In this document: one piece after another, positions 1-40,715 of the stretch
How the letters are laid out: each line of letters begins with the position of its first letter
How positions within the stretch are numbered: position 1 is the first letter of the stretch
Virus record (IMG/VR): IMGVR_UViG_2851933302_000004
DNA from: a virus
Lineage: Duplodnaviria > Heunggongvirae > Uroviricota > Caudoviricetes
Direction: 5' to 3' (one strand)
Length of the DNA: 40,715 bases
Notes under the pieces: generated by a model
Told to the model about the DNA's origin: nothing
Databases searched by the model: none
The model's input: only the letters and a program-made list of their open reading frames with translations
Made by a program: the position numbers and the translations under genes

Positions 1-516
1 ATGAAATTTAAAAAATGTCTTCTGCCTGTGGCAATGTTAGCGTCATTCACTCTGGCAGGATGCCAGTCAAATGCTGATGATCATGCCGCCGATGTTTATC
101 AAACCGATCAACTGAATACCAAACAAGAAACTAAAACCGTTAATATTATTTCCATTCTTCCCGCAAAAGTTGCCGTAGACAACGCCCAAAATAAACGGAA
201 CGCACAAGCCTTCGGCGCGCTTATTGGCGCTGTCGCTGGCGGTGTTATCGGCCACAACGTCGGGTCTGGCAGCAATTCCGGAACGACGGCAGGTGCAGTT
301 GGCGGCGGAGCTGTAGGCGCGGCAGCGGGTTCTATGGTGAATGATAAAACCTTAGTGGAAGGTGTTTCTTTAACATATAAGGAAGGCACCAAAGTGTATA
401 CCTCCACCCAGGTGGGTAAAGAGTGCCAGTTTACGACAGGTTTAGCCGTTGTTATTACCACGACGTATAACGAAACGCGTATTCAGCCAAATACCAAATG
501 TCCTGAAAAGAGCTAA
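1..516 (+). CDS. Putative lipoprotein with glycine-zipper domain (signal peptide plus lipobox LAGC, Gly/Ala-rich GxxxG segment); chromosomal flank or prophage-end cargo
   Basis: ORF 1..516; N-terminal MKFKKCLLPVAMLASFTLAGCQS lipoprotein signal; GALIGAVAGGVIGHNVG glycine-zipper motif resembling YcfJ/17-kDa-antigen-type outer membrane lipoproteins (recalled, not searched). Confidence 0.55.
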   Translation: MKFKKCLLPVAMLASFTLAGCQSNADDHAADVYQTDQLNTKQETKTVNIISILPAKVAVDNAQNKRNAQAFGALIGAVAGGVIGHNVGSGSNSGTTAGAVGGGAVGAAAGSMVNDKTLVEGVSLTYKEGTKVYTSTQVGKECQFTTGLAVVITTTYNETRIQPNTKCPEKS

Positions 517-531
517 TAATCAGGAGGAGTC

Positions 532-1071
532 ATGAAGAAAGTTTTTCTTTGCGCCATCTTAGCCTCCTTAAGCTATCCGGCTATCGCCTCATCATTGCAG
601 GATCAACTCTCGGCTGTCGCAGAAGCGGAACAGCAAGGTAAAAATGAAGAGCAAAGGCAGCATGACGAATGGGTCGCGGAGCGCAACAGGGAAATCCAGC
701 AAGAGAAGCAACGTCGCGCAAACGCCCAGGCCGCGGCTAATAAAAGAGCGGCAACGGCAGCAGCGAATAAGAAAGCTCGTCAGGATAAACTGGACGCCGA
801 AGCCACTGCGGACAAAAAACGCGATCAAAGTTATGAAGATGAGCTACGTAGCTTAGAGATTCAGAAACAAAAACTGGCGCTGGCGAAAGAAGAAGCCCGC
901 GTCAAGCGCGAAAACGAATTTATCGATCAGGAACTGAAGCACAAAGCTGCGCAAACCGATGTGGTGCAATCTGAAGCTGACGCAAACAGAAATATGACTG
1001 AAGGCGGTCGCGATCTGATGAAAAGCGTGGGTAAAGCAGAAGAGAATAAATCAGATAGCTGGTTTAACTAA
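532..1071 (+). CDS. Secreted coiled-coil protein, Lys/Glu/Gln/Ala-rich, function unknown
   Basis: ORF 532..1071 with AGGAGG RBS 6 nt upstream; predicted signal peptide MKKVFLCAILASLSYPAIASS; highly charged low-complexity body. Confidence 0.5.
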   Translation: MKKVFLCAILASLSYPAIASSLQDQLSAVAEAEQQGKNEEQRQHDEWVAERNREIQQEKQRRANAQAAANKRAATAAANKKARQDKLDAEATADKKRDQSYEDELRSLEIQKQKLALAKEEARVKRENEFIDQELKHKAAQTDVVQSEADANRNMTEGGRDLMKSVGKAEENKSDSWFN

Positions 1072-1109
1072 ACGATGTTAGTAACTTCAAACCTATAATT
1101 CTTTAGGAT

Positions 1110-1141
1110 AAAAAAACCCTCTGTAGTAACAGAGGGTTTTG
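1110..1141. terminator. Bidirectional rho-independent terminator between the left flank genes and the prophage lysis cassette
   Basis: A-run, stem CCCTCT / AGAGGG with 8-nt loop, followed by TTTTG. Confidence 0.6.
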
Positions 1142-1289
1142 TTCATTCATAGTGCAGGGTCAAATCATTCCCACTCAATTATTTACGACAACCATAACCA
1201 ATTGAGTGATAACATTTTTCCAAATCTCAATTTTTCCCGTACCGTTTTATATACCGTCACCGGAAATCAGTACCATGAAAAATGCCATG

Positions 1290-1772
1290 CTATCTGGTCA
1301 AAGTGTCGTACTGTTTTTCGCAGACTCTTCCGGCTTCGGCTGCCCGGTCAGCATACTCTGCCAGTTGTCTGTTTCTCTCGAGAGATTTGCTGAGCACGTC
1401 GGCAAGCAAAACTCCGGTGTCTGCGGCTGACGACCCAGCGCCGACAATGGCGTTATACTGCCTGAGCTGCTCACGGATGGCAAAGAGTTGTTGCTGCAAC
1501 CGGCCAGCGCTAGCGGCAGCATCAAGAGCATCATTGCGCGCCTGGTCGATCCTCTGCTGAGCTTCACGTTCATTGGTCACTTTCTCCTGTTCGTAGTACT
1601 GACGAACTTTGTCTTCTTCGGCTTTGCTGTCTTCTTCCGCCTGAGCATACCCGGCATCGTACTGGCGACTGCCGTGTATATTCCAGGCAACCACTCCTGA
1701 TATGACCAGAACAGCAAGCACTGCCACGATAAGAAACTGTTTCCAGTATGCTTTTACGAATGCCCAGATCAT
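1290..1772 (-). CDS. Rz-like inner-membrane spanin (i-spanin)
   Basis: 160 aa, N-terminal TM helix then coiled-coil periplasmic domain; last gene of lysis cassette; start overlaps endolysin stop (ATGA); contains embedded lipoprotein ORF in another frame. Confidence 0.75.
1298..1534 (-). CDS. Rz1-like outer-membrane lipoprotein spanin (o-spanin) embedded in Rz in an alternate frame; start uncertain
   Basis: Embedded ORF with [14 protein letters not shown] lipobox and Pro-rich mature region, typical Rz/Rz1 nested architecture. Confidence 0.5.
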   Translation of the reverse strand: MMLLMLPLALAGCSNNSLPSVSSSGSITPLSALGRQPQTPEFCLPTCSANLSRETDNWQSMLTGQPKPEESAKNSTTL

Positions 1773-2398
1773 ACCGCCAGCACCTTACTGGCAGTGATGT
1801 ACCGCGCTCGCCGGTCGTCGATGCCGTTCCGGCCACCATTGATAATCAGAGTTACACGTGCAATATCGCCGGTATACTTCATGCATCCTTTGCTGGCGAA
1901 GAACCACGCCGCGCTACGAGCCGCATATTCGTCCTGCGCCAGCAGTTCAGGGCTCTCCAGCAGGTCAACCTTCAGACCGTTTCCGCAATCACGATAGTTA
2001 TTCAAACCGGTAATCTGGATAAGTCCGCGCCCTCGGTAATTCCAGCCATCACCAGGGGCATTGTTCCCCATGCGTTTGCTGTATACCAGATTTGCGATCG
2101 CGCGCTGGCGCTCAAGTGGCAATGGTGGTTCACCAGCACGGCGCCCCAGTGCATTAGCCTGCCCCTGAGTGAGACGCCCAGCCCGAACGAAGTTAGCCAG
2201 TCCGCTGACACTGTAGTTGAAATTCTCCTGCAACCTGGTGAAGCCCCCAGACTCATGCCCGACTTGAGCAATAAACATTGCCTGATCTTCTGCTTTGCTG
2301 ATACCAAACTCTTTCATCGCAGAAGTTATATGCGAGAACCAGCGTGCGGCCAGTGCCTCGCTGATACCAGCAGCTCGCTGGAATTGTTTAATCTCCAT
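1769..2398 (-). CDS. Endolysin, glycoside hydrolase family 19 (chitinase-like) type
   Basis: ORF 1769..2563 trimmed to internal ATG at 2398 with GAGG RBS; motifs [34 protein letters not shown] resemble GH19 phage endolysins (recalled). Confidence 0.8.
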
Positions 2399-2696
2399 GT
2401 TTAGACCTCGATACTTTAAAAATTTGAACGACGTTACCGCGCGTTTTAATAACCGCAGCCAGCATGACAGCGTTGATAATGACCTCAGATAAATCCACAG
2501 CCATTGGCGTACGTAACCAGATTGCATAGGCGACTCGAACAGGAATACTGGCCGCAGCAACAATCAGGAAATAAGCAAGCCATCCTCCCCACCTTCGATG
2601 TTGAGAGCCGTTACGCCGGAATGTGACAACGCGAATTGCTATGCCAGTGCAAATAACTGCATTAGTGATAAGCAAAAAAAACTCATGCGTTACCAT
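2388..2696 (-). CDS. Small membrane protein, holin or antiholin-like, of lysis cassette
   Basis: 102 aa with 2-3 hydrophobic helices; overlaps both neighbours in the lysis operon. Confidence 0.5.
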
Positions 2697-3087
2697 CGTC
2701 TTTTCTCCCCGGAATTAACTCGCGTGGATTATCGGAACGGTGATAGAGCCATATACCAATACGCACAGCGACAATTGCTGACACGAATGCGCCTGCAGAG
2801 AAAACAATCCCTTTTTCAAAAGAGTCCTGCGTGATGGTAGGGATCAGGCTGGCTATGCCGATAAGAATTGATGCTGCTGGTTTGTAAAAGAGAAGGCCGC
2901 AAAGAAAGCTGAGCATCGACAGGAGCACCCGGCGACGGATGGGGTACTCTACTGCAGAGGTAACAAAAATTACCGCCCCAGCCAAAGCCCCTAAAGCAAC
3001 CTCCGGAGGGACACCTGCAATAACTGCAGCAAGAGAACCAAAACTAAGCAACTGATTTAATTGCTCACTTGTTACTTGAGCAGACAT
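2683..3087 (-). CDS. Holin-like multi-pass membrane protein, first gene of lysis cassette
   Basis: 134 aa, several TM segments, charged C-terminal tail; position immediately upstream of endolysin. Confidence 0.55.
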   Translation of the reverse strand: MSAQVTSEQLNQLLSFGSLAAVIAGVPPEVALGALAGAVIFVTSAVEYPIRRRVLLSMLSFLCGLLFYKPAASILIGIASLIPTITQDSFEKGIVFSAGAFVSAIVAVRIGIWLYHRSDNPRELIPGRKDDGNA

Positions 3088-3368
3088 ACTTTCTCCTGTT
3101 TACTATCTATAAGCCAGTCAATTATTGATGACTAAACCCGCATAGTAAACCATATATGAATCATTATTGTTCCATATCATATATCTCAATAAAAGTACTA
3201 ATGATTTTACAGAACGAGCCAGCAGAGTGGGGGCAGTTGTACAGGAACCATAGACTTAATTTTGTATTTAATAATGCTATGGTGTAATAAACCTGAACAT
3301 GTATTTAAAATACGTACTGATTCATGATAGAATTCAAAGATAACTTTTCACCAACTCCGTTTTTGATA

Positions 3369-3395
3369 CCCGCAATATTTTGCGGGCTTTTTTTT
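3369..3395 (+). terminator. Hairpin plus T8 tract overlapping the tailspike stop codon; efficient only in plus orientation
   Basis: CCCGCAA-TATT-TTGCGGG followed by TTTTTTTT. Confidence 0.4.
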
Positions 3396-6300
3396 AACGT
3401 TCTTCCAGAGACTGAACCCGCTCTTTTATCTTATCCATTTCTCTGCGCTGCCATGCTGCCTCGATATAGAATAAGAGATCAGGTCTGACCCCCCATCTAG
3501 ATCCTGCTGGCGTTATTTCAACGCGCTCAATGATGTCTTCTATTACCATCACTGGATTATCATCCTCATCAACAATGATGCTCCCGTCATTATCAGTCAG
3601 CGGCATTTCCCTTTGGCCAGTAATGACGTCATCATATACTGCGGGATAATCGTCATAGCAAAGAAAGGCATAGCGGCATGTTGTGCTTTCTTCTTCCATG
3701 AGTCCGTGAGAAATAAGAACATCACGAAGTTGCTGCGCGATTACACCATGATGTATCCTCGCCCCTTCTTCCCCCTTTATAGCGACAGCGTTCAGCCATT
3801 TATAAGCGATATACCTGACGTCACCCCAGGCATCCAGCAATGCTTCGTCAGGAGAGACCGGCTCTGTCTTTAATGTTCCGTCACTGGTAACCACAGGATT
3901 GGAGCCAAGATAAACTGTCGAGAACCTGTTTCCCGGACCACCAAGAGCATTTACATTATCAAGATAAGGTTTAACATCTCCGTTCTCAAAAAGATGTTCG
4001 AGTGCGTTATATACCGCGCGACGTGGAGTACTGCTTCCGGAACCATGCAACGTTATCATTGCACCATCTGCTGAAGACGTTGTTTCACCGCCGCTAACGA
4101 TTAATCTCTGAGCGGTAACATCATCAGACGGTACTTTCTTCGCAATAATGGCGTAATTACCCTCAAGTTTGACTTCCGCGCGAACTTGTCCTGATGTACC
4201 TGCATGGACAGTCAGTGACTGGACGGCAACATCATCTGTGAAATCAACGGGTACAGGAACCGTCCTCACGCCTGACGTCGACATAAAAGTAGGAAGCGTT
4301 CTGTTAGGAGTGGCTCCGTAGACAAAATCCCTTGAAACAAATTCTTCCTGTTTAATTTTCACCCTGAAACAATACAAATCAGCCGGGTGACCATCGTGAA
4401 CATAAGGATATTTTCTGTTGTTATCCCCTATGCTCCATGGGTTTAGAAAGTCTTCCCCACCGAAAATGTAGTACAGCCAGTTGTCTTTGATACAAACTGA
4501 ACCAACACCAACCGCAGAGTTAACTATTCCGCCCTGATAAATCTGATCAGTAACATTAACCCACTCTACATTATCCAGACTCCACTCATTGACGTTAACT
4601 CTGGTCATAAATGTTCTTGGATAATTTCCTGCATAACGGTTATCAGGTTCTCCTCCTTCCCACTCACCAAATGCGCGCTCACTGCCAAAAATAATCAGCT
4701 CATCGCCAACTTTGGCAAAAGGAAGGTTTGAGTGATGAACATTATTTGGGAAGCGAAGAGAATTCCATGATGTACCTAAATCAGAGCTTCTGTGCAATGA
4801 ACTACCGGGTTGAGTACTTAATGTCCCCCTGGTCGTCAGATACAGAATGCCATCATAATATTTTACACATGGCTCAGATGCATTCGCCTCATATTCTGCA
4901 GGTATGCGTCTGCGAACAAAGCTACCAGGAGAACCGAAAGCATCAGAGAAATAGAGTATCCCAAGCTCGCGTGGACCAATATCACCATTATGGTAGCCAA
5001 CAGCAAAACTGTTATCGCTAATCGTCGCAAAACTGTGAATCTCAGTAACAGGAGTGCTTCCGTCAACAAAAGAAGGAATAGTTCCAAGACTGGTTTTTCT
5101 CCATGGTGACGAGTGAAATGATGTACCAAAACTCCAGTATCTACCCTCGTTATTCTGATCCACATCCTGGGTATTTTGCGTCGTAACTGTAAAAGTATTT
5201 TTATCAATAACAGTAGTCACCGTCATATTCCCGGTAACACCTGTAACACCAGAGTTTGAGAAGTTGACAAAATCACCAGCAAATAATCCGTGATCAGTAA
5301 TGCGAATATAAGCGACTTGCTGATTTGCTGCTTTCGTTATACCACCATAAACGCGAAGGCTGCGACTCATTGGGCGATCCCACAACTCTGCAACCTGCAG
5401 TTTATTTCCGCTCACGGTCCGCGTCTCAATTACAGCAAAAAGGCGATTTCTGACAACCCCCATACTCATGCAGTGATAGTTAACTGTGGGATAGTTTTCA
5501 TGTAAATCTGTAAGCCATTCCGGCGTTGTCCAGGTCTTCCCGTCATCTCCTGAGCGAACCCATGCAACATGGAGGTTATTTACACCATGGCGGTCTCCAG
5601 CCATAAAAGGCGCATAGATGACATTGTCATATACAAACGTTTTATCCTGCGTCCAGGCGTTGTACCACGGTGTATCTGTAATTTTAAATAACTCTCCCTG
5701 GATAAAATCTTCAGAAGCATAAAAAAGAGGCTGGCCCGGTATTCTCTCAAATAAAAAACGAGCATTTTTAAATCGACTGACATCCGGAAGAGTTGATACT
5801 TTAAAAGTAAGCCCTAATCCGTCAATTTTATAACCTGGAGATGAGGCTTCAAGGCACGCGCTTATTGCAGTGGAATCGTCATTTATACCATCACCAACAG
5901 CTCCAAAATCTTTGGGGCTAATAGCATCACGCATTTTATCCTGGAACGTTCGGTACACAGCCCCAGAACCATACTGAATAAACCAACCAAAACCACCAAC
6001 AACCCCGGAGATTGCAGCATCGACATAATTACGCATTGAGCGATTATTTACAGCGTCCTGCTCAAATGATGGATCTGCAAGGTTAGAAATTTTGTTTTGC
6101 TTTGCATCGTAATATTTTGCAAGCAAAGATGGTTTCATCAATGCACGTCTGAACCACCCAAAACATTGCTGGATCAGCATCGTCAGGTAGTCAAAGGCAT
6201 CTTCATGCACTTCGGGGAAAAATTTTCCCTGATTGCGAAGGTCTGTCTCCTGCACTACATCAAGCACACGATCTATCGTAATTCGCCATCCAGTAGCAAG

Positions 6301-6513
6301 CGGAGACGGAAGAACCACAGAACCGCCACTATAAGTGCCCGCCCCAGTTACCGTATAACCGGTATCCAGAACCAATTCTGTTACGTTTCCGTTCAGGTCA
6401 GACACCTGAACAACCAGGTCTGATTTTCTGAAAACTCGAAAAGTATACGGAAACGATGTCGTAACGCCGTTACCGGTGTATTCGTTGTGGTCAACTTCGG
6501 TTGAGACCGTCAT
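3394..6513 (-). CDS. Tailspike with endo-N-acetylneuraminidase (endosialidase, K1 polysialic acid depolymerase) domain and C-terminal intramolecular chaperone (autoproteolytic) domain
   Basis: 1039 aa; central region (ERIPGQPLFYASEDF..ITDTPWYNAW..NYHCMSMGV..SGDDGKTW) closely parallels recalled endosialidase catalytic domains of K1 phages; C-terminal S-D-G-x-L-K segment typical of S74 chaperone domains; distinct N-terminal particle-binding domain. Confidence 0.85.
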   Translation of the reverse strand: MTVSTEVDHNEYTGNGVTTSFPYTFRVFRKSDLVVQVSDLNGNVTELVLDTGYTVTGAGTYSGGSVVLPSPLATGWRITIDRVLDVVQETDLRNQGKFFPEVHEDAFDYLTMLIQQCFGWFRRALMKPSLLAKYYDAKQNKISNLADPSFEQDAVNNRSMRNYVDAAISGVVGGFGWFIQYGSGAVYRTFQDKMRDAISPKDFGAVGDGINDDSTAISACLEASSPGYKIDGLGLTFKVSTLPDVSRFKNARFLFERIPGQPLFYASEDFIQGELFKITDTPWYNAWTQDKTFVYDNVIYAPFMAGDRHGVNNLHVAWVRSGDDGKTWTTPEWLTDLHENYPTVNYHCMSMGVVRNRLFAVIETRTVSGNKLQVAELWDRPMSRSLRVYGGITKAANQQVAYIRITDHGLFAGDFVNFSNSGVTGVTGNMTVTTVIDKNTFTVTTQNTQDVDQNNEGRYWSFGTSFHSSPWRKTSLGTIPSFVDGSTPVTEIHSFATISDNSFAVGYHNGDIGPRELGILYFSDAFGSPGSFVRRRIPAEYEANASEPCVKYYDGILYLTTRGTLSTQPGSSLHRSSDLGTSWNSLRFPNNVHHSNLPFAKVGDELIIFGSERAFGEWEGGEPDNRYAGNYPRTFMTRVNVNEWSLDNVEWVNVTDQIYQGGIVNSAVGVGSVCIKDNWLYYIFGGEDFLNPWSIGDNNRKYPYVHDGHPADLYCFRVKIKQEEFVSRDFVYGATPNRTLPTFMSTSGVRTVPVPVDFTDDVAVQSLTVHAGTSGQVRAEVKLEGNYAIIAKKVPSDDVTAQRLIVSGGETTSSADGAMITLHGSGSSTPRRAVYNALEHLFENGDVKPYLDNVNALGGPGNRFSTVYLGSNPVVTSDGTLKTEPVSPDEALLDAWGDVRYIAYKWLNAVAIKGEEGARIHHGVIAQQLRDVLISHGLMEEESTTCRYAFLCYDDYPAVYDDVITGQREMPLTDNDGSIIVDEDDNPVMVIEDIIERVEITPAGSRWGVRPDLLFYIEAAWQRREMDKIKERVQSLEER

Positions 6514-6617
6514 GTTAAATCTCCAGATAGTCGCAGCACCCGTTGCGCCGCATATCTGGTTATTCTATTACCTGGAAAACCACATATGGATAGAAAGGCT
6601 GTAAATACGAATAGATA

Positions 6618-6632
6618 TTACCTTTCAGGTAA
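6618..6632. promoter_or_regulatory. Operator-like palindrome TTACC-N5-GGTAA (copy 1) in the divergent region between tailspike and the LexA-box gene
   Basis: ATTACCTTTCAGGTAAT perfect inverted repeat; same motif recurs at 11 other positions. Confidence 0.5.
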
Positions 6633-6669
6633 TTTGCAAAACGTGCTGGATAGCAAACAAATTATTTGC

Positions 6670-6689
6670 TACTGTATAAATATACAGTT
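6670..6689 (+). promoter_or_regulatory. LexA (SOS) box 20 bp upstream of a small antirepressor-like gene
   Basis: TACTGTATAAATATACAGTT, CTGT-N8-ACAG with AT-rich spacer, matches about 18 of 20 positions of the E. coli LexA consensus. Confidence 0.7.
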
Positions 6690-6708
6690 ATTGCATGGAG
6701 AAGATAAG

Positions 6709-6966
6709 ATGCAGCAGTATCACTATCCACTGGAAGACGGATTTACCGAAAGGATTCACACGCCGGGAGGCGTCAGGTCACTGGTGGAGGGATCGCACTT
6801 GATGAAATTACTCCGGGATCTCGATAAGGATGGATTTAATGTCGATGGCCCACTTGCCGAACTGACTGCACTGATTAACTACGTCACCAGCTCACAGATG
6901 TCTATGCAGGATCTGCAAACACATCTCGACTATTGTGCCGAACAATTACGAAAACAAACCCGGTAA
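6709..6966 (+). CDS. Small SOS-regulated protein, candidate antirepressor; shares a domain with the C-terminus of the Bro-N protein at 8352..9047
   Basis: ORF 6586..6966 trimmed to ATG 6709 (GGAGAAG RBS); LexA box immediately upstream; about 50 percent identity to the C-terminal 75 aa of the 231-aa Bro-N protein (LMKLLRDLDKDGFNVDGPLAELT vs LMNLLNQLQEDGHDVSGAAAELT). Confidence 0.5.
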   Translation: MQQYHYPLEDGFTERIHTPGGVRSLVEGSHLMKLLRDLDKDGFNVDGPLAELTALINYVTSSQMSMQDLQTHLDYCAEQLRKQTR

Positions 6967-6973
6967 ATTTAAA

Positions 6974-6989
6974 GGCCGCAAGAGCGGCC
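6974..6989. terminator. Hairpin between convergent genes (GGCCGC-AAGA-GCGGCC), likely terminator for the minus-strand two-gene module
   Basis: Perfect 6-bp stem between stop codons at 6966 and 6991; T-rich on minus-strand side. Confidence 0.4.
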
Positions 6990-6990
6990 A

Positions 6991-7497
6991 TTAACAGTCG
7001 TAAAATTCCGGGTCCCACAAACTTGCATCGCGCGGCATGGATTCTAAATTTTTCAGCCGCAAAATTCTGTCACACTCGACAAGAAGTTTTTGTTTTTGTT
7101 CGTCAATTTCTACTTTTTTGTGTGCTGGCTCATCCCAGTAATCCAGAAGAAACGCATGTCGCTCAGACGTTACAAGATAAATCACATACACATCACTGGT
7201 TGGTATTTTTTTATGCTTGTTGGTGGTCTTGTCTTTCTTCCCGGATGCCCAGTTTTTCCAGCATTGTTCCGTACCGCTCTCACCAAACTTGTCAGTATAG
7301 TTTCCGATGTTTACGTGAACGTGGCGTATGTGATATTCCAGCATCTCTTTCGGTGGATCCCGAAACAGAGTGTCCTTTCCGAAATCCTTATGATGACCGT
7401 AGCGCCAGTGATCTATGAACGCGTTTTTGATAGGTATTAGCTCAGGGTCCTTCCCAAAAATTCCAGGGTGAACCAACCCCTGGAATTTATTCAGCAT
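6991..7497 (-). CDS. YafO-like toxin domain protein (candidate type II toxin or abortive-infection effector), AT-rich cargo
   Basis: ORF trimmed to ATG 7497; motifs FGKDTLFRD and HIRHVHVNIGN resemble the YafO family core (recalled); overlaps upstream gene by 11 bp. Confidence 0.4.
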   Translation of the reverse strand: MLNKFQGLVHPGIFGKDPELIPIKNAFIDHWRYGHHKDFGKDTLFRDPPKEMLEYHIRHVHVNIGNYTDKFGESGTEQCWKNWASGKKDKTTNKHKKIPTSDVYVIYLVTSERHAFLLDYWDEPAHKKVEIDEQKQKLLVECDRILRLKNLESMPRDASLWDPEFYDC

Positions 7498-7906
7498 CGT
7501 CGTAGAGCTCCTGAGCCATATCTTCGGCAGTGCGTGCAAACATCCTGCGCGAGATTGCATGAGATTTCTCGACGGACATCTTTGGGACCTCATGCATAAC
7601 ATTTTTGGGAGTTGTGTAATAGCCTATTACAATTTTCACACCTGACTTATGATTAATATCAGCATAATATACTTCTTGTTCAGACGTTTCACGACGAACA
7701 TAATCTGCCAGTTTTCCACATTTAAATTCCCCTCCCTGATGTTTTAAAATCTCCTCAACTGCACTATTTTCAGTGAAATACCGAATAAGAAATTTCTGTC
7801 CAGACTCTTCAGCATGAGGTATAACAGTATTATTGGAAGCCCGAACAATGGCCTTACTCAATATTTCATGGTCTTTATTTTTTTCTGATTTCCTCAAATG
7901 CTGCAT
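7487..7906 (-). CDS. Hypothetical protein with acidic C-terminal tail, upstream partner of the YafO-like gene (candidate antitoxin)
   Basis: ORF trimmed to ATG 7906; AT-rich; stop overlaps start of downstream gene. Confidence 0.4.
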   Translation of the reverse strand: MQHLRKSEKNKDHEILSKAIVRASNNTVIPHAEESGQKFLIRYFTENSAVEEILKHQGGEFKCGKLADYVRRETSEQEVYYADINHKSGVKIVIGYYTTPKNVMHEVPKMSVEKSHAISRRMFARTAEDMAQELYDDAE

Positions 7907-8067
7907 TACTGTAGCTCTCTTCGTGTTCACGGGCACCCCCAACTACCTCTAGGGTAAACATTCTATCGAAAGTATACGCATACTGGCAAAAAAATAGGCA
8001 GGTATTTTCTGAAATGGGATCAATCAAACCACATAGGGTTGAAATAACGTGAGTTATGCATTTATTA

Positions 8068-8082
8068 TTACCTTTGCGGTAA
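8068..8082. promoter_or_regulatory. Operator-like palindrome TTACC-N5-GGTAA (copy 2) about 270 bp upstream of the Bro-N gene
   Basis: TTACCTTTGCGGTAA; preceded by AACCACATAGG motif at 8027..8037. Confidence 0.45.
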
Positions 8083-8174
8083 ATTTACATCGCACTCCTC
8101 TTGTGCCATAGTAATCGGGCACTGGAAAAATCCAGTGCCGGGATTGGCGTCCCGGATTACTAAAAGGCGCATTC

Positions 8175-8196
8175 ACCGCGCAAGCGGTTTTTTTAT
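8175..8196 (+). terminator. Intrinsic terminator inside the 5-prime leader of the Bro-N gene (attenuator or end of a small RNA)
   Basis: ACCGC-GCAA-GCGGT hairpin followed by TTTTTTT. Confidence 0.5.
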
Positions 8197-8351
8197 GCGT
8201 ATAGCACGGCCACATTCGTATTATGGTGGGCTGTGTGGGGGCACCGAAAGGTGCGCCGGGTCCTTTTAGCCGGTTACGCCAACCCTGCACAGTTCACCAC
8301 CAACCGATTGGCGTCGGTAGTGGTGATTAACCAGACTAAAAGGTAACCACT

Positions 8352-9047
8352 ATGACAGCTACAAAAAGCACGTCCATTTTTTCTTTCGAATCCCAAGCCG
8401 ATATACGGGTAATCGTCATTAATGGTGAGCCATGGTTTATCGCTTCAGATGTTTGTCGGGCTATAGGCATAGCAAATCATCGAGATGCTGTTCGAAAACT
8501 TGATGATGATGAGAAGGGCGTCGCTTCAACCGACACCCCTGGCGGTGAGCAAGAATCGATCATCATCTCCGAGTCAGGCCTCTACACACTGATCCTCCGC
8601 TGCCGCGACGCAGTGACACCAGGCACTATCCCCTACCGCTTTCGTAAATGGGTTACAGGTGAGGTTCTTCCTCAGATCCGCCGCACCGGAAGTTACATTA
8701 AAAACTCGCTCCCGCAGGAAGAACGCATAAAGATGGTTGCCGACCAGGTAGCCAACGCCACAGCATCAGCAGTGATGCAGGCAATGAAGATAGAGAACAA
8801 AACCTACAGTGCCCCACTGAAGCCCGGCTACCGCAGCCTGATTCATTCGCCGTCTGGTGTTCTCGGCCTGACGGAGAACTCACTGCTGATGAATCTGCTG
8901 AACCAGTTACAGGAAGACGGGCACGACGTATCGGGCGCGGCGGCGGAGCTGACCACCATGTTCTGCTACATCGTCGGTGTGAGCAAGTGCCTGCGTGATA
9001 TCCAGACGCACGCGGAGTACATCAACGACAAGGCTGGGTTCTTCTGA
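8352..9047 (+). CDS. Bro-N domain protein with C-terminal antirepressor-like domain
   Basis: N-terminus FSFESQADIRVIVINGEPWFIASDVCRAIG is a classic Bro-N signature; C-terminus paralogous to the 85-aa SOS-regulated protein. Confidence 0.7.
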   Translation: MTATKSTSIFSFESQADIRVIVINGEPWFIASDVCRAIGIANHRDAVRKLDDDEKGVASTDTPGGEQESIIISESGLYTLILRCRDAVTPGTIPYRFRKWVTGEVLPQIRRTGSYIKNSLPQEERIKMVADQVANATASAVMQAMKIENKTYSAPLKPGYRSLIHSPSGVLGLTENSLLMNLLNQLQEDGHDVSGAAAELTTMFCYIVGVSKCLRDIQTHAEYINDKAGFF

Positions 9048-9113
9048 CGGGCGGCGGCACATGGATGTGCCTTTAAAATAATCATTGGCGATGTGATGTA
9101 GATTCGCGTAATA

Positions 9114-9128
9114 TTACCTTACGGGTAA
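9114..9128. promoter_or_regulatory. Operator-like palindrome TTACC-N5-GGTAA (copy 3) 60 bp upstream of the 210-aa gene
   Basis: TTACCTTACGGGTAA. Confidence 0.45.
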
Positions 9129-9187
9129 GAAAGCGTTTTTAATCTTCCCTTCAAAACGCGTCCTGTAGCCAAACATGGGAGGACGAA

Positions 9188-9820
9188 ATGAAAACAAATA
9201 CAACAAGAAAAGCGATGCCATACATTATCCCAGAAGCAGATTTCGACAGAAAACTGAACATGTCTGAGAAGAACACTAGTCACACCGAAAGCTACTTAGC
9301 GAAAGGTGTGGTTGATTTCGTTCTTCCGGGATTCACAACACCTTATGGTTATCGCCTTGTAAAATCTTGTAATGGCGATCATTACAGAATGATTACTACC
9401 AGCGATACTCCAGAAACGGTGTATGCGGTTAAGTTAATCTTTCGGGAAGATATCGTCGAAGCTAAAAGAACATGTACGCAGATCATGGTATGGCGTACGC
9501 CTAATGTTATTCATGACCGTGCTGTTCATGGTTTGCCTCAGATTTTTTTTCAGTTCTTCCTAGAGCAATATGCGATCGTTGTATCTGATGAGCAACAAAC
9601 AATCGATGGGAGAAGATTCTGGGAAAGAATGATTTCTTGGGCTATAAACACCCCGGGATATAATGTATACGTTTCAGATGGCTCTGAAGAAGATAGACCT
9701 CTTAGCTTCATGACATCATGGGATGATTTCTATAGCCAGTGGGCTGATTTCTGTTGGGGCAGTGATAAAGATGTGCATACCCACAGACTACTGGTTATAA
9801 GCAAAGATAAACTGCATTAA
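9188..9820 (+). CDS. Hypothetical cargo protein, 210 aa, function unknown
   Basis: ORF with GGGAGG RBS; operator copy upstream and strong terminator downstream; no recognisable family. Confidence 0.5.
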   Translation: MKTNTTRKAMPYIIPEADFDRKLNMSEKNTSHTESYLAKGVVDFVLPGFTTPYGYRLVKSCNGDHYRMITTSDTPETVYAVKLIFREDIVEAKRTCTQIMVWRTPNVIHDRAVHGLPQIFFQFFLEQYAIVVSDEQQTIDGRRFWERMISWAINTPGYNVYVSDGSEEDRPLSFMTSWDDFYSQWADFCWGSDKDVHTHRLLVISKDKLH

Positions 9821-9825
9821 TAGAA

Positions 9826-9846
9826 GCCCGCAGCGCGGGCTTTTTT
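9826..9846 (+). terminator. Rho-independent terminator after the 210-aa gene
   Basis: GCCCGC-AGC-GCGGGC hairpin followed by TTTTTT. Confidence 0.65.
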
Positions 9847-9918
9847 GTGGACGAAACAAAAGTCAGTGCTACACTCATTGACGCCACATTGAGGTGGCTT
9901 ATAGATGGAAATTTCACA

Positions 9919-10080
9919 ATGAAAAAAGCATTTGCTGCACTGTTCGTTTTGTTGTCTCTGGTAGCTTCAACTCAGGCCTTTGCCGGTCGTTGTCAGCACG
10001 ACAGCGATACTGCTGCTGACGGCTCCCGCTGCGGTGGGCGTTCTGCGGATTCCCGCCCGGGTGGCGGTGGCATTCGTTAA
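9919..10080 (+). CDS. Small secreted Cys/Gly-rich peptide (about 53 aa), hypothetical
   Basis: ORF 9847..10080 trimmed to internal ATG giving signal peptide MKKAFAALFVLLSLVASTQAFA; weak RBS. Confidence 0.3.
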   Translation: MKKAFAALFVLLSLVASTQAFAGRCQHDSDTAADGSRCGGRSADSRPGGGGIR

Positions 10081-10086
10081 AAACAA

Positions 10087-10102
10087 GGCCGCGAAAGCGG
10101 CC
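10087..10102. terminator. Bidirectional terminator hairpin between convergent genes
   Basis: GGCCGC-GAAA-GCGGCC with T-rich flanks on both strands. Confidence 0.5.
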
Positions 10103-10109
10103 TGTTTGA

Positions 10110-10961
10110 TCACTGTGCAGTTTTCGCTGATCGATTTTCAGCTCTAAATTCAAGAACCGTTTCAATATTTCTTTCCTTCAGCATATCAATAACATTTTTA
10201 TTCATTTGACTATCACTGGTTAATAACTGGTAAACGTTGCTTCTCTCTTTATCAGAGTTTTCTTTAACAGCTGCTTTGCATGCCAAATGCTTATTGAAAT
10301 TTTCTACATCGCTAGTACAGGAATTTACGGCTGCTGATGAAATATCAGACGCTGAAGAAACACCATCATCCAAACGTTTTATAGCATTTTCTATACATGA
10401 GTTAAGGGAATAAACGACAACTGAGCGATACCCTTCAGACGCACACCATTCTAAATTTCTTGAAGGATCGAGTGGTTTTACTTCGCTGGATTGAATTAAC
10501 TTGTCAAAAACTGACTTATATTCAATCTGTTTTTTATCTATAGCCCATACTTCAGTAGCTGATTTATAATTCCCCGTATGCCTATTAACATCAAATCCAT
10601 GTTTTATAAGCAAATCTGCCCATGAAAGATTTATTGATTCATTGTTATGAGGCCATTTTCCTGTCAGAACCGCCCCCATAGACCCCATATATCCGCCATA
10701 TGATGGTATAGCACCATGGCTCAGTAACTTCTCAGCAACCACAGGGCAATTAATTACATAAGAGGCGTAAAGCCCATTCCATAAAGCCCCTCTATAGTAA
10801 TCGCCACGATTAGGTTCTTTTAAGTCGATAGCCTTTGATAATTGTTCACACGTTTTGCATGCATCAAAGTTATCCTTATTGCATTGCAATGAACTGGCAG
10901 CTGTAGGATTTACAGAGACTATTGAAAGCACTATGCCAAAAAACAAATTTATTTTTTTCAT
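10110..10961 (-). CDS. AT-rich secreted protein, 283 aa, possibly ankyrin-like repeats; moron at the distal end of the virion operon
   Basis: Signal peptide MKKINLFFGIVLSIVSVNPTAASS; codon composition visibly more AT-rich than neighbours; LLSHGA / LLIKHGFDVN segments are ankyrin-like. Confidence 0.55.
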   Translation of the reverse strand: MKKINLFFGIVLSIVSVNPTAASSLQCNKDNFDACKTCEQLSKAIDLKEPNRGDYYRGALWNGLYASYVINCPVVAEKLLSHGAIPSYGGYMGSMGAVLTGKWPHNNESINLSWADLLIKHGFDVNRHTGNYKSATEVWAIDKKQIEYKSVFDKLIQSSEVKPLDPSRNLEWCASEGYRSVVVYSLNSCIENAIKRLDDGVSSASDISSAAVNSCTSDVENFNKHLACKAAVKENSDKERSNVYQLLTSDSQMNKNVIDMLKERNIETVLEFRAENRSAKTAQ

Positions 10962-10962
10962 C

Positions 10963-13900
10963 CTATTTCATCTGCTCTTCAACTTTATTTAGTAACGGTG
11001 ATATTGCCCACAGGTTCTGAAAAGGTAGCATTTTACGGACCGCGTGGGTTTGCTGGCTGTCAAATTCTCCGTTAAGTACACCATTCGCAACCGTCGCGGC
11101 ATCACCGCCAAGATCAAAGGTAGGACCAAGTAAAGCACCAATAGCATTACGACTCTGAAACCTTGATACCGGAGGCGCACCAAACATCGCGCCAAGACCA
11201 AACCTACCGCCGCTTATGTTCTCAACGGTATTCAGCGGCTCAGAGAGCCAGCCAAGCATTCCGCCCCGGTCGATCCCCTCTTTCACAAGGTTATTCCAGC
11301 TGTAGTCAATATCGCGACCGCTTAACTTCTGTTTCATCATATAGACCATTGAGCCAAGCGCAATCGTGCCAAGCGCACCAAGATAGAATGCAGCATCGCC
11401 CTGCTGGATACCAGATACCAGCACCCTGTTATGCTGTGCGAAGATAAACGTTTTGAACTGCGTGATCATCTTCCAGCCTTCTTTACTAAAAAACAGCGGT
11501 GTATCACCTACGCCAGGCGTTACAATCACTGAGTCTACATCTTTCAGCACTGCAGACTGGAAAATCTCTCTAGCGAAACGGTCATCCCACAGATGACTAT
11601 GCCCGGTTAACAGCCCGTCCATATCCTCTCCGTGCTTCCCGAATTGCTCCCCGATTCGGCGCAGAACATCTTCATTGATGCCGACCTGTGCCATCTTCCG
11701 CATTTCACTTTTGGAGAGCGTGCCACCAGCAGAAACTTGGCGAGCCGCGTCAAGTATCCTCGACTGCACTATCATCCCGGACCATGATTTAAGTGCGCTG
11801 TTCCACTGATTCATCAGCGTCCAGTTACCGAATTTCTGCGTCATCCAGTTCAGGCCTCGCTCAGCGGCGCTTCTCCGGCTATATGGGTCAGTAAGATCCG
11901 CTATAGCCTTTGTACGCGTAGACAGGACATAATCAAGCCCAACGGCCATTTCTCGCAAATCCCTGGTTGCAATTTTCACTGAGTCCATATTTTTAAGCAT
12001 GCTTACCATTGGTCCGAGAGATTTTCTCAGGCCATGCTGCATCATCGGTCGCATCAGATCAGTTGCAGCGGAGACAGTCATTCCACCAAGCAAACGGAGG
12101 AAGTTAATATTCCTAGCAACTCGCCCGGCACGAACAAAGAAACTGCGTGGATCTTGAGGTGCACCGTAAGTACCAAGCAGTCGATCACGCATAGCCGTAA
12201 TATCCCTAATATCAGCCTCCCGTTGCTTCTCAAGAACTGCACGTCGTTTAGGCGTTTTAGCCTCTTTTATTAGCCGGGTATATTCCTCACTAACCTGACG
12301 GATTTGCTCCCCCATATCTTTACGGCCAAACTGCGCAGTCAGCTCAATTTCTGGTGCCACCTGCCGGAGATAACTTTCCATGATGTAGTTAACATCTGAT
12401 TCAAGAAAATCTTCTATACGCTCATCAGGAATAAGCAGCGTTCTGCTTTTAGTGAAACCAGCCCGACCAACGAGTCTCTCTGGGATAATATCGGCTGGTA
12501 CAAGCCCGGAAGGTGCACCTATTATTTTATTCACGATCTCGTCAGCAGCGTCCTCTGCTTCCTCTCGGGATAGAGGCTCCATCTGCTTCAGTGCTCGTTC
12601 GCGGCTTGCATTCAGCCTTGTGGTTGAATTTGCCCGTTTTTGCAGTCGGCGAAGCTCAGAACGATATTTCCGTGGATTATCCAGCAACTCCATATGGCGC
12701 TGATAGACAGGAAGCTCACTCTTTGCCTGCGCTATATCATCAAGGCGTGTTTTAAGGTCAGAGCTTTCTTTCATCATTCTTGCCTGAAGTTTTTCTGATG
12801 AAGTCTCGGCCAACTCTTTTTCTATTCTTGTAAGACGCGCCTGTGTGTCAGTCTCCTGAGATATAAGCTTATTTCGTTTATCCAGTTCTTCCATGAGTAG
12901 AATTTTTTTACCAGACCATTTCTCCGCTTCAGCGATTTCACTAGCGAGAGCATCAGCGCGCGGTGCCGATTCCTCTGCAGTTTTTAGCAATGAATTTATC
13001 CTTTCAATTCGCTGACCTGCCTTGTCAGCACCTTTGGCACTAATCCCTTGTATCCAGTTGGCAATTCGCCCTCTGAATTCAGTGCGGTCGGAAAGTATCT
13101 TATCGAACTTATAAATGCGGGGAAGATAACTTTTCGCCGTCACGACATCGATATCCTCAGGAAGGATCCCCAGTTCCTGCATACGGGCTTTTGTGGTCTC
13201 GAAAATGGGGCGGATTCTGGCAGCTGCTTGTGAAACCTCAGGAATATCACTCTGATCACCACGGCGCATAGCCATGCCAACAGCTTCATTGAAATCAATA
13301 AAGTTCATCCTCTTCACGCCGCGGGCGCTAACAGATTTGCTGTACTGCTGGTAAGCATCACGAGTGGCTTCCATCTGCTTATAAAGCATGGCGTCGTATT
13401 GCTTAATCTTAGTCTCGACTGCCGTAAACGTAGCCAACCCCTCATCATTTTTGGCGAAGAAATAGTTATTTTCGGCAAGCTGCTGGTTAATCTGACGGGA
13501 GACAAGAGATGGTGATTGCGCCAAGCGGCCAGCAGGAGTGACACTCAACGTTTTGTTAGCAAGTCCAAGTCCAGCGAGCTGTTCCTGATCGAGTGTGGTA
13601 TTGAAAACCTGAGCTGCACCAATGCTTTGAGGAGAATCCATACCTCGCAAATGATTACCTACTGAGTTAACCACTGCCTCGCGCGCGCCAGGTCCAGCAA
13701 GTAGCTGTGCACCAGCACCAAGGATCCCACCAACGAGAGCATCAACAACAACGTTCGATACGCTCTCCATCGGTGAGCGAGCTTCCTGAGTGGCCTGTAA
13801 TGCGGCCTCTGAAGCAACACTGCCAGCAGCATTCGCCAGGGCAAAACGCCCGGCTGTTTCTGCAATACGACCGCCACGAACGACAGCGCCGAACGGAATA

Positions 13901-14352
13901 AACATAGAAATCGCATTGAATGGATCTGCTAATCTCATTGCTACAGAAGAGACTGTACCAGCAAATCCCAAGCCTGAATTGTATTCCATGTCAGCTCTCT
14001 GCTGATCGATTCGATGTTTAATTGCCATTGTTTCTTCAGGCGAACCGGAGTTGATAAACGAATCTGCAAAATCTTCATAGCCTTTAATATCTGCTGCATC
14101 GTTATCAAATGGGTTATATCCTTCAACCCTGTCAAACTGACTGAAAGGAGCACTGGCAATAAAGCTACCCAGCGTGTTATCTATACGAAATGCTGCTTGT
14201 CTAGACCTTTGAACGCGTTGATCACTGGTAAATGGGTTCACAGCAGAAAGCAAAGAAGGTGTTTCCATATAGAAATTACTGTCATCAGGTGCTGCTATTT
14301 GCTGAATATCCTCGCCAAGCAACTCTTTAGGATCCTGTTCATATATCGGCAT
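10963..14352 (-). CDS. Large internal virion / DNA-ejection protein (positional analogue of T7 gp16)
   Basis: 1129 aa, coiled-coil rich, last large gene of the structural block; assignment by size and gene order only. Confidence 0.5.
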   Translation of the reverse strand: MPIYEQDPKELLGEDIQQIAAPDDSNFYMETPSLLSAVNPFTSDQRVQRSRQAAFRIDNTLGSFIASAPFSQFDRVEGYNPFDNDAADIKGYEDFADSFINSGSPEETMAIKHRIDQQRADMEYNSGLGFAGTVSSVAMRLADPFNAISMFIPFGAVVRGGRIAETAGRFALANAAGSVASEAALQATQEARSPMESVSNVVVDALVGGILGAGAQLLAGPGAREAVVNSVGNHLRGMDSPQSIGAAQVFNTTLDQEQLAGLGLANKTLSVTPAGRLAQSPSLVSRQINQQLAENNYFFAKNDEGLATFTAVETKIKQYDAMLYKQMEATRDAYQQYSKSVSARGVKRMNFIDFNEAVGMAMRRGDQSDIPEVSQAAARIRPIFETTKARMQELGILPEDIDVVTAKSYLPRIYKFDKILSDRTEFRGRIANWIQGISAKGADKAGQRIERINSLLKTAEESAPRADALASEIAEAEKWSGKKILLMEELDKRNKLISQETDTQARLTRIEKELAETSSEKLQARMMKESSDLKTRLDDIAQAKSELPVYQRHMELLDNPRKYRSELRRLQKRANSTTRLNASRERALKQMEPLSREEAEDAADEIVNKIIGAPSGLVPADIIPERLVGRAGFTKSRTLLIPDERIEDFLESDVNYIMESYLRQVAPEIELTAQFGRKDMGEQIRQVSEEYTRLIKEAKTPKRRAVLEKQREADIRDITAMRDRLLGTYGAPQDPRSFFVRAGRVARNINFLRLLGGMTVSAATDLMRPMMQHGLRKSLGPMVSMLKNMDSVKIATRDLREMAVGLDYVLSTRTKAIADLTDPYSRRSAAERGLNWMTQKFGNWTLMNQWNSALKSWSGMIVQSRILDAARQVSAGGTLSKSEMRKMAQVGINEDVLRRIGEQFGKHGEDMDGLLTGHSHLWDDRFAREIFQSAVLKDVDSVIVTPGVGDTPLFFSKEGWKMITQFKTFIFAQHNRVLVSGIQQGDAAFYLGALGTIALGSMVYMMKQKLSGRDIDYSWNNLVKEGIDRGGMLGWLSEPLNTVENISGGRFGLGAMFGAPPVSRFQSRNAIGALLGPTFDLGGDAATVANGVLNGEFDSQQTHAVRKMLPFQNLWAISPLLNKVEEQMK

Positions 14353-17099
14353 TATTTGCCCCCTGCGTATATATTGCTCGGAAGGTAATTGGCTGAACCA
14401 TAACCGAATGGTTTGGTCAGATCTGGAGGAGTATATCCATCTTTATTGCTGAACTGCGGCAGCGGATTGCCTTCTCTCCGCACTCTAGCCTCATCAACAC
14501 GCTGTTGCTGGAACTGAATGGTTTGCCTGTACATTGGAGATGTCAGCTGATCCGGCTTGAAACGAACAGGGAGACCATTTTCTCCAATATAATTTCTCGG
14601 TTCTATCGCTCCGTTTGCGTCAGGCTGTAAAACCATAACAGCATAACTCCTATCCCTTGCCGTAAGGCCATCAGAAACAAGTATTAAGTCCGTATCACTG
14701 CGAGGACCGCCAAAGGATTTTGATTTAAGCTCGCGTTTTTCCTGCTCCCACTGCCCCTGTATCCAGTTACCAGCACCATTATTTACTCCGTACAATGCCT
14801 CAGGTGCATACTTCATAACCTCTGCTTTGCCATTAACTGTAGAAACTCCCCAGGTGGTTCTGATCATGGCATTGGTCATTTTCTCAGCCTGTTCTGCATC
14901 GCCACCTGTCTGTACAAAGTTAGCATCGTAAATTGTCTGGTAATCTCGCTGATAGGCCGCATTTGATTTTCCTGGATCGGTAATATCCGGAGACCACGAA
15001 CCAAAGGAAGTCAGACTGCTGGCGTTATTTTGTGCAGCAGTTGCCCTCGCCGCGACATATTTTTTGTCTCGCATGGCAGTGGAAAGCATCTGTTTCATTC
15101 GGTCATCCTGTTGGAACACCTGGCTGTAAGCCATATCAACAGCCTTATCCTCCGGCACGCCAGCGCGGGAATAATCGTAAACCTTGCCGTAAAATGCCAT
15201 CGTACTTTTATCAAGTGTTGCCGCTGCCGCCGGATTATTATCAAATAACTGACCGTAGAATTTTGCCATCGGGACAACCAGCGCAGGATCTCTTGATGTT
15301 GCTCCACTGTTAAGCATTGTTTTAACCTGAGTTGGTATCATGCCGCTTTTAGTTGTGACGGTGACCAGTGTATTGATGCTCTGCGGATCAGATATGGAAA
15401 ACGAAGGCGCGATATCCTGCGCGAAATAACGGTCTACCGCTGCCTGATTGTTTTTGTCGTTCGGGTCCAGCGGGAAGTTATTTTGCATTGAAGACACGAA
15501 CCTGTTTCTTCCCTGCTGAATCTCCCACTCCCTATCCATCTCTTTAAATTTGGCCTGCATTTTCTCCCAGCGTTGCTGGTTAGCTGCAAATCCAGGAGCG
15601 TTTGGATCCTGTGGACGTAAACGTTCAAGAATGTCTTGTCGTCCTTCTGGAGTGAGGTCTTTAGCGGCACCAATGACACCTCCATATTGTATCTGCGCCT
15701 GCATATCCTTCCACTTCATAGCGCCAATGCGCGGACCATTGGCCCGGATAAAATCGTCCTCAGAAGGTAACTTCTCAGGTTTCAATCCTTCATCAAGGGC
15801 TGAATATGCATCTTTAACTACGGTGCTAAGCTGGTCCGCATACTGCTGGCGGTACTGATTTCTCAGCTCATTAGCCTGCCTCAATGCCTGTATTTGCATT
15901 TGAGGGCTCATAGCGTCAAATGCCGCATTGCCCGTATAACGCTTAGGTGAATCAAGGTTAGTTAGACCAAGGGATGCCGAGATACCAGTTTCAAGCTGTT
16001 CGGTGCTATAAGGCATACTGCCATTTTCGTGTTTAATAATCCCAGCACATAAAGCAGCTAGTGTCTTTGGGTTAGAGATATCAAGCTGATCATTCTCCCC
16101 AACACCAAGCTCACTACACAATGCCCTAATATAAGCATCAGTATTATTACCATCACTAGCCGGAGCATAGCGATTAACAATCTCGCTAACGGTGTCATAG
16201 CCTTGACGCTGGTAAGACAACATATTTTTACCCAACGCGCGGATTCCATGCTCAGGGGTAGCAAACGTTGCAAAACGTCCATCGCTACCGATCTGACCTT
16301 CCCACGGGTTAGATTTGCTCGCTTCAATATTACCAGGGTTATTATTACGTAAACCACGAGCATCCAATGAATTACCATGTGATATTGCACGACTCACACC
16401 ATCAAGATCCCCTGGCTCTCCATTAACCTGAAGAAACTCGTTGTATTTTTGAGCGATATTTCCTATCCATGCTTGCTGCCCCATTTGTTCCTTGAGCTGA
16501 GTTTTCTGCTGAACACGCCACCCATCAGGAAGCCCATGTGCATCAGCGTATTGATCAATAGATTCAAATCGCTGCTTGGCTAAATCGACAAATGCTTGGT
16601 TATCGCTATATAGCCCCGCAGACTGAGTGACAGCCAATGCATTTCCTGACAAATACGTTTGATCTTGGAATTGCTGAAACTGCCCAACTTCATATCGACG
16701 TGCCTGATTGTAATAAGACTGCATAGACTGCTGGAGTTGAAAGGATAATTTATTCCTTTCCTCACTTTCAGGAATTGAGCCTAATAATGCCTGAGCCCTT
16801 TCCTGCATATTTTTCATAACAGCGTCACTCTGACCAAGAGCGTTTTTACCCTGTTTAGAAATCAGCCCATTTTCAGGGTTGTTAATCTGGTCATCTGCAA
16901 ATTGGTTAAATTGCAGTAACGCCTCCTGAGCCATAGCAACATTCGCTTTCTGCCTGGCTTCACCATATGCCACCGCATACTGATCTGCGACATTCGCCAG
17001 CACCTGACCTGCTTGAGGAACATCGAAGGTCTGAAAACCACCGGTTTGCACACCACGACTTTGCACCTGGCGTCCGGATGTAGTAGGAACAACTGGCAT
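14352..17099 (-). CDS. Internal virion protein (positional analogue of T7 gp15), possible cell-wall-degrading domain
   Basis: 915 aa; segment DARGLRNNNPGNIE..GIRALGKNMLSYQRQG is reminiscent of virion-associated hydrolase domains (uncertain); gene order. Confidence 0.5.
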   Translation of the reverse strand: MPVVPTTSGRQVQSRGVQTGGFQTFDVPQAGQVLANVADQYAVAYGEARQKANVAMAQEALLQFNQFADDQINNPENGLISKQGKNALGQSDAVMKNMQERAQALLGSIPESEERNKLSFQLQQSMQSYYNQARRYEVGQFQQFQDQTYLSGNALAVTQSAGLYSDNQAFVDLAKQRFESIDQYADAHGLPDGWRVQQKTQLKEQMGQQAWIGNIAQKYNEFLQVNGEPGDLDGVSRAISHGNSLDARGLRNNNPGNIEASKSNPWEGQIGSDGRFATFATPEHGIRALGKNMLSYQRQGYDTVSEIVNRYAPASDGNNTDAYIRALCSELGVGENDQLDISNPKTLAALCAGIIKHENGSMPYSTEQLETGISASLGLTNLDSPKRYTGNAAFDAMSPQMQIQALRQANELRNQYRQQYADQLSTVVKDAYSALDEGLKPEKLPSEDDFIRANGPRIGAMKWKDMQAQIQYGGVIGAAKDLTPEGRQDILERLRPQDPNAPGFAANQQRWEKMQAKFKEMDREWEIQQGRNRFVSSMQNNFPLDPNDKNNQAAVDRYFAQDIAPSFSISDPQSINTLVTVTTKSGMIPTQVKTMLNSGATSRDPALVVPMAKFYGQLFDNNPAAAATLDKSTMAFYGKVYDYSRAGVPEDKAVDMAYSQVFQQDDRMKQMLSTAMRDKKYVAARATAAQNNASSLTSFGSWSPDITDPGKSNAAYQRDYQTIYDANFVQTGGDAEQAEKMTNAMIRTTWGVSTVNGKAEVMKYAPEALYGVNNGAGNWIQGQWEQEKRELKSKSFGGPRSDTDLILVSDGLTARDRSYAVMVLQPDANGAIEPRNYIGENGLPVRFKPDQLTSPMYRQTIQFQQQRVDEARVRREGNPLPQFSNKDGYTPPDLTKPFGYGSANYLPSNIYAGGK

Positions 17100-17677
17100 C
17101 AGTAACCTCCTATTTTGAATCGGGAGTCAGAATTCATAAAACCTGAGTTAGATAACATTGGCGTCCCACCACTAGATGTACTTCCTTTAGAGAACGGACT
17201 CCACGTTCCGCCGCCCAACTTATATGCACCGTATGCTTTTAGTGGTGCTGTTAACAAAGTGCTGGTCATCGATGATTTAGCAGCCGACTGAGCAGCAGCC
17301 CCCTGTGCCTGAGCATTCATTCCCTGAACCTGATACCCATATGCCTCACGCTGAGCATTATTCACTGTCGTTAACGCATCAAGAGTGCCGAACTGAGCAT
17401 TATCCGCAAAAACGTCAAGAGCTGTTCCGCTACTTAATTCCGCACCGGTAGCCCCCATAGTGGCCGCCGCAGTGCCTGAGCGTTGACGCATTTCACGACG
17501 ACGCTGATCTGCTTCAATATTCCCACGATTGATTGAATCCTGTGCCTGAGCTTCAGCAATTTCAGCATTCCGATCAGCTATGGCTGACTGGTATTTTGCC
17601 TGCTTGCTCTGGCTGTACATTGACGCGGCTGTGGATGCCACTGTGACGGCAACCAAAGCGATGGCTGGGTTACACAT
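17099..17677 (-). CDS. Internal virion protein (positional analogue of T7 gp14)
   Basis: 192 aa, Ala/Gln/Gly-rich; gene order. Confidence 0.4.
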   Translation of the reverse strand: MCNPAIALVAVTVASTAASMYSQSKQAKYQSAIADRNAEIAEAQAQDSINRGNIEADQRRREMRQRSGTAAATMGATGAELSSGTALDVFADNAQFGTLDALTTVNNAQREAYGYQVQGMNAQAQGAAAQSAAKSSMTSTLLTAPLKAYGAYKLGGGTWSPFSKGSTSSGGTPMLSNSGFMNSDSRFKIGGY

Positions 17678-18141
17678 TATTTTCTCTCCATGTGAAATCT
17701 GTGGAAATTAAGACCAATAGCACCATAAGGCGCGGCTTCTTCAAGCCTGAATCCAAGCCAGTGCAGCCATGCTTTGGCAACATGGTTTCGCTCGTCGACG
17801 TAGTTTTCCAGGCGCGGATAAACTGCCAGCATCTGCTGCAATACAGGGCGGCAGTGGCGCAGAAATGTCTTCTGATATTTTTCAATACGGCTGGTCCCGA
17901 CCAGCCAGGGCGTACCATTGCCACCGATCATTGACGCCGGAGATACGCCAAACATGGTTACCAGTTCTCCGTTCGCGAACCCTGACCAGGCCATAGTCGC
18001 AGTACGCAGACCAACACGCAGCGCATCTTCGGTAGTCATCAGTGATACCGCATACAGTTCGTCAATATCAGCCTGACGAACATCCGGCAAAATCATCTGA
18101 AGATGCTCTTCGGTTGCGGGAATAATTTGAACATCGATCAT
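17677..18141 (-). CDS. Hypothetical virion or assembly protein (position of T7 gp13)
   Basis: 154 aa; translationally coupled to neighbours. Confidence 0.4.
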   Translation of the reverse strand: MIDVQIIPATEEHLQMILPDVRQADIDELYAVSLMTTEDALRVGLRTATMAWSGFANGELVTMFGVSPASMIGGNGTPWLVGTSRIEKYQKTFLRHCRPVLQQMLAVYPRLENYVDERNHVAKAWLHWLGFRLEEAAPYGAIGLNFHRFHMERK

Positions 18142-20612
18142 CAGAATCCCCCAACAGTAAGGCGAGGAATAACGGCAAGAACAGACAGCGGCAACGGATC
18201 AAGCTGACGGATTTTTACACGTCCGTTTTTGCCCCAGTTACTGTCCAGTTTCACTTCTACTTTTCCGGTAGCATCATCAACAGGATCATCGTAGAACTCG
18301 AATTCACGCTGTGGATATTCGTACCATTTACCGCCGGGCGTAGTCGCCCAGATGCCGCGACTGGCATTCACAACCAGAGTAACGGAGGGGATCACCTGTT
18401 TTTTGTCCAGCAGCGTTTCCTGTCCGTTAATGTTGATATCCAGTGTTTCGAATTCAGCAGTTATTGGCAGGCCGATGTGCACTACAGCCCCCGGAGATTC
18501 CAGCGTGACGGCACCTCCGGAAACCACTTTCTGTGGTTCCACGTTCGCATCAGAGAGAATGTTTACGGTCTGGCCTTCAAGATGAGACAGGCCTCCAAAT
18601 GTCCGGCGCGCCATCTGCCAGTTCGTGGTGGCCACATTCCTGAGGGATGGCGGGACGTTCCTGTTAGCACGAACCACTACAGCGGTATTGCTGGTTACAG
18701 AAATAATGTCGCAACGTAATTCTTTTGACACTTCATCGCCAGTATCAGGATCAGTTCCGGTATAAGGGAACTGTAGTTGCGCGCCGACATCACTACTGGT
18801 GAAGTACGCACCACCAGAAACACTGATTGTATATTCCGCACGGTAATCCCATTCACCAGAACCACCAGTGATGGTCATCGTTCTGTCAGACGTATTTCTT
18901 CCATCATAGCTAAGGCCAGAATCAACAAAGAAAGCATCTTCATCGCTGGTAAATAAACGGCTGGACAGTCGCTCGATGTATCTCACTGTTTGCCCGTTAA
19001 CGGTTCGGTTAATGACGAAATACACCGCATCTTCATTGCCTTCGCTGATACTGCATGTGCTTTCATATTTTCCGGTACTGGACTGTGGTGCCCATGCAAA
19101 AACCTGTTGATCACGCAAATAGGTCATCACCAGTAATTTACCGTCATCACGAATGCAGAAGGCGCTGGAGTAAGGGACAATAGAGAAGCACCAGTCAACA
19201 ATGCTGTGCTTCTGAAAAAGATGATTGGCAAGGATAGTAAGGTCGTTCCCCTGATAGCCGTCAACATCGAATGAGTAGGCCAGATCACGGACAACACTGC
19301 CTTTCTCCTGGACGAACAGAGCAATATTCGCCACGGCAATTGGTGGGACATTGCTCGAACCATTTGATCCCTGAGAGCTGAATGCAAATGATGATGGAGT
19401 TAATACTTTGTTCTGGTCGCCGGTGATGACGTACTCACCTCCGGAAGTCAGTGCCACCAGCGAACCGACATCAATCAGGTGGCGGATCTCATTAACCTGA
19501 CGCCCGGCATAGGTGTAGATAATTCTGTCGTCATCCTGCGTAGGATTGCTTTTGCCAAAATCCTTATAATCCCCAGTACGGCTGGCCCAGATAGTCTGAG
19601 GGAACGCTGTCGATGCGGCGAAGTAAAGACGTTGTTGATAATAAACAACCGTGCCAGGATAACCGTTAACACTGTTCCAGGCATATTTAGCCCATTTATA
19701 GCTGGCATTATCCTCGCCAACGACCTGCGAAGGGATATAGGAAATCACCTCAGCAGTTGCAGTAGTGCCATTTACAGCAGTTATACGGGCAATGCCAAAA
19801 CCACTGTGCAGATACTCCCACTCAATGCCAGTATCATCATCACCGGATCCGCCCCAGCCATCCCATGATGTGCCTTCTGTATGCGAAGGGCGCAAAGTGC
19901 CTGTTTTGCCTGCTGTAACGGCGCGATAGTAGTTACTGTCTGCACGGCGAATATCGCCAATCGACGTACTCTTACTGGTTTCCCATACCGGCACAGAATC
20001 CACTGCAGGCTGTTCCAGATAGAACAATTTGCCTACCTGCTCCGCGCCAAAAATAGAGGCGCTTGCCGTTAACGTAATTGTCCCGGTGCTGGCGCTGGCA
20101 TAAACCGTCACTGACTCATCAATATTGATATCTTCAAATGGCCCGTTCTTCGTTACCACATCAACCAGTTGCCAGTTGTCATGCGCATAGCGGCGCAGCT
20201 CTTTCGGCGGGTATGCCGGGTGAACCAGCGTAAGCACGTCGGCGCTTTGCGTGAATTTAATTCGGAACAGATCGGCTTCAGTATATGGCGTGGCAATTTC
20301 ATAAATAACATTGCTGCTGTTCAGCACCAACGCACCATCTTTGATAACGCGCATGTACTGGTGTCCGAACTCCAGAGCATAAGTCTGAACCGTCGAGAAT
20401 TGGAACGGGATCAGGCGGCATTTCCGATTTGGGTATTTGGCGGCACCGACAAAACGCGTACCAGGTCGATTCTCAACGCCGCCATACTGCCGCACGATAA
20501 AGTTATCGCACTTGCGCAATGCTACCTGGTACTTCGCCATGTCAATACGCCCGTACAACGACGGTCCAATCTCACCACCGGCAAAGCTGGGCTGGATCCA
20601 ACTGATAGCCAT
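18141..20612 (-). CDS. Tail tubular protein B-like (nozzle) protein
   Basis: 823 aa beta-rich protein immediately after a roughly 200-aa protein, mirroring T7 gp11/gp12 arrangement; assignment by architecture. Confidence 0.5.
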   Translation of the reverse strand: MAISWIQPSFAGGEIGPSLYGRIDMAKYQVALRKCDNFIVRQYGGVENRPGTRFVGAAKYPNRKCRLIPFQFSTVQTYALEFGHQYMRVIKDGALVLNSSNVIYEIATPYTEADLFRIKFTQSADVLTLVHPAYPPKELRRYAHDNWQLVDVVTKNGPFEDINIDESVTVYASASTGTITLTASASIFGAEQVGKLFYLEQPAVDSVPVWETSKSTSIGDIRRADSNYYRAVTAGKTGTLRPSHTEGTSWDGWGGSGDDDTGIEWEYLHSGFGIARITAVNGTTATAEVISYIPSQVVGEDNASYKWAKYAWNSVNGYPGTVVYYQQRLYFAASTAFPQTIWASRTGDYKDFGKSNPTQDDDRIIYTYAGRQVNEIRHLIDVGSLVALTSGGEYVITGDQNKVLTPSSFAFSSQGSNGSSNVPPIAVANIALFVQEKGSVVRDLAYSFDVDGYQGNDLTILANHLFQKHSIVDWCFSIVPYSSAFCIRDDGKLLVMTYLRDQQVFAWAPQSSTGKYESTCSISEGNEDAVYFVINRTVNGQTVRYIERLSSRLFTSDEDAFFVDSGLSYDGRNTSDRTMTITGGSGEWDYRAEYTISVSGGAYFTSSDVGAQLQFPYTGTDPDTGDEVSKELRCDIISVTSNTAVVVRANRNVPPSLRNVATTNWQMARRTFGGLSHLEGQTVNILSDANVEPQKVVSGGAVTLESPGAVVHIGLPITAEFETLDININGQETLLDKKQVIPSVTLVVNASRGIWATTPGGKWYEYPQREFEFYDDPVDDATGKVEVKLDSNWGKNGRVKIRQLDPLPLSVLAVIPRLTVGGF

Positions 20613-21220
20613 CAGGACAACCTCGCAATGGTAAACTCATCAACCGGTGGCTGTGGTTCCTGTGATTCATTCTGGCTATGCGAGCCAGCACTAAGAATCA
20701 CGCGATTGTACATATTGAGGGCAAACGTACCGAGGTCTGCATTCCCAGTCAGCGCCATGTTAATAGCTGCCGCAAGACGCCAGGCCAACGCCTCCATAAA
20801 AATGGCATCAAACATGTTCACATCTGTAACGCGAGAGACATACTTGAGCCATGCCTGAGGCTGGTCTGTGTAGATCAACTTTCCTGTTCCGTTGGTGTCT
20901 GCACCAACTTCGTACTGAACGCGCATTGCTGCTGTTGGATTGCGTACACCAGGAAGCATAATTTCAGTAATGCGCAGACAATCTGACGGGTACTGGTACG
21001 CATATTCCCAGTCAGGCGGTGGATTGCTCGTATCTGCAAGCGCCACGCGTTTGGTAGCAAAGTTCCAGTCAAAATCAGAAAGCACAGCATCACGACAGGC
21101 CTCAAAGTGCAGCGAACATTCCCCCGCTTCCTTGCTGGCTTCCGTCAGGCTGTTAATGCTGCGGCTGTTGCCAATATTGGACAGCGCACGATTACAGATC
21201 TCTACTACAGAGGCCATCAC
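20612..21220 (-). CDS. Tail tubular protein A-like (adaptor/gatekeeper) protein
   Basis: 202 aa; position between head genes and the 823-aa protein. Confidence 0.45.
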   Translation of the reverse strand: MMASVVEICNRALSNIGNSRSINSLTEASKEAGECSLHFEACRDAVLSDFDWNFATKRVALADTSNPPPDWEYAYQYPSDCLRITEIMLPGVRNPTAAMRVQYEVGADTNGTGKLIYTDQPQAWLKYVSRVTDVNMFDAIFMEALAWRLAAAINMALTGNADLGTFALNMYNRVILSAGSHSQNESQEPQPPVDEFTIARLS

Positions 21221-21546
21221 TCACCTCCGTTACCGTACAGAGTTTCAGCCGCTGATTTTTCTACATCCCCGGAAACAGGAGCGATCGCCATATCAGTGAT
21301 CTGCAGATCGGCGCTGCGATTAACGCCATCGTTAGTTTCTCTGGCAGACAGGCCTCGAATAACAGCCTTTGCAGTTATCATCACTTCCGTTCCGACGCCC
21401 TTAGGTTGCGCCTTCAGCTTATTCAATGTGTCGTTATTAAGAGTGATGCACAGCCCCCACGGGTATTCATCGCGAGTTCTGGTTTCTCCGCTCTCATCCT
21501 GGTAGCTGTCAGTGCCGGTTTTGAGGTTTACGAGTTCCATATACAC
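21217..21546 (-). CDS. Hypothetical virion protein
   Basis: 109 aa ORF in structural operon, coupled to downstream gene. Confidence 0.4.
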   Translation of the reverse strand: MYMELVNLKTGTDSYQDESGETRTRDEYPWGLCITLNNDTLNKLKAQPKGVGTEVMITAKAVIRGLSARETNDGVNRSADLQITDMAIAPVSGDVEKSAAETLYGNGGE

Positions 21547-21590
21547 TCCTGCAATAAAGGGGCCGAAGCCCCTTGTCTGATCCGCGAGGC

Positions 21591-21935
21591 TTACACGCCC
21601 AGTTCTTTACGCTTATCTGCGATCTTCTCGCGGAGCGTTTCGGCTTTGGCGTTATGGTGTGGCTTCTCGTTAAAGAGCAATTCGTACTCTTCACGGAGCT
21701 TATCCAGTTCACCATCATCTGACACATCGTTGATGATTTTGGTGCTGGTTGCTGCCATAGACACCTTTCCTGCTACCTTTGCTTTTGCCTGTCTGGCTGC
21801 ATCGTTAACAGGTTCCAGTGCGCTACCAGGCTCACCTTCGTATTCGATTTCTGCCCCCTCCGGCCACAGAGTGTTATGGATATGAGAGAGGCGCAGAACG
21901 CGGTATCTTGGTTTCTCACCTGACATCGATATCAC
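21591..21935 (-). CDS. Hypothetical virion protein
   Basis: 114 aa ORF in structural operon. Confidence 0.4.
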   Translation of the reverse strand: MISMSGEKPRYRVLRLSHIHNTLWPEGAEIEYEGEPGSALEPVNDAARQAKAKVAGKVSMAATSTKIINDVSDDGELDKLREEYELLFNEKPHHNAKAETLREKIADKRKELGV

Positions 21936-21936
21936 C

Positions 21937-22374
21937 TTAACCAGTTACTTTTGAGAGGATCGGATACGGCGTATTGGCATCAACATCAAGACTGATACCA
22001 GCAGTGAATTCGCCAGCCGTTAGTGGGCCAGTTGCGACGGAGTAGTTAACACGCAGATATCGCTGAACACCGGCAGGCACCTTTGCAGAAACAACTCGTT
22101 TACCTGCTGTCAGGGCGGTCTTTGCCAGTGCGCCACTATCATAAATAGTGGTCCATGAGCTGTTATTCTCACTCGTCTGCAACTGGATGTTTACAGTTGC
22201 ATCACCGCTTGCCGCGGCGGCTGTGTTAACCAGCGCCCAAAACTCAAGCGGGTAACCCACGCCGATATCACGACGTTTTCCGTCAATTGGACCGAGATCG
22301 ATTACGTCAGTAGAAGCCGCGGTATTCGTAACCGCCTGAGCTTCGGAGAACATCAACAGTTTGTCGGTGATCAT
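21937..22374 (-). CDS. Hypothetical virion protein, possible capsid decoration protein
   Basis: 145 aa beta-rich protein directly downstream of major capsid gene. Confidence 0.4.
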   Translation of the reverse strand: MITDKLLMFSEAQAVTNTAASTDVIDLGPIDGKRRDIGVGYPLEFWALVNTAAAASGDATVNIQLQTSENNSSWTTIYDSGALAKTALTAGKRVVSAKVPAGVQRYLRVNYSVATGPLTAGEFTAGISLDVDANTPYPILSKVTG

Positions 22375-22425
22375 CTTCTTTCTCCATTAGTGGGTCTGTT
22401 ACGACCCACAGGTTAATAACAGGCG

Positions 22426-23418
22426 TTACACCACGCGGGCTTCTGTTTCCAGAAGCGCATCAGTTTCACGGATTGGTACACCACGGAATGAAGTCCACCA
22501 CTCGCCTTCTGTCTCTTTTACGCTGATCGCCAGAGATGTTTTCTCCAGAGATTGCAGATCAAGAGCCTGGCCTACAGTGCGGTTCATGTAGAACACCGGG
22601 CGACCCATGCCACGATTTGGAATGCGATGCAGTGCTTTAACCATCAACTTCGCAATATTTGCGGCAGAGGAAGGTTCTGAAAGATTGCTGACATCGATGT
22701 TTGCAATGCGAACAACATAACGCCAGTCACGCAGAGCAAGTCCGTTGTCCCATTTGTAATGGGTACGGTAGCCTTCGTACTTGCCGCCATTAGCATCTTC
22801 CAGTGTCACCTGGCCTTTATCTTCCATCTGAATGCCAGCCTTCTGCCCTTTCGGGAAGATGCCATGCACTGTGTTTTCGCCCCACACCACTAACCAGATT
22901 GAGGTGTTATCTGTACCCGTGCCACCAGCATCAATGATGTTCTGAGCATTACCTGCAGACAGGCTGGAATAGCGGGAGGACAGTCCCATAAACTGCTGAG
23001 GGTTAACGCTGGAATCACCATAAAACAGCGTCTGCGCCATCTGCTGATTCATCGCTTCAATAAATGCGCGGTCTTCAGACAGGCGGAATTCGGCGGTATT
23101 ACCGTTCAGATCAGCCAGTGACTTATCGACTTCAGCATAGGTTTCCAGCATTCCAACGGAATCGGTGACCTGCACTGTGGTTGATTTGCTTGGCTGTACG
23201 CCATAGTTCAGCAAACGCCAGGTGGCTGAAGGTAAACCAGAACGAATGGTGGTTCGGTGTCCGGTAGGAAGGTTCCCTTCGACAAAAGGCATATCCTGAA
23301 GGATCGGGTTAGTTTGACCGAGAAGCTCGATAATCTTATCGACTTTCCCGTTTTTATCGACGCGCTTACCCCAGTCAGCCAGCGTTAGCGCAGTTAAGCC
23401 TTTAACAGCCATTGTCAT
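22426..23418 (-). CDS. Major capsid protein
   Basis: 330 aa; follows scaffold gene; size and composition typical of HK97-fold podovirus capsid proteins. Confidence 0.7.
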   Translation of the reverse strand: MTMAVKGLTALTLADWGKRVDKNGKVDKIIELLGQTNPILQDMPFVEGNLPTGHRTTIRSGLPSATWRLLNYGVQPSKSTTVQVTDSVGMLETYAEVDKSLADLNGNTAEFRLSEDRAFIEAMNQQMAQTLFYGDSSVNPQQFMGLSSRYSSLSAGNAQNIIDAGGTGTDNTSIWLVVWGENTVHGIFPKGQKAGIQMEDKGQVTLEDANGGKYEGYRTHYKWDNGLALRDWRYVVRIANIDVSNLSEPSSAANIAKLMVKALHRIPNRGMGRPVFYMNRTVGQALDLQSLEKTSLAISVKETEGEWWTSFRGVPIRETDALLETEARVV

Positions 23419-23426
23419 TTCCTCTC

Positions 23427-24128
23427 TTATTTGCCATAGAGCACTTCGGCCGCACTACGCTGGCCTTCATTACCACCGGTGACCATGCCATCTTCAGACA
23501 TCGCCTTTCCGATTTTCACGAACGTTTTGACCAGATCAGGGTGATTACCCAGCCCGGTGGTGTTCAGATATTCTTTGAGTTCAGGTGTCCCGAACTGGTC
23601 AAGCGCACGCTGTGCGGCGCTAAGGTTAGAAATCAACTTGTCGCCACCGATTTCTTTGTCAGCTTTTACATCCGCAGCCCACTGCTCGGTTGTTTTCTGC
23701 CAGGCTTCTGCCTGGCGCTGCTGAACACCTGCCAGAATCTTCGGATAAGCATCAACCAGCTTTTGCGCTTGCTCGTTGGTCAGGTTAAGTTCTCGCGCCA
23801 CCGGCTCGAATTCCTTCAACGCTTCTGTATCCAGCTCTACGCCTTCGGCAGCCTGAAACTCGTACTTCTCAGGCGCACCCTCTGGTTTATCGCCGTCCTT
23901 TTTTTCATCCTGCTTATCGTTTTCAGGCTTTTTGTCATCAGCAGGTTTATCGCCATCAGCAACAGGTTGTGGCTTATCACCTTCCTGTTGTGATGGATCA
24001 CCAACTGGAGCAGGGTTATCACCTGCAGGCGCTGACGGTTCTGACGCAGCCGGAGCTGCTCCACCATCGACTGGTTGCTCATTGCAAAGACGGCTATACA
24101 GCAAACGCTCAAATAAATTCATGATCAC
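23427..24128 (-). CDS. Scaffolding protein
   Basis: 233 aa acidic, Pro/Asp/Lys-rich low-complexity N-terminus, helical C-terminus; between portal and capsid genes. Confidence 0.6.
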   Translation of the reverse strand: MIMNLFERLLYSRLCNEQPVDGGAAPAASEPSAPAGDNPAPVGDPSQQEGDKPQPVADGDKPADDKKPENDKQDEKKDGDKPEGAPEKYEFQAAEGVELDTEALKEFEPVARELNLTNEQAQKLVDAYPKILAGVQQRQAEAWQKTTEQWAADVKADKEIGGDKLISNLSAAQRALDQFGTPELKEYLNTTGLGNHPDLVKTFVKIGKAMSEDGMVTGGNEGQRSAAEVLYGK

Positions 24129-24421
24129 TCCTGTTCACTGGCCTCTTTGGCCATCTTCAAATACTGTTCAGGACAATGCGCCATAACGCGCTGAAACAGT
24201 TCCAGCGCCAGATTGCGTTGCCCCTCATTAAATGCCATTGCCATAGCGTCCATCGGTGAGATAGCGGAAAACACACGGCCTTTCTCCAGCACCGACCAGA
24301 CAACGCGACGCCCCTGTTCACTGCTCATGACAAAGCGAATGTCATCAATTTCACGCTGTGCCATGTCACGTTGCTTACGGGCGTTTTCTTCTTTCAGTTG
24401 ATCGTCTTCGTAATCTGTCAT
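24125..24421 (-). CDS. Hypothetical small protein between portal and scaffold genes
   Basis: 98 aa ORF, overlapping stops and starts with neighbours. Confidence 0.4.
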   Translation of the reverse strand: MTDYEDDQLKEENARKQRDMAQREIDDIRFVMSSEQGRRVVWSVLEKGRVFSAISPMDAMAMAFNEGQRNLALELFQRVMAHCPEQYLKMAKEASEQE

Positions 24422-26097
24422 TGTGATTGCCCACCCTGACCACTAACTGCATTCGCCATAGCTGACAAAACACTCGGATCCGAAGTTTTAGCTTCGCTTA
24501 GCGTCTTGGCACCCTGTGCCGCCGCCATCCCCATCGCCATCATTTGTTGCTGCTGTTGCTGCTGTGCCCGTTGCTGGCGAGCCTGCTCAACCTGTTCCTG
24601 CGGAACAATGACGGTTGGAGACACTCCGGACATATCAGCGAATGCATCGATCGCCTGATCAACGTTGAGTTTGTCGAGAGCTTCTGGTTTCGCTTGCGCA
24701 AGTTGACCAATGAAGTTAACCGTGGACGCCAGACTGGACAGGCCGATAGACTTCTGCGCCTGAGCCATGACGGAAATGTATTCGACCTTCAGGGGCATAC
24801 CTTCCATCACGTCTGGCGGTGGCGGCAGCATGTTTTTACGCACCATCATCGAGAAAGAGCGGTCAATGAGAGGATTAAGACATTCGTCGTTCAGACGCTC
24901 CAGAACCGGCCCCAACATCAGAAGTTTTTCTTCTTTCATTTCGATCACCGCTTCAACAGGCATCGAGCGGGTATTGATGTTCTGCAACATCATGAACAGA
25001 TCGACAAAGTAGGCGCTGTTAATGATTTGACGAGTGTCCTGAATGTCTGCCACCAAATCTGCTGTACTGGGGTTAACCAGATAAGCAGGCCTGAAACCAT
25101 CCTGACCAGTAATCTGATCGATATACGTGATGTCGCCAGGAAGAAGGGAGGCACGCTGATTCTTGAGGGAAGTCGGAGCAACCATCGGCGGATTGGTGGC
25201 TTTATCAATCAACTGCGACTTGCGCTTCTGGAGAAGCTGCAATGCCTTAACAGGTCCAAGCGCCAGCATACCCGGGCATGATGATCCATAAACATCTTCG
25301 CCGTTAACTTCCCAGCGCGGAGCCATAATTGGAAACTCATCGAATCCGGACTCACGCAACAACTTGTCGTTATCGCCACCAACCTCGTAATAAACCGATT
25401 TGAATGGCTTGTTCTTGCTATCCAGCTTCGATGTATCGCGGTCAATGTTCGGGTAAACCGAATGCATCACTTCAATCCACTTCTCGTAGGTGCCGCTTTC
25501 CCACATGCTTTTTACGGATTCGCTGACGTTATTTAGCCCGAACTCCTGAACAAGCTGACGAACAGTCATAGAGAACTTGCGAAAACAGGTGTCCACACTG
25601 CCACGAGGTGAGTTAGCCAGGTAGTAACTGCCTATCGGGAATGGCATTGTGCGAATGATGTCCTCGTCATCCTCCAGCACCGCCATTGCACCAGTGCTGT
25701 ATGTGCCGAGGCTTCCGTATAACTGCGGAAGAGACTGGTAGAGATTCGACTTATTGAACATATCGTTCATGCGGTTCTGCACCGCCTCGAGCCACAACTT
25801 AACAGGACCATAATCCATCATTTCAGGATCTGGCGTAGCCAGGCGAAACCACGGACGCGCAGGGCTTGTGATGCCTGACATCATGCCGCTGGCGAGAGTG
25901 CGCGCCGCCATAGTCCCGGTCGAATCAATAATGCGTGTATTGCGTCGATCGTTACGGTTGACTTCAGAAGTCAGAAAGCGGGAACCACGCGGGTTGATGT
26001 AATCACTCAACTCGCGCCAGTGCGGCTCGAACGACTGACGCTCGCTTTCAAGTTGTGCGAACTGTTTGTTCAATCGCTCTTTAGTTGTTTCCGCCAT
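24418..26097 (-). CDS. Portal protein
   Basis: 559 aa with Gln-rich C-terminus; first gene of head block; size and order. Confidence 0.7.
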   Translation of the reverse strand: MAETTKERLNKQFAQLESERQSFEPHWRELSDYINPRGSRFLTSEVNRNDRRNTRIIDSTGTMAARTLASGMMSGITSPARPWFRLATPDPEMMDYGPVKLWLEAVQNRMNDMFNKSNLYQSLPQLYGSLGTYSTGAMAVLEDDEDIIRTMPFPIGSYYLANSPRGSVDTCFRKFSMTVRQLVQEFGLNNVSESVKSMWESGTYEKWIEVMHSVYPNIDRDTSKLDSKNKPFKSVYYEVGGDNDKLLRESGFDEFPIMAPRWEVNGEDVYGSSCPGMLALGPVKALQLLQKRKSQLIDKATNPPMVAPTSLKNQRASLLPGDITYIDQITGQDGFRPAYLVNPSTADLVADIQDTRQIINSAYFVDLFMMLQNINTRSMPVEAVIEMKEEKLLMLGPVLERLNDECLNPLIDRSFSMMVRKNMLPPPPDVMEGMPLKVEYISVMAQAQKSIGLSSLASTVNFIGQLAQAKPEALDKLNVDQAIDAFADMSGVSPTVIVPQEQVEQARQQRAQQQQQQQMMAMGMAAAQGAKTLSEAKTSDPSVLSAMANAVSGQGGQSQ

Positions 26098-26408
26098 TTC
26101 AATGACTCCGGTTACTGACCAAGCAGCGTTTTACCGCTGGTATTAGCGGTTGATGTGTCGCCCTGAGAACCGGTAAGCAGCGTAGAACTACGACCAGCAG
26201 CAGCGCGACGGCGACGTGTTTCTTCGTCGCGGGCATCAACAACGGCGGCATCCTGCTCCTGTGGTGCTGCCTGAACTTCTGGTGTTGCAGGCACTGATGG
26301 TGAGCTACCCATGCACATATCAATGACTCCGTACGCAATTAAATTATTACCAATTTAACCACATATGATTTATTTATCGTAGAAGGTTGACATTTAACGC
26401 GTTAATTA

Positions 26409-26423
26409 TTACCTTTCAGGTAA
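26409..26423. promoter_or_regulatory. Operator-like palindrome TTACC-N5-GGTAA (copy 4) upstream of portal, with TTGACA 16 bp away
   Basis: TTACCTTTCAGGTAA identical to copy 1; AACCACATATG at 26358..26368 also shared with copy 1 region. Confidence 0.45.
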
Positions 26424-26745
26424 CCAAAGGGCTCATTCTGGTTACTAACCTGACTGGCTTGTCGTTAAATTAAACAGGTGGAGTGAGCTTTTATTTTGAG
26501 CAGTACGGCGTATGGCACATGCGCCGATAGCGGTCTGGATACGTTTAAGGGGCACCCTCCCTTGCTCGGGCAAACGAACCAGGTAGCCGGAATGTGCAAG
26601 TCGAGCGGTTTTATTCCGCGCACGGGGATTCACCATCCCGGCGATTCGGTGTGACGCCTCGGAAGAGACGAGGGTACAACGATGAGAGCATTTATGGAGC
26701 CGCGACAAAGTGTGGCGCCTTAACAGGCTAAGTGCTCTCAGCGTT

Positions 26746-26822
26746 GTGGCATTAGCTCAGTTGGACAGAGCAACCGCCTTCTAAGCGGTTGGTCGCAGGT
26801 TCGAATCCTGCATGCCACGCCA
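26746..26822 (+). tRNA. tRNA-Arg (anticodon UCU), phage-encoded
   Basis: Cloverleaf folded by hand: 7-bp acceptor stem GTGGCAT/ATGCCAC, D-arm GCTC/GAGC, anticodon stem ACCGC/GCGGT with loop CTTCTAA, T-arm GCAGG-TTCGAAT-CCTGC, encoded CCA; resembles host argU with compensatory stem changes. Confidence 0.9.
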
Positions 26823-27020
26823 GAATCACGCCTAAGGACCGTGATGCCAGAAGTTCCAGGTGCTTGGCGGTGATGGTTTCCCTTGAAGGACTATCACCGC
26901 CCTTTTTACAGCAGGACGCCATTGCGATGACTTCATGCTGTAAACCCGTACAGCCACGGAAGGCATAACTCATTGCTTCCAGTTCGCCCGGTTCGCCGGG
27001 CATTTTTTTAAGGTGAGATC

Positions 27021-27443
27021 ATGAAAACAATTGATATGTTGGCTAAGTATCTAAATGAATGGCCATTAAAATATTCTCGTATCGTTCAGGCTGAAGACTG
27101 CGTTTTTTATGGCGTTTTTGCTGGTAATGAAATGCATTACGAAGTAATTCAGAGTGAGGGACTGGCCGGGTTAACGCTTAGCGATGACCATGGAATAGGA
27201 GTTACTTGCCATGACTGGATTTCAGCGCAGAAAACTGAAATGGAAAAAGGCAATGTGTTTGATATTTCTCGCGCTGTATACGCCAAAGAAAAAAGTGATG
27301 ATGATTACATGCGCGAAAACTTATACAACATGAAGTTACAATGCCTGGCTGAAGTGCTTAGTAAAAGATCTTTACTTGATGTGGTTGGTGCTGAGCAGGA
27401 CGCCAAGGCAATCAACGCCGCATTCGATAAAATAACCTTCTAA
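27021..27443 (+). CDS. Hypothetical moron protein, 140 aa, opposite strand to late operon
   Basis: ORF with AGGTGA RBS; flanked by hairpin terminators on both sides; between terminase and portal genes. Confidence 0.5.
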   Translation: MKTIDMLAKYLNEWPLKYSRIVQAEDCVFYGVFAGNEMHYEVIQSEGLAGLTLSDDHGIGVTCHDWISAQKTEMEKGNVFDISRAVYAKEKSDDDYMRENLYNMKLQCLAEVLSKRSLLDVVGAEQDAKAINAAFDKITF

Positions 27444-27447
27444 CGCC

Positions 27448-27462
27448 GTGACATGTCACAAT
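27448..27462. repeat. Palindromic repeat CGTGACATGTCACAAT copy B, just downstream of large terminase
   Basis: Identical 16-mer also at 29663..29678; core GTGACATGTCAC is a perfect 12-bp palindrome. Confidence 0.6.
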
Positions 27463-27463
27463 C

Positions 27464-27489
27464 AGCCCGCCGATTCGCGGGCTTTTTTA
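27464..27489 (+). terminator. Rho-independent terminator after the moron gene
   Basis: AGCCCGC-CGATTC-GCGGGCT followed by TTTTTT. Confidence 0.6.
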
Positions 27490-28962
27490 TGCAAAAGGAT
27501 CATAGTCTGTGATGGCTTTGCCTTGCTGGTTCTGCTGCCCGGGAATTCGCAGACGCTTCGACACAGGGAACGCAAACGTCAGCAGTAGCGCATCGCCTTT
27601 ACCAGGAGAACGCCCAAGTCGCTCTTTGATATCTTCCTTCGGTTCGATAACGATTTTACCGTCCACGCGAACTTTGTACTCTGCCGTCGACAGGTCGTCC
27701 GCTGTTTCCTGGTCATCCAGCATGCCGCCGAGCCTCAGCCATGTCTTGCATGAGTTGAACATCTCCCCACGCTTGTTGAGCATCTGCGGGTCAGTAGACG
27801 CGCCACCGAACGGAACAAGTTGCCATGTACGACCCCAGCCGTCACCGATTGACTTCAAACCGGTTCCGTAACCGAAGTCGATGAACACCGCGTCAGCCTG
27901 ATACTGGTCTTCAAAGTCAGCGATACGCTTCGCCATAATCAGATCGTCGGTAGTCTTGTTGCCAGTCCACAGCACCTTACTGTGTAGCCCCTGCCGCAGG
28001 TATATCACCGCGTCATCAACGCCTGAATATGCCGGGTCAACACCGATTATCACCGGAGCATGTGCCACCTGCGCAGCGGTTACCACCCGTTTCATTGCCT
28101 CGTCAGTAAGACCGGTAGGGATAAACTGCAATTCAGATGCATCAGGGAATATGCCACGCACACGGATTTTAACGAAGTCGCTATCTTCCCCATAGTCATC
28201 AACCCATTTCTGCAACTGCTGTTTGTTGGTGCCTTCCACCGTCCTGCTGTCAATCTGCGCAGTTTTCCAGCGGTGTTTGTATTTGCGGAAACATTCACGG
28301 AAACGCCCGGTGTTACGTGTAGGGTTTCCGAAAGCCACCCAGATAATCTCAGTGTCTTCGTCCGTTAGCGCACCCTCGGCAACTTCCCACACCAGATCCG
28401 CAATGTTCGACGCTTCATCAAATACCACGATGATGCGTTTACGCTCGTTGTGTAGTCCGGCGAATGCCTCAGTGTTGTGCTCAGACCAGGGGATTGCGTC
28501 AGCTCGCCACCGCTTGTCGTGCCCAGGGTCATTGCTGTACATCGCGGTAGCGGTACAGGTAAACCAGTCTTTCGTGATAGCAAGGTTTGACCACTTGATA
28601 ATTTCCGGCCAGGTCTTCGTTCGTAGCTGGTTGTCGGTGTTGGCGGTCACCACGACCTTACAATCCTCGCAAGTGGACATGCCCCAGTTGATCAGCATTG
28701 AGATGAATGCGGATTTACCAATACCGTGACCAGAAGCACGTGCCAGCATAAGCGGCTGATATCGCGTCTCTGGATTCTGCAGGTGATCACGTATCTCTCG
28801 GAACGCATCGGCCTGCCACTGACGTGGACCGGTGGCATGTGCCAGTTCAGTACCCTCTTCCCCCCACGGGAACGCATAGAGGGCATAGCCAAGCGGATCG
28901 TGAGTGAACCCTGCAATATCCTCGATTAACTGCTCTTCAGGAGATAACGCTGTATCTGTCAC
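27487..28962 (-). CDS. Terminase large subunit
   Basis: 491 aa; Walker A-like ASGHGIGKS, ATPase and nuclease segments; coupled to upstream small subunit. Confidence 0.85.
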   Translation of the reverse strand: MTDTALSPEEQLIEDIAGFTHDPLGYALYAFPWGEEGTELAHATGPRQWQADAFREIRDHLQNPETRYQPLMLARASGHGIGKSAFISMLINWGMSTCEDCKVVVTANTDNQLRTKTWPEIIKWSNLAITKDWFTCTATAMYSNDPGHDKRWRADAIPWSEHNTEAFAGLHNERKRIIVVFDEASNIADLVWEVAEGALTDEDTEIIWVAFGNPTRNTGRFRECFRKYKHRWKTAQIDSRTVEGTNKQQLQKWVDDYGEDSDFVKIRVRGIFPDASELQFIPTGLTDEAMKRVVTAAQVAHAPVIIGVDPAYSGVDDAVIYLRQGLHSKVLWTGNKTTDDLIMAKRIADFEDQYQADAVFIDFGYGTGLKSIGDGWGRTWQLVPFGGASTDPQMLNKRGEMFNSCKTWLRLGGMLDDQETADDLSTAEYKVRVDGKIVIEPKEDIKERLGRSPGKGDALLLTFAFPVSKRLRIPGQQNQQGKAITDYDPFA

Positions 28963-29555
28963 TGATTGCCATCCTGGCGTTCTTTCAGTCTCTTCCTGGC
29001 TGCCGCTATGCGATCAGCAATTGTCACATTCACATTAACATCCAGGCGTTCTTTGAATGCGTTGACGTCGACGTGCTTACCAATCAGTTCGAGGTTCTTC
29101 ACCTTGTCAGGCCATTTAATTTTTTTGAGGATTGTCTCTATCGAATCCTCGTTCATGTTCATGATGGTCGATGACAGATCAAAGCCACTAAGCGTAGTGC
29201 GCCAGATTTTCGGCCACTCGCGGATTGGCTTAAGGCTCCCATCGTCGTTGAGGATGTCGATCACGTCCATCTGGTCGATCTCCACCAGGCGCATGAGAAC
29301 GTAATCAGCACTGACGCGCATTCGTTTGTTGCGCTCTTCCATCAGCTCGGCAATCCGTTTTTGAATGCGTTCATCGCGCATCATGAGACTGGCTTTAACT
29401 GCCGCTGTATTTGGGGAGAATCCTGCGTTAATCGCTGCCTGAGTCTGGTTTTCAGGCGTTTTGATGTATGACTGGCAATAAGCCTCCTGCATTGCTGTTA
29501 GTGGCTTAAATTGCGTTGATTTGCGTTTATAGGCTTTAGGTTCAGCAGGCATCAT
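28959..29555 (-). CDS. Terminase small subunit; start placed at internal ATG
   Basis: ORF 28959..29651 trimmed to ATG 29555 because a hairpin terminator lies at 29596..29624; protein resembles recalled terminase small subunit families. Confidence 0.55.
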   Translation of the reverse strand: MMPAEPKAYKRKSTQFKPLTAMQEAYCQSYIKTPENQTQAAINAGFSPNTAAVKASLMMRDERIQKRIAELMEERNKRMRVSADYVLMRLVEIDQMDVIDILNDDGSLKPIREWPKIWRTTLSGFDLSSTIMNMNEDSIETILKKIKWPDKVKNLELIGKHVDVNAFKERLDVNVNVTIADRIAAARKRLKERQDGNQ

Positions 29556-29595
29556 AACCACCGTGGTAATAGTTACCGTTGTGGTAATAGTACCA

Positions 29596-29624
29596 TGCAA
29601 AATAAAGCCGCCATAGTTGGCGGC
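29596..29624 (-). terminator. Intrinsic terminator in the leader of the late (terminase) operon
   Basis: Minus-strand RNA: GCCGCC-AACTAT-GGCGGC followed by UUUAUUUUG. Confidence 0.5.
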
Positions 29625-29662
29625 AGTATTCAAAACCATCAAATTCATCATGCATAACCCAC

Positions 29663-29678
29663 TCGTGACATGTCACAA
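29663..29678. repeat. Palindromic repeat CGTGACATGTCACAAT copy A, upstream of late operon leader
   Basis: Identical to 27447..27462; overlaps stop codon of the upstream Cys-rich gene. Confidence 0.6.
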
Positions 29679-30014
29679 TATTAATTTCGTTTCATGCCAG
29701 CCTTTGGTCACCCAGCATTGCGAGTCACCATTACACGGGCATGAATTCACAGGAACTCTCTCGCCGCACTTACCGCAACGTTTTCTGCTGATCGATTTTA
29801 TACGCCCGTGCACGCGAGCATCATCCTGGCGGATAAGTAACGCAATATACTCACCAAATTCGTAAGGCGCACGCCCGGGGCGACGCGTGGCACAGTTACG
29901 CTCCAGCATTTCAATTTCCTGAGCATCAAGCACAATCTCCAGTTTACGCACACCAGATGCAGCTTGTCTGGCTCTCTGAGCGGCTTTGCGCTCTGCTGCT
30001 GATTTAGCCATCAA
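29673..30014 (-). CDS. Cys-rich small protein with putative zinc-ribbon; candidate late-gene regulator by position
   Basis: 113 aa; C-terminal CGKCG..CPCNGDSQC cluster; immediately upstream of late promoter/terminator region. Confidence 0.45.
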   Translation of the reverse strand: MMAKSAAERKAAQRARQAASGVRKLEIVLDAQEIEMLERNCATRRPGRAPYEFGEYIALLIRQDDARVHGRIKSISRKRCGKCGERVPVNSCPCNGDSQCWVTKGWHETKLIL

Positions 30015-30285
30015 TATTCACCTTTATCGCGAACACCTTTACCGGTTTATCACCGAAGTGGGGATGTGTGATTGTCTTGATTTCATATCCGTCATACGGG
30101 ACGTCAATTCTGCGGCTGGAATCGTCGCGCTTCGGATATCCCTTTGTGATAATCAGGCGGTCATACTCGCGGAACATAATTCGCTTATTCCAGTAGTCAT
30201 TACACAGGCGATACTCTTCCGTTTTCTCTCCGCGAATCATGGCATCGAAGTATTCACCTTTAACGGCAAGTTGCAGGTTAGCCAC
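30004..30285 (-). CDS. Hypothetical protein
   Basis: 93 aa ORF in early-left operon. Confidence 0.45.
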   Translation of the reverse strand: MANLQLAVKGEYFDAMIRGEKTEEYRLCNDYWNKRIMFREYDRLIITKGYPKRDDSSRRIDVPYDGYEIKTITHPHFGDKPVKVFAIKVNIDG

Positions 30286-30565
30286 GACCTTCCTCCTTTG
30301 GCTTGTGAATTTGTATCGTCATGCCGCTTTGAGTGGTGACTACAACGACAGAACCAGGCTGAAGACTGTTAAGATTGAATGCTTCGTAAAACGAAGCCAA
30401 GGCCAGCGCTTTTTTATTCTTTCGGTTCCACCAACGCCATCCATTGCTACAGGCTACACTGACAATCCACTGTCCACTCCTGTAAGCCATATAAAACCAG
30501 ATGAGCAAAACCTGAATGAATGCTATCCAGTCAATAATCGTATATTTCGCGAAGGAGACCATCAA
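30278..30565 (-). CDS. Hypothetical small membrane protein
   Basis: 95 aa with hydrophobic N-terminal half. Confidence 0.4.
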   Translation of the reverse strand: MMVSFAKYTIIDWIAFIQVLLIWFYMAYRSGQWIVSVACSNGWRWWNRKNKKALALASFYEAFNLNSLQPGSVVVVTTQSGMTIQIHKPKEEGRG

Positions 30566-31134
30566 TTAACCTCCTGCGGCGGTTCCGGTAGAGGCATCCA
30601 GTACAAGGCGTTCCCTAACCACGATAAAGTGCCGTCGCTCAACTCCACGTATTCCCCTTGTACCTGTCCTGCCATATACTCGCCGTGCTTTGAATAAATT
30701 AAAATCCAATCATCTTGAGCGGGCATTCGCTCACTACAGCTTATCCAACCATCCGGAGTTACCGGATAGTTGCCCGACAGCTCGTTCAACTTGTAAGTTT
30801 GGCTTACAGGTTCGGCTTCCAGTTCTGCAATGCGCTTCTCTGCAGCTTCCAGCTCAACGCGCAGCTTCCCTACCGTTAGCGCAATTTCCTCGTTCTCCTG
30901 GTCGCGGCGTTTGATGTATTGCTGGTTTCTTTCCCGTTCATCCAGCAGCGCCAGCACGGTTTCTGGTCCGGTCAGAAATTTGAAGGCGTTGAGCGCATCA
31001 ATATCCACACCGTAATCCTTAAGTTCCTGTTCACTTAACAAATCATCATCAACTGGCAACATTAACAGGCGTTCCATTGCCGGAATTGCACGTTCTGCCG
31101 CCTCACGCAGTGCCTGATAGTTAATTTTGGTCAT
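30562..31134 (-). CDS. Hypothetical protein with coiled-coil and C-terminal DUF551-like region
   Basis: ORF trimmed to internal ATG 31134 (MTKINYQ) with GGGGA RBS; C-terminal DGW..WMPLPEPP pattern recalled from DUF551. Confidence 0.45.
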   Translation of the reverse strand: MTKINYQALREAAERAIPAMERLLMLPVDDDLLSEQELKDYGVDIDALNAFKFLTGPETVLALLDERERNQQYIKRRDQENEEIALTVGKLRVELEAAEKRIAELEAEPVSQTYKLNELSGNYPVTPDGWISCSERMPAQDDWILIYSKHGEYMAGQVQGEYVELSDGTLSWLGNALYWMPLPEPPQEVN

Positions 31135-31160
31135 ATCACATCCCCCTGAAGCCGTTGCAT

Positions 31161-31436
31161 TTACGTAAAAAAATCGCAGATATAGCCCTTCATTTTTTCG
31201 TGCCAATCTCGATCATTCCCATTGCACCAACCATCAGGTGGAGTCCAGTTTTCTATCAGAGCAGCCATTTTCTTTGCTTTCGCCGGAGTAGCTGTTGCGG
31301 TATCGCAGTAATGACGAGTGTCAACCAACGTATCCATACCATCGATATCAAGTACGCAAAACCATGTGTGATTCGGCATTTCAACAGATGGTATTTGTTG
31401 CCCACGTCGACGTTTATCAATAAGACATACAGTCAC
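31161..31436 (-). CDS. Hypothetical protein
   Basis: 91 aa ORF, coupled to upstream gene. Confidence 0.4.
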   Translation of the reverse strand: MTVCLIDKRRRGQQIPSVEMPNHTWFCVLDIDGMDTLVDTRHYCDTATATPAKAKKMAALIENWTPPDGWCNGNDRDWHEKMKGYICDFFT

Positions 31437-31954
31437 TGGTTGCCTCCTTTGCGAAGCTGGGCAGCAAAGTCAACTAACCACTCAGTCATTTCAACCTTCC
31501 CTACCAGGTCTGAACCAGGGTGCATACAGCAATCACTCTGCGCCGCTTTGAAATCCTTATACTCATATTCTTGGGCCACCAGATTTTTTGCAGCTTCTAT
31601 AGCAGCATCCACCCCCTGCGCCCGTACTTCAGCCAAGAAAGCGTCGGTGGCTGTGGTTTCGATATCGTTAATTTCAGGAAGAATCTCTTCCCATGTAGCG
31701 ATATCGCCATTCAAATGCCATCCGGCAATTCCACTGGAGTTATCCGCAACACTGCGAACGGCTTCAATAGTTTCATGCATTGCCTCATTCTCCGCTGCCA
31801 GCGCATTAGCACGCACCAGTTGCACTTCCAGTTGCGTTGCCAAATCGCTGATCAGCTTTGCCACACTGCGCATATCAACGGCACCACATTCTGCTTTCAG
31901 TTCCGAAGCCATCTCATGCCCGGCGGCAACTAACCCTTTGATATTACTTTCCAT
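31433..31954 (-). CDS. Hypothetical protein
   Basis: 173 aa acidic helical protein. Confidence 0.45.
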   Translation of the reverse strand: MESNIKGLVAAGHEMASELKAECGAVDMRSVAKLISDLATQLEVQLVRANALAAENEAMHETIEAVRSVADNSSGIAGWHLNGDIATWEEILPEINDIETTATDAFLAEVRAQGVDAAIEAAKNLVAQEYEYKDFKAAQSDCCMHPGSDLVGKVEMTEWLVDFAAQLRKGGNQ

Positions 31955-32015
31955 CTTTACCCTCGCTTATCCACATAACTTATTGATTACATTGATAACT
32001 AAAAAGATCGTCGAT

Positions 32016-32363
32016 TCAGAACTCTTCGATGTTCCAGCCACCACCTGCTTTCTTTGGCTTAACCGTTACCCCGATGATTCGGAACGGATACTGATCTGCG
32101 GCGACTTTGGTTTTCACTCTGGCGTCATCGGTCCAGAATCCCCCTTTCACTTCGTGCAGTTCCATCTCGCCGGTGGCGAGCATCACAGCAAAATCTGGCG
32201 TATAGAACGTGTTGTCAGCTAACCGCAGCTTGATACCCTCAAATCGATACCAGACGATTTCTCCTGCACGTTTACGCAGCTCAAGGTGCTGGCAATACGC
32301 AGATTCTGTTTTGTTCATCTGGCCTGTTTTGAGTCGACCAAGAGCCTGCATCTGTTTTCTCAT
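32016..32363 (-). CDS. PD-(D/E)XK-type nuclease-like protein
   Basis: 115 aa; TPDFAVM and ELHEVKGG fit a PD..(D/E)XK motif; operator copy overlaps its RBS. Confidence 0.45.
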   Translation of the reverse strand: MRKQMQALGRLKTGQMNKTESAYCQHLELRKRAGEIVWYRFEGIKLRLADNTFYTPDFAVMLATGEMELHEVKGGFWTDDARVKTKVAADQYPFRIIGVTVKPKKAGGGWNIEEF

Positions 32364-32366
32364 GAT

Positions 32367-32381
32367 TTACCCCTTAGGTAA
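32367..32381. promoter_or_regulatory. Operator-like palindrome TTACC-N5-GGTAA (copy 5) overlapping the RBS of the nuclease-like gene
   Basis: TTACCCCTTAGGTAA 3 nt from the start codon; AACCACATAAG at 32387..32397. Confidence 0.45.
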
Positions 32382-32428
32382 TTAAAAACCACATAAGACA
32401 CGAAATCAATAGATTTTAGAATATTTTA

Positions 32429-32443
32429 TTACCTCTAAGGTAA
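32429..32443. promoter_or_regulatory. Operator-like palindrome TTACC-N5-GGTAA (copy 6)
   Basis: TTACCTCTAAGGTAA in the intergenic region downstream of the P-like gene. Confidence 0.45.
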
Positions 32444-32480
32444 TTATCGAGACGTAAAAAAATGCGCTATCGCGCTGGTA

Positions 32481-33281
32481 TTACTTGATAAATCCTGACG
32501 CCTTTCCCCGCCTGTATTCCTCCATCAGCCACTGCGCCGGTGTTATTCCCCCAAGGGTGGCGGCGTTAGGCATGCACCCGAAACTTCGCCCTGGTGGATG
32601 GTAAACGTCTCTCCCTGTGTCCGGAGGCGTACTCATGGGTTCTGGCTTTGCCTGTATGCTGATCACCGGATCGGGTATCTGCTGTCCGGAAGCCACCTTT
32701 TTCGCCCAATCATCGAGCAGCCTGCGCGCGTGTTTCTCAACCTCAATCTCGCTAAGCTGGCGCTGATACATTGCACGGCGGGTATCACATACGACCCAGT
32801 ACATAACCGGATGTCGCCACGGGAATCTTTCGGGACCACCAGGATATAAACTTTTTTCCTTGCTGTACCGGTGAAACTCCGCCATCACATCGTCAATGGT
32901 GACGCCAAGAACCATCTTGCTGTCTTTACACCACTTGATGAATTGCCCTGGCGACGGCCAGAACGGAGACTCACTGGCGCGGGCGTGGCGCATACCAGCA
33001 GAAACCTGTTCACGGGTTCGGATCCCCCCTTCGGCAAACGCAGCAATCCACTGCTGTTTTGCAGCAACTTCCTGCTCTGGCGTCTTCAGGTTGGTTACCA
33101 CTGCCGCCGGAAACAGTTGTTTCAGCTGTTTGAAAAGGGCATCAACAAGCCTCTCTGCTGACATGTTCACCACGTTGTCATTGTTGGTGTACTGATGCTC
33201 ATAACCTGACATGCGAGAAAGGGCTTCTCCGTCACGGTTTTGTATCGCGGTAAAAACGTTGTTCACAAGAAATCCTCCCAT
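32481..33281 (-). CDS. Replication protein P-like (replicative helicase loader)
   Basis: 266 aa; strong similarity to recalled lambda P (LFPAAVV..QQWIAAFAEGGIRTREQV..PFWPSPGQFIKWC). Confidence 0.8.
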   Translation of the reverse strand: MGGFLVNNVFTAIQNRDGEALSRMSGYEHQYTNNDNVVNMSAERLVDALFKQLKQLFPAAVVTNLKTPEQEVAAKQQWIAAFAEGGIRTREQVSAGMRHARASESPFWPSPGQFIKWCKDSKMVLGVTIDDVMAEFHRYSKEKSLYPGGPERFPWRHPVMYWVVCDTRRAMYQRQLSEIEVEKHARRLLDDWAKKVASGQQIPDPVISIQAKPEPMSTPPDTGRDVYHPPGRSFGCMPNAATLGGITPAQWLMEEYRRGKASGFIK

Positions 33282-34078
33282 GCTTCAGGGCTGTTCCAGT
33301 GCGGAACGTTGTTATCAGGTAATGTTGATTGCTTCTGTCTGCTAATCTGCAGCCGCCTTGCCAGCTTCTGCTCCCACTGTGCCTGATGGTATGCCTTACC
33401 CTCAGCCATCCAGTAAATTCTGAACTCTGCAAGTTCCTGTGCCGTTGGCAGACTGTCCAGGCAGATCCCCTGCAATGAGCTTTTCCGAAGAAAGTCATCT
33501 GATGGCTGCCATTGTTCATGCATGACAAATTTGCCTAATTGCCCTGGCCCACCAGGAGGAACAAAGTTATTCATCACGGCGTTGTTTGCGCCGGGGTCAT
33601 GATGCACAGAATCCCCGTTTTTTGTCCTGCTCTCCCTCTCTTGGTTAAATGACTGGTTATATGACTGGTTCTGGATCCCGTTTTTGGGATCATTCAACAT
33701 CCCGTTTTTGGGATCATTCAACATCCCGTTTTTGGGTATATTCCCGTTTTCGGTAACATTACCGTTTTCGGGTTCATTGCCCCCCTCTCGGTTGCCTTTA
33801 ATGTTCCCGTTTTTGGTTATATTAAGAGAGAAAACCCGCACTCTTTTTGTCGCTCCCTTTCTCTCCCCGGTATCTGAAATAAGCCCCATTTTCATGAGCG
33901 ATATAAGTCCGGCCTGCACGGTTTTTTTATTCAGGCAAGTGTCTTTAACGAGGCGTTCTATGCTGGGGTAGCAGAGGTTATATTCATCGGCTCTGTCAGC
34001 CATCGAGAGCAGTATGAGCTTTAATGACGAGCTACCTGGATCTGTCTCCCAGGCCCAATCTGTTGCATGTCTGCTCAT
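33263..34078 (-). CDS. Replication initiator, lambda O-like, with origin iterons inside the gene
   Basis: 271 aa; N-terminal HTH-like region, central Asn/Gly repeat (PKNGMLND x2) encoded by iterons, C-terminal domain; directly upstream of P-like gene. Confidence 0.7.
   Translation of the reverse strand: MSRHATDWAWETDPGSSSLKLILLSMADRADEYNLCYPSIERLVKDTCLNKKTVQAGLISLMKMGLISDTGERKGATKRVRVFSLNITKNGNIKGNREGGNEPENGNVTENGNIPKNGMLNDPKNGMLNDPKNGIQNQSYNQSFNQERESRTKNGDSVHHDPGANNAVMNNFVPPGGPGQLGKFVMHEQWQPSDDFLRKSSLQGICLDSLPTAQELAEFRIYWMAEGKAYHQAQWEQKLARRLQISRQKQSTLPDNNVPHWNSPEAWEDFL
33677..33824. repeat. Origin-like iteron array: two perfect 24-bp tandem repeats plus about four degenerate copies of CCCGTTTT(T/C)GG
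   Basis: CCCGTTTTTGGGATCATTCAACAT at 33677..33700 and 33701..33724, then degenerate copies through 33824. Confidence 0.7.
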
Positions 34079-34093
34079 GATTAATCTCCGCTA

Positions 34094-34294
34094 TCAGCTT
34101 GAATGTTGTGGGGAGGAATTAATCATGATCTGCTTAATCTCTGCCCTGATACGACGGTTTGATTCCATGGTGCACTCAACACAGTGTCCGTTGTAAACCC
34201 AGCGTTCACTGTCATGTCCGTGCTTACATGTTTTTCCGGTGTAGTAGCGTTTAAGTCCGCGCTTTGCGGCATCAATACGTGTAATGATTTCCAT
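34094..34294 (-). CDS. Small zinc-finger protein in the cII position
   Basis: ORF trimmed to ATG 34294; CKHGH..CVEC cluster; between Cro-like and O genes. Confidence 0.4.
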   Translation of the reverse strand: MEIITRIDAAKRGLKRYYTGKTCKHGHDSERWVYNGHCVECTMESNRRIRAEIKQIMINSSPQHSS

Positions 34295-34374
34295 GGTAAG
34301 CCCTGTTATTAGTATTGGGATTACGGTCATTTTGTGCTGACACAAAAAAAAGATCAACCAGATTTGGTTTTTTA

Positions 34375-34389
34375 TTACCTTTGAGGTAC
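34375..34389. promoter_or_regulatory. Operator-like palindrome (copy 7, one half-site mismatch)
   Basis: TTACCTTTGAGGTAC followed by GAATAGATAT also seen next to copy 1. Confidence 0.35.
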
Positions 34390-34444
34390 GAATAGATATG
34401 AAAAGACCGCCGGATGGCGGTCTACAGAGGGTTGTGGCTGGATA

Positions 34445-34675
34445 TCATGAGTAGAAGAAGTATGCCAATTCTGCTTTTGAGCGCAGCCATTGTCTTGTTT
34501 TACAGGCTTTAAAAAGCCCATTCATCAATACCTTACCTGGCATTTTGCGCTTACCTGTTAAGTGAGTCTGGATATAGTGACTCGTCGTTCCGGCTTCCTG
34601 TGCGAAGGCTTCACGCTCATCCGGAGTAAGTGCAAGCCAGTGCTTTTTGAAATCGAAATGTCCGTTATCGCTCAT
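34445..34675 (-). CDS. Cro-like small HTH regulator
   Basis: 76 aa; divergent from repressor gene; first gene of leftward early operon; HTH-like segment. Confidence 0.55.
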   Translation of the reverse strand: MSDNGHFDFKKHWLALTPDEREAFAQEAGTTSHYIQTHLTGKRKMPGKVLMNGLFKACKTRQWLRSKAELAYFFYS

Positions 34676-34711
34676 AGCTATTGCCTGATATTTATTTCAG
34701 ATAATAAATAT

Positions 34712-34774
34712 TCACCCATAAGGTAACAAAAATCAAGGATAGTTACCTGTGGGGTGCATTTACCTGTTGGGTAA
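34712..34774. promoter_or_regulatory. Immunity-region operator cluster: three TTACC-N5-GGTAA-type sites in the repressor/cro divergent region
   Basis: TCACCCATAAGGTAA (34712..34726), TTACCTGTGGGGTGC (34743..34757, weak), TTACCTGTTGGGTAA (34760..34774). Confidence 0.55.
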
Positions 34775-34829
34775 TATTGCTTTAAATTGAATCATCTACT
34801 GATTCATATACGAGGCGATTTTCCAGAAA

Positions 34830-35414
34830 ATGAAAAGTATCCAGGACGTCCGCAGGCAAAATCTCAACGACTTGATCGACCGTGAATTCAATGGTGTTCA
34901 GACGCGGATGGCAGAAAAACTTGGAACTCAGGCAAATCTGGTAAACCGCTGGGCTCTTGGCAAGAAGGTTATCGGCGACCAGGTTGCGCGAAAAATTGAA
35001 GCTGCCGCCAATAAACCCCGTAACTGGCTTGATATCGATCGCTCGCTTTCTCAGGAAGGTTTTCAGCCTGTCGGCCCAAGCGACATTGGCCAGCTGGCGG
35101 CTCACAACCTGGAACGCTGGATGAGCGAAAGCCGCGACCTTTCAACACAGGGAAAACTTCACCGCGCATCCGGCGTCGCCCAGGTGACAATCAGCCGCCT
35201 GTTAAACAATGAGGTCAGCGTTTCCATTTCCACCCTGGAGAATGTTGCATCCGCATTCGGGCGTCACGGCTATGAATTACTGATTCACCCGCACGACCCT
35301 GCGACCATCAACTATGACCGCTCGCGCTACGCATTGTTACCCGAAACCGAGAAAGCAAAGATCGAAAGTTACATTGAATTTGTCATCAACCAGAACGAAA
35401 AAAACAAACAATAA
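34830..35414 (+). CDS. Prophage repressor with two HTH-like segments and no recognisable LexA-type autocleavage domain
   Basis: 194 aa; divergent from cro-like gene across operator cluster; no Ala-Gly or Ser-Lys peptidase segment seen. Confidence 0.6.
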   Translation: MKSIQDVRRQNLNDLIDREFNGVQTRMAEKLGTQANLVNRWALGKKVIGDQVARKIEAAANKPRNWLDIDRSLSQEGFQPVGPSDIGQLAAHNLERWMSESRDLSTQGKLHRASGVAQVTISRLLNNEVSVSISTLENVASAFGRHGYELLIHPHDPATINYDRSRYALLPETEKAKIESYIEFVINQNEKNKQ

Positions 35415-35434
35415 AATCATATTTTTCAGTAAGT

Positions 35435-35458
35435 AAGCCGCCTTCTGGCGGCTTTTTT
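35435..35458 (+). terminator. Rho-independent terminator after the repressor gene
   Basis: AAGCCGCC-TTCT-GGCGGCTT followed by TTTTTT. Confidence 0.7.
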
Positions 35459-35471
35459 ATTGCCTATGCTA

Positions 35472-35548
35472 TTACCTAATGGGTAATTTTTTTAACTCAT
35501 ATCTATTGACATCAAACCAAATACGCATAATTATTACCTCAACGGTAA
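35472..35548 (+). promoter_or_regulatory. Rightward early promoter region: TTGACA -35 box flanked by two operator palindromes
   Basis: TTACCTAATGGGTAA (35472..35486), TTGACA (35506..35511), AT-rich -10 candidates, TTACCTCAACGGTAA (35534..35548). Confidence 0.5.
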
Positions 35549-35567
35549 CAGACCGAGGTAACAAGTT

Positions 35568-35720
35568 ATGCAGTGGAAAATCATCAACGGTTGGTACTGC
35601 GTTACTGCATGCGGATTCATGAGCTGGAAGTTCCGCACCTTACAGGAAGGCATTAAGTGGGCTTTCGTCAGCAAAGAAGCTCGCGATGTGGCCAACGATA
35701 ACGAGATATGGGAGGTCTGA
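35568..35720 (+). CDS. Small hypothetical ORF (50 aa), first gene of rightward early operon
   Basis: ATG with GAGG 9 nt upstream; below ORF-track length cut-off; read directly from sequence. Confidence 0.3.
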   Translation: MQWKIINGWYCVTACGFMSWKFRTLQEGIKWAFVSKEARDVANDNEIWEV

Positions 35721-35722
35721 TA

Positions 35723-36022
35723 ATGAACGTTAATCAGCAGAAAAATCTTCAAAAAATCATGCTGGCATTCGACAAGGACTACCGCCTGTCAGAACAGCTA
35801 TATGACCGACAAGTTGAACTGATCGAGAGCATCCGGCTTCATCAACTGGCCTCAACTTTCGACGCTGTAACAGGTAAAGGCGTTCGCCAGGAAGTACTGG
35901 AGGCCGCTAAAGACAGTCCAGAGTTCGAAGAACTGATGGATTCCTACCGGCGCGAGGCAATGGCAATTATAGCGCGCTGGGATCTGGCTGATCAGCTTGA
36001 TGGGCAGAGGGACGCGGCATGA
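35723..36022 (+). CDS. Hypothetical protein
   Basis: ORF 35708..36022 trimmed to ATG 35723 with GGGAGG RBS. Confidence 0.5.
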   Translation: MNVNQQKNLQKIMLAFDKDYRLSEQLYDRQVELIESIRLHQLASTFDAVTGKGVRQEVLEAAKDSPEFEELMDSYRREAMAIIARWDLADQLDGQRDAA

Positions 36023-36225
36023 AACCAACACTCCTCTCATTGCTGCGAGGTGGAAAACACAGCATCCGAGATATGGCAAAGATTCTTGGTATCTCAAGAT
36101 CGAAGGTTTCTTGGTTCATCGCTGAGCTTGAACGTCGCAAATGGGTAGAGGTAACCAGGAGCGCAATATATTTCCACGATGGAACCCGTTCCAACAAGCA
36201 GAACGAATACAAGGTTAAGTTATGA
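36019..36225 (+). CDS. Small putative DNA-binding (HTH) protein
   Basis: 68 aa; IRDMAKILGISRSKVSWFI helix-turn-helix-like segment. Confidence 0.45.
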   Translation: MKPTLLSLLRGGKHSIRDMAKILGISRSKVSWFIAELERRKWVEVTRSAIYFHDGTRSNKQNEYKVKL

Positions 36226-37043
36226 ATACTGGCATCTATTTCGACATCAGCAATGAGGACTACCACGCCGGTGACGGCGTGAGTAAGTCGCAACTGGACA
36301 TGGTTGCCAAGAATCCGGCGCTTCTTAAATGGGTTCAGGCAGCACCAGAAGACGAAGAGAAAAAGTCTGCACTGGATATGGGAACCGCATTGCACTGTCT
36401 GCTTCTGGAGCCTAGAGAGTTCGACAAACGCTTCATTGTTTCACCGAAATTCGATCGTCGGACGAAACAAGGTAAAGCTGACGAAGAGGCATTTCTTCGT
36501 GATGTGGCGGATATGGGGATTACGGTACTTGATGCCGAGCAGTGGCGGAAACTGGAACTGATGCGTGATAGCGCAATGGCTCACCCGGCGGCACGCTGGA
36601 TGTTGGAAGCACCTGGTTACTGCGAAGCGTCAATGTACTGGAACGATGAAGAAACGGGTGAGTTGTGCCGAATTCGTCCAGACAAATGGCTGAACGAGCA
36701 CAACGTGATCATCGACGTGAAAAAGGTTGCAGATATGGACCGTTTTGCACGTCACATCGAGGAATTCCGCTACCACGTGCAGGACGCAATGTACCGCGAA
36801 GGCGCAATGAGGGTTACTGGTCAGCCGCATGGTTTTTTCTTTCTTGCCGTGAGCGAAAGCATTGATTGTGGTCGGTATCCGGTACGCGTGTTCGAGCTGG
36901 ATGCGCCGGATGTCGATGCCGGGCACGCTCTGTTCCGCCGGGATCTGAATACCTATCACGAATGCCGCATCAACGATGAGTGGGGCGGAGTGGAAATTAT
37001 TAAACGCCCTGACTGGGCACGTAAACAGGATATGTACGTATGA
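36222..37043 (+). CDS. PD-(D/E)XK exonuclease-like recombination protein
   Basis: 273 aa; IIDVKK motif; paired with downstream annealing protein. Confidence 0.55.
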   Translation: MNTGIYFDISNEDYHAGDGVSKSQLDMVAKNPALLKWVQAAPEDEEKKSALDMGTALHCLLLEPREFDKRFIVSPKFDRRTKQGKADEEAFLRDVADMGITVLDAEQWRKLELMRDSAMAHPAARWMLEAPGYCEASMYWNDEETGELCRIRPDKWLNEHNVIIDVKKVADMDRFARHIEEFRYHVQDAMYREGAMRVTGQPHGFFFLAVSESIDCGRYPVRVFELDAPDVDAGHALFRRDLNTYHECRINDEWGGVEIIKRPDWARKQDMYV

Positions 37044-37921
37044 GCAATGATATCGCAATCACATCACAACCAGGCGCAACTGTAGGCACTGCTGCGGCAA
37101 TCTTCAGCCCCGAGGGAATGAATCAACTGGTGCGTTTCGCTGAGTTGATGTCACAAAGCAAAGCGACTGTACCGAAACATCTTGAAGGCAAACCTGCCGA
37201 TTGCCTGGCGGTGACCATGCAGGCGGCACAGTGGGGAATGAACCCTTTCGCCGTGGCGCAGAAAACGCATGTGGTAAACGGAACGTTAGGCTACGAAGCA
37301 CAGTTGGTAAACGCGGTCGTATCCTCGTCAAGCCTGCTGGCGACACGCCTGAATTATCGCTGGAGCGGTGACTGGTCGAATGTTAACGGCAAAACAGATA
37401 AATCACCGAATCTGACGGTAACTGTGTCAGCAGTTCTTAAAGGAGAAGCAGAACCACGTGAGCTTACCATCAGTATGGCGCAAGCCGGAGTGCGTAACTC
37501 TCCATTGTGGGAACAGGATCCGCGCCAGCAGCTTGCCTATCTTTGCACGAAACGATGGGCTCGCCTGCACGCTCCTGATGTACTTCTCGGTGTTTACACA
37601 CCAGACGAATTACAGGAAACGGCACCGCGCGTTGAGCGAGACATTACTCCGCAAACTACCACTGCTGCGGGAATGAACAGTCTGATCAACGCTAAAACAG
37701 TGAAAAAGCCTGATGAGCAAACGCGTAAAGCGGATAGCCGTGATCCAGAAGAAATGCTGATGGCCTTTACCAGCGCAGCGATGAATTACAGCACTGTCTC
37801 CGAACTGGATAAGGCTTACAAATACATTGCACAAAAACTTTCAGATGATGACGAACTGCTGGCAAAAGCCACCGACGTTTACAGCGTTCGTCGGGAAGAA
37901 TTAAACGAAACATCTATGTAA
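37040..37921 (+). CDS. Single-strand annealing protein, Red-beta/RecT superfamily
   Basis: 293 aa; C-terminal region resembles recalled lambda Bet (shared ERDITP segment). Confidence 0.6.
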   Translation: MSNDIAITSQPGATVGTAAAIFSPEGMNQLVRFAELMSQSKATVPKHLEGKPADCLAVTMQAAQWGMNPFAVAQKTHVVNGTLGYEAQLVNAVVSSSSLLATRLNYRWSGDWSNVNGKTDKSPNLTVTVSAVLKGEAEPRELTISMAQAGVRNSPLWEQDPRQQLAYLCTKRWARLHAPDVLLGVYTPDELQETAPRVERDITPQTTTAAGMNSLINAKTVKKPDEQTRKADSRDPEEMLMAFTSAAMNYSTVSELDKAYKYIAQKLSDDDELLAKATDVYSVRREELNETSM

Positions 37922-37970
37922 CCACCACCGCGGCGCCACACGCGCCGCACTGCAACCAAGAGAGGTATTT

Positions 37971-38219
37971 ATGAAAGGTGCATTAGGTAAGAAGGAACTC
38001 CTGGCGGTGGTGCCACTGTCATGGAGCACTATCGACCGTATGGAGCGCGCAGGGGAATTTCCTAAACGCTGGTATATCACTGACAAACGCTGTGCATGGA
38101 ACCGTGACGAAGTTGAGCGTTGGCTTGATGAACGTCAGGCAGCAAGCCCGGCAGAGTTCCAGGGTAAAAAACCTCCTGTTCAGCAACGTGTATATCGTCC
38201 CGTGAGCAACGCTGCATGA
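37971..38219 (+). CDS. AlpA-like small DNA-binding protein (excisionase/regulator family)
   Basis: 82 aa; LLAVVPLSWSTIDRMERAGEFPK..WNRDEVERWL matches AlpA-type pattern; AGAGAGG RBS. Confidence 0.6.
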   Translation: MKGALGKKELLAVVPLSWSTIDRMERAGEFPKRWYITDKRCAWNRDEVERWLDERQAASPAEFQGKKPPVQQRVYRPVSNAA

Positions 38220-38328
38220 GTGCGCTGCTAAGGCACTGGAGCAAATGGTCAGGATGGTACTTATTCCTGGCCTCTGTTTCAGCATGGCTTTATCTGCTGG
38301 CATTAATTTTCAGAGAGGGTTGGATTAA

Positions 38329-38628
38329 GTGAGAAAGTTAAGCCGACTTGAAAAATATCACATGAATAAGGTTTCAATGCGCAGTCCGTCAAAGATTGTC
38401 GCCGTTACTCCTGCGGCGATAGAGATCGAAAAACGCGCGATTGAAAGAGAGAAAAAAGGGCAGTTCCGCATTGCCGCTCACCTTTGGCTTCAGTGTATGG
38501 ATGTTGCTTCTGGTGATGTTGAACGTGCAAGGATCGCGGTTCGCAGGGACCAATGTATCACAAAAGGTAACGGCCTTCGCCGTGGCGACTATAGCGGCAT
38601 AGGATGTTGTGGGGTGGTTTATGACTAA
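38329..38628 (+). CDS. Hypothetical protein
   Basis: 99 aa ORF. Confidence 0.4.
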   Translation: MRKLSRLEKYHMNKVSMRSPSKIVAVTPAAIEIEKRAIEREKKGQFRIAAHLWLQCMDVASGDVERARIAVRRDQCITKGNGLRRGDYSGIGCCGVVYD

Positions 38629-39270
38629 GAAATACACACTAATCTATGCAGATCCACCCTGGGTATACCGGGACAAAGCCGCAGATGGTAATCGCGGTGC
38701 CGGTTTTAAATATCCGGTTATGAGTGTGCTGGATATCTGCCGCCTTCCTGTGTGGGATTTGGCCGATGAAAACTGTCTGTTGGCCATGTGGTGGGTGCCA
38801 ACACAACCACTCGAAGCACTAAAAGTTGTTGAAGCCTGGGGATTCCGTCTGATGACGATGAAGGGCTTCACGTGGATAAAATGTGGTAGTCGACAACCAG
38901 ATAAACTTGTTATGGGTATGGGACACATGACTCGCGCCAATAGTGAAGATTGCCTGTTTGCGGTAAAGGGAAACTACCTCCGCGCATTAATGCAGGGATC
39001 GTTCAGTCATTTACCGCACCGCGGCTTGAGCACTCAAGAAAACCAGATGTCGTTCGTGAAAAACTTGTGCAATTGTTAGGCGATGTTTCTCGCATTGAAC
39101 TATTCGCCCGCCAGTCGTCTCATGGCTTCGATGTTTGGGGTAATCAGTGCGAAGACCCGGCAGTGCAACTACACCCTGGATACGCGTTGGATATTGGCGG
39201 ATTAACAAATGCATTCAGCATTTCTCCGCTGTCACCAACAGACAACCAGGGGCGGGAGCGTGCTGCATGA
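38621..39270 (+). pseudogene. MT-A70-family DNA N6-adenine methyltransferase, interrupted by a 1-nt frameshift near 38965..38973
   Basis: N-terminal ORF has IYADPPWVY motif; C-terminal part (RLEHSRKPD..IELFARQ..DVWGNQ) continues in a different frame from about 38962; shift maps to short A/G homopolymer. Confidence 0.65.
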
Positions 39271-39461
39271 ACAGGGCATCACCAGCAGATTTAAGAAAAT
39301 GCCTTGAAACTGCAAACATGCTTGCACACAGCGGGATCAGGTTTGTTCCAATTCCCGCCGTCACTGATGCTGAATTTGCAACACTGTCAGCAATATTCGA
39401 AAACAAAATTGAATCACTGGCAGCAGAAGCAGAGATGGAAGAAAATCAGCAGAACTATTAA
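39267..39461 (+). CDS. Hypothetical small protein
   Basis: ORF 39147..39461 trimmed to ATG 39267 overlapping methyltransferase stop (ATGA). Confidence 0.35.
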   Translation: MNRASPADLRKCLETANMLAHSGIRFVPIPAVTDAEFATLSAIFENKIESLAAEAEMEENQQNY

Positions 39462-39464
39462 ACG

Positions 39465-40715
39465 TTATTCCCCCGCCATCCACTTCTCAAACTTCGACGG
39501 GGAGAACGGAATCAGATCCGTATGCTCCCCGTTAATCCAGGAATCAATCATATCGGCCCACTGCTGCAACATGTAGGCGCGCTGTCTGGCGTATTCCGCT
39601 TTGTTATATACGGCGCGCACACCTTTCTGCTCATGTGCCAGAGCCTTTTCAATCCAGTCTGAAGGATAACCAGCCTCATGCAACAACGTACTGGCTGTAC
39701 GGCGCATATCGTGTACGGTGAAGCCCTGAATATGCTCACCATCTTCATTTATTATTTTCACCGTTCTGTCGATCAGAGAGTTCAGCGCGGCATTAGATAA
39801 TGGCTTCCGGAAATTGTAACGACCAGGAACCAGATATTCACTTCCACCAGCGCACATCTGCAACCCAACCAATATATCCTGTGCCTGTTTAGGCAGGTAA
39901 ATAACGTGCGCCCGGCTTCCCTTCATGCGGTCTGAAGGAATTGTCCATGTCCATTTTTTAAAATCTATTTCATCCCACGTTGCATTGGTGAATTCGCCTT
40001 TACGAACCATAGTGATAAGCACCAGCTTTAAAGCCATTTTCATAGTGCCCATAGCACCAATGGCATCCAGCGTGCGGAAGAACAGGCCAATTTCTTCTGG
40101 TGTCAGTGTTCGCTCTCGTGGTTTAAATATGGCGATAGACGAAGGTTTAATGTCAGCCGCAGGATTAAACAAACCATGACCACGGTCATTGGCGTGACGG
40201 TATACGCTGCTGATGATCTCCCTGGCCTGTACTGCTGTTGCCCGACCACCGCGTTCGACAATCCGGTCACACAAATCACGAACCATCGATGTGGTAATTT
40301 CAGCCATCATTTTGTTGCCAAGAACCGGAAGTATGTCACGGTCGATCACCGCCTGCTTCATTGCGCGGGTACTGTCAGCCAGGATGACGTGTTTCATATA
40401 ACTGTCGGTATGTACCGCAAACGTCTCGGCACCACGAATCTTTTTGATACCGTCACGTTTAGCCGCAGCCGGCGACTGGCCTGCTTTAAGCAGCTTCTTT
40501 GCAGCAATCAGTTCTTCTCGCGCTTCTGCCAGGCTGATACCGTCACGCCCATACTGCCCGATTACCAGTGTTTCGCGGCGACCGTTGATACGGTAGTCAT
40601 AGCGAAACGAGACCGTGCCTGACGTAAGCACAGCTACATACAGCCCGTCACGATCGGAGACCTTGTACAGTTTGTCCTGCGGCTTGAGGTTTTTTAATTT
40701 TGTATCGGTAAGCAC
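39465..40715 (-). CDS. Tyrosine integrase (P4-like family); N-terminus at or just beyond the window edge
   Basis: 416 aa; N-terminal LTDTKLKNLKP..LYVAV..SFRYDYR pattern and C-terminal catalytic segments; the first codon at the window edge is GTG. Confidence 0.85.
   Translation of the reverse strand: MLTDTKLKNLKPQDKLYKVSDRDGLYVAVLTSGTVSFRYDYRINGRRETLVIGQYGRDGISLAEAREELIAAKKLLKAGQSPAAAKRDGIKKIRGAETFAVHTDSYMKHVILADSTRAMKQAVIDRDILPVLGNKMMAEITTSMVRDLCDRIVERGGRATAVQAREIISSVYRHANDRGHGLFNPAADIKPSSIAIFKPRERTLTPEEIGLFFRTLDAIGAMGTMKMALKLVLITMVRKGEFTNATWDEIDFKKWTWTIPSDRMKGSRAHVIYLPKQAQDILVGLQMCAGGSEYLVPGRYNFRKPLSNAALNSLIDRTVKIINEDGEHIQGFTVHDMRRTASTLLHEAGYPSDWIEKALAHEQKGVRAVYNKAEYARQRAYMLQQWADMIDSWINGEHTDLIPFSPSKFEKWMAGE

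Follow-up and report, generated by a model that had tools for sequence, protein, structure and literature searches.

A predicted K1 endosialidase tailspike gene in an epsilon15-like Uetakevirus prophage of Escherichia coli APEC O18

The product of the gene at positions 3394-6513 of the DNA analysed here (40,715 nt, hereafter the window) is very probably the tailspike with which a temperate epsilon15/phiV10-like podovirus (Uetakevirus), integrated at the guaA 3' end of a K1-encapsulated ExPEC strain, destroys its receptor. Domains, residue conservation, homology breakpoints, prophage context and the K1 locus were observed; enzymatic activity, processing and transcription are predictions. The finding is correct but already known, because the same architecture was published in 2022 for the tailspike of the isolated phage vB_EcoP_ZX5, a temperate Uetakevirus that uses guaA as integration site and for which an O87:H52:K1 strain supports both plaque formation and lysogeny. 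Its ORF7 was described with an N-terminal tail-fibre domain, an endosialidase and a chaperone domain (Li et al. 2022, PMC9782041); the paper gave no enzyme assay, mosaic origin or regulatory sites for this protein. Coordinates of all features are collected in Table 1.

Table 1. Predicted features of the tailspike gene and its surroundings (window positions; aa, residues of the tailspike precursor)
Feature	Position	Strand	Basis or remark
att core ATTGAGTGGGAATGATT, prophage end next to yfgI	1163..1179	-	att sequence from PMC9782041
Lysis cassette	1290..3087	-	two holin-like genes, GH19 endolysin, Rz-like DUF2514; downstream of tailspike
Endosialidase tailspike precursor gene	3394..6513	-	single 1039-codon ORF (1039 aa plus stop); translation, Pfam and PDB matches
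C-terminal intramolecular chaperone domain	3397..3885	-	aa 877-1039; Peptidase_S74 (PF13884) aa 877-937, E 1.8e-10; 3gw6 match E 4e-62; 54% identity to endoNF
Tract 99.5% identical to CUS-3 siaK1	3423..5815	-	gene nt 699-3091; aa 234-1030
Stalk/tailspike domain	3886..4350	-	aa 722-876; End_tail_spike (PF12219), E 8e-78; 56% identity to endoNF
Six-bladed catalytic beta-propeller	4351..5700	-	aa 272-721; End_beta_propel (PF12217), full profile length, E 1.4e-233; 70% identity to endoNF
Beta-barrel inserted in propeller	5119-5367	-	aa 383-465; End_beta_barrel (PF12195), E 3e-46
Junction segment	5815..5916	-	aa ~200-233; divergent start of endosialidase N-terminal extension; GAVGDGxxDD motif
N-terminal virion-anchor module, Uetakevirus (epsilon15/phiV10) type	5917..6513	-	aa 1-199
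Divergent intergenic region	6514..6708	.	195 bp; palindrome and LexA-type box
TTACC-N5-GGTAA palindrome TTACCTTTCAGGTAA	6618-6632		exact copy
LexA-type box TACTGTATAAATATACAGTT	6670-6689
85-aa ORF, antirepressor C-terminal domain-like	6709..6966	+	divergent from tailspike gene
Two-gene insert (147 aa, 168 aa) absent from ZX5	6991..7930	-	terminator-like hairpin 6974-6989
Anti-immunity module	8119..9047	+	isrK-like sRNA, C4 antisense RNA, BRO-N antirepressor
isrK-like sRNA	8119-8194	+	Rfam match above gathering score
C4 antisense RNA	8219-8304	+	Rfam match above gathering score
BRO-N antirepressor	8352-9047	+	Pfam Bro-N E 2e-21; PHROG Ant families

The open reading frame is real and, judged by its translation and its database matches, specifies a GH58 endosialidase tailspike precursor. 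Its product is 100% identical to APEC O18 protein WP_021515102.1, whose annotation reads 'endosialidase catalytic beta-propeller domain-containing protein'. Each of the four endosialidase domains in Pfam was present, as was the Peptidase_S74 chaperone domain, with End_N_terminal at aa 205-271 (E 6e-32) and the remainder as tabulated, and the Pfam and PDB searches recovered the endosialidase-type six-bladed propeller, inserted beta-barrel and triple-beta-helix/prism stalk by which the GH58 structure is recognised. Among known endosialidase structures, crystal chains 1v0e/3gvl of endoNF match aa 205-876 (E=0), and 3gw6, the structure of the endoNF chaperone domain, matches aa 757-1038 (E 2e-93). 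The sequence-only reading had named the central domain a K1-phage endosialidase and the C-terminal one a self-cleaving chaperone; the former is borne out by these matches and by intact catalytic residues, the latter by the Peptidase_S74 and 3gw6 matches and conserved S877/K882, with self-cleavage as a prediction. By homology, the protein would depolymerise alpha-2,8-polysialic acid (polySia).

From the N-terminal extension through to the chaperone domain, the tailspike has its domains in the order seen in endoNF (gp17) of K1F, a lytic phage whereas that of the tailspike is temperate, and the alignment of the two contains a 7-aa insertion at aa 481-487. Residues E547, R562 and R613 of the tailspike align with E581, R596 and R647 of endoNF, which we take to be its catalytic residues; their roles were reportedly worked out by Stummeyer et al. 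in 2005. The endoNF R647A mutant chain 3gvj was among the PDB matches, and residue mapping found endoNF E581, R596, R647, H350, S911, K916, R837 and S848 all kept. In the stalk, R803 and S814 are conserved and M819 replaces endoNF Q853, presumably part of the stalk polySia-binding site; CUS-3 carries the same residue there. S877 and K882 align with the S911/K916 Ser-Lys dyad of the Peptidase S74 type, and the tailspike has Ser opposite the Ala of 3gw6 at endoNF position 911. Autocleavage is predicted between T876 and S877, since the boundary between the mature peptides gp17* and CTD falls at aa 910/911 in the K1F record.

By alignment with phiV10 and phiv142-3, and with epsilon15 by way of the phiV10 record, the N-terminal anchor appears to be of epsilon15/phiV10 type. 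Over gene nt 1-596, blastn gave 97% identity with the tail fibre gene of phiv142-3, and aa 1-165 shared ~69% aa identity with the phiV10 tail fibre, the N-terminus of which is recorded as similar to epsilon15 p20. The same N-terminal ~165-200 aa are common to the tail fibres of the Uetakeviruses phiV10, phiv142-3, TL-2011b and SPN9TCW, whose distal domains, unlike that of the endosialidase tailspike, are aimed at O antigens or other capsules. Matches to many PHROG tail-fibre/tailspike families were confined to the anchor part, and the N-terminus of Dpo31/Dpo36 in the PDB matched it at E 3e-34. An earlier statement that the anchor differs from those of lytic K1 phages held for K1F, the one aligned directly: the T7 gp17-type N-terminus of K1F is unrelated to it (24% in a forced global alignment), and no lytic K1 phage was among the N-terminal matches listed. 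A T7 gp17-type tail fibre N-terminal domain was stated for ZX5 ORF7 (PMC9782041); in the tailspike, Phage_T7_tail matched only in part (aa 135-161, E 0.018) and below threshold (15.2 bits against a 25.2-bit cutoff), and the N-terminus is therefore called epsilon15-type.

Behind this anchor the gene continues as a CUS-3-like catalytic, stalk and chaperone region, making it a mosaic. CUS-3, also a temperate K1 phage, has near-identical catalytic, stalk and chaperone regions in SiaK1, the record of which reads 'endo-alpha-sialidase activity, Evidence IDA, PMID 16689790'; the SiaK1 N-terminus is of the P22 gp9 head-binding type, whereas that of the tailspike is the epsilon15-type anchor. Across aa 234-1025 the two proteins differ at 5 positions (A266V, G826R, T866I, A891T and I991M, window residue first; 99.4% aa identity), and the last 9-10 aa also differ. 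The junction segment had no nucleotide match to phiv142-3 or CUS-3 (blastn breakpoints at nt 596 and nt 699); the join falls within the conserved GAxGDGxxDD stretch with which the endosialidase N-terminal extension begins. In CUS-3 the neuO acyltransferase lies directly downstream of siaK1, and in phiV10 an O-acetyltransferase (oac) lies downstream of the tail fibre; neither has a counterpart at that position in the window, where the 306 bp between the tailspike stop codon and the holin gene hold no ORF that could be a capsule- or receptor-modifying gene of the neuO or oac kind.

APEC O18 also carries CUS-3 (P22-like), with the acyltransferase, at tRNA-Arg (argW). CUS-3 and the epsilon15-like prophage occur together in the same ExPEC chromosomes, the argW and guaA elements lying ~166-174 kb apart. 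The two endosialidase genes of one chromosome showed patchy allele sharing, with interior alleles exchanged between the paralogues, a pattern that suggests gene conversion. We put at about even the chance that repeated intragenomic gene conversion homogenises the endosialidase genes of these two unrelated prophages; such conversion would also account for the abrupt ends of the homology at gene nt 699 and nt 3091, and would leave two different types of virion with a single, jointly evolving receptor-binding module. A literature search for an epsilon15-type K1 prophage in ST95/ExPEC, or for exchange with CUS-3, returned only the ZX5 paper.

At 100% identity, E. coli APEC O18 matches the window along its full 40,715 bases; the window contains a Uetakevirus (epsilon15/phiV10-like) prophage between yfgI and guaA. 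Genus-type gene order, nucleotide similarity, an integrase adjoining guaA, a repressor and the att core at guaA were found; a second copy of the core lies ~191 bp past the window end at the guaA 3' end of APEC O18, and the genes around the phiV10 tail fibre follow the same order. ZX5 (MW722083) belongs to the same genus and shares the integration site (guaA 3' end) and att core, with eight blocks at 97-99.7% identity to the window. Window 1163-6966, from the lysis genes to the 85-aa ORF, matched ZX5 at 99.66%, and ZX5 ORF7, a 99.8%-identical gene, likewise specifies 1039 aa, with differences from the tailspike at 5 of them. The window differs from ZX5 in a 1.1-kb two-gene insert (6967-8067), in 9073-9823 (the 210-aa ORF region), which has no match in ZX5, in an MT-A70 methyltransferase frameshifted by a 1-nt deletion in an A run, and in the ejection-protein block 9980-17672, the only large block to differ, which has a match at 98.9% identity in EC.W1-9, a deposited phage genome.

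The sequence-only reading had also proposed a temperate phage and a K1-type host. The integrase, repressor and att cores, with the lysogeny shown for ZX5, agree with the first point. For the second, the host capsule locus was examined: next to pheV, APEC O18 has a K1 locus with kpsFEDUCS, alpha-2,8-polysialyltransferase, neuC/neuB and kpsT/M-type ABC transporter genes, as well as kdsB, an acetyltransferase gene and a neuA-like gene annotated as frameshifted. With this group 2 kps cluster and neu region, the host is of K1 type. Among 5426 complete E. coli genomes, the full-length tailspike gene was present in 72 and neuS in 329, so that roughly one K1 genome in five may have, as a second endosialidase prophage in addition to CUS-3, one of epsilon15 type.

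The tailspike gene had been described as separated from the other virion genes by a cargo island, and as having its own intergenic region with an operator copy. It does lie apart, 3.6 kb and six ORFs of mixed orientation from the last virion gene (10110-10961), but the island is, by gene content, mostly a genus-conserved anti-immunity region with the same layout in phiV10. Within 6514-9072, only 6967-8067 is missing from ZX5. The 85-aa ORF, annotated in APEC O18, ZX5 and phiV10 (where its counterpart p24 is recorded as similar to epsilon15 p19), matched phrog_450 (E 9e-48), a family likewise hit by the C-terminal part of the BRO-N Ant, and the anti-repressor family phrog_1760 (E 4.5e-7). A RefSeq label, 'YafO family toxin', for the second insert gene (6991-7497) was unsupported by Pfam (E<=1), NCBIfam and PADLOC.

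The intergenic region and a palindrome copy were likewise present, but they are not specific to the endosialidase, because both belong to a backbone conserved across Uetakeviruses and shared with the divergent gene, which has a LexA-type box. The region is ~98% conserved in ZX5, phiv142-3 and phiV10, phages with quite different receptor-binding domains. TTACC-N5-GGTAA has 14 copies in the window, where 0.58 would be expected, one of them (8068-8082) abutting a promoter-like site at 8039-8068, and we infer that the motif is the operator of the prophage repressor (34830-35414). Scanning of 6514-6708 found no sigma70-like promoter for the tailspike above threshold on either strand, and inspection by hand turned up no convincing candidate. 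Terminator-like hairpins were found at 10086-10103 and 6974-6989.

By homology to endoNF, the 1039-aa precursor would trimerise with the aid of its C-terminal chaperone domain, which would then cut itself off between T876 and S877 through the S877/K882 dyad. The mature 876-aa trimer would join an epsilon15-type tail through the ~200-aa N-terminal anchor, and the beta-propeller (E547, R562, R613) would cleave alpha-2,8-polysialic acid and so let the virion tunnel through the K1 capsule. It is unlikely that the prophage is defective and makes no virions, with the tailspike gene an intact-looking relic without current function in the strain. Three genes of the APEC O18 prophage are listed as damaged in RefSeq: the MT-A70 methyltransferase and a hypothetical gene by frameshifts (the former confirmed against ZX5), and an Ea22-like gene by truncation. 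The copy may therefore have decayed in part; a frameshift in a homopolymer run can, however, also arise as a sequencing error. The damaged genes are accessory ones, whereas integrase, repressor, replication, terminase, portal, capsid, ejection, tailspike and lysis ORFs are intact. Both att cores are in place, ZX5, a viable phage, has a tailspike only 5 aa different, and the sole large block unlike ZX5 has its near-identical counterpart in phage EC.W1-9.

Two further readings accept a working tailspike and alter its role. A preference for something other than plain K1 polySia (O-acetylated polySia or the alternating alpha-2,8/2,9 K92 polymer), with a host range unlike that of CUS-3, is very improbable: the host does carry CUS-3 with a polySia O-acetyltransferase, and 5 aa separate the tailspike from SiaK1 and one presumed stalk-site residue from endoNF, but the 99.4% aa identity to SiaK1 spans propeller, barrel and stalk, every catalytic residue examined is conserved, ZX5 grows on a K1 strain, and the exchange of interior alleles between the paralogues disfavours functional divergence. 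Hardly credible is expression from an own promoter in the lysogen, with the protein acting on the host capsule (in its turnover or in blocking other K1 phages) beyond its virion role. The two hairpins would insulate the gene from upstream minus-strand transcription and the region upstream of it is conserved; against this, the protein lacks a signal peptide and begins with a virion anchor, no promoter was detected in the upstream scan, and the upstream palindrome is operator-like, of the type at other lytic promoters. In ZX5, repressor overexpression cut transcription of the holin and endolysin genes downstream of the tailspike by 99.97-99.99% (PMC9782041).

The preferred reading remains that of a virion tailspike directed at the K1 capsule. 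Enzyme family, temperate lifestyle and exact architecture had all been published or annotated, and the state of knowledge is unchanged in these respects. K1 E. coli are a cause of meningitis in newborns and of avian colibacillosis; phages with endosialidases, and the enzymes themselves, find use in K1 diagnosis and as experimental therapeutics. Where K1 strains carry a second endosialidase prophage, of epsilon15 type, this would bear on the prediction of host range in phage therapy and on prophage-mediated superinfection effects.

The tailspike gene is a single ORF (ORF list and translation) whose product was correctly read from the sequence alone as a K1 endosialidase tailspike; it looks functional and belongs to an epsilon15-like prophage. 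Pfam domains and matches to structures of endoNF, gp17 of the lytic phage K1F, bear out both the enzyme and its C-terminal chaperone domain; the strand, unstated in that reading, is minus. In a search of solved structures, endoNF chains 1v0e/3gvl matched aa 205–876 (E=0) and the chaperone-domain structure 3gw6 matched aa 757–1038. Residues were mapped by alignment to full-length K1F gp17 from the K1F record: E547, R562 and R613 correspond to endoNF catalytic residues E581, R596 and R647, H309 to H350, and S877 and K882 to processing residues S911 and K916. Structure 3gw6 has Ala at the position aligned with S877, presumably the S911A construct. Since the K1F record places the boundary between mature protein and C-terminal domain (CTD) at aa 910/911, cleavage is predicted at T876/S877, which would leave a mature spike of 876 aa and free a domain of 163 aa. 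The propeller shares 70% identity with endoNF, the stalk 56% and the CTD 54%; the 24% over the N-terminal 204 aa is alignment noise.

Features of the window discussed in the text
Feature	Position	Strand	Remark
att core, ATTGAGTGGGAATGATT	1163-1179		second copy ~191 bp past window end
AT-rich non-coding gap, 306 bp	3088-3393		between tailspike stop codon and holin gene
Hairpin	3369-3386		T run after it on plus strand only
Tailspike gene	3394-6513	-	1039 codons
End_N_terminal	aa 205-271		Pfam
End_beta_propel	aa 272-721		Pfam, E 1.4e-233
End_beta_barrel, inserted	aa 383-465		Pfam
End_tail_spike	aa 722-876		Pfam
Peptidase_S74	aa 877-937		Pfam
TTACC-N5-GGTAA, start positions	6618, 7943, 8068, 9114, 26409, 29555, 29573, 32367, 32429, 34375, 34712, 34760, 35472, 35534
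Palindrome copy in 195-bp region	6618-6632
LexA-type box, TACTGTATAAATATACAGTT	6670-6689		same 195-bp region
85-aa ORF	6709-6966	+	related to antirepressor C-terminal domains
Terminator-like hairpin	6974-6989	-
Two-gene insert	6991-7930	-	absent from ZX5
isrK-like sRNA (isrK Hfq-binding RNA)	8119-8194	+	Rfam match above gathering score
C4 antisense RNA	8219-8304	+	Rfam match above gathering score
BRO-N antirepressor	8352-9047	+	directly downstream of both RNAs
210-aa ORF	9188-9820	+
53-aa ORF	after 210-aa ORF		annotated hypothetical
Virion block with ejection proteins	9980-17672		unlike ZX5
Terminator-like hairpin	10086-10103	-
tRNA-Arg (anticodon TCT)	26746-26822	+	between terminase and portal regions
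Repressor	34830-35414		two HTH regions, without S24 peptidase domain
MT-A70 adenine methyltransferase	~38609-39270	+	frameshifted pseudogene

The gene is a mosaic. Nucleotides 1–596, counted from the start codon, share 97% identity with the Uetakevirus phiv142-3 tail fibre gene, the distal part of which is unrelated. Over its N-terminal ~165 aa the protein is ~69% identical to the phiV10 tail fibre, and the same segment is found in numerous podovirus tail proteins whose distal domains vary. A T7-type N-terminus was considered, and the Pfam Phage_T7_tail threshold was not reached. Nucleotides 699–3091 are 99.5% identical to siaK1, the endosialidase gene of the P22-like K1 prophage CUS-3, with only five amino acid differences over aa 234–1025; the CUS-3 record annotates endo-alpha-sialidase activity of its enzyme with direct-assay evidence. 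The ~100 nt between the two blocks (aa ~200–233) correspond, in divergent form, to the conserved GAxGDGxxDD motif at the start of the endosialidase N-terminal extension, and the final 29 nt are also unique.

For the shared tract (2393 nt, window 3423–5815), twelve copies were compared, six of the epsilon15 type and six of the CUS-3 type, with both types present in five genomes. The tract contains 18 variable sites, and type-diagnostic alleles are confined to its two edges. The interior of the CUS-3 copies in APEC O18 and strain E15 bears epsilon15-type alleles, the ST95-32 epsilon15-type copy bears CUS-3-type alleles at three sites, and a private SNP of that copy (nt 1686) recurs only in the CUS-3 copy of the same genome. 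This patchy sharing suggests that the paralogues have undergone gene conversion; few copies were sampled, however, and assembly polishing across repeats that are 99.5% identical could produce the same picture.

The whole window matches the chromosome of E. coli APEC O18 (NZ_CP006830.1, 1633925–1674639) at 100% identity, starting inside host genes yfgH and yfgI and ending at the start codon of the prophage integrase adjoining guaA. The att core is that published for ZX5, phiV10 and epsilon15 (PMC9782041). Matching gene order and eight blocks of 97–99.7% nucleotide identity tie the prophage to ZX5 (Escherichia phage vB_EcoP_ZX5), genus Uetakevirus; one large virion block differs and is 98.9% identical to phage EC.W1-9. 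Compared with ZX5, the methyltransferase gene has lost 1 nt from an A run, and in the early region RefSeq also marks an Ea22-like gene as truncated and a further gene as frameshifted. The tRNA-Arg gene is inside the prophage and runs opposite to the virion genes. Where the window has its non-coding gap beside the tailspike gene, phiV10 carries the O-acetyltransferase gene oac and CUS-3 carries neuO.

A K1 host had been predicted, and this is confirmed by the group 2 capsule cluster with a neu region (KpsF, KpsE, kdsB, alpha-2,8-polysialyltransferase, neuC, neuB and ABC transporter genes) adjoining pheV in APEC O18, the genome identical to the window. APEC O18 also carries CUS-3 at tRNA-Arg, with an acyltransferase adjoining the CUS-3 tailspike. 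The neuA-like cytidylyltransferase gene of the cluster (12151–13408 of the K1 locus, L018) is annotated as frameshifted, either through sequencing error or in an acapsular variant; in the latter case APEC O18 would resist its own K1 phages. The full-length tailspike gene was found in 72 of 5426 complete E. coli genomes, IHE3034 and APEC O1 among them, and the polysialyltransferase gene in 329.

A "cargo island" had been proposed to separate the tailspike from the other virion genes. The separation (3.6 kb to the last virion gene) stands; because phiV10 has the antirepressor, 85-aa ORF and tail fibre in the same layout, most of the island is a genus-conserved anti-immunity module, comparable to immI of P1/P7 and P22, and not cargo. 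The isrK-like and C4 RNAs preceding the BRO-N gene resemble the P1/P7 immI antisense control module, here in an epsilon15-like phage. RefSeq names the 168-aa product of the two-gene insert a YafO-family toxin, and no YafO-type match was obtained with Pfam, NCBIfam or PADLOC; a CUS-3 gene in the same genome bears the same label, with no nucleotide similarity detected.

The palindrome TTACC-N5-GGTAA has 14 matches (10 exact) against 0.58 expected in the window, all 14 intergenic on the ORF map; ZX5 also has 14, most at corresponding positions. The repressor gene lies between two pairs, and two copies abut -10 elements of good promoter-like sites (~7960–8068), a distribution that fits a candidate set of Uetakevirus repressor operators across the genome. 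An operator copy had been placed in the tailspike's own intergenic region. The palindrome is real, and the 195-bp region around it is shared with the divergent 85-aa ORF: its conservation in ZX5, phiv142-3 and phiV10 is ~98%, irrespective of the receptor-binding domain that each phage carries, and it contains a perfect CTGT-N8-ACAG 19 bp upstream of that ORF, in a box agreeing with the LexA consensus at 18 of 20 positions. The region may thus chiefly serve this putatively SOS-controlled small antirepressor-like gene. With a repressor lacking S24, this arrangement suggests SOS induction via a LexA-controlled antirepressor, which would be like that of the Gifsy phages and phage 186. A promoter scan of the upstream intergenic region identified no tailspike promoter, and the two minus-strand terminator-like hairpins would block virion-operon read-through into the tailspike gene unless antitermination occurs.

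Temperate K1 phages with an endosialidase have a long-standing precedent in CUS-3, and in RefSeq the APEC O18 protein is already labelled as containing an endosialidase domain. ZX5 was isolated by Li et al. 2022 (PMC9782041) with an O87:H52:K1 strain as host; they showed lysogeny and guaA integration and described its ORF7 as a tail-fibre domain at the N-terminus followed by an endosialidase and an endosialidase chaperone domain. ORF7 and the window tailspike differ at 5 of 1039 residues. The endosialidase tailspike finding is therefore correct, yet already in the literature and annotation. As a small correction to PMC9782041, where the N-terminus is called T7-like, it is better described as an epsilon15/phiV10-type anchor. 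Modest leads lie in the regulatory layout and in a possible concerted evolution with CUS-3.

Follow-up and report, generated by a model that had tools for sequence, protein, structure and literature searches.

A second conserved site beside the repressor operators

The window, the whole 40,715-nt stretch analysed here, is an integrated epsilon15/phiV10-like (Uetakevirus) prophage in the orientation opposite to phiV10, and the predicted core-promoter regions of all its transcription units except PR/PRM and terS contain a 14-bp imperfect palindrome with the consensus A(A/T)(C/T)CATAT(A/G)TGGTT. We consider this box to be a second cis-regulatory site of the epsilon15/phiV10-like temperate phages, most likely docked by a second regulator of the delayed and late promoters, and from the comparisons below we give this reading a probability of about 0.4. 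As an element the box is of an ordinary kind; it carries no annotation in the epsilon15 RefSeq record, and no description was found in the accessible literature, which did not include the original epsilon15, phiV10 and SPC32H papers, so a prior description is possible.

The strong arm of the palindrome is the 9-mer AACCACATA, which reads TATGTGGTT on the minus strand, the direction of the late genes. The window holds exactly four copies, all on the plus strand (6578–6586, 8027–8035, 26357–26365 and 32387–32395), against 0.29 expected, and none of 100 shuffles reached four; the degenerate form TATNTGGTT occurs ten times against 1.0 expected. The sequence-only reading had picked out this motif on the strand opposite to the genes behind it, and overlooked the palindrome. 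Its 11-mer spellings read as it gave them (AACCACATATG at copies 1 and 3, ending in AGG at 8027 and in AAG at 32387), and the motif and its proximity to operators are real, with small errors of position: the copies at 8027 and 32387 were placed correctly, the first was put at 6570 instead of 6578 and the third was displaced by 1 nt, and the distance to an operator, given as 5 to 40 bp, is 4–42 nt. From each copy to the next operator along the plus strand the gap is 30, 31, 42 and 32 nt, in copy order, and the copy at 32387 also lies 4 nt from the operator at 32366–32382.

Four copies alone are not rare, since 221 nine-mers have at least four in the window, and this is what can be said for the co-occurrence being chance or a by-product of AT-rich intergenic composition, together with a companion repeat (CGAATAGATAT, discussed below) that stays within chance. 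Location is what sets AACCACATA apart. Operator pieces excepted, it is the only 9-mer with at least four copies of which every copy lies within 60 bp of an operator centre, a zone that covers 3.3% of the window (P ~1.2e-6 per k-mer, ~2.7e-4 after correction for 221 k-mers), and all four copies are intergenic, where the intergenic share of the window is 8.3%. The proposed association with operators is significant, at a corrected P of about 3e-4. Chance is further opposed by the conservation of the box, its constant spacing and its recovery over many genomes by a position weight matrix (PWM) trained independently, and the cross-genome data effectively refute it.

Operators and boxes in the window

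The operators belong to the family ATTACC-N5-GGTAAT, which gives 24 strand-matches in the window against 0.4 expected. One lies beside box A (6617–6633, no strand assigned), and the others are at 7942, 8067, 9113, 26408, 29554, 29572, 32366, 32428, 34374, 34759, 35471 and 35533; identical 17-mers are labelled 'protein_bind: repressor' in the epsilon15 RefSeq record. The repressor, Rep (34830–35414, plus strand), matches chain A of PDB 5D50 (E 4e-42) and carries two HTH-type domains. The recognition helix in its N-terminal part, NLVNRW, is invariant, whereas the helix of its C-terminal XRE-type HTH is not kept between the epsilon15 and phiV10 groups. This Rep is a close homologue of SPC32H Rep, and the window also encodes a close homologue of SPC32H Ant (E 4e-47; the SPC32H Rep/Ant switch is PDB 5D50/5D4Z), with a perfect LexA box at 6672–6687 ahead of the ant gene, and a Bro-N antirepressor gene downstream of isrK and a C4 antisense RNA (both Rfam hits). 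The early-right region is a series of short units with intrinsic terminators between them.

A PWM for the box was trained on relatives only and then run on the window, with 50 shuffles as background (maximum 18.2 bits). It recovers five strong sites, at the tail-fibre, lysis, head, antirepressor and p42 promoters, three of which outscore every shuffle. The PWM column counts are symmetric, in keeping with a palindrome, and the lysis boxes of phiV10 and Tyrion are the perfect palindrome AACCATATATGGTT. The left arm is far less conserved than GGTT, and the box faces its downstream gene in an almost constant orientation; these two features suit a directional promoter element and a dimer site equally. 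All promoter assignments at the box sites given below are predictions, being consensus matches in AT-rich DNA.

Three geometries can be distinguished. First, at the late promoters the box stands upstream of a -10-like hexamer. Box A, ATCCATATGTGGTT (6578–6591, minus strand; 22.2 bits), lies upstream of the tail-fibre gene (3394–6513, minus), has its partner operator (6617–6633) centred 40.5 bp upstream and is followed by the conserved GGTAATAGAAT (6562–6572). Box C, AATCATATGTGGTT (26357–26370, minus; 19.6 bits), lies 38 nt upstream of the first head-operon gene (26112–26318, minus), with its partner operator (26408–26424) centred 52.5 bp upstream and TAATAA (26344–26349) 7 nt downstream. On the gene strand of the tail-fibre and head sites, the consensus scan called no sigma-70 promoter that includes a -35.

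Second, the box may overlap a predicted -35 by two bases. The lysis-operon box ATTCATATATGGTT (3148–3161, minus; 21.4 bits), upstream of 2683–3087 (minus), has no operator near it, and its last two T's begin the -35 TTTACT (3149–3144), which is followed by 17 nt and AATAAT (3126–3121). The p42 box AACCAAATCTGGTT (34356–34369, minus; 15.3 bits) has its partner operator (34374–34390) centred 19.5 bp upstream, and its last two T's likewise begin the conserved -35 TTGATC (34352–34357), with CAAAAT (34329–34334) after 17 nt. Box B, AACCCTATGTGGTT (8027–8040, minus; AACCACATAGGGTT on the plus strand; 17.8 bits), shares 2 nt on the plus strand with the -35 of a predicted promoter (TTGAAA 8039–8044, 18 nt, TATTAT 8063–8068; 10/12 match) that feeds isrK, the C4 antisense RNA and the Bro-N antirepressor gene; the centre of the box falls at about -41.5, and the operator at 8067–8083 spans +1.

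Third, the box may lie in the spacer. Box D, the half-site TGTCTTATGTGGTT (32387–32400, minus), contains the exact 9-mer, with the full 14-mer below 9 bits, and occupies positions 4–17 of the 17-nt spacer between TTGATT (32404–32409) and TTTAAT (32381–32386), upstream of a DUF1064 gene (32016–32363, minus). It is flanked by the operators at 32428–32444 (42.5 bp away) and 32366–32382 (19.5 bp away). The weak box in the PL spacer, ATGCGTATTTGGTT (35515–35528, minus), scores at background level (12.5 bits); PL itself, from the promoter scan, consists of TTGACA (35506–35511), 17 nt and AATTAT (35529–35534), with operators at 35471–35487 and 35533–35549.

These geometries bear on the reading of the box as an intrinsic promoter part, an unusual -35 or spacer read by the host RNA polymerase holoenzyme alone and inherited from one ancestral promoter type. 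The box always lies in promoter regions within about 60 nt of a start codon and in near-constant orientation, its terminal TT opens a TTGAnn-type -35 at p42, site B and the window lysis promoter, and a cassette is common to PL and D. However, between the box and the nearest -10-like hexamer there are 0 nt at D, 7 nt at the late promoters and ~23 nt where a -35 is overlapped, so the box is not a fixed core element. At D and PL the box is in the spacer, and RNA polymerase does not normally read the promoter spacer sequence-specifically. The flanks of the box are unrelated from site to site, and the partial dyad symmetry, with the opposite arm conserved at site D of Tyrion, is also against it. 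We regard an intrinsic promoter part as rather unlikely. The non-uniform distance to the -10-like hexamer also weighs against our preferred reading, which needs one protein to work in three geometries.

Conservation and operator–box spacing in related phages

In 7–15 related phages and prophages the box has persisted within flanking DNA that has diverged, and the operator-to-box centre distance is invariant and free of indels at each site (19.5, 40.5–43.5 or 52.5 bp). At the tail-fibre promoter of seven genomes the operator, a diverged 30-nt gap, CATATNNGGTT, 7 nt and TAATAGAAT are all kept, as are GGTAATAGAAT, box A and the length of the gap. The 52.5-bp distance at the head promoter is identical in seven genomes and the divergent relative L105, and TGGTT shows no variation among 56 distinct upstream sequences of close relatives; here conservation extends over the entire 60 nt before the ATG, so that the box does not form an island of its own at this promoter. 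The p42 site, compared in about 14 phages and prophages, has the look of a classic footprint: box, TTGATC and CAAAAT stay the same, and the spacer varies in sequence and length (16–17 nt). The site B arrangement is common to phiV10, Tyrion and EC.W1-9. Box D is degenerate or missing in some relatives, and in Tyrion the same position carries the opposite arm, AACCGTATATGGAT. In the PL spacer, a good box occupies the equivalent position in Tyrion, and a Klebsiella phage has none; elsewhere only the -35-proximal arm is conserved. SPC32N shares these operators and carries this box at its head, tail-fibre, lysis, D and p42 sites. The lysis-promoter boxes of the window, EC.W1-9 and the Klebsiella phage are free of operators, and the box is thus not a mere appendage of the operator. 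In substance, the 'shared promoter architecture' put forward by the sequence-only reading holds in the window and in every relative examined, as a conserved cis-element in or near core-promoter regions that is partnered with operators.

The distances of 19.5, 40.5, 42.5, 43.5 and 52.5 bp each fall within ~0.15 turn of whole 10.5-bp turns. Such constant distances, about 2, 4 or 5 helical turns, hint that Rep and the proposed box-binding protein, or else Rep and RNA polymerase, have to sit on one face of the DNA. They would also suit an auxiliary, low-affinity contact for tetrameric Rep, in which one pair of DNA-binding domains sits on the consensus operator and the other pair, or the C-terminal XRE-type HTH domains, reaches across the core promoter to the box; a single operator centred at about -67 to -79 could then repress a late promoter with the box 2, 4 or 5 turns away. 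Strong boxes do go with single operators (A, B, C and p42), whereas the two-operator sites (D and PL) have only half or weak boxes and the tandem and triple sites (terS and OR) none. Rep, with its two HTH-type domains, is homologous to SPC32H Rep (5D50), which binds DNA as a tetramer (PMC9638917), and an ACC/GGT core is common to the box (ACC-N6-GGT) and the operator (ACC-N5-GGT). However, three lysis promoters have a box without an operator, and the single operators at 9113 and 7942 have no box. Nor does the box match the Rep operator: by our own count about 6/10 arm positions are alike and the spacing is wrong, operator-like matches of this quality are common by chance, and the CATAT centre has no counterpart in the variable N5 of the operator. 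The putative recognition helix of the C-terminal HTH changes from the epsilon15 to the phiV10 group while the box stays the same, and a near-constant orientation is unexpected of a symmetric auxiliary operator. Rep binds the operators; it is not likely to read the box, and the reader is probably another protein.

Phages and prophages of Escherichia, Salmonella, Enterobacter, Klebsiella, Citrobacter, Kluyvera, Buttiauxella and Erwinia all show one and the same box consensus, whereas the phage regulators across this host range have diverged to 45–80% identity. This constancy would be expected if a conserved DNA-binding protein of the host (Enterobacterales) used the box, coupling the promoters to host physiology or bending the operator–promoter DNA, and host IHF sites assigned by the curators of the epsilon15 record adjoin the same operators. 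The Rep operator, however, is just as invariant across those hosts, so invariance alone does not point to a host factor. On inspection of the site sequences, the box also misfits the consensus sequences of IHF, LexA, CRP, DnaA (one site within one mismatch), Fis and sigma-54, and we know of no enterobacterial factor with an A-ACC-ATATAT-GGT-T site. A host factor is accordingly improbable.

Candidate readers of the box and proposed mode of action

By elimination only, the PerC-like predicted activator encoded in the PL operon (38329–38628, plus strand; Pfam PerC, E 6e-7; phrog_868) is the leading candidate for the binder, followed by an 82-aa AlpA-like excisionase/regulator (37971–38219, plus strand; Pfam Phage_AlpA hit). 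Both are essentially limited to the box-carrying clade. Among phage records, the PerC-like protein is confined to the 36 of this clade, and its gene, with a conserved core, is present in every prophage locus whose sequence extends that far; the AlpA-like protein is essentially clade-restricted with an invariant HTH region. No conserved box lies beside the att core, the expected place for an excisionase to bind. Every relative has all the candidate regulators together, and phyletic profiling therefore cannot tell which of them is the binder.

Three other regulators were set aside. The Cro-like p41 has a homologue at the cro position of Psychrobacter phage pOW20-A. Facing this homologue are three TACC-N5-GGTA operators but no box, and the operator is therefore the most likely target of p41. 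A homologue of p55 occurs in ZF40, a phage without the box, and another, assessed by its gene position only, in the early-left region of lambda-like Chlobot, which has its own Q protein. The p42 family is widespread among unrelated phages.

On our preferred reading, a dimeric, sequence-specific protein other than Rep or Cro would bind the box and set promoter activity in lytic growth. The tail-fibre, head and phiV10-type lysis promoters have no -35 and carry the box 7 nt upstream of a -10-like hexamer; here the binder would replace -35 recognition and so activate. At the p42, isrK/C4/antirepressor and window lysis promoters, where the box reaches 2 nt into the -35, it would occupy the position of a class II activator (centre ~-41), and in the 17-nt spacers of promoter D and PL its binding may damp early transcription. 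In the lysogen, Rep on the partnered operator would gate these promoters.

Comparison with known systems

Class II activator sites (CRP/FNR, lambda CI at PRM) are centred near -41.5 and overlap the -35. The box ends two bases inside the predicted -35 at the p42, isrK/C4/antirepressor and window lysis promoters, which puts its centre at about -40.5 to -41.5; these positions derive from predicted promoters, the three late promoters misfit the geometry, and the likeness concerns mode of action, not protein family. The SPC32H Rep/Ant switch of a Salmonella epsilon15-like phage is the system to which the box belongs and does not explain it; the SPC32H work reportedly concerns Rep, Ant, LexA and operators and is not known to describe a second motif.

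Phage P1 combines a C1 repressor, whose many operators are dispersed, with Lpa-dependent late promoters and an immI region of c4 antisense RNA and antirepressor (PMC8198154). P1 and the window are alike in having one repressor with genome-wide operators, also before morphogenesis and lysis genes, and a C4-type antisense RNA and operator ahead of an antirepressor gene; a further likeness, proposed for the window, is that late transcription depends on special promoters and on a factor encoded by the phage. In the late promoters of P1, a short palindrome near -22 accompanies the -10 hexamer and takes the place of the -35, an arrangement that resembles the box – 7 nt – (-10) layout at the tail-fibre, head and lysis promoters. 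However, P1 is a myovirus/plasmid and the window a podovirus, the repressor family and operator are unrelated, and the window also has the box at promoters of early type, where it overlaps the -35 or lies in the spacer, unlike the pattern of P1 late promoters. To our knowledge, the box sequence is unrelated to anything in P1.

Q-type elements (lambda QBE and the ABE of Pseudomonas aeruginosa AlpA) lie between -35 and -10, upstream of terminator-punctuated operons (PMC9371919). Similarly, the box fills exactly the 17-nt spacer at promoter D and PL, and intrinsic terminators separate the early-right units of the window. The best-conserved boxes, in contrast, are not between -35 and -10, and neither a -10-like pause element nor a Q-like protein was identified in the window. 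The DNA-reading HTH contacts of P. aeruginosa AlpA are at residues 128–142 (PMC9371919), which makes it much longer than the 82-aa excisionase-type protein of the window, and the ABE, GGGACG, is unrelated to the box.

The PL and promoter D cassette

'Duplicated regulatory cassettes' had also been suggested, and here the earlier interpretation is only partly supported. PL and promoter D share the layout operator – 18 nt – ATCTATTGAnn – 17 nt – (-10) – operator, the two operator centres being separated by 62 bp in each, and true cassette likeness is limited to this pair. The four AACCACATA sites share just the operator and the box; the 30–42 nt between the two are unrelated across sites, which points to sharing kept by selection and not to recent duplication. 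The short repeat CGAATAGATAT, reported to abut operators, has its first copy at 6608–6618 as described and its second at 34389–34399, 1 nt from the position given, and is not significant by itself, two copies (up to one mismatch) occurring in 8 of 100 shuffles. By eye the identity reaches 13 nt (TACGAATAGATAT; 6606–6618 and 34387–34399), an extent that, by our estimate, a 40-kb window can still produce by chance. The CGAATAGATAT/ATCTATT box has the appearance of a relic of the PL/D cassette.

Layout of the prophage

The window shares 96–99% identity over long stretches with the epsilon15/phiV10-like temperate podophages (Uetakevirus), in the orientation opposite to that of phiV10. The known att core, ATTGAGTGGGAATGATT, occurs once (1163–1179), and the integrase gene extends past the right end; thus, the window is a prophage in its integrated state, preceded on the left by about 1.1 kb of flanking DNA. 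Repeats of ATACCGTCAC lie near the att core (1251–1260) and inside or near the int gene (40194, 40447 and 40537); like those annotated in epsilon15, they are probably arm-type sites of the integrase. The late genes are on the minus strand, with the head–tail genes running from 26318 down to about 10110, the tail-fibre gene from 6513 to 3394 and the lysis genes from 3087 downward. The repressor Rep (34830–35414, plus strand) is a homologue of the SPC32H protein in PDB entry 5D50 (E = 4e-42), and the small antirepressor Ant (6709–6966, plus strand) is a homologue of SPC32H Ant, chain E of that entry (E = 4e-47). The operator, ATTACC-N5-GGTAAT, gives 24 strand matches against 0.4 expected and occupies 13 sites in the window. 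The same 17-mers are labelled 'protein_bind: repressor' in the epsilon15 RefSeq record, which also annotates IHF, RNase III and integrase sites and has nothing at the positions of the second motif described below.

A 14 bp box beside the operators

The sequence-only reading had proposed that a second conserved motif accompanies several operators. The 9-mer, AACCACATA, is present in four copies on the plus strand (6578, 8027, 26357 and 32387); the first coordinate given for it was off by 8 and the third by 1. Four copies compare with 0.29 expected, and no shuffle reaches that number. Copy number is weak evidence by itself, because 221 nine-mers have at least four copies in the window. However, AACCACATA is the sole such 9-mer, operator fragments aside, with every copy less than 60 bp from an operator centre. 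This zone makes up 3.3% of the window, and therefore the probability per k-mer is about 1.2e-6, rising to about 2.7e-4 when corrected for these 221 nine-mers. The association with the operators is thus upheld, and we regard its being a product of chance as very improbable. All four copies are intergenic, in a window of which 8.3% is intergenic, and a degenerate form, TATNTGGTT, is found ten times against 1.0 expected.

On the minus strand every copy reads TATGTGGTT, with an operator upstream and a gene downstream. The order is operator, 30 nt, motif and tail-fibre gene at the tail-fibre site; operator, 31 nt and motif (8027) at site B, next to the second antirepressor module; operator, 42 nt, motif and first head gene at the head site; and operator, 32 nt, motif, 4 nt, operator and DUF1064 gene at site D. 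The sequence separating operator from motif shows no relation between sites.

We compared these sites with phiV10, epsilon15, EC.W1-9, Tyrion, SPC32N and a Klebsiella prophage with a 60% identical portal protein, with eight prophages of Citrobacter, Erwinia, Kluyvera, Buttiauxella, Pseudocitrobacter, Scandinavium and Klebsiella species, and with 80 IMG/VR loci. In this comparison the 9-mer is the strong arm of a 14 bp imperfect palindrome, which we call the box. The perfect palindrome, AACCATATATGGTT, occurs at the lysis promoters of phiV10 and Tyrion, and at site D of Tyrion the opposite arm is the one kept (AACCGTATATGGAT). Over 20 non-redundant sites of the relatives, the columns are A, A/T, C/T, C, A, T, A in the first half and T, A/G, T, G, G, T, T in the second, with the GGTT and the C at position 4 invariant. 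A matrix trained on the relatives' sites only was then scanned over the window; on shuffles its mean maximum is 13.6 bits and its top value 18.2 bits. The boxes score 22.2 bits at the tail fibre (6578–6591), 21.4 at lysis (3148–3161), 19.6 at the head site (26357–26370), 17.8 at site B (8027–8040) and 15.3 at p42 (34356–34369). The copy at D (32387–32400) is a half-site below 9 bits, and the copy in the PL spacer (35515–35528) is marginal. The second motif is therefore real and larger than was first seen: a 14 bp element at about seven sites, conserved in an Enterobacterales prophage family.

Conservation and spacing

The tail-fibre promoter has the same architecture in all seven genomes: operator, exactly 30 nt that are mostly diverged, (C)ATATNNGGTT, 7 nt and TAATAGAAT. 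Across the relatives, the distance between operator and box centres is constant at each site, being 52.5 bp at the head site, 40.5 bp at the tail fibre, 43.5 bp at lysis in the genomes with an operator there, 42.5 and 19.5 bp at D, and 19.5 bp at p42. The divergent relative L105 retains the 52.5 bp despite a different sequence 3′ of the box. Each distance lies within about 0.15 turn of two, four or five helical turns (10.5 bp per turn). Such constant and roughly in-phase spacing suggests that the two proteins bound there, or Rep and RNA polymerase, need a particular placement relative to each other. At the head promoter, the 9-mer varies at positions 1, 2 and 4 only among 56 distinct sequences of close relatives; this site is not diagnostic by itself, because the entire proximal region is conserved there. 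The IMG/VR scan with the perfect palindrome gave three loci of the 80 that are relatives, one of them (L105) usefully divergent; nearly all hits are chance matches. Sodalis phiSG1 is too decayed to inform the comparison.

Beside the tail-fibre box, a second 9-mer, TATCTGGTT, lies inverted at 6553–6561 (plus strand), 16 nt from the box 9-mer at 6578–6586 (minus strand), so that TGGTT...AACCA brackets the conserved GGTAATAGAAT. The bracket is present in phiV10 and EC.W1-9 and absent in epsilon15 and Tyrion. The tail-fibre and ant genes are divergent, and their common intergenic region contains this box, the operator 6617–6633 and, upstream of ant, a perfect LexA box, CTGTATAAATATACAG (6672–6687).

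Promoter context of the box

The box directly abuts its nearest −10-like hexamer at D (0 nt) and is separated from it by 7 nt at the tail-fibre, head and phiV10-type lysis promoters and by about 23 nt at p42, B and window lysis. The 7 nt promoters have no −35 hexamer, and a consensus promoter scan found no match on the gene strand at the window tail-fibre and head sites. The sequence 7 nt downstream of the box is TAATAG, TAATAA or TATAAT; with this as the −10 element, the box would be centred about 26.5 bp upstream of the predicted +1.

At p42, the final TT of the box forms the first two bases of a −35 hexamer, TTGATC (34352–34357), followed 16–17 nt on by CAAAAT (34329–34334). Both hexamers are kept in about 14 genomes, with spacers that vary in sequence and length, which reads as the classic footprint of a real promoter. 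Site B has a predicted plus-strand promoter, TTGAAA (8039–8044), 18 nt and TATTAT (8063–8068), with 10 of 12 positions matching and an operator over +1; the box, centred at 8033.5, overlaps the predicted −35 as it does at p42. The box likewise overlaps the −35 of the predicted window lysis promoter, TTTACT-17-AATAAT. Its centre is near −41 at all three of these predicted promoters.

At D and PL, the box occupies positions 4–17 of a 17 nt spacer, and the cassette lies between two operators whose centres are 62 bp apart; the D box (32387–32400) lies between TTGATT and TTTAAT. The PL (35471–35549) and D (32366–32444) cassettes both consist of an operator, 18 nt ending in ATCTATTGA, a −35, 17 nt and a −10 fused to the next operator. 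The proposal of duplicated regulatory cassettes therefore applies to PL and D, which share this cassette; the box sites at large are not recent duplicates, since the operator–motif DNA is unrelated between them. The further short repeat noted beside the operators, CGAATAGATAT, does have two copies (6608 and 34389), but this count is within chance. It overlaps an ATCTATT(G/C) box, which at PL and promoter D likewise lies ahead of the −35 or includes it and is found five times in the window against 2.6 expected; we read it as a weak relic of the shared cassette. The minus strand of PL carries a possible back-to-back promoter antisense to rep (TTGATG, 18 nt and AAAAAT, fused to operator 35471–35487).

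The box could be an intrinsic promoter element, given its place against the conserved hexamers. We consider this improbable: the box is unlike the sigma-70 core elements (−35, extended −10 and −10), as its distance to the −10 is not fixed and its TG is not at −15/−14. By inspection, sigma-54, sigma-28, ECF, extended −10 and MotA-box resemblances gave no consistent fit. A reading at the RNA level, as a leader hairpin or nut-like site, was rejected, since the box is upstream of the −10 at D and PL and its stem is just 4–5 bp; an Rfam scan gave no match at the box sites.

Box and operator do not always occur together. Among the window sites examined, the box is absent at PR/PRM (three operators), at terS (two operators) and at the operators at 7942 and 9113. 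Conversely, a box without an operator is seen at three lysis promoters, those of the window, EC.W1-9 and the Klebsiella phage.

In the 'gap' upstream of the head operon there is a tRNA-Arg(tct) gene (26746–26822, plus strand); a phiV10-p04-like ORF overlapping it on the opposite strand (26752–27003) is probably spurious. A promoter-like site directed at the tRNA (26387–26415, plus strand) consists of TTGACA (26387–26392), 17 nt and TACCTT within the operator 26408–26424, and the TTGACA is conserved in 56 relatives. Therefore, the 'head' operator may primarily control this divergent promoter.

The second antirepressor module

Besides the LexA-controlled small Ant, the window has a second antirepressor module of the P1 immI-like type. 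Its Bro-N::Ant-like gene (8352–9047, plus strand) directly follows two plus-strand RNAs, the Hfq-binding sRNA isrK (8119–8194; Rfam, 76.7 bits) and the C4 antisense RNA (8219–8304; Rfam, 77.7 bits), which are preceded by the operator 8067–8083. A second predicted promoter, TTTACA (8084–8089), 17 nt and CATAGT (8107–8112), would start at the isrK 5′ end, with the operator centre at about −44. The box does not belong to this module as a mobile unit: Stx phages have the RNAs (window 8127–8327) but neither the upstream operator nor the box.

Candidate readers of the box

The box partly resembles the Rep operator: it reads ACC-N6-GGT, flanked by A(A/T) and T(T), and agrees with the operator at about six of ten arm positions. 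However, the spacing is wrong, which makes the box a poor operator, and its CATAT centre is conserved, whereas the operator centre is variable. The box is also present where no operator is. Moreover, the putative recognition helix of the C-terminal XRE-type HTH of Rep differs between the epsilon15 and phiV10 groups, yet the box is the same in both; like the operator, the N-terminal helix (NLVNRW) is invariant. Rep is thus an unlikely reader, and we would give an auxiliary Rep contact at the box only a small chance. Rep has two HTH-type domains, one YdaS/Cro-like (residues 21–61) and one HTH_3 (residues 106–147, E = 1e-9). The latter falls in the part solved alone as PDB entry 5D4Z (query residues 89–190), which has been described as the tetramerization and Ant-binding domain.

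Three further phage proteins were rejected as binders. The Cro-like p41 (34445–34675) has an invariant HTH; its sole distant homologue, in Psychrobacter phage pOW20-A, occupies the cro position, across from a CI with a Rep-like N-terminal domain, and faces three TACC-N5-GGTA operators in a genome without the box. This homology makes the operator the most likely target of the p41 family. The p55/gp49-type regulator, encoded by the last gene before terS, has an RHH-like N-terminus and a Cys-rich C-terminus. It has a 66% identical homologue in Pectobacterium phage ZF40, where a scan found neither the box nor a comparable shared motif; homologues also occur in lambda-like Chlobot (the box scan covered ZF40, not Chlobot), N15 and many Vibrio phages. 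Finally, p42 is a small Zn-ribbon protein whose family is widespread in unrelated phages.

A host factor could also read the box. The consensus sites are CTGT-N8-ACAG for LexA, WATCAANNNNTTR for IHF, TGTGA-N6-TCACA for CRP, TTATCCACA for DnaA and TGGCAC-N5-TTGC for sigma-54. By inspection against these, the box sites in the window show no match; the head site alone is one mismatch from a DnaA box, and the genuine LexA box is elsewhere (6672–6687). A host-factor site is quite unlikely.

The PerC-like (38329–38628) and AlpA-like (37971–38219) proteins have conserved cores and are essentially confined to the box-carrying clade, both being present in its members wherever the sequence covered their position. 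In the prophages from eight other Enterobacterales species, the candidate regulators occur together wherever the sequence reaches them, so that phyletic profiling does not discriminate among them. If the AlpA-like protein read the box, an excisionase site would be expected at the att core; TTGGTTATGGTT is there in the phiV10 group and not in epsilon15 or SPC32N, and comparison of these phages found no conserved box next to the core. By elimination, the PerC-like protein would be the first candidate.

Comparison with known systems

In the Lpa-dependent late promoters of P1, a short palindrome near −22 accompanies the −10 hexamer instead of a −35. A profile scan of ten regulators and their neighbours in the window found no match to an Lpa-type or Q-family protein. 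P1 has the closest overall layout, with a single repressor and many dispersed operators, late promoters that depend on Lpa, a protein of the phage, and an immI-type module pairing an antisense RNA with an antirepressor (PMC8198154). The isrK and C4 RNAs before the Bro-N antirepressor extend this likeness; however, the proteins and sites of the window are unrelated to those of P1. The Q/AlpA binding elements (PMC9371919) resemble the box in their spacer location at D and PL, but the five strongest box sites are not in a spacer. At B, p42 and window lysis, all predicted promoters, the box is placed as a class II activator site, centred near −41.5 and overlapping the −35. A literature search, with the original epsilon15, phiV10 and SPC32H papers outside its coverage, found no mention of the second motif.

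Proposed role of the box

The box is an ordinary kind of element, a second cis-regulatory site in the phage circuit. Our main reading, to which we assign a probability of roughly 0.4, is that a dimeric regulator, neither Rep nor Cro, binds it and acts at the core promoters of all delayed and late units. The analysis shows that the box exists and is enriched, its dyad character, its conservation, its constant spacing and its place against the conserved hexamers; that a protein binds it, which one it is and in which direction it regulates, we infer. Such a regulator would replace −35 recognition at the late promoters, work from a class-II-like position at the p42, antirepressor and window lysis promoters, and occupy the promoter spacer at D and PL, while Rep on the partnered operator would hold those promoters shut in the lysogen. 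A more specific version takes the box as the target of the PerC-like protein. This early PL product would switch the lytic programme, activating the −35-less (tail-fibre, head and lysis) and class-II-type promoters and damping PL and D, with or against Rep and in helical phase; we hold this version to be doubtful.

The epsilon15-like phages are models for the Rep/Ant antirepressor switch and for serotype conversion, and serve as reporter and biocontrol phages. Should a regulator bind the box, it would be the missing cis-element in the timing of their late genes. The tail-fibre, head and lysis promoters each carry the box, accompanied in most genomes by a Rep operator at a constant, helically phased distance, and would then offer a testable design in which the repressor and a lytic-phase factor share control. 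The 14 bp matrix is a practical handle for annotating promoters of this prophage family across Enterobacterales. A further possible gain is the DNA target of a PerC-like or AlpA-like protein, the former being the main upside. PerC/Pch proteins are regulators of EPEC/EHEC virulence. A box read by the PerC-like protein would be the first defined recognition sequence for this family, with an ancestral role as a phage late-gene activator. One paper on Pch reports that it binds many AT-rich sites, and the words 'consensus' and 'motif' are absent from that text (PMC4764244). Should the box be no more than a weak contact of Rep or a peculiarity of the promoters, the finding would be an ordinary one.

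Additional features

The terS ATG at 29552 is directly abutted by two adjacent operators with centres 18 bp apart (29552–29588), and a terminator lies just upstream; the longer terS ORF called to 29651 is probably an artefact. A 12 bp palindrome, GTGACATGTCAC, occurs on either side of the terminase operon, just past terL (27448–27459) and, on the terS side, a short way upstream of the terminator and the two operators (29665–29676). It is also near terS in epsilon15 and Tyrion, and could be a pac-related or regulatory site. In the PL operon, a 68-residue ORF between the p38-like gene and recE (36019–36225, plus strand) looks from its sequence like a small winged-helix protein, and is apparently missing from phiV10 and EC.W1-9. 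Lastly, TCCCGTTTTTGG occurs four times on the minus strand (33676, 33700, 33724 and 33805), three copies being spaced by exactly 24 bp. This iteron-like array (33676–33817) lies within the DnaT-like replication gene (33263–34078, minus strand) and is presumably the replication origin.

Follow-up and report, generated by a model that had tools for sequence, protein, structure and literature searches.

What induces a prophage whose repressor shows no autocleavage domain, and why does that prophage encode the same small domain twice, once on its own and once fused to Bro-N? The window analyzed here, meaning the whole stretch of 40,715 nucleotides (IMGVR_UViG_2851933302_000004), is a phiV10/epsilon15-like (Uetakevirus) prophage of E. 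coli IHE3034/APEC O18, the host being E. coli K1 (ST95). It is integrated at guaA, as is phage vB_EcoP_ZX5 (ZX5). We read positions 6618 to 9047 as an antirepression region made of two cassettes that encode the same predicted Rep-binding domain (Table 1), and we give this two-cassette explanation as a whole a probability of roughly 0.8.

Table 1. Features of the antirepression region and of the repressor locus, in window coordinates
Feature	Position	Strand	Basis or remark
Rep-type operator TTACCTTTCAGGTAA	6618..6632		Upstream of ant; candidate -35 TTGCAA directly after, 6635..6640
LexA (SOS) box TACTGTATAAATATACAGTT	6670..6689		Over the likely -10/+1 region of the ant promoter, as predicted from sequence
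ant, predicted 85-aa antirepressor, SPC32H Ant ortholog	6709..6966	+	Homology, PDB 5D50_E, phrog_450
GC-rich hairpin	6974..6989		Separates convergent ant from the - strand insert; terminator-like on the - strand
Rep-type operator TTACCTTTGCGGTAA	8068..8082		Abuts -35 of the isrK promoter
isrK promoter, predicted	-35 TTTACA 8084..8089; 17-nt spacer; -10 CATAGT 8107..8112	+	Promoter sequence
IsrK-type sRNA / a1-b1 decoy	8119..8194	+	Rfam RF01394, RF03163
C4-type antisense RNA	8219..8304	+	RF01695, 77.7 bits (gathering score 45)
Putative 37-aa leader ORF	8233..8346	+	Overlaps C4; ends 5 nt before the Bro-N start codon
C4 target sites a2 TTGGCGT and b2 CTAAAAGG	8308..8314; 8336..8343	+	Complementarity to C4 loops
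Bro-N::Ant-domain predicted antirepressor, 231 aa	8352..9047	+	Bro-N residues 17-107; Ant-like domain about 148-231
Operators, rep/cro-like divergent promoter region	34712..34726; 34760..34774		Palindrome motif
rep, non-cleavable two-HTH repressor, proposed Ant target	34830..35414	+	5D50_A, Pfam HTH
Operators flanking P_L-like promoter TTGACA-17-AATTAT	35472..35486; 35534..35548		Palindrome motif

The product of the first gene is 88% identical to Ant of phage SPC32H (SPC32H_020, "ant" in GenBank) and matches chain E of PDB 5D50, the Ant of the Rep-Ant crystal structure, over its full length of about 86 aa (E = 4e-47). No Ant family model was found in Pfam or NCBIfam, and PHROGs lists the matching family as being of unknown function; the sole Pfam line, DUF724, was sub-threshold and was dismissed. 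Many gene callers choose a 126-aa reading of ant (6586..6966). We consider this unlikely because of the position of the Shine-Dalgarno sequence (GGAG, 8 nt upstream of ATG 6709), because the longer frame would enclose the LexA box, and because the crystallized SPC32H Ant has 86 aa. The module formed by the LexA box and ant was present in 529 of 5426 complete E. coli genomes (about 1 in 10), including ST95 K1 meningitis and avian-pathogenic strains, and ant was annotated as "hypothetical protein" in every RefSeq record among the matches listed. Downstream, the hairpin that follows ant probably acts in both directions. The gene beyond it (6991..7497, - strand) carries the RefSeq label "YafO family toxin," for which Pfam, NCBIfam, and PADLOC scans gave no support.

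The repressor had been described, from the sequence alone, as lacking a visible autocleavage domain, and this description stands. RecA-cleavable repressors of the lambda/P22 type carry a Ser/Lys dyad in a Peptidase S24 domain and are cut at an Ala-Gly or Cys-Gly pair. Rep does not belong to this type: Pfam gave HTH families only, with no Peptidase_S24, and the protein contains no Ala-Gly or Cys-Gly dipeptide. Moreover, its alignment to SPC32H Rep, whose structure is solved, runs from one end to the other (42% identity over 98% of the length; PDB 5D50_A, E = 4e-42). Rep is 100% identical to the repressor of phiV10 and ZX5.

The window contains 14 copies of the palindrome TTACC-N5-GGTAA, where 0.58 would be expected. 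Some lie on either side of rep, at its P_L-like and P_R-like promoters, and others precede both antirepressor genes; the same palindrome site is labeled "repressor, lysogeny" in the GenBank record of epsilon15. The copy upstream of ant is kept in 8 phages. This Rep operator does not sit easily with a pure trigger model: under full repression of ant by Rep, cleavage of LexA would not be enough to induce the prophage.

A near-consensus LexA box had been proposed upstream of the 85-aa gene, and it was readily recovered. TACTGTATAAATATACAGTT has 2 mismatches to the 20-mer LexA consensus and ends 19 nt before the ATG. It is the only 20-mer with at most 3 mismatches in the window, the second-best has 7, and none of 100 shuffles gave one. 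The box keeps its position in 8 Uetakeviruses though their flanks diverge. Furthermore, a single base differs within the box between SPC32H and SPC32N, a C-to-A change in the CAG half-site. SPC32N is reportedly a constitutive-Ant variant of SPC32H. Two candidate ant promoters, TTGCAA-17-ACAAAT and TGGATA-17-TACTGT, are present, the latter overlapping the LexA box; neither passed a consensus promoter scan. No second LexA box was found before the Bro-N cassette, the best other 20-mer in the window being the one with 7 mismatches.

The SPC32H Rep/Ant system was reportedly described by Kim and Ryu in 2013 (J Virol 87:11775) and by Kim et al. in 2016 (PNAS 113:E2480); its structures are PDB 5D50 and 5D4Z. 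According to a review that cites Kim and Ryu 2013, LexA cleavage leads to production of Ant, which inhibits the repressor through protein-protein binding (PMC7380047). Another paper describes the complex: two Rep dimers are bound by one SPC32H Ant tetramer, and the tetramer of Rep is broken up (PMC9638917). The present locus closely resembles that of SPC32H, also a Uetakevirus. In both, ant occupies the equivalent location and diverges from the tailspike gene, with the LexA box at the same position and an operator palindrome upstream, and the Rep proteins are homologous over their full length and without a cleavage domain. However, SPC32H infects Salmonella rather than E. coli K1, and it has neither the IsrK/C4/Bro-N cassette nor the two-gene insert that adjoins ant here. 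Ant-Rep binding in the present phage is extrapolated, since the two Rep proteins are only 42% identical. With this qualification, orthology to the SPC32H system supports the proposal of the sequence-only reading that induction would proceed through a LexA-controlled antirepressor and not through repressor self-cleavage. That reading overrated the novelty of the switch, since inactivation of Rep by a LexA-controlled Ant is already published and structurally solved for SPC32H. It also missed the Rep operator before both antirepressor genes, the IsrK/C4 leader, and the identity of the Bro-N protein to ZX5 ORF4. LexA-controlled antirepressors are known from other phages as well, namely, Tum of phage 186, GfoA, GfhA, and GftA of Gifsy prophages, and AntC of N15 (Lemire et al. 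2011, PMC3121763). They follow the logic predicted here for Ant: the repressor is non-cleavable, a LexA box precedes a small antirepressor gene, and the repressor is inactivated through binding. No sequence relationship to the Ant domain was detected.

The second cassette encodes a protein that joins an N-terminal Bro-N domain (Pfam, E = 2e-21) to a variable C-terminal module, as do modular antirepressors of the BRO/KilA-N type, and that matches phrog_130, phrog_450 (E = 4e-36), and phrog_1760. Residues 2 to 75 of Ant align without gaps to residues 150 to 223 of this protein (BLASTP, E = 8e-16). The shared domain is thus confirmed; the estimate that about half of the residues are shared was slightly generous, as the alignment has 31 of 74 identities (42%) and 58% positives. 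The notion of a second copy, a paralog carried by a Bro-N scaffold, is further borne out by similarity of the C-terminal domain to 5D50_E in sequence (E = 1e-13) and in predicted fold. An AF2 model of this domain, built from an alignment of mostly Ant orthologs and of moderate confidence (pLDDT 76), had chains G and H of 5D50 as its sole structural matches (TM 0.69-0.82). Across phages, identity was 61 to 88% among Ant proteins, 54 to 77% among the C-terminal domains of Bro-N proteins, and 36 to 44% between the two sets, and the paralogs therefore group by type. Co-evolution of the Bro-N copy with the Ant of the same genome is ruled out by this grouping, which is no evidence either way on a shared target.

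How far the domain spreads depended on the kind of search. A word-indexed protein search returned almost only free-standing Ant orthologs of 85 to 86 aa, and fused architectures surfaced only in a profile search of representatives. The latter recovered only the small family of Ant itself (63 clusters among 1.84 billion), with the Ant-type module at the C terminus of four N-terminal scaffolds, Bro-N, AntA, Phage_pRha, and ORF6N.

The Bro-N gene is preceded by an IsrK/C4 antisense-RNA leader like those of P1 immI and Gifsy-1, identified here from sequence. Both the window and 5 related phages gave Rfam matches to isrK and C4 that exceed the gathering scores. In the window, IsrK scored 76.7 bits with RF01394 (gathering score 50) and 41.7 bits with RF03163 (c4-a1b1), and it has its own intrinsic terminator, a stem at 8175..8188 followed by a T run. 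A Rep-type palindrome abuts the -35 element of the isrK promoter, 48 to 51 nt upstream of isrK, in 5 of 5 phages compared. The C4 loops, b' (CCTTTTAG at 8262) and a' (ACGCCAA at 8276), are exact 7- to 8-nt complements of the decoy elements a1 (TTGGCGT at 8144) and b1 (CTAAAAGG at 8160) and of the target sites a2 and b2, and the Shine-Dalgarno sequence of the Bro-N gene falls within b2. The three pairs of elements, a'/b', a1/b1, and a2/b2, co-vary between phages (6 phages). The putative leader ORF has the position of Gifsy-1 orf45 and is annotated "ash family protein" in ZX5; it had no Pfam match.

The immI region of P1 and P7 reportedly combines a C1-controlled promoter, Op51, with the C4 antisense RNA, icd, and ant, as Citron and Schuster (1990) and Heinrich et al. 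(1995) are said to have described. The present cassette is similar in that C4 lies in the leader, its loops are complementary to a1/b1 upstream and to a2/b2 at the downstream ribosome-binding site, and the specificity elements co-vary; from the Rep-type palindrome we predict a repressor-controlled promoter as well. Nevertheless, it differs in several respects. No icd gene or homolog was found between C4 and the antirepressor gene, where only the C4-overlapping ORF of 35 to 37 aa is present, and it is the antirepressor gene's own Shine-Dalgarno sequence that b2 covers. In addition, the product is Bro-N plus an SPC32H Ant domain rather than P1 Ant1/2, and the repressor is unrelated to C1. The layout is likewise that of Gifsy-1 isrK-orf45-anrP, with an IsrK that has its own terminator, read-through into a short leader ORF and an antirepressor-like gene, and, as predicted here, alternative RNA pairings that gate translation; the likeness is one of locus layout. 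In Gifsy-1 the orf45 stop overlaps the anrP start (AUGA), with AntQ expression as the measured output (PMC4825925, Hershko-Shalev et al. 2016), whereas a 5-nt gap separates the two frames here.

Experimental data on this Bro-N protein come from ZX5, whose ORF4, named "anti-repressor" there, is 100% identical to it. Overexpression of ORF4 led to fewer lysogens and lowered the prophage titer from 1e9 to 1e6, an effect obtained with a GST fusion and read out as titer rather than as direct Rep binding (PMC9782041). That paper makes no mention of LexA, SPC32H, or an RNA leader, and the small Ant is listed there as hypothetical. The copy of the Bro-N cassette in phiV10 is frameshifted.

Taken together, the SOS trigger and the second, Rep- and RNA-gated antirepressor likely form a two-tier wiring. 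We found no prior description of it in the literature, in which the SPC32H work was represented by papers citing it. For the lysogen we infer that Rep and LexA occupy the sites at 6618 and 6670, respectively. Host LexA, bound to the SOS box, would cover the promoter and start region of ant, and Rep may reinforce repression of ant from the operator just upstream. Upon DNA damage, RecA-stimulated self-cleavage of LexA would allow transcription of ant. The 85-aa Ant, a tetramer in SPC32H, would then bind Rep and dismantle the DNA-bound Rep tetramer. Rep, still uncleaved, would leave the early promoters, whose operators are TTACC-N5-GGTAA, and lytic growth would follow. In the second cassette, the Bro-N::Ant gene would be transcribed from the promoter whose -35 element abuts the Rep operator, and transcription would have to pass the IsrK terminator. 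Pairing of C4 a'/b' with a2/b2 would block translation of the Bro-N gene, with IsrK a1/b1 acting as decoys. Because of the Rep operator, the IsrK terminator, and the C4 block, the Bro-N gene should be silent in a stable lysogen. It would be expressed only after removal of Rep, thereby locking in induction, or when an infecting phage brings the gene in. The Ant proteins of P1 and P22 have an anti-immunity role, which is our model for the latter case.

In the order that we infer, this would amount, in phiV10-like prophages, to a two-stage relay based on a single portable Rep-binding domain, in which the SOS-gated Ant fires first and loss of Rep then opens the C4/IsrK-gated Bro-N::Ant gene, making induction irreversible and, on infection, conferring anti-immunity. 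The C-terminal modules would set the repressor target, and the N-terminal domain would be dispensable for antirepression. We propose this relay tentatively, at a little short of even odds.

A different division of labor is possible, at chances that we place clearly below even. The Bro-N::Ant protein could be an anti-immunity weapon of an infecting genome against the Rep of a related resident prophage, or one for cross-induction of other prophages, with no part in the induction of its own prophage, and the resident C4 would provide secondary immunity as in P1/P22 immI. This is in agreement with the immI anatomy of the cassette (predicted repressor-controlled promoter, C4, a1/b1 and a2/b2) and with C4 specificity types that co-vary between phages as those of P1 and P7 do. 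Moreover, Salmonella Uetakeviruses, including SPC32H, are inducible without the cassette, which is therefore dispensable for induction, and the frameshift in phiV10 points the same way. The effect measured upon ORF4 overexpression was fewer lysogens during infection (PMC9782041). Antirepressors are also known to act in trans, and the Fels-1 antirepressor, which is under the control of the repressor and not of LexA, has no role in Fels-1 induction (Lemire et al., PMC3121763). Nevertheless, anti-immunity and lock-in are compatible, and the same wiring would yield both.

It is improbable that the Ant-like domain of the Bro-N protein has diverged, at 42% identity, toward another partner, be it the repressor of another prophage or a host protein, leaving this Rep aside and the Bro-N domain with the main function. 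The grouping of the paralogs by type does indicate an old duplication followed by independent evolution, and the domain occurs on four different scaffolds. However, 9 aligned Ant orthologs and the Bro-N copy share 21 invariant positions, the Ant of 5D50 is the only match for the predicted fold, and in those of the compared phages that have this Rep family the Bro-N cassette always adjoins ant. Furthermore, the identical protein pushed ZX5, with its identical Rep, toward lysis (PMC9782041). Last, spontaneous release of phage by ZX5 lysogens (1e7 PFU/mL, PMC9782041) might suggest an incidental or decayed SOS box, with induction through cryptic Rep cleavage or the Bro-N antirepressor only, but this is highly improbable given a near-consensus box that is unique in the window, kept in 8 phages amid diverging flanks, and changed by one base between SPC32H and SPC32N, and a Rep without S24 or Ala-Gly/Cys-Gly whose whole length matches a solved fold that is not a protease.

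Transferred to these prophages, the SPC32H mechanism would provide an explicit induction switch for prophages in about one-tenth of complete E. coli genomes and would explain the absence of a cleavage domain in their repressor. The adjacent RNA-gated Bro-N paralog offers a compact system in which to ask what a Bro-N scaffold adds to a self-sufficient antirepressor domain, and the same region bears on how one phage combines an SOS trigger with a secondary immunity circuit of the P1 type. If the two-stage relay is true, the variable C-terminal modules of the widespread "antirepressor-like" proteins would decide which repressor is targeted.

The 85-aa antirepressor gene ant is preceded by a single near-consensus LexA box, TACTGTATAAATATACAGTT, with two mismatches to the consensus 20-mer. 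Nineteen nucleotides separate the box from the ATG at 6709, with GGAG 8 nt upstream of this codon. No other site with three or fewer mismatches was present in the 40.7 kb, the second-best 20-mer having seven, and none of 100 shuffles gave one. The box pointed out in the sequence-only reading thus stands. By tblastn against a phage collection, Ant was found in 35 records including SPC32H and SPC32N, whose counterpart is 88% identical and annotated "ant: anti-repressor protein." Ant also matches chain E ("Anti-repressor protein") of PDB entry 5D50 (E = 4e-47), entitled [quoted passage not shown] Over 1049 bp around ant, SPC32H and SPC32N show two differences, one of which turns the box half-site ACAG into AAAG; in the window, ACAG is intact. 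The 2013 SPC32H study reportedly counts two nucleotide differences between SPC32N and SPC32H, one of which lies in a LexA site overlapping the ant promoter and makes Ant constitutive. In many database entries, ant is called as a 126/127-aa ORF (6586..6966) starting upstream of the LexA box, with 833 member sequences in one cluster of such calls; this is probably a systematic start-site miscall.

The repressor Rep matched only helix-turn-helix families in Pfam. Pfam gave no Peptidase_S24 domain, and the sequence has no Ala-Gly or Cys-Gly dipeptide, in agreement with the earlier view that no autocleavage domain is visible. Rep is 100% identical to the phiV10 and ZX5 repressors and 42% identical to SPC32H Rep across 98% of its length. 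The alignment with 5D50 chain A spans the whole protein (E = 4e-42); 5D4Z aligns with the C-terminal half. LexA-controlled antirepressors that inactivate repressors by binding are mentioned in a citing paper, which names Kim & Ryu 2013 together with Tum and the Gifsy antirepressors (PMC7380047); SPC32H Rep is, according to a citing paper, a tetramer on DNA. Induction through a LexA-controlled antirepressor, as first proposed, is therefore well supported as the likely reading, but its core was already known: the LexA/Ant/Rep part is orthologous to the published SPC32H system, which has a solved structure, and is another example of it, not a new kind.

With at most one mismatch, the palindrome TTACC-N5-GGTAA occurs 14 times in the window (0.58 expected). 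The copy at 34712 lies within the spacer of a minus-strand promoter (TTGTTA-17-TATTAT). In SPC32H the motif also flanks rep and precedes ant, and the epsilon15 GenBank record annotates the palindrome upstream of the ant ortholog as a "repressor, lysogeny" binding site. Because of this placement and annotation, we read it as the putative Rep operator. Both the window Rep and SPC32H Rep contain the helix segment NLVNRW, with about 53% identity between their N-terminal domains (hand count on the alignment), consistent with a shared operator half-site. Additional palindromes (26409, 29555/29573, 32367/32429, and 34375) lie between late/structural and early gene blocks, so Rep might control numerous promoters across the prophage in addition to those of the immunity region. 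The palindromes are scattered similarly in SPC32H. Across E. coli, Salmonella, and Enterobacter phages, Ant is 86-88% identical and Rep only 42-78%; the half-site TTACC and NLVNRW are nevertheless common to these phages, which raises the possibility of cross-induction or cross-immunity among them.

An alignment of the DNA between tailspike and ant covered eight phages (the window, phiV10, SPC32H, epsilon15, Tyrion, BUCT554, and two Klebsiella phages). Its conserved islands were the SOS box and, about 38 nt upstream, the palindrome ATTACC-N5-GGTAA, suggesting that ant probably receives two inputs, LexA and Rep. Of two candidate ant promoters, TTGCAA (6635)-17-ACAAAT would place the LexA box at about +1, and TGGATA (6646)-17-TACTGT would have its -10 within the box; neither passed a consensus promoter scan. 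The predicted operator might keep leaky expression low, or might let Ant reinforce its own synthesis after this has started; it must leave the SOS trigger at least partly open.

Features of the window discussed in the text
Feature	Position	Strand	Remarks
Endosialidase tailspike, 1039 aa	3394..6513	-	divergent from ant
LexA box	6670..6689
ant	6709..6966	+	85-aa antirepressor
Two-gene insert	6991..7942	-	between ant and the IsrK/C4/Bro-N cassette
Rep-like palindrome	7943..7957		1 mismatch; just downstream of the insert's candidate promoter TTGCCA-18-TAGAAT (7989..7960)
Predicted Rep operator	8068..8082		adjoins -35 of isrK promoter
IsrK-type sRNA	8119..8194		Rfam 76.7 bits, above gathering score; ends in intrinsic terminator
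C4 antisense RNA	8219..8304		Rfam 77.7 bits, above gathering score
Leader ORF, 37 aa	8233..8346		ends 5 nt before Bro-N start codon
Bro-N gene	8352..9047	+	231 aa
Rep-type palindrome	9114..9128		overlaps weak promoter TTGGCG-18-TAATAT, ahead of 210-aa gene
210-aa gene	9188..9820		phrog_1349 (PHROGs function unknown)
tRNA-Arg (anticodon tct)	26746..26822	+	within prophage
TTACC-N5-GGTAA	34712 and 34760		between rep and divergent cro-like gene
rep	34830..35414	+	two-HTH repressor
TTACC-N5-GGTAA	35472 and 35534		either side of TTGACA-17-AATTAT promoter downstream of rep

The alignment of Ant with residues 150-223 of the Bro-N protein is gapless (42% identity, 58% positives, E = 8e-16). The shared domain is thus real, while the earlier figure of about half the residues was slightly generous. 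Pfam places the Bro-N domain at residues 17-107, and the C-terminal part matches 5D50 chain E (E = 1e-13) and phrog_450 (E = 4e-36), confirming a second paralogous copy on a Bro-N scaffold; 21 invariant positions are common to this part and the Ant orthologs. An AlphaFold model of residues 142-231 (pLDDT 76), whose input alignment consisted for the most part of Ant orthologs, gave TM scores of 0.69-0.82 and rmsd values of 1.4-2.2 Å to 5D50 chains G and H; beyond these chains, a PDB structure search with the model returned nothing below E = 5. The protein is 100% identical to ORF4 of ZX5, the phage whose repressor is that of the window. With ORF4 overexpressed, the prophage titre fell from 1e9 to 1e6 and repressor transcription by 75%, and overexpression of the repressor abolished free phage (PMC9782041). 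That paper makes no mention of LexA, SPC32H, a small Ant, or an RNA leader.

The 20-mer scan of the window gave no LexA-like site ahead of the Bro-N gene. The gene is preceded by an IsrK-type sRNA, which the Rfam c4-a1b1 target model overlaps too, and by a C4 antisense RNA. A candidate promoter, TTTACA (8084)-17-CATAGT with TG before it, has its predicted start at the first base of IsrK. The C4 loop CCTTTTAG (8262) is the exact complement of the 8-mer CTAAAAGG, which has one copy in IsrK (8160) and another at 8336..8343, the latter including the Shine-Dalgarno of the Bro-N gene (ATG 8352). Similarly, ACGCCAA of C4 (8276) is complementary to TTGGCGT, located at 8144 and 8308. This is the scheme of the P1/P7 immI operon, with loops a'/b' and target pairs a1/b1 and a2/b2; the Rfam families used here are built on it, and it was reportedly described by Citron and Schuster in 1990 and Heinrich et al. 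in 1995.

Five relatives carry the cassette with the putative operator at the same position: phiV10, ZX5, EC.W1-9, Tyrion, and a Klebsiella prophage. In one phage group a' is ACGCCAA with TTGGCGT, in another AGACCAA with TTGGTCT. Additionally, b' is one base longer (CCTTTGTAG) where b1 and b2 gain the complementary base, and a Klebsiella phage has CCGTTTAG with CTAAACGG and CTAAGCGG. This three-way compensatory change is strong comparative evidence that the predicted pairings are in use. Among Uetakeviruses, the C4 loops and both target pairs (8144..8343) fall into no fewer than three specificity types whose elements co-vary, recalling the heteroimmunity types of P1/P7 immI. The leader ORF belongs to no recognisable family. 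In the Gifsy-1 isrK-orf45-anrP locus, which has the same arrangement as IsrK, leader ORF, and Bro-N gene here, transcription past the IsrK terminator produces an mRNA for an antirepressor-like protein; this mRNA is translationally silent and becomes active through alternative pairings (PMC4825925). P1 immI and Gifsy-1 isrK-anrP are functional kin of the RNA-gated Bro-N cassette, which is without icd and has a different effector domain.

A profile of Ant and the Bro-N C-terminal domain, searched against 1.84 billion representative proteins, hit only 63 clusters, mostly free-standing proteins of about 85-95 aa. In longer proteins, a Bro-N, AntA, Phage_pRha, or ORF6N domain precedes it on the N-terminal side. 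From this distribution, the Ant domain is a small portable module in the known domain-shuffled phage "antirepressor-like" family. Free-standing and Bro-N copies are 36-44% identical between lineages and 54-88% within, and on these identities are two old lineages. The cassette is absent from the Salmonella phages SPC32H and epsilon15 as well as from BUCT554 and BUCT711, and the phiV10 Bro-N gene (phiV10 3780..4459) has a frameshift within the Ant-like domain, splitting it into p23 (194 aa) and p22 (30 aa), so that the cassette is accessory; the Bro-N antirepressor is intact in the window, ZX5, EC.W1-9, Tyrion, and the Klebsiella prophage.

Over the 2.7-kb segment under study, identity to the E. 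coli IHE3034 and APEC O18 chromosomes (both O18:K1, ST95-type) is 100%; there the segment sits in a prophage of about 40 kb with yfgI and guaA on either side. The nearest phages are phiV10, ZX5, EC.W1-9, and TL-2011b, epsilon15-like podoviruses (genus Uetakevirus), and the gene layout, with the tailspike gene divergent from ant and very large internal virion proteins on the other side, is consistent with this assignment. The tailspike is of the K1 capsule depolymerase type on an epsilon15-like chassis, which fits the K1 hosts. The SPC32H record likewise has a tRNA-Arg annotated, beside the terminase and portal genes. Since rep lies at 34805..35389 in IHE3034-derived coordinates, the window must differ from IHE3034 by a 25-bp indel at some point from about 9.2 kb to 34.8 kb. 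The MT-A70 methyltransferase of the IHE3034 prophage is annotated as frameshifted. Among the phages compared, only EC.W1-9 has the two-gene insert, which also occurs in ST95-type E. coli genomes. Its genes (phrog_1651 and phrog_9503, both annotated as function unknown) had no match in Pfam, NCBIfam, or PADLOC scans, and RefSeq labels the distal one "type II toxin-antitoxin system YafO family toxin." ZX5 and EC.W1-9 carry other genes in place of the 210-aa gene, so this looks like a variable cargo slot; judging by its palindrome, the slot (9114..9820) may be under Rep control.

The most likely mechanism runs in four steps. LexA would keep ant off until DNA damage removes it, as the SPC32H orthology implies. 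The Ant tetramer would then bind Rep and strip the Rep tetramer from its operators, as was shown for SPC32H. To judge from the motifs, loss of Rep would open the early promoters and the isrK promoter, and read-through transcripts would include C4 and the Bro-N gene, whose translation would be set by C4 pairing at the Shine-Dalgarno versus the IsrK decoy sites. Finally, the Bro-N::Ant protein would also act against lysogeny, as the ZX5 overexpression supports. The main rival is that this protein could serve as an anti-immunity factor on infection; in nature it might lock in induction, beat the immunity of a resident relative, or both. We consider the further reading of a two-antirepressor relay, with Ant as a portable module, plausible but tentative (probability about 0.4).

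In the accessible literature, we found no description of the SPC32H Ant fold being shared by the two adjacent antirepressors, or of the resulting two-input wiring, and we regard both as modest additions. Of 5426 complete E. coli genomes, 529 carry the LexA-box/ant module, which is labelled "hypothetical protein" in all records listed; the practical value of this work lies in annotation. The relay and portable-module reading would, if true, be of moderate interest.

Follow-up and report, generated by a model that had tools for sequence, protein, structure and literature searches.

Dispersed repressor sites are already on record in epsilon15-like phages (Uetakevirus), and in work of Kim and Ryu from 2013 LexA is said to control ant in SPC32H. 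The RefSeq record of epsilon15 (NC_004775.2) labels seven such sites 'protein_bind: repressor', and all seven read (A)TTACC-N5-GGTAAT. The SPC32H repressor, Rep, is described as a tetramer whose N-terminal domains pair across dimers to contact palindromic DNA; a tetrameric Ant disables it (PMC9638917; PMC9986798).

The window analysed here, the whole stretch of 40,715 nt, is an epsilon15/phiV10-like (Uetakevirus) prophage of a K1 E. coli host. The first-pass annotation took it as lambdoid and saw its dispersed sites as a departure from the lambdoid norm. The phage is epsilon15-like and not lambdoid; the dispersed sites are no departure, since such sites are on record in this group. The gain here is therefore one of detail, not of principle. 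The studied copy is found in K1 extraintestinal pathogens. This type of prophage is common: 562 of the 5426 complete genomes of E. coli carry its immunity region, and 361 relatives of Rep were found in IMG/VR.

The prophage resembles epsilon15 and SPC32H in genome layout, in an ATTACC-N5-GGTAAT palindrome at equivalent places, in a Rep homologous to PDB 5D50, and in an Ant 87% identical to that of SPC32H, behind a LexA box. Rep homology, operator consensus, site positions and spacings, and a small LexA-boxed Ant are what characterizes a Uetakevirus Rep-operator-Ant system, and all are found here. It differs in that Rep is only about 42% identical overall, in its endosialidase tailspike and in its accessory genes. 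The latter are a toxin-antitoxin pair of the YafO type, the isrK/C4/Bro-N unit and a gene for a 210-aa protein, and a separate predicted operator copy goes with each. The early operon promoter has two sites, not three, and the lysis cassette has no site within the window, whereas the relatives have one before the lysis genes.

Distribution and conservation of the palindrome

The TTACC-N5-GGTAA repeat is real and far above chance. Exact copies number 10 in the window (6618, 8068, 9114, 26409, 29573, 32367, 32429, 34760, 35472 and 35534), against 0 matches in any of 100 dinucleotide-preserving shuffles; this is the shuffled-background scan proposed in the first-pass annotation, and it places the motif above composition-matched chance. 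With at most one mismatch there are 14 sites against 0.58 expected. When the spacing between TTACC and GGTAA was scanned from 0 to 20, N5 alone was enriched (10 copies, 0-1 elsewhere), and in a ranking of 5-mers as X-N5-rc(X), TTACC came top with 10 copies, the runner-up having 2. A weight matrix trained on sites of related phages only (threshold 10 bits) gave 13 window sites of at least 10 bits, spread over 10 separate intergenic regions, against 0.42 expected. Nine of the 10 exact sites lie in the non-coding 8% of the window (binomial P about 1e-9) and the remaining one, 29573, is upstream of terS, whose real start is at 29552, so all exact sites are intergenic. The outer TTACC/GGTAA bases are invariant. 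Only some sites have the inner T and A, and the extended form TTACCT...AGGTAA occurs at 6618, 26409 and 32429.

The list of twelve copies drawn up at first was correct for nine, which are exact, whereas 34375 (GGTAC) and 34712 (TCACC) have one mismatch each and 34743 (TTACC..GGTGC) has two. For 34743 the sole evidence is its conserved position in the alignment. The list lacked the exact site 29573 and the one-mismatch sites 29555 and 7943. The sites and their neighbouring genes are as follows.

6513, minus strand: ATG of the tailspike gene
6618-6632: predicted operator, exact, in the divergent tailspike/ant region between the two ATGs (25.6 bits; alignment with relatives)
6670-6689, plus strand: LexA box-like TACTGTATAAATATACAGTT
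6709-6966, plus strand: ant, ATG at 6709
7943-7957: predicted operator, one mismatch (CTACC..GGTAA), promoter of the YafO-type toxin-antitoxin pair (12.7 bits)
8068-8082: predicted operator, exact, promoter of the isrK/C4 antisense RNA/Bro-N unit (22.0 bits)
8119-8194: isrK (Rfam)
8219-8304: C4 (Rfam)
8352-9047: Bro-N gene (Pfam)
9114-9128: predicted operator, exact, 60 nt upstream of the 210-aa gene (20.4 bits)
9188-9820: 210-aa gene, match to phrog_1349 (function unknown)
26409-26423: predicted operator, exact, upstream of the head/portal operon (21.0 bits; alignment)
29555-29587: tandem predicted operators 18 bp apart, 29573 exact and 29555 with one mismatch
32367-32443, minus strand: predicted operator pair 62 bp apart, 32429 distal and 32367 proximal, upstream of the DUF1064 gene (alignment)
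34094-34294, minus strand: 66-aa gene
34375-34389: predicted operator, one mismatch, flanked by the terminator that follows the cro-like gene and by the 66-aa gene (14.8 bits)
34445-34675, minus strand: 76-aa Cro-like protein, 76% identical to epsilon15 gp39, match to phrog_35 (transcriptional repressor)
34712-34774: tripartite predicted operator region separating the cro-like gene from rep; 34760 is exact (alignment)
34830-35414, plus strand: Rep, 194-aa immunity repressor (PDB 5D50 homology, Pfam, alignment)
35472-35548, plus strand: two predicted operators, spaced 62 bp, around the promoter of the early operon, which starts at 35568 (alignment)

Most sites overlap or flank promoter-like hexamers. 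The pair 35472/35534 brackets TTGACA (35506-35511)-17-AATTAT (35529-35534), as had been noticed for the TTGACA box, and its epsilon15 equivalents (32554-32570 and 32616-32632) are annotated repressor sites. The pair 32367/32429 encloses TTGATT-17-TTTAAT, and its proximal member (32367-32381) does lie at the ribosome-binding site of the DUF1064 nuclease gene, ending 3 nt from the ATG. A 62-bp pair stands at the DUF1064 position in 5/5 relatives, and epsilon15 35906-35922 is annotated as a repressor site. The triple between the repressor and cro-like genes, also recognized at first pass, is confirmed by position. Its sites start 17 and 31 bp apart. The one at 34712 falls inside the leftward promoter, after the -35 and before the -10, and epsilon15, SPC32H and BUCT711 have an exact middle site. 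The nearby 34375 site has equivalents in phiV10 (33112) and Tyrion (35365).

The first T of the 8068 site is the final base of a TATTAT -10, and the site ends 2 nt 5' of a second -35; operator, isrK, C4 and Bro-N gene follow in this order, and phiV10 has the counterpart at 20497. A promoter-like TTGCCA-18-TAGAAT is found on the minus strand at 7989-7960, with the 7943 site 3-17 nt downstream of the -10. The 29555/29573 pair is preceded by a terminator (29624-29607) and covers the ribosome-binding region of terS and the DNA immediately upstream; we saw no convincing sigma-70 promoter for terS. Its counterparts are epsilon15 12/30, phiV10 87/105 and Tyrion 67/85, and epsilon15 12-27 is annotated as a repressor site. 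The first gene of the head/portal operon starts at 26318 on the minus strand, and the 26409 site is equivalent to epsilon15 2932, an annotated repressor site. The equivalents of 6618 are epsilon15 19896 (again annotated as a repressor site), SPC32H 20013, phiV10 20877, Tyrion 21776 and BUCT711 16965. For both the head operon and the tailspike gene, the predicted operator is well upstream of the likely core promoter, at an estimated position of about -70, and so would not block RNA polymerase by its position alone.

We compared the window with the genomes of phiV10, epsilon15, SPC32H, Tyrion and BUCT711. All have the motif and the map positions in common, with spacings of 62, 17-18 and 30-31 bp. 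The positions kept in all of them are the terS pair (18 bp), the head operon, the ant/tailspike region, the early-promoter pair (62 bp), the rep/cro triple (17 and 30-31 bp) and the resolvase/DUF1064 pair (62 bp). The site alignments are footprint-like, with invariant half-sites and -35 and variable spacers and flanks. Motif and Rep/Cro module are found together in phages whose hosts belong to four genera. The relatives carry a one-mismatch copy upstream of int, adjoining annotated integrase sites. In Pseudomonas phage PseuP_224, two TTACC-N4-GGTAA sites precede the gene of a distant homologue of the Rep N-terminal domain.

Rep, the Cro-like protein and Ant

A phmmer comparison with PDB matched residues 1-190 of Rep to 5D50_A, the SPC32H repressor (E 4e-42). 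Rep has an N-terminal Cro/YdaS-type HTH and a C-terminal region with an HTH_3-like dimerisation part plus a tetramerisation part, and the C-terminal part aligns to 5D4Z, a chain of an SPC32H Rep fragment with the tetramerisation domain. In Pfam only HTH families matched, and Peptidase_S24 is absent. The segment NLVNRW, in the recognition helix of the N-terminal HTH, is invariant in five Uetakevirus Reps that are 42-78% identical as whole proteins. Phage ZX5 has an identical repressor, and its overexpression lowered the transcripts of endolysin and holin by over 99.9% (PMC9782041).

The Cro-like protein is more conserved than Rep (76% vs 42%). It is 58-84% identical across the motif-sharing phages, with no change in the HTH-like segment AGTTSHYIQ.HLT. 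Even Moraxella phage Mcat9 carries a Cro homologue along with a homologue of the N-terminal domain of Rep.

The LexA box-like sequence ends 20 nt before the ant ATG. Ant has 85 aa, and its SPC32H homologue is annotated 'anti-repressor protein' in the SPC32H record. Of the antirepressor role suggested in the first-pass annotation, this Ant homologue stands as the antirepressor of induction, and the Bro-N protein is a separate module.

A predicted Rep regulon and its alternatives

We suggest, with a probability of roughly 80%, that the palindromes are operators of Rep, one repressor that would silence nearly every transcription unit and be released by Ant. A single-repressor regulon under a LexA-controlled antirepressor is the most likely reading of these sequences. 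Repressor control of many units, raised in the first-pass annotation, is thus supported by the epsilon15 annotation, the conserved positions and spacings, the invariant half-sites and the promoter overlap. What we observed are the statistics, positions, conservation, promoter overlap and protein homologies; occupancy by Rep, looping and the transcriptional consequences we infer. Repressor overexpression in ZX5 and the published accounts of SPC32H Rep lend indirect support to binding and repression by Rep. Counting against this reading are the placement near -70 at the head operon and tailspike gene, the lack of a convincing promoter at terS, the missing site at the lysis cassette and the stronger conservation of the Cro-like protein.

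In brief, a pair of Rep N-terminal HTH domains would read two half-sites 10 bp apart. The sites form five arrangements: a group of three between the cro-like gene and rep; two pairs spaced exactly 62 bp (about six helical turns) enclosing the -35/-10 of the early operon and the DUF1064 gene; two sites in tandem over the ribosome-binding region of terS; lone sites at the -10/+1 of the isrK/C4/Bro-N, 210-aa gene and toxin-antitoxin promoters; and lone sites ahead of the head operon and where ant and the tailspike gene diverge. As the Rep tetramer has two DNA-binding pairs, it could grip two operators together and cage the promoter in a small loop. In the lysogen Rep alone would hold nearly all transcription units off. 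Upon DNA damage LexA would leave the ant promoter, and Ant would bind the C-terminal part of Rep and free it from all sites at once.

A stronger version of this regulon is possible, if rather doubtful. Here tetrameric Rep would directly gate essentially every unit, among them those for early functions, replication, terminase, head and tailspike, the accessory genes, and a second antirepressor together with its C4 RNA, and Ant would bring about a single global derepression. At two promoters a 62-bp micro-loop would place the -35/-10 between operators on the same helix face. The order of expression would depend on how many operators a unit has, how strong they are and where they lie, instead of on a classical antiterminator/activator cascade, and the Rep-repressed Bro-N unit would provide positive feedback that commits the switch.

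The best surviving alternative, which we regard as unlikely, is that the dispersed sites are read mainly by the Cro-like protein, shutting down or timing units in lytic growth, with Rep acting only at the immunity region. The high and segment-wise invariant conservation of the Cro-like protein, its match to a phrog of transcriptional repressors and its co-travel with the Rep N-terminal domain as far as Mcat9 fit such a role, but the Rep recognition segment is invariant to an equal degree. As both proteins are conserved alongside the motif, sequence does not separate them as readers. The epsilon15 record assigns the sites to the repressor, repressor overexpression in ZX5 abolishes lysis-gene transcripts (PMC9782041), and the paired-site geometry suits a tetramer with two DNA-binding pairs. 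The two readings are compatible rather than exclusive. In phage lambda, repressor and Cro normally share operators, and the Cro-like protein may be a second reader of the predicted Rep operators.

Far less probable is a role of the palindromes in DNA processing (packaging, integration or recombination) rather than in transcription, for example as pac-related sites at terS or integrase arm sites. One pair does adjoin terS, and the relatives' copy upstream of int lies by annotated integrase sites, but the motif recurs in 8-10 distinct promoter regions, the one between rep and cro among them, and its fixed registration to -35/-10 hexamers would be left unexplained. Slightly less probable still is binding by a host factor, an antitoxin-type HTH protein recognising an ACCT-N3-AGGT-type core, by which the phage would use host regulation. 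The extended sites point this way, and the core presumably resembles the MqsA palindrome; against it, the inner T and A are found in some sites only, and the motif accompanies the Rep/Cro module in hosts from four genera. Chance or a compositional artefact, for which we found no supporting evidence, is refuted by the shuffles, the unique N5 spacing, the intergenic bias and positions conserved in six genomes.

Comparison with other repressors, and meaning of the map

Phage P1 has a C1 repressor with many genome-scattered operators over separate units, and its immI operon comprises the c4 antisense RNA, icd and ant. The prophage is similar in that one immunity repressor would act on separate units through scattered operators, and in the operator before a C4-type RNA/antirepressor operon, a functional analogy. 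P1 operators are asymmetric 17-bp sites read by the C1 protein, whereas the sites here are two-fold symmetric palindromes that would be read by an HTH pair of the tetramer. C1 appears unrelated, and induction here would go via a LexA-controlled small Ant. We rejected a C1-type operator, as the sites are symmetric and Rep matches HTH_3/YdaS-type families, with SPC32H Rep as its closest solved relative.

The tripartite operator between divergent repressor and cro-like genes recalls lambda CI/Cro, as does the second operator cluster at the other early promoter (OR/OL), and cooperative binding via higher oligomers is plausible. A lambda-type CI switch was rejected, since Rep lacks a RecA-cleavable S24 domain (Pfam), and so was confinement to two regions, OL and OR, as the operators are at 8-10 regions. 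In place of a long OL-OR loop there are 62-bp pairs bracketing promoters. Mycobacteriophage L5 likewise has many repressor sites through its genome, the gp71 stoperators. These are asymmetric, oriented, located inside transcribed regions and stop elongation, whereas the sites here are symmetric, intergenic and at promoters.

According to a 2023 paper (PMC9986798), it has not been extensively characterised how two operators are engaged by a tetramer whose DNA-binding domains are cross-paired, and the conserved 62-bp pairs around promoters are a simple setting in which to study such a repressor. For the Bro-N unit, the 210-aa gene and the toxin-antitoxin genes, the map predicts silencing with the phage and not expression in the lysogen. 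As a whole, the repressor-site map is a testable wiring diagram of how prophages of this type may be kept silent and how they may fire after DNA damage.

Palindrome copies in the window

The palindrome TTACC-N5-GGTAA occurs in ten exact copies in the 40.7-kb window, starting at positions 6618, 8068, 9114, 26409, 29573, 32367, 32429, 34760, 35472 and 35534. No exact match was found in any of 100 dinucleotide-preserving shuffles of the window, and a chance origin is therefore rejected. With up to one mismatch allowed, 14 sites are observed vs 0.58 expected. Enrichment is confined to the 5-nt spacer, which gives 10 copies vs 0-1 for each other spacer length in the range 0-20, and other 5-mers in the same X-N5-rc(X) arrangement reach at most 2 copies each. 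A weight matrix trained on 38 sites from related phages only, and thus independent of the window, finds 13 window sites scoring at least 10 bits vs 0.42 expected. The pattern is real and strongly non-random, its frequency being far above composition-matched chance. The first-pass annotation had listed twelve copies. Nine of these are exact, 34375 and 34712 have one mismatch, and 34743 (TTACC..GGTGC) has two; not listed were 29573, which is exact, and 29555 and 7943, each with one mismatch.

The 8.0% of the window that is non-coding according to RefSeq holds nine of the ten exact sites (P ~1e-9). The tenth, 29573, is located within the RefSeq-annotated 5' end of terS, but is also intergenic, since the sequence is homologous to epsilon15 terS only from the ATG at 29552 onward and the annotated extension contains a terminator-like hairpin (29624-29607). 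The terS start given by RefSeq (window 29633) and by the phiV10 record is apparently too far upstream (region 29552-29651, -). Readings of the palindromes as packaging sites or as host-factor sites were considered and rejected.

Probable operators in the prophage and its relatives

The window holds the host genes yfgH and yfgI, followed by a complete epsilon15/phiV10-like (Uetakevirus) prophage with the integrase at its end; a lambdoid classification is rejected. The immunity region is 98-99% identical to that of phiV10 and relatives, and 100% identical to chromosomal sequence in E. coli IHE3034 and APEC O18. Region 34300-35760 is found in 562 of 5426 complete E. coli genomes, nearly always as a single copy per genome. 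The features referred to below are as follows.

3394-6513 (-), tailspike gene, endosialidase by RefSeq name
6709-6966, ant, encoding the 85-aa antirepressor
6991-7989 (-), YafO-family toxin gene and upstream 147-aa gene (phrog_9503, function unknown)
8119-8194 (+), isrK RNA
8219-8304 (+), C4 antisense RNA
8352-9047, Bro-N gene
26746-26822 (+), phage-borne tRNA-Arg, anticodon TCT, flanked by the terminase genes and the head operon
34445-34675 (-), gene for the 76-aa Cro-like protein
34830-35414 (+), rep, encoding the 194-aa immunity repressor
38596-39245 (+), MT-A70 family methyltransferase gene

Based on the name of the tailspike, the prophage probably has K1 capsule specificity. Unlike its relatives, it has no O-antigen acetylase gene. 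Phage SPC32H has a tRNA-Arg at the equivalent place. The methyltransferase gene is frameshifted according to RefSeq in the identical IHE3034 prophage.

The RefSeq record of epsilon15 contains seven features labelled 'protein_bind: repressor, lysogeny', and all seven read (A)TTACC-N5-GGTAAT. The proposal of the first-pass annotation, that the repressor controls many units, is essentially right, and this record labels the same palindrome at equivalent places as repressor sites. Scanning phiV10, epsilon15, SPC32H, Tyrion and Klebsiella phage BUCT711 gave 8-11 exact copies in each, with map positions that match those in the window.

Operator arrangements common to the window and the relatives scanned
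Before terS: tandem pair, 18 bp apart
Before the first head-operon gene: single site
Divergent region between ant and the tailspike gene: single site
Early operon promoter adjoining the end of rep: pair, 62 bp apart (63 in BUCT711)
Intergenic region of rep and the cro-like gene: triple, spacings 17 and 30-31 bp
Before the resolvase or DUF1064 gene: pair, 62 bp apart

Weaker copies in the relatives are located ahead of the lysis genes and ahead of int. A site ahead of int would fall past the end of the window, and the region upstream of the lysis genes (3088-3393) has no operator copy in the window, while one is present in epsilon15, phiV10, SPC32H and Tyrion. In alignments of six genomes, the TTACC and GGTAA half-sites are invariant and the 5-nt spacers and flanks are variable, so that the alignments behave like phylogenetic footprints.

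The two 62-bp modules share one layout. In brief, 19 nt separate the distal operator from an invariant TATTGA(C) -35, and a 17-nt spacer leads on to a -10 that shares its final T with the start of the proximal operator. In module 35462-35572 the paired operators flank TTGACA-17-AATTAT, in agreement with the earlier description of a pair bracketing a TTGACA box. Module 32357-32453 (-) has TTGATT-17-TTTAAT, and its proximal operator stops 3 nt short of the ATG. The three sites noticed earlier between the repressor and cro-like genes are the triple, with spacing conserved in the relatives; one of them, 34712, is sandwiched by the two hexamers (-35 and -10) of the promoter directed leftward to the cro-like gene. 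Operator 8068 begins at the final T of a TATTAT -10 (TTGAAA-18-TATTAT) and ends 2 nt ahead of a second -35. The one-mismatch site at 7943 is found immediately downstream of the -10 of TTGCCA-18-TAGAAT, at about +1. This is the promoter-like site of the YafO-type gene pair, which is cargo and likely a toxin-antitoxin system.

The operators of the head operon and of the tailspike gene are located farther upstream, at about -70 as we estimate from conserved blocks. A good sigma-70 promoter was not visible upstream of terS. A further element, CATATNNGGTT, has 4 copies in the window vs 0.28 expected, located before the lysis genes, before the tailspike gene and before the head operon: 3148-3158 (-), 6578-6588 (-), 26357-26367 (-) and 6551-6561 (+). 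The block CATATGTGGTTAAATTGGTAATAATTTAA before the head genes and the block CATAT..GGTT....GGTAATAGAAT before the tailspike gene are each invariant in six phages. CATATNNGGTT with the surrounding blocks is separate from the operator, and we consider it a candidate late-promoter or activator element. The extended pattern ATNTGGTT-N6-GGTAAT, joining the late-promoter block to a GGTAAT half-site, was searched as a shared late element and was not above chance. Hidden proximal operators at the late promoters are not claimed; the block TGGTT-N5-GGTAA is positioned at exactly +62 for the head operon but at +50 for the tailspike region.

Rep, Ant and the Cro-like protein

Rep matches the SPC32H repressor (PDB 5D50) over its full length (E 4e-42). 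All Pfam matches of Rep are to HTH families, with no S24 peptidase domain among them. Overall identity among five Uetakevirus Reps is down to 42%, and the N-terminal HTH segment NLVNRW is invariant, which explains how diverged repressors can share one operator sequence. The SPC32H Rep has an N-terminal DNA-binding, a middle dimerisation and a C-terminal tetramerisation domain; it is a tetramer on palindromic DNA in which the DNA-binding pairs come from different dimers, and it is disabled by the tetrameric antirepressor Ant (PMC9638917; PMC9986798). It should be noted that the structural mechanism of repression by SPC32H Rep is described as not extensively characterised (PMC9986798). The repressor of phage ZX5 is identical to the Rep of the window, and its overexpression lowered endolysin and holin transcripts by >99.9% and stopped the release of free phage (PMC9782041). 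The ant product is 87% identical to SPC32H Ant, and a near-consensus LexA box, TACTGTATAAATATACAGTT (6670-6689), conserved in the six-phage alignment, precedes the ant start codon by 20 nt.

The Cro-like protein is 76% identical to its epsilon15 homologue with an invariant HTH-like segment, matches a PHROG of transcriptional repressors, and may read the palindromes as well in the lytic cycle. We searched for Rep relatives with an altered recognition helix, to see if the palindromes shift along with it. Among 361 Rep relatives in IMG/VR, the best 80 all carry a 100% identical Rep. Using tblastn, distant homologues were found in Moraxella phage Mcat9 and Pseudomonas phage PseuP_224, both of which also have Cro-like homologues or candidates. 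As homologues of both proteins travel together even in distant phages, Rep and Cro are inseparable by sequence. The Mcat9 and PseuP_224 homologues have an N-terminal domain like that of Rep and C-terminal parts unlike it. Before the homologue gene, PseuP_224 has TTACC-type palindromes with a spacer of 4 nt, not 5 (locus L008, 5921-5934 and 5962-5975), and Mcat9 has degenerate TTACC-type copies in two clusters (locus L007, 5857-5992 and 7610-7667). The Rep-type HTH family thus seems to read TTACC half-sites widely.

A probable single-repressor regulon and its relation to known systems

In every feature that can be tested, the window agrees with the epsilon15/SPC32H Rep-operator-Ant system. As in lambda, a tripartite operator is located between divergent repressor and cro-like genes; unlike in lambda, an S24 domain is missing from the repressor and ~10 regions carry operators. 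In its many dispersed operators the window resembles the C1 regulon of P1, although neither the operators nor the proteins are related to their P1 counterparts. The stoperators of L5 are asymmetric and located within transcribed regions, and the window sites differ from them. Operator 8068-8082 is followed by isrK (76.7 bits), C4 (77.7 bits) and Bro-N, both RNAs matching Rfam at gathering level. The same antisense-RNA/antirepressor layout is known from the immI antirepressor operon of P1/P7, which is controlled by a C1 operator, and an immI-like module is thus found within an epsilon15-like prophage.

The epsilon15 annotation already includes dispersed repressor sites, and SPC32H has served for earlier work on the repressor-antirepressor pair. 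For the motif sequence itself, full-text searches of the literature gave nothing relevant. The complete site list appears to go beyond public annotation, the epsilon15 record lacking the triple between rep and cro as well as each pair's second site, as do the conserved promoter-bracketing geometry and the additional operator copies at accessory promoters.

A single-repressor regulon is the best-supported reading. The site statistics, positions, conservation, overlap with promoters and protein homologies are shown by the analysis, and occupancy of the sites, looping and the effects on transcription are what we infer. A Rep tetramer would offer two DNA-binding pairs, fitting the recurrent paired operators. 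With a spacing of 62 bp, about six helical turns, the two operators lie on the same helix face and enclose the entire core promoter. The exact genus-wide spacing, the single helix face and the promoter in between suggest that a small repression loop may form at these pairs. We suggest that Rep bound to the palindromes would keep nearly all transcription units off in the lysogen, that cleavage of LexA would allow Ant to be made, and that Ant would then remove Rep from all sites together.

What the first reader, a model, noticed from the sequence alone, without database searches (positions are those of the whole stretch)
6991..7906. AT-rich two-gene module with a YafO-like toxin and an unrelated partner
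Two overlapping minus-strand genes sit between the tailspike and antirepressor loci and are visibly more AT-rich than the virion genes. The downstream product carries FGKDTLFRD and HIRHVHVNIGN motifs that I recall from YafO mRNA-interferase toxins. The upstream partner has an acidic tail but does not resemble the usual YafN antitoxin. This is a candidate toxin-antitoxin or phage-exclusion cassette.
Basis: partly seen in the sequence, partly recalled or inferred. Interest (0 to 1): 0.7.

Follow-up and report, generated by a model that had tools for sequence, protein, structure and literature searches.

The report
Prophage YafO-like toxin with new antitoxin
A 1.1-kb cargo insert in an E. coli prophage carries a distant relative of the mRNA-cutting toxin YafO, paired with an uncharacterised partner protein that is probably its antidote; this is a fairly ordinary toxin-antitoxin module whose antidote family is undescribed.

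Summary
Two overlapping minus-strand genes (6991-7497; 7487-7906, more likely starting at GTG 7930) lie between the endosialidase tailspike and the Bro-N antirepressor of a phiV10/epsilon15-like prophage. The window is identical to E. coli APEC O18. The genes are AT-rich (41.7% GC against 48.3% for the window).

The partner matches nothing known, including YafN. An upstream ORF precedes the toxin gene in all 59 instances, overlapping it in 58. Its last ~35 residues track the toxin subfamily, while its N-terminal part is swapped or fast-evolving. A conserved hairpin with two compensatory pairs sits at the gene junction. The pair has its own promoter-like site and terminator and is absent from phiV10.

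Best reading: a type II toxin-antitoxin moron with a new antitoxin family. Toxicity, neutralisation and any phage exclusion remain untested.

The parts
6967..8075 (-). Cargo insert (moron) relative to phage phiV10; it holds everything listed below. The right boundary is approximate.
   Evidence: The alignment with phiV10 and TL-2011b loses homology just after the gp19-like stop (~6966). I read the resumption near 8075-8100, before isrK, from the sequences; no alignment of the right junction was run. In the phage search the flanks match and the middle is missing in phiV10, ZX5 and others. TL-2011b holds a different 1.1-kb cargo in the same slot.
6969..6994 (.). GC-rich hairpin (GGCCGC-TCTT-GCGGCC), terminator-like, directly after the toxin stop. 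It is shared with TL-2011b and serves the convergent gp19-like gene as well.
   Evidence: Terminator scan (6989..6974, minus strand), inverted repeat I2, and conservation in TL-2011b.
6991..7497 (-). YafO-like toxin gene (168 aa): a long-form member of the YafO superfamily with a RelE/HigB-type fold.
   Evidence: dN/dS is 0.02-0.05 at dS up to ~1.
7458..7488 (-). RNA hairpin (11 bp, 9-nt loop) that begins at the last base of the partner's stop codon, 6 nt after the toxin's ATG. In this sequence it is followed by UUUUU.
   Evidence: Perfect inverted repeat I1. MFE -22.9 kcal/mol, z -2.0. 100% paired in 7 distinct homologous sequences, with two compensatory pairs (A-U to G-C, U-A to A-U).
7487..7930 (-). 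Partner (putative antitoxin) gene: 147 aa from GTG 7930, or 139 aa from ATG 7906.
   Evidence: phrog_9503 at 3.5e-88, function unknown. No Pfam, NCBIfam, PADLOC or PDB match.
7490..7603 (-). Coding region for the partner's conserved C-terminal tail (last 38 aa, ...VPKMSVEKSHAISRRMFARTAEDMAQELYDDAE). This is the inferred toxin-binding segment.
   Evidence: The tail is invariant across partners whose N-terminal parts differ. Its identity tracks toxin identity. Its dN/dS is 0.02-0.11, against 0.3-0.6 for the N-terminal part. It is the only predicted helix with pLDDT above 60.
7960..7989 (-). Sigma-70-like promoter (TTGCCA-18-TAGAAT) preceded by a T-run, upstream of the partner gene.
   Evidence: Promoter scan, 10 of 12 matches. 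The region is conserved upstream of all subfamily-A pairs, and the -35 TTGCCA is kept in the 78%-identity branch. No transcript data exist.

Best explanation
This is a self-contained type II toxin-antitoxin-like operon carried as a moron by a phiV10/epsilon15-like temperate phage.

- Toxin. The downstream gene encodes a long-form member of the YafO superfamily with a RelE/HigB (BECR) fold. By homology it is inferred to be an mRNA endoribonuclease that arrests translation.
- Antitoxin. The upstream gene encodes a protein of an undescribed family. Its conserved, partly acidic C-terminal helix (~35 aa) is inferred to bind and neutralise the cognate toxin. Its N-terminal part is exchangeable and fast-evolving.
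- Expression. The pair is transcribed from its own promoter-like site, diverging from the isrK-C4-ant immunity region, and ends at a hairpin terminator. Toxin synthesis is probably kept below antitoxin synthesis in two ways: translational coupling through the 11-nt overlap, and a conserved hairpin that starts at the antitoxin stop codon.
- Role (inferred). The module either stabilises the prophage or causes abortive infection or exclusion when antitoxin supply fails.

Shown here: homology, fold, conserved pairing, the selection pattern, the hairpin covariation and the insert boundaries. Inferred: RNase activity, neutralisation by the tail, regulation and biological role.
For: Toxin identity:
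- Profile-profile match to canonical YafO at 98.75% probability, E 1.5e-16.
- 31 of 52 relatives hit PF13957, best E 7.8e-25.
- The five invariant residues of the 52-sequence family (F27, G40, H61, Y107, H126) and the near-invariant D42 and S101 are in the window protein. They align with conserved YafO positions, including HxH and AHK.
- RefSeq names it a YafO family toxin.
- YafO is an experimentally confirmed translation-dependent mRNA interferase with antitoxin-toxin gene order (PMC2814082; PMC11980606 Table 1).

Pairing:
- All 59 instances in 56 sources have an upstream ORF. It overlaps the toxin start by 11, 14 or 26 nt in 58 and ends 5 nt before it in L057.
- For toxins at least 90% identical, the tails are 97% identical but the N-terminal parts only 53%.
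- dN/dS is 0.02-0.05 for the toxin, 0.02-0.11 for the tail and 0.3-0.6 for the N-terminal part.
- Paralogous pairs with different tails coexist in one phage (L026, L030, L022), as expected for insulated TA pairs.

Autonomy:
- The pair has its own promoter-like site and terminator.
- It is absent from phiV10 and present in the isolated phage EC.W1-9.

Hairpin: two compensatory pairs.
Against: - The window protein has no direct Pfam, NCBIfam or PADLOC hit.
- The partner has no recognisable DNA-binding domain and a low-confidence model (pLDDT 46), so autoregulation and even direct binding are unproven.
- Because the tail lies next to the toxin gene, physical linkage alone could explain part of the tail-toxin correlation.
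- No palindromic operator is conserved at the promoter.
- There are no data on toxicity, neutralisation or phage phenotype.
- Recent work questions whether YafO itself needs the ribosome (PMC11980606).
Confidence: 0.72

Rival explanations
1. A lytic-cycle host-shutoff or takeover RNase with a dedicated inhibitor or chaperone. On this reading the phage uses the YafO-like nuclease during lytic growth, and the partner merely times or escorts it; there is no addiction or defence role.
For: The pair lies on the same strand as the tailspike, lysis and virion genes. It sits next to the antirepressor switch. It is found almost only in phiV10-like phage genomes, including the isolated phage EC.W1-9.
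Against: The pair has its own sigma-70-like promoter and terminator, typical of lysogen-expressed morons. It is dispensable, being absent from phiV10, ZX5 and many relatives. Its architecture (upstream partner, overlap, toxin-specific tail) is that of type II TA modules. One relative sits in a Serratia integrative element rather than a full phage.
Confidence: 0.12
2. The partner is not an antitoxin. It would be an unrelated or regulatory gene that merely overlaps the toxin gene, or an adaptor or co-toxin, with the nuclease held in check some other way.
For: The partner matches no antitoxin family. It has no detectable similarity to YafN. Its structure prediction is poor.
Against: The upstream position is conserved in 59 of 59 instances and overlaps the toxin gene in 58. 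The tail motif ([KR]x[ML][ST]..E[SA]..[IL]S...[FY]D..E) persists down to ~40% toxin identity. The tail is under strong purifying selection. In subfamily D the partner is reduced to 59 aa, little more than the tail.
Confidence: 0.08
3. An inactive relic: a decayed TA remnant hitch-hiking in a variable phage region.
For: The protein is too divergent for the Pfam model. The module occurs in only ~1% of complete E. coli genomes.
Against: The toxin's dN/dS is 0.02-0.05 at near-saturated dS. All superfamily-invariant residues are retained. The ORFs are intact in every locus examined.
Confidence: 0.05

Closest known systems
E. coli K-12 YafN-YafO type II toxin-antitoxin system (YafO: Pfam PF13957, a BECR/RelE-superfamily mRNA interferase)
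   Same: The toxin is homologous over the whole YafO domain (hhalign 98.75%). It shares the FG[KR]D, HxH, T[SN]D, Y and P.AHK positions. Gene order is antitoxin then toxin, with overlapping genes. The partner also ends in an acidic ...[FY]D..E tail, as YafN does, though that likeness is not statistically supported.
   Different: The toxin is 168 aa rather than 132. It carries a ~20-residue insertion (residues ~66-90, CW..W motif) and a C-terminal extension, and falls below the Pfam and NCBIfam models. The antitoxin is not a Phd/YefM protein and shows no detectable similarity to YafN. The module sits in a prophage moron slot rather than the dinB operon, and I saw no LexA box on reading the promoter sequence.
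HigB2/HigA2 (V. cholerae, PDB 5mje/5jaa) and other HigB/RelE toxins
   Different: Sequence identity is only 8-14%. HigBA systems have toxin-first gene order and an HTH antitoxin. Foldseek does not recover the match at a significant E-value.
yafO/ydaS-like pair noted on Salmonella prophage mTmII (PMC9836087)
   Same: It is another prophage-borne gene with similarity to yafO, proposed there as a possible TA system linked to phage resistance.
   Different: There the partner is a ydaS-like HTH protein, and the prophage is SfI/SfV-like. I made no sequence comparison with it.

Membership tests
YafO toxin family (Pfam PF13957 / NCBI 'YafO family toxin') | Direct match of the protein to the family HMM at or near its threshold | tested here: not met
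   hmmscan of the window protein against Pfam-A and NCBIfam at E<=1 (and Pfam again at E<=10) returns nothing. RefSeq nevertheless names it a YafO family toxin. I therefore file it as a homologue in the wider YafO superfamily, not as a member of PF13957 as currently modelled.
YafO toxin family (Pfam PF13957 / NCBI 'YafO family toxin') | Homology to canonical YafO across the domain, shown by profile methods or intermediate sequences | tested here: met
   hhalign of A5 (52 sequences) against the canonical YafO alignment A3 gives 98.75% probability, E 1.5e-16, 122 columns. With 12 sequences it gives 70.7%, E 3.8e-5. 10 of 12 close and 31 of 52 distant relatives hit PF13957, best E 7.8e-25.
YafO toxin family (Pfam PF13957 / NCBI 'YafO family toxin') | Conserved motif residues: FG[KR]D, HxH, T[SN]D, the Y of [LI][VI]Y, and P.AHK | tested here: met
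   Window residues G40, D42, H59, H61, T100, S101, Y107 and H126 align with YafO G39, D41, H60, H62, T80, N81, Y88 and H109. Their catalytic role has not been established experimentally, here or in the papers I read.
YafO toxin family (Pfam PF13957 / NCBI 'YafO family toxin') | BECR/RelE-type fold | tested here: inconclusive
YafO toxin family (Pfam PF13957 / NCBI 'YafO family toxin') | Cognate antitoxin of the YafN (Phd/YefM, PF02604) type encoded upstream | tested here: not met
   An upstream gene is present, but it has no PF02604 hit. BLASTP against YafN gives E 1.9. hhalign of the tail profile against YafN gives 0.2% probability. The shuffle test on tails gives p 0.15-0.8. Canonical YafO orthologues do have PF02604 partners.
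YafO toxin family (Pfam PF13957 / NCBI 'YafO family toxin') | Growth arrest by translation-dependent mRNA cleavage | not testable with these tools
   This needs expression and RNA mapping. It is shown for K-12 YafO in PMC2814082.
Type II toxin-antitoxin module (generic) | Two small co-oriented, overlapping or coupled genes that are kept as a pair across genomes | tested here: met
   There is an 11-nt overlap here. In 59 of 59 instances (56 sources; 31 distinct partner/toxin pairs among those with partners of at least 100 aa) an upstream ORF precedes the toxin gene, overlapping it by 11, 14 or 26 nt in 58 and ending 5 nt before it in L057.
Type II toxin-antitoxin module (generic) | Antitoxin with a toxin-specific neutralising segment | tested here: inconclusive
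   The C-terminal ~35 aa are conserved, track the toxin subfamily and are under strong purifying selection.
Type II toxin-antitoxin module (generic) | Antitoxin DNA-binding domain and operator giving autoregulation | tested here: not met
   No HTH, RHH, AbrB or Phd domain was found in any of 16 partner variants. There is no PDB sequence match, and no palindrome is conserved at the promoter. The basic N-terminus (MNTKR..MRHRR..KR) is only suggestive.
Known anti-phage defence systems (PADLOC-DB v2) | Match of either protein to a defence-system model | tested here: not met
   No PADLOC family at E<=1 for either protein or for three neighbouring ORFs.

The most novel reading that the evidence does not exclude
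The partner is a modular antitoxin. A portable ~35-residue neutralising tail is fused to a rapidly diversifying, frequently swapped N-terminal domain, and that domain acts as a sensor or regulator, for instance of incoming phage proteins or of the adjacent isrK-C4-ant antirepressor switch. The module would then be a prophage-encoded abortive-infection or exclusion device whose trigger specificity evolves by N-domain exchange. The junction hairpin would be a new control element setting the toxin:antitoxin ratio.
Probability: 0.15. Interest if true: 0.6.

Novelty: new variant of a known kind. Interest (0 to 1): 0.38.

Why it matters
The toxin half is already recognised: RefSeq labels it a YafO-family toxin, so the basic call adds little.

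Three things are new here.
- A long-form YafO clade is tied almost exclusively to the antirepressor region of phiV10/epsilon15-like prophages of Enterobacteriaceae.
- Its upstream partner belongs to an unclassified family. That family has a conserved tail that co-inherits with the toxin and an exchangeable N-terminal part. In one subfamily the partner is only 59 aa.
- A covarying RNA hairpin sits at the antitoxin-stop/toxin-start junction.

If confirmed, this would give a compact system for studying how antitoxin specificity and regulation are partitioned. It would also add a testable candidate to the list of prophage-borne exclusion or stabilisation modules in ExPEC/APEC lineages. The module is present in 58 of 5,426 complete E. 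coli genomes.

Tried and rejected
- Direct family scans of both proteins (Pfam, NCBIfam, PADLOC) gave no hits. PHROGs gave only unknown-function families, phrog_1651 and phrog_9503.
- PDB sequence searches of both proteins and of the partner profile found nothing below E 0.7.
- I suspected the partner tail was homologous to the YafN C-terminus, because both end ...[FY]-D/N-x-x-E and share an I[ST]RR-like stretch. BLASTP, hhalign and a shuffle test all reject this as unsupported.
- The partner structure prediction (pLDDT 46) was too poor for a fold search.
- Foldseek of the toxin model against PDB and BFVD gave no significant hits. afdb50 was unavailable.
- The genome-contig scan returned only one locus, in Serratia aquatilis. 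Species-representative genomes rarely carry this prophage.
- Scans with wide alignments (A5, A10) failed for lack of conserved stretches. P0097 gave no hits in viral contigs.
- The five long, multi-stretch hits of the exhaustive HMM search looked odd. The two I read (P0123, P0147) are RCC1-like repeat proteins and therefore spurious.
- I looked for a candidate operator palindrome (AGTAT-GCGT-ATACT) in the promoter spacer. Its left arm varies among homologous loci, so I dropped it.
- The junction hairpin could be a conserved intrinsic terminator, but the U-tract is degraded in the 78%-identity branch while the stem is maintained. A translational or stability role is therefore more likely than termination.
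- The literature search found no paper on this protein pair or its accessions.

Full report
**1. Observation**

The window is a prophage of E. coli APEC O18 (NZ_CP006830.1, 1633925-1674639, 100% identical). It is inserted next to yfgI and has an integrase at its far end. Its gene order and nearest relatives mark it as phiV10/epsilon15-like.

On the minus strand, ORF 6991..7497 (168 aa) is overlapped by 11 nt by ORF 7487..7906 (139 aa from the ATG). Both quoted motifs (FGKDTLFRD, HIRHVHVNIGN) and the acidic ...ELYDDAE end are present. The endosialidase tailspike (3394..6513) and the Bro-N antirepressor (8352..9047) flank the pair.

GC is 0.417, against 0.483 for the window and 0.496 for the virion block. 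Only 2.2% of equal-sized windows are as AT-rich.

One correction. Homologous loci have an ATG where the window has GTG 7930 (gggggtgcccATGaacacgaag against ...GTGaacacgaag), and RefSeq uses 7930. The partner is therefore probably 147 aa.

**2. The downstream protein**

Direct scans fail. Pfam, NCBIfam and PADLOC give nothing, and PHROGs gives only phrog_1651 of unknown function. BLASTP against K-12 YafO is marginal, at 31% identity over 54 aa, although it aligns FGKDTLF with FGRDALY. The word-index search found 14 relatives, some of which NCBI names 'YafO family toxin'.

An exhaustive HMM search of 1.84 billion representatives found only 73 proteins at E<=1e-3. Five of these are long proteins with six to ten matched stretches. 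The two I read are RCC1-like repeat proteins and so spurious.

- Of 52 full-length relatives, 31 hit PF13957, best E 7.8e-25.
- Their profile aligns with a canonical YafO alignment at 98.75% probability, E 1.5e-16, over 122 columns.
- The residues invariant in the 52-sequence family are F27, G40, H61, Y107 and H126, with D42 and S101 nearly so. They align with conserved YafO positions, including the HxH and P.AHK motifs.
- Relative to YafO, the phage clade has a ~20-residue insertion (residues ~66-90, low pLDDT) and a C-terminal extension.
- dN/dS between diverged copies is 0.02-0.05 at dS near 1, so the protein is under strong constraint.

YafO is an experimentally established translation-dependent mRNA interferase and one of 13 BECR-fold toxin families, with antitoxin-toxin gene order (PMC2814082, PMC11980606).

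The protein is a real but divergent YafO homologue. It lies outside the current Pfam model, and RefSeq already labels it as such.

**3. The partner**

No Pfam, NCBIfam, PADLOC or PDB match exists for it or for 15 variant partners. The AF2 model is poor (pLDDT 46), and only a C-terminal helix (residues 112-138) rises above 60. There is no detectable similarity to YafN. BLASTP gives E 1.9, hhalign gives 0.2% probability, and a shuffle test on the tails gives p 0.15-0.8. Canonical YafO orthologues do have Phd/YefM partners.

The comparative pattern says more.

- In all 59 instances of a YafO-like gene in 56 sources (window, phage records, NCBI, ENA and Logan contigs, IMG/VR), an upstream ORF precedes the toxin gene. 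It overlaps the toxin start by 11, 14 or 26 nt in 58 and ends 5 nt before it in L057.
- The last ~35 residues of these partners fall into types that match the toxin subfamily:
  - A: VPKMSVEKSHAISRRMFARTAEDMAQELYDDAE
  - B: PRVKKMSFTEAC.LSRELSDSREERL..ASFDGPE
  - C: KKLSSAESKEISFRQLNSLETHMKEEEFDVFE
  - D: a 59-aa partner that is little more than a basic N-terminus plus the tail
- All types share a loose [KR]x[ML][ST]..E[SA]..[IL]S...[FY]D..E pattern.
- For toxin pairs at least 90% identical, the tails are 97% identical but the N-terminal parts only 53% (minimum 22%).
- dN/dS is 0.02-0.11 for the tail and 0.3-0.6 for the N-terminal part.
- Some phages carry two paralogous pairs with different tails, one on each side of the antirepressor gene (L026, L030, L022).

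This is what one expects of an antitoxin whose C-terminal segment neutralises its cognate toxin. Physical linkage between the tail and the toxin gene contributes to the correlation, and binding itself is not shown.

**4. Regulatory anatomy**

A sigma-70-like promoter (TTGCCA-18-TAGAAT, 7989..7960) preceded by a T-run lies upstream of the partner gene. It is conserved in homologous loci. A GC-rich hairpin at 6969-6994 follows the toxin stop and is shared with phage TL-2011b.

At the gene junction there is a perfect 11-bp hairpin (7458-7488). It starts at the last base of the partner's TAA, 6 nt after the toxin's ATG. It is fully paired in seven distinct homologous sequences. In the 78%-identity branch, two pairs changed on both sides (A-U to G-C, U-A to A-U). 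The 5'-arm changes alter the partner's stop codon (TAA to TAG) and toxin residues (K to R, F to Y). The 3'-arm changes are synonymous. Both changes belong to one lineage, so this is suggestive rather than statistically strong.

The downstream U-run is not conserved. I therefore favour a role in limiting or coupling toxin translation, or in transcript stability, over termination. This is inference.

**5. Context**

Compared with phiV10, the window has a ~1.1-kb insert (about 6967-8075) between the epsilon15 gp19-like gene and the isrK/C4/ant region. The left junction comes from the alignment, and the right one from my reading of the sequences. TL-2011b holds a different cargo in the same slot. 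The isolated phage EC.W1-9 holds the same pair.

Rfam finds isrK (8119-8194) and C4 antisense RNA (8219-8304) upstream of the antirepressor. The module's promoter therefore sits back-to-back with a P1-like immI control region.

The module occurs in 58 of 5,426 complete E. coli genomes, always on the chromosome. In IMG/VR it is found mostly on contigs of 25-50 kb, the size expected for these prophages. A relative in Serratia aquatilis lies in an integrase/AlpA-type element.

**6. Interpretation**

The best reading (confidence ~0.7) is a type II toxin-antitoxin moron. It consists of a YafO-superfamily mRNA endonuclease neutralised by the C-terminal helix of a new, modular antitoxin. It has its own promoter and terminator and a junction hairpin that probably keeps toxin output low.

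The biological role cannot be decided here. It could be prophage stabilisation, abortive infection or exclusion, or a link to the antirepressor switch. No known defence model matches, and I found no paper on this pair.

Three rivals are each less well supported:
- a lytic-cycle shutoff nuclease with an escort protein;
- a partner that is not an antitoxin;
- an inactive relic.

**7. Novelty and score**

The toxin call is already in RefSeq. The partner family, its tail/N-domain modularity, the clade's restriction to one phage region and the junction hairpin appear undescribed. That makes this a new variant of a known kind, of moderate interest (0.38).

Noticed in passing
window 8119-8194 (+) and 8219-8304 (+): Rfam finds an isrK Hfq-binding sRNA (76.7 bits) and a C4 antisense RNA (77.7 bits) directly upstream of the Bro-N antirepressor gene (8352..9047). 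This is a P1-like c4/ant immunity-I arrangement in a phiV10/epsilon15-like prophage. About 200 bases here also match many Stx phages at ~80% identity.
   Followed up: partly
window 6709-6966 (+); also L019 5272-5523: The small epsilon15 gp19-like ORF resembles the C-terminal part of antirepressors (phrog_1760, 4.8e-7) and the C-terminus of the window's own Bro-N protein. A similar 83-aa ORF lies immediately upstream of the YafO-like pair in a Serratia aquatilis integrative element, so this neighbour recurs.
   Followed up: no
window 9188-9820 (+); L026 2418-3243; L030; L022; L003 5458-6157; L063 2847-3546: The slot downstream of the antirepressor holds a 210-aa gene of unknown function here (phrog_1349). 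In other phiV10-like prophages the same slot holds a second, paralogous YafO-like pair (subfamily C with a 108-aa partner, or subfamily D with a 59-aa partner). Some phages therefore carry two such pairs flanking ant.
   Followed up: partly
window 10110-10961 (-): This is the most AT-rich stretch of the window (GC ~0.37). It encodes a 283-aa protein with a signal-peptide-like N-terminus (phrog_6118, no known function) and is probably another moron.
   Followed up: no
window 3394-6513 (-): The tailspike is annotated as an endosialidase, with a C-terminal region like those of K1-specific phages. It sits in a prophage resident in an APEC O18 / ST95-type host.
   Followed up: no
window 26746-26822 (+): There is a phage-borne tRNA-Arg between the portal-side genes and the terminase genes.
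   Followed up: no
window 38377-39270 (+): A PerC-family transcriptional regulator gene is followed by a frameshifted MT-A70 family methyltransferase pseudogene in the early region.
   Followed up: no
L003 3489-4577 (phage TL-2011b): TL-2011b carries a different ~1.1-kb cargo, annotated only as 'similar to hypothetical protein', in the same slot. It keeps the same GGCCGC..GCGGCC hairpin after the gp19-like gene, so this looks like a reusable cargo slot bounded by that hairpin.
   Followed up: partly

Follow-up and report, generated by a model that had tools for sequence, protein, structure and literature searches.

Why should an intrinsic terminator stand between a promoter and the antirepressor gene downstream of it? 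The question is raised by the leader of a Bro-N gene in the window, by which we mean the whole stretch of 40,715 nt of phage DNA that was analysed and to which all coordinates refer. An earlier note on this DNA had described a hairpin and a T7 tract in this leader, and had proposed that either a short RNA of roughly 100 nt ends there or Bro-N expression needs antitermination. We conclude, with a probability of roughly 0.7, that the region 8068-8351 forms an RNA immunity module in three parts, which is of the P1/P7 immI (c4) type and has the form first described for the isrK locus of Gifsy-1. Read in this way, the locus adds an ordinary example to a known kind of antisense-RNA system that keeps the antirepressor of a prophage untranslated.

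Candidate promoters, predicted short RNA and terminator of the Bro-N leader

With at most one mismatch allowed, 14 copies of TTACC-N5-GGTAA are found in the window; 0.58 would be expected, and none of 100 shuffles has as many. The copy at 8068-8082 ends 270 nt before the Bro-N ATG at 8352, the distance that the earlier note had given for an operator copy, and its half-sites are kept in all relatives. This over-represented palindrome sits between two promoter candidates (Table 1). The upstream candidate matches the consensus at 10 of 12 positions in a consensus scan, and its final base (8068) is the first base of the palindrome; a -35 TTGnnn and a -10 TATnnT are found in unchanged register in three upstream haplotypes that have otherwise diverged among related phages. 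The second candidate (9 of 12 matches plus the TG in the scan; predicted start near 8117-8119) forms a block that is nearly invariant across 60 unique leaders, and the equivalent position is occupied by TTGACA-17-TATATT before the IsrK start in Gifsy-1 and by TTGACC-17-TATAGT (P1c4/P51b) in P1. We infer, by analogy with the operator Oc4/Op51 before P1 c4, that the palindrome at 8068-8082 would be bound by the phage repressor, for which an HTH_3 candidate at 34830-35414 is flanked by paired copies of the palindrome.

Table 1. Features of the Bro-N leader and gene, with positions in the window.
Feature	Position	Strand	Description
Upstream promoter candidate	8039..8068	+	-35 TTGAAA 8039-8044, 18-nt spacer, -10 TATTAT 8063-8068
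Operator-like palindrome TTACCTTTGCGGTAA	8068..8082	.	presumed binding site of the main repressor of the phage
Second promoter candidate	8084..8112	+	-35 TTTACA, 17-nt spacer, TGn and -10 CATAGT
IsrK-family small RNA, about 76-77 nt	8119..8194	+	Rfam RF01394
Site a1, UUGGCGU	8144..8150	+	top of hairpin 2; complements c4 a' exactly
Site b1, CUAAAAGG	8160..8167	+	linker of the short RNA; 100% complementary to c4 b' 8262-8269
Predicted intrinsic-terminator hairpin and U7 run	8175..8194	+	ACCGC-GCAA-GCGGU 8175-8188, U7 8188-8194
c4 antisense RNA, predicted mature 77 nt (GGUGGG...CACCACC)	8225..8301	+	aligned to the annotated P1 c4 ends
c4 b', CCUUUUAG	8262..8269	+	loop of the second c4 hairpin; complements b1 and b2
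c4 a', ACGCCAA	8276..8282	+	single-stranded junction; complements a1 and a2
Hairpin CCGA-UUGGCG-UCGG presenting a2 (UUGGCGU, 8308-8314)	8304..8317	+	just 3' of c4
Site b2, CUAAAAGG	8336..8343	+	exact complement of 8262-8269; includes the Shine-Dalgarno AAGG
Bro-N antirepressor, 231 aa	8352..9047	+	Pfam PF02498 E 2.3e-21; PHROG 'anti-repressor Ant' 3.7e-63

Between the palindrome and the Bro-N ATG (8068-8351), two Rfam families score above their gathering thresholds. One of them, the isrK Hfq binding RNA (RF01394), matches 8119-8194 over its whole model (1-77 of 77) at 76.7 bits (E 7.4e-15; gathering score 50). This IsrK-like RNA is made up of hairpin 1 (8119-8138), hairpin 2 (8139-8154) presenting a1, a single-stranded linker with b1, and the terminator; its minimum-free-energy fold has three hairpins (-30 kcal/mol, z -3.67), and in an alignment of 93 sequences the four predicted pairs of hairpin 1 all show compensatory changes on both sides. 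The model for the a1 and b1 targets of C4 (RF03163) gives 41.7 bits at 8106-8158, below its gathering score of 46.7, in a match that overlaps that of isrK, with the a1 and b1 sites themselves present; the threshold is exceeded in Gifsy-1 (48.1 bits) and P1 (51.0 bits). From homology to the Gifsy-1 start site, together with the promoter TTTACA-17-CATAGT, the short RNA is expected to span 8119-8194; a longer form, of about 120 nt, could come from the promoter at 8039-8068 that adjoins the operator. The part of the earlier proposal that stands is that an RNA very probably ends at the hairpin, as in the IsrK family, but its length of about 100 nt should be changed to about 77, or possibly about 120 nt. 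The antirepressor gene lies 157 nt downstream of the IsrK-like RNA.

The hairpin at 8175-8196 consists of ACCGC, GCAA and GCGGT followed by the T run and then an ATG. In the consensus scan, 8175-8188 has a 5-bp stem with four G-C pairs, a GCAA loop and a T-rich tail, with an energy of -7.5 kcal/mol; the stem can be closed by the first T of the T7 tract (8188-8194). As a bare pattern it is not unusual: 15 terminator-like sites were found in 6 kb, against 6.0 +/- 2.2 in shuffles. We nevertheless consider the terminator to be real, because the isrK covariance model covers the hairpin (E 7e-15), homologues keep it and the T-run columns are conserved. A hairpin with a T run was found in 87 of 93 unique homologous upstream segments, in 31 hairpin forms with 20 different stem sequences, and the T-run columns are invariant or nearly so (at least 90%) in the 93-sequence alignment. 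Close relatives have three versions of the stem and retain the T run. The terminator that had been read in the Bro-N leader is hence upheld by its sequence, by the isrK model and by its conservation in homologues. It should be noted that RNAalifold on the MAFFT alignment of the 93 upstream segments recovered hairpin 1 alone, with the terminator stems out of register, and therefore a search for hairpins in each sequence was used.

A second property of the terminator is its weakness. Family-wide, the stems are short (5-8 bp, -4.5 to -9.7 kcal/mol), and a weak hairpin with a T run lies between the first set of sites and c4 in 109 of 125 unique modules. Most likely, judging from its homologues, the hairpin at 8175-8194 would serve both as the 3' end of the short RNA and as a leaky gate for transcription of c4 and Bro-N; termination itself has been demonstrated for the Gifsy-1 homologue (PMC4825925). 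A 'putative rho-independent terminator' was already annotated in the matching stretch upstream of the Bro-N gene in the GenBank record of phiV10 (DQ126339.2). A function of the hairpin on the minus strand was considered and rejected: the only pattern on that strand, at 8181-8167, is weak and does not coincide with the end of a minus-strand gene. The genes that point leftward begin at 7942 and lead away from the hairpin at 8175-8188.

A predicted antisense RNA and its co-varying target sites

The other family is the C4 antisense RNA (RF01695), which matches 8219-8304 on the plus strand over its whole model (1-87 of 87) at 77.7 bits (E 1.1e-13; gathering score 45). The c4 RNA folds well (-45.6 kcal/mol, z -4.70), and its mature ends were placed by way of the P1 c4 annotation (L083, 10344-10420), which, like the mature form predicted here, is 77 nt long. 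The c4 segments CCTTTTAG and ACGCCAA have their complements within two exact repeats, ACTAAAAGG (8159-8167 and 8335-8343) and GATTGGCGTC (8142-8151 and 8306-8315). Within these, b' (8262-8269) is the exact complement of 8160-8167 and 8336-8343, and a' (8276-8282) that of 8144-8150 and 8308-8314; in a longer comparison, 8141-8150 and c4 8276-8285 are complementary at 9 of 10 positions, of which a 7-nt core is exact. The a2 site is shown in a hairpin loop, the same presentation as that of a1, and b2, which overlaps the Shine-Dalgarno sequence of Bro-N, ends 8 nt before its ATG. The earlier note missed this main regulator (8219-8304) and the two pairs of target sites, one of which includes the Bro-N Shine-Dalgarno sequence. 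Its comparison with RNA-level control of antirepressors in other phages is supported.

Comparisons of the module drew on three samples: 60 unique leaders of Bro-N relatives, 93 unique upstream segments and 125 unique modules from viral contigs. Among the sister phages represented by the 60 leaders, each site exists in three versions, and all three copies of a site co-vary. For b1, b' and b2, the types are CUAAAAGG / CCUUUUAG / CUAAAAGG, CUACAGAGG / CCUUUGUAG / CUACAAAGG and CUAAGUGG / CCACUUAG / CUAAGUGG; for the a site and a', they are UUGGCGU/ACGCCAA, UUUGCAC/GUGCAAA and UUGGUCU/AGACCAA. The a and b types occur in five combinations in these leaders. In the sample of 125 modules, 121 have at least one inner c4 segment that is exactly complementary both upstream and downstream, and 75 have two, against about 8 of 125 for triple complementarity in a shuffled control. 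These modules comprise 15 a' types and 25 b' types in 32 combinations; the pairing of b' with b2 is at least as long as that with b1 in 119 of the 125, and the start codon mostly lies 8-10 nt past the end of b2. Exact-match tables serve as the evidence here; a 5x5 matrix of RNAduplex pairings between c4 and target regions has a weak diagonal and is confounded by stem-to-stem pairing.

The RNA leader with the full module is kept in all 79 viral loci that encode a Bro-N relative. The Bro-N protein has no homology to Gifsy-1 AnrP (BLASTP E 23) and no similarity to P1 Ant1 (E 0.11), so that the antirepressors with which the RNA module is combined are unrelated. A conserved leader peptide, or an ORF of the orf45 type, was sought and rejected: the frame opened by the c4 AUG has 35 codons here, 14-28 in the sister classes and 14 in P1. 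The sole ORF in the right place (8223-8330) leaves 21 nt to the ATG and is not kept by sister phages, and a Pfam search of the small leader ORFs gave no match.

Known systems, proposed mechanism and alternatives

The closest known counterpart is the Gifsy-1 locus isrK-orf45-anrP (Hershko-Shalev et al. 2016, PMC4825925), which has the same order of Rfam isrK, C4 and antirepressor, the same a-type specificity (UUGGCGU/ACGCCAA) and the same distance from promoter to hairpin 1. As is proposed for the window, the mapped Gifsy-1 short RNA has its 3' end at a leaky terminator of its own, and the antirepressor is translationally silent until the short RNA is abundant (PMC4825925). The two loci differ in their b specificity (AUCACCG in Gifsy-1, CUAAAAGG here), in their unrelated antirepressor proteins, and in that translation in Gifsy-1 proceeds via an ORF of 45 codons, which is opened by the c4 AUG and overlaps with the start of anrP. 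G28 and G31 of Gifsy-1 IsrK pair with C162 and C159, as demonstrated by compensatory mutation (PMC4825925); the former map to a1 and the latter to the a' of Rfam c4. The authors compared the downstream RNA with P4 CI and did not describe it as c4 (PMC4825925).

In P1/P7 immI (P1, NC_005856), the order is again the same: operator, tandem promoters, a1 in a hairpin loop, b1, a hairpin with a U run, c4, a2, and b2 over the ribosome-binding site. Specificity resides in a' and b' in both cases. Differences in a' and b' make P1 and P7 heteroimmune. Unlike in the window, b2 of P1 covers the ribosome-binding site of icd, through which ant is expressed; here the icd-type upstream ORF of the c4 family is absent, and c4 targets the Shine-Dalgarno sequence of the antirepressor itself. 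P1 also differs in that b1 and c4 are separated there by a hairpin with a loop of 12 nt and U5 only, where a canonical terminator is found here, in that the isrK model gives 35 bits, below the gathering score of 50, and in being a Punavirus plasmid prophage and not an integrated Uetakevirus. In the temperate podovirus P22, the sar antisense RNA of immI represses the translation-initiation region of ant and is made from the strand opposite its target. The regulator described here differs from sar in lying in tandem on the same strand and in using two short loop pairings, and sar has no Rfam or sequence relation to the locus.

Two other systems show more partial likenesses. The APSE phages of Hamiltonella (PMC7313666; LR794150.1) have the order isrK, c4 and Bro-N, by annotation alone, with APSE-3 annotated in this way. 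Their specificities differ from those of the window, and their site triplets, AUUCGCAU / AUGCGAA and CUAAACAGG / CCUGUUUAG, are present. The APSE authors named the loop and the junction a' and b', respectively, opposite to the P1 usage, and did not link isrK to the upstream target copies (PMC7313666). In the immunity of satellite P4 (CI RNA, seqA, seqC), a small RNA processed from a leader likewise pairs with two flanking complements, and P4 CI was named as a structural analogue in the IsrK paper (PMC4825925); as summarized there, it differs in acting by premature transcription termination and not by masking a ribosome-binding site.

Based on these comparisons, we propose the following mechanism. 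Transcription would start at one or two promoters beside the repressor operator (8039-8112), and many transcripts would end at the weak terminator at 8175-8194, yielding an IsrK-like RNA of about 77 nt with a1 and b1. Read-through transcripts would include c4 (8225-8301), which is presumably excised from the precursor as in P1. Because no separate c4 promoter was matched between 8195 and 8223 in the promoter scan and c4 lies 3' of the terminator, read-through must occur in lysogens for immunity. The b' loop and the a' junction of c4 would pair with b2 (8336-8343) and a2 (8308-8314) and, as b2 is the Shine-Dalgarno sequence of Bro-N, translation of Bro-N would be blocked and the prophage repressor left unopposed. 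The short RNA, with both sites, would compete for c4, so that its accumulation would free the ribosome-binding site and the antirepressor would be made. The terminator would then be both the 3' end of an anti-antisense (target-mimic) RNA and a valve setting the ratio of the mimic to c4 and mRNA.

For this locus, the processing of c4 and the activation by the short RNA via c4 titration are what we infer from its counterparts. Termination, read-through, activation in trans by short IsrK and the a1:a' pairing have been demonstrated in Gifsy-1 (PMC4825925). P1 c4 is an antisense repressor of ant (Citron and Schuster 1990, according to the account given in PMC8198154), and the P1 record annotates b2 as the target for repression of icd/ant translation. 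The RF03163 score for the a1 and b1 targets, being below its threshold, counts against the proposed mechanism, and so do two observations in Gifsy-1: a1 mutations in cis raised, and did not lower, expression (Table 1D, PMC4825925), and a co-expressed c4-containing region failed to relieve IsrK toxicity (PMC4825925). The effect of the a1 mutations is not predicted by pure titration and suggests that the read-through RNA also adopts another fold within the molecule. Mechanistic details may also differ because the coupling ORF of the icd or orf45 type is not conserved here.

The short RNA could instead be a free-standing Hfq-dependent sRNA acting on host mRNAs, with its place before Bro-N being incidental. 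The name of its Rfam family, isrK Hfq binding RNA, and its 3' end in a U run agree with this, since many Hfq-dependent sRNAs end in this way. Nonetheless, we regard this as very improbable: its two loop or single-stranded segments copy the sites downstream of c4 exactly and co-vary with c4 in every specificity class, which one would not expect with targets in the host, and the full module is kept by 79 of 79 Bro-N relatives. Little credence is likewise due to an attenuator, in which Bro-N would be expressed only with a phage antitermination factor (N-, Q- or put-like). It is true that the terminator separates promoter and gene, and that transcriptional fusions in Gifsy-1 rise 8-fold when IsrK is supplied (PMC4825925), but the weak stems throughout the family fit constitutive leakiness, and the Gifsy-1 promoter alone, with no factor, gave 280 units of downstream transcription with translation off (PMC4825925). 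With downstream transcription on and translation off, the control point in Gifsy-1 is translation. Uniformly weak hairpins and partial read-through in Gifsy-1 in the absence of an added factor (PMC4825925) thus speak against the earlier suggestion that Bro-N needs dedicated antitermination, as does the read-through that immunity would demand in lysogens.

More weight, although still as an unlikely explanation, has to be given to a switch in cis of the type described for Gifsy-1, in which the read-through RNA folds on itself (a1:a', b1:b') into a silent form that the short RNA opens in trans, and c4 is a structural element of the mRNA leader and not a processed trans-acting repressor. Structures A and B of Gifsy-1 were published with native gels, and the changes G28A and G31A in cis raise basal translation 20-50 fold (PMC4825925). 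The entire leader in the window also has a much more stable fold than its shuffles (-122.7 kcal/mol, z -6.15), and the 3' strand of c4 (8294-8300), being complementary to 8320-8326 as well, allows alternative helices. Against this, the c4 part matches the P1/P7 RNA family, which acts as a 77-nt antisense repressor (PMC8198154); a stable processed RNA, STnc1160, is found downstream of IsrK in Salmonella (PMC4825925, PMC7067206); b2 is the Shine-Dalgarno sequence of Bro-N itself; and the orf45-type ORF, which the Gifsy-1 model needs, has only 14-28 codons in sister phages. A further helix of the long leader fold, 8109-8116 with 8155-8162, shows only wobble changes in relatives and is missing outside the clade. 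It should be noted that the switch in cis and the trans-antisense model are not mutually exclusive.

Wider meaning and occurrence of the module

The c4-type reading of the window may extend further. We tentatively propose, at somewhat less than even odds, that IsrK-type RNAs in general are the terminated a1/b1 region of c4 modules, acting as c4 target mimics and not forming an independent sRNA family, and that this three-RNA switch is shared by many lineages of temperate phages, with leakiness as its set-point and loops as orthogonal barcodes. If this is true, mimic, antisense RNA and ribosome-binding site would make up a common switch whose set-point is given by the leakiness of the weak terminator; the recognition loops would diversify in concert, giving dozens of mutually orthogonal 'immunity barcodes', with at least 32 combinations in this sample; and co-resident prophages would control their antirepressors without cross-talk. 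The role of a1 and b1 is annotated as 'putative' in the P1 record, and a 2025 review gives IsrK and c4 as separate systems. No paper tying IsrK to c4 target sites was found in the literature searched. The comparative data join the work on Salmonella IsrK and on P1 c4, which that literature treats separately. The upstream a1 and b1 sites and the weak terminator are thereby given a concrete, testable role, and the co-varying specificity types should determine which prophages cross-regulate each other's induction.

With respect to annotation, the window gains an isrK-like and a c4 ncRNA gene as well as four target sites that would control the antirepressor. The module is under-annotated, as the RefSeq and GenBank records have no ncRNA annotation at the locus, although similar sequence is present in 934 of 5426 complete E. 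coli genomes. An identical copy (100%) of the prophage is carried by E. coli IHE3034 and by several further complete genomes of this species. The phage that hosts the module is an endosialidase-bearing Uetakevirus prophage.

The isrK/c4 RNA pair and its pairing sites

An Rfam scan of the whole window returned adjacent, full-length matches to isrK and to the C4 antisense RNA (c4), both over the curated thresholds, in the leader of the Bro-N gene (see the table). Over the isrK match lies another, to 'a1, b1 targets of C4', that stays below its own threshold (41.7 vs 46.7 bits), and isrK and c4 both fold far more stably than when shuffled (z -3.67 for isrK, z -4.70 for c4). Repeat analysis revealed two copies each of GATTGGCGTC (8142-8151 and 8306-8315) and ACTAAAAGG (8159-8167 and 8335-8343), to which the c4 junction ACGCCAA and the c4 hairpin loop CCTTTTAG, respectively, are exactly complementary. 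The site names a1, b1, a', b', a2 and b2 follow the annotated P1 record. The gene product is a Bro-N protein (Pfam E 2.3e-21) that also matches the PHROG 'anti-repressor Ant' families (3.7e-63), and the phiV10 record names its Bro-N gene product 'putative anti-immunity protein'. Either c4 processing or a cis-fold of the Gifsy-1 type may depend on two alternative helices; P1 has an analogous alternative pairing, CCUGCCACC / GGUAGCAGG.

Features of the window and, in the last three rows, c4/Bro-N cassettes of viral contig IMGVR_UViG_3300045988_096329
Feature	Position	Strand	Remarks
Promoter candidate 1	8039-8068	+	TTGAAA-18-TATTAT; -10 abuts operator-like palindrome; consensus scan
Operator-like palindrome	8068-8082		TTACCTTTGCGGTAA
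Palindrome copies (15-nt)	6618, 7943, 8068, 9114, 26409, 29555, 29573, 32367, 32429, 34375, 34712, 34760, 35472, 35534		All 14
Promoter candidate 2	8084-8112	+	TTTACA-17-TGn-CATAGT; consensus scan
isrK (RF01394)	8119-8194	+	76.7 bits vs threshold 50
a1	8144-8150	+	Complement of c4 a'
b1	8160-8167	+	Complement of c4 b'
Terminator	8175-8196	+	ACCGC GCAA GCGGT, T run, then ATG
C4 antisense RNA (RF01695)	8219-8304	+	77.7 bits vs threshold 45
b'	8262-8269	+	c4 hairpin loop
a'	8276-8282	+	c4 junction
Alternative helix	8294-8300/8320-8326		UCACCAC (3' strand of c4 basal stem)/GUGGUGA, just past a2 hairpin
a2	8308-8314	+	Complement of a'; in loop of hairpin 8304-8317
Alternative helix	8318-8324/8346-8352		UAGUGGU/ACCACUA; overlaps A of start codon, puts b2/Shine-Dalgarno in loop
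b2	8336-8343	+	Complement of b'; includes AAGG Shine-Dalgarno, 8 nt before ATG
Bro-N gene	8352-9047	+
Candidate HTH_3 repressor gene	34830-35414
Cassette, locus L018	~1260-1510	+
Cassette, locus L065	~270-560	-
Cassette, locus L065	~1215-1510	+

The -35 and -10 positions of the upstream promoter candidate are retained in three diverged haplotypes, and the downstream candidate occupies exactly the place of the mapped Gifsy-1 IsrK promoter and of P1c4 in P1; the consensus scan found no promoter match for c4 itself downstream of the terminator. The pattern TTACC-N5-GGTAA (at most one mismatch) has 14 copies in the window vs 0.58 expected, scattered over the genome in a layout reminiscent of P1 with its many C1 operators. 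Pairs of copies flank the candidate repressor gene and also occur near replication genes. The operator copy, the hairpin with its T run and the Bro-N gene are thus all present as the earlier note had described them, according to the sequence itself, the consensus scan, the palindrome count and Pfam/PHROG.

Conservation of the terminator and co-variation of the sites

The consensus scan scored the hairpin as terminator-like (GCAA loop, 5-bp stem with 4 G-C pairs, T-rich tail), and such sites number 15 in the 6 kb scanned vs 6.0 +/- 2.2 in shuffles. Taken as a pattern alone, the terminator does not stand out, and its reality must therefore rest on other evidence. It is exactly the third hairpin of the isrK match, and the phiV10 GenBank record carries the annotation 'putative rho-independent terminator' in the corresponding segment ahead of the Bro-N gene. 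The leader from operator to start codon is kept in all 79 viral-contig loci encoding Bro-N relatives (75-100% identity), and the three stem versions found in close relatives (ACCGC/GCGGU, GCCGC/GCGG(U) and CCACG/CGUGG) are each followed by T7-8. A broader sample of 125 unique genuine modules was assembled from an exact-pattern scan of viral contigs with the c4 5' half and from the loci already collected; in 109 of them a GC-rich hairpin adjoins a run of at least five Ts between the first site set and c4. The terminator hairpin was found in 87 of 93 unique upstream segments, in 31 forms with 20 different stems, all of them short (5-8 bp, -4.5 to -9.7 kcal/mol), and the T-run columns of the alignment are invariant or nearly so (>=90%). 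The retention of hairpin and T run across modules indicates that the weak terminator is a conserved part of the module and not a peculiarity of the window phage. A perfect 10-nt inverted repeat, TATACGCATA (7973-7982) / TATGCGTATA (8194-8203), links the divergent promoter region and the sequence just past the T run, and may be due to chance.

Among 60 unique leaders of close relatives, the recognition sites occur as discrete alleles whose three copies always change together. The b1/b'/b2 alleles are CUAAAAGG / CCUUUUAG / CUAAAAGG (the window's type), CUACAGAGG / CCUUUGUAG / CUACAAAGG and CUAAGUGG / CCACUUAG / CUAAGUGG; the a1/a'/a2 alleles are UUGGCGU/ACGCCAA/UUGGCGU, UUUGCAC/GUGCAAA/UUUGCAC and UUGGUCU/AGACCAA/UUGGUCU, and five a and b combinations were observed. 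Because the flanking sequence is nearly identical, this concerted change provides direct evidence for pairing of c4 with the two sets of sites. In the broad sample, at least one inner c4 segment of at least 6 nt has its reverse complement both upstream and downstream in 121 of 125 modules (about 8 when the inner segment was shuffled), and two such segments were found in 75. The modules comprise 15 a' types, 25 b' types and 32 combinations; b' pairing reaches further at b2 than at b1 in 78, equally far in 41 and less far in 6, and the start codon mostly lies 8-10 nt past b2.

The three cassettes on the 41-kb contig differ in specificity. The a1 of the minus-strand cassette (UUGGCGU) mismatches the cassette's own a'/a2 (AGACCAA/UUGGUCU) and matches the c4 of both neighbours, and the ORF runs for just 91 aa before a stop; this cassette could represent either a recombinant capable of cross-talk or a chimera from assembly.

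Known systems and the proposed switch

Gifsy-1 has the same order as the window: isrK, a C4 match (69 bits; NC_010392, 34131-34214, minus strand) that is the 'orf45'/STnc1160 region, and the antirepressor gene STM2616 (anrP). Gifsy-1 IsrK ends at its own terminator, partial read-through yields an isrK-orf45-anrP mRNA that is transcribed yet untranslated, and IsrK in trans raises anrP translation 139-fold; C162 and C159 of 'orf45' pair with G28 and G31 of IsrK, and downstream of IsrK there is also STnc1160, a stable RNA that arises by processing (Hershko-Shalev et al., PMC4825925). These authors likened the system to the P4 CI RNA, without reference to c4 (PMC4825925). When the published numbering is applied to the Gifsy-1 sequence, G28/G31 map to a1 and C159/C162 to a' of the c4 matched by Rfam, and the first AUG of orf45 is the one found at the 5' end of c4, so that Gifsy-1 helix b-I is the a1:a' pairing. 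The APSE-3 record is likewise annotated with isrK, c4 and Bro-N in this order (PMC7313666).

In P1, the annotation comprises operator Oc4, promoters P2c4 and P1c4, a1 (in a hairpin loop), b1, c4 (77 nt), a2, and b2 covering the ribosome-binding site of icd, with the upstream a1/b1 sites labelled just 'putative'. Between b1 and c4 lies a hairpin (CCGCAG, 12-nt loop, GCGG, then U5; NC_005856, 10278-10318) to which the isrK model aligns with 35 bits, below its threshold; P1 may thus make a terminated a1/b1 RNA as well, of which no report is known. Protein comparison showed no similarity of the window Bro-N protein to Gifsy-1 AnrP or P1 Ant1; judged by sequence, the cargo proteins are unrelated and the RNA module is a portable cassette. 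The window differs from P1 in having no icd gene and from Gifsy-1 in lacking a conserved frame of the orf45 type (35 codons in the window, 14-28 in sister classes), and c4 is therefore expected to act on the antirepressor's own ribosome-binding site.

The best explanation, to which we assign a probability of about 0.7, is a terminated short RNA, a c4 that masks the Bro-N Shine-Dalgarno, and relief of this block by the short RNA. Transcription would start from one or both of the promoter candidates flanking the palindrome, and many transcripts would stop at the weak terminator, giving an RNA of ~77 nt (or ~120 nt from the upstream promoter) with a1 and b1. Read-through transcripts would contain c4, with a mature form predicted at 8225-8301 by alignment to the P1 ends; c4 would pair with a2 and b2, and the short RNA would compete for a' and b'. 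Termination and relief are proposed by analogy with the Gifsy-1 homologue, for which they have been shown, and masking through a2/b2 by analogy with the role reported for P1; pairing at all sites is supported by co-variation, and we infer that c4 is processed, that the operator functions as one and that activation works by titration.

Of the two options in the earlier note, that a short RNA ends at the hairpin gains support from the full-length isrK match and the Gifsy-1 homologue. That Bro-N needs antitermination finds none, as the stems are uniformly weak and the Gifsy-1 block is translational, with read-through occurring without an added factor; c4 is encoded past the terminator and has no matching promoter to itself, so that immunity depends on transcription continuing through the hairpin. 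As an explanation, a read-through RNA that folds on itself is an unlikely rival to the short-RNA switch. Such a fold probably contributes, given that a1 mutations in cis raise expression in Gifsy-1 (PMC4825925), a rise that a simple decoy model does not predict.

The module as such is already known: both RNAs belong to curated families, the Gifsy-1 locus has been dissected experimentally, P1 is a textbook immunity system, and isrK-c4-Bro-N is annotated in APSE. The window's module is an unannotated instance. The papers that could be searched treat IsrK and c4 as separate systems, and none joining them was found. The co-variation and the Gifsy-1 mutations mapping onto a1 and a' suggest, tentatively and at slightly less than even odds, that IsrK-type RNAs are the terminated a1/b1 region, a c4 mimic, in a widespread switch with many orthogonal specificities; if true, this is possibly a new point, of moderate interest.

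The phage and its relatives

The window phage is a Uetakevirus, whose leader is 100% identical to that of phage TL-2011b and of a prophage of E. coli IHE3034; 7900-9100 is 95.6% identical to phiV10. The 1039-aa tailspike (3394-6513, minus strand) combines an epsilon15/phiV10-type N-terminus, a complete endosialidase (End_beta_propel, E 1.4e-233) and an S74 chaperone domain, which indicates a predicted specificity for the K1 (polysialic acid) capsule and fits the match to the prophage in IHE3034, a K1 strain. Sequence similar to 8060-8360 occurs in 934 of 5426 complete RefSeq E. coli genomes, in up to 3 places per genome. Among the phage and E. coli records listed, none annotates an RNA gene under the match and the E. 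coli ones give only the Bro-N CDS; in these records the pair is systematically unannotated in RefSeq E. coli.

A tRNA-Arg (anticodon TCT) lies at 26746-26822 (+) (ARAGORN; Rfam 73.3 bits). An ORF of 85 aa (6709-6966, +) that is homologous to phiV10p24 and epsilon15p19 shares 42% identity (E 6e-19) with residues 150-223 of the Bro-N antirepressor, its C-terminal domain. This ORF has its own operator copy upstream (6618-6632), without an RNA module; its product could be another small protein of the antirepressor type or could compete with the Bro-N antirepressor.
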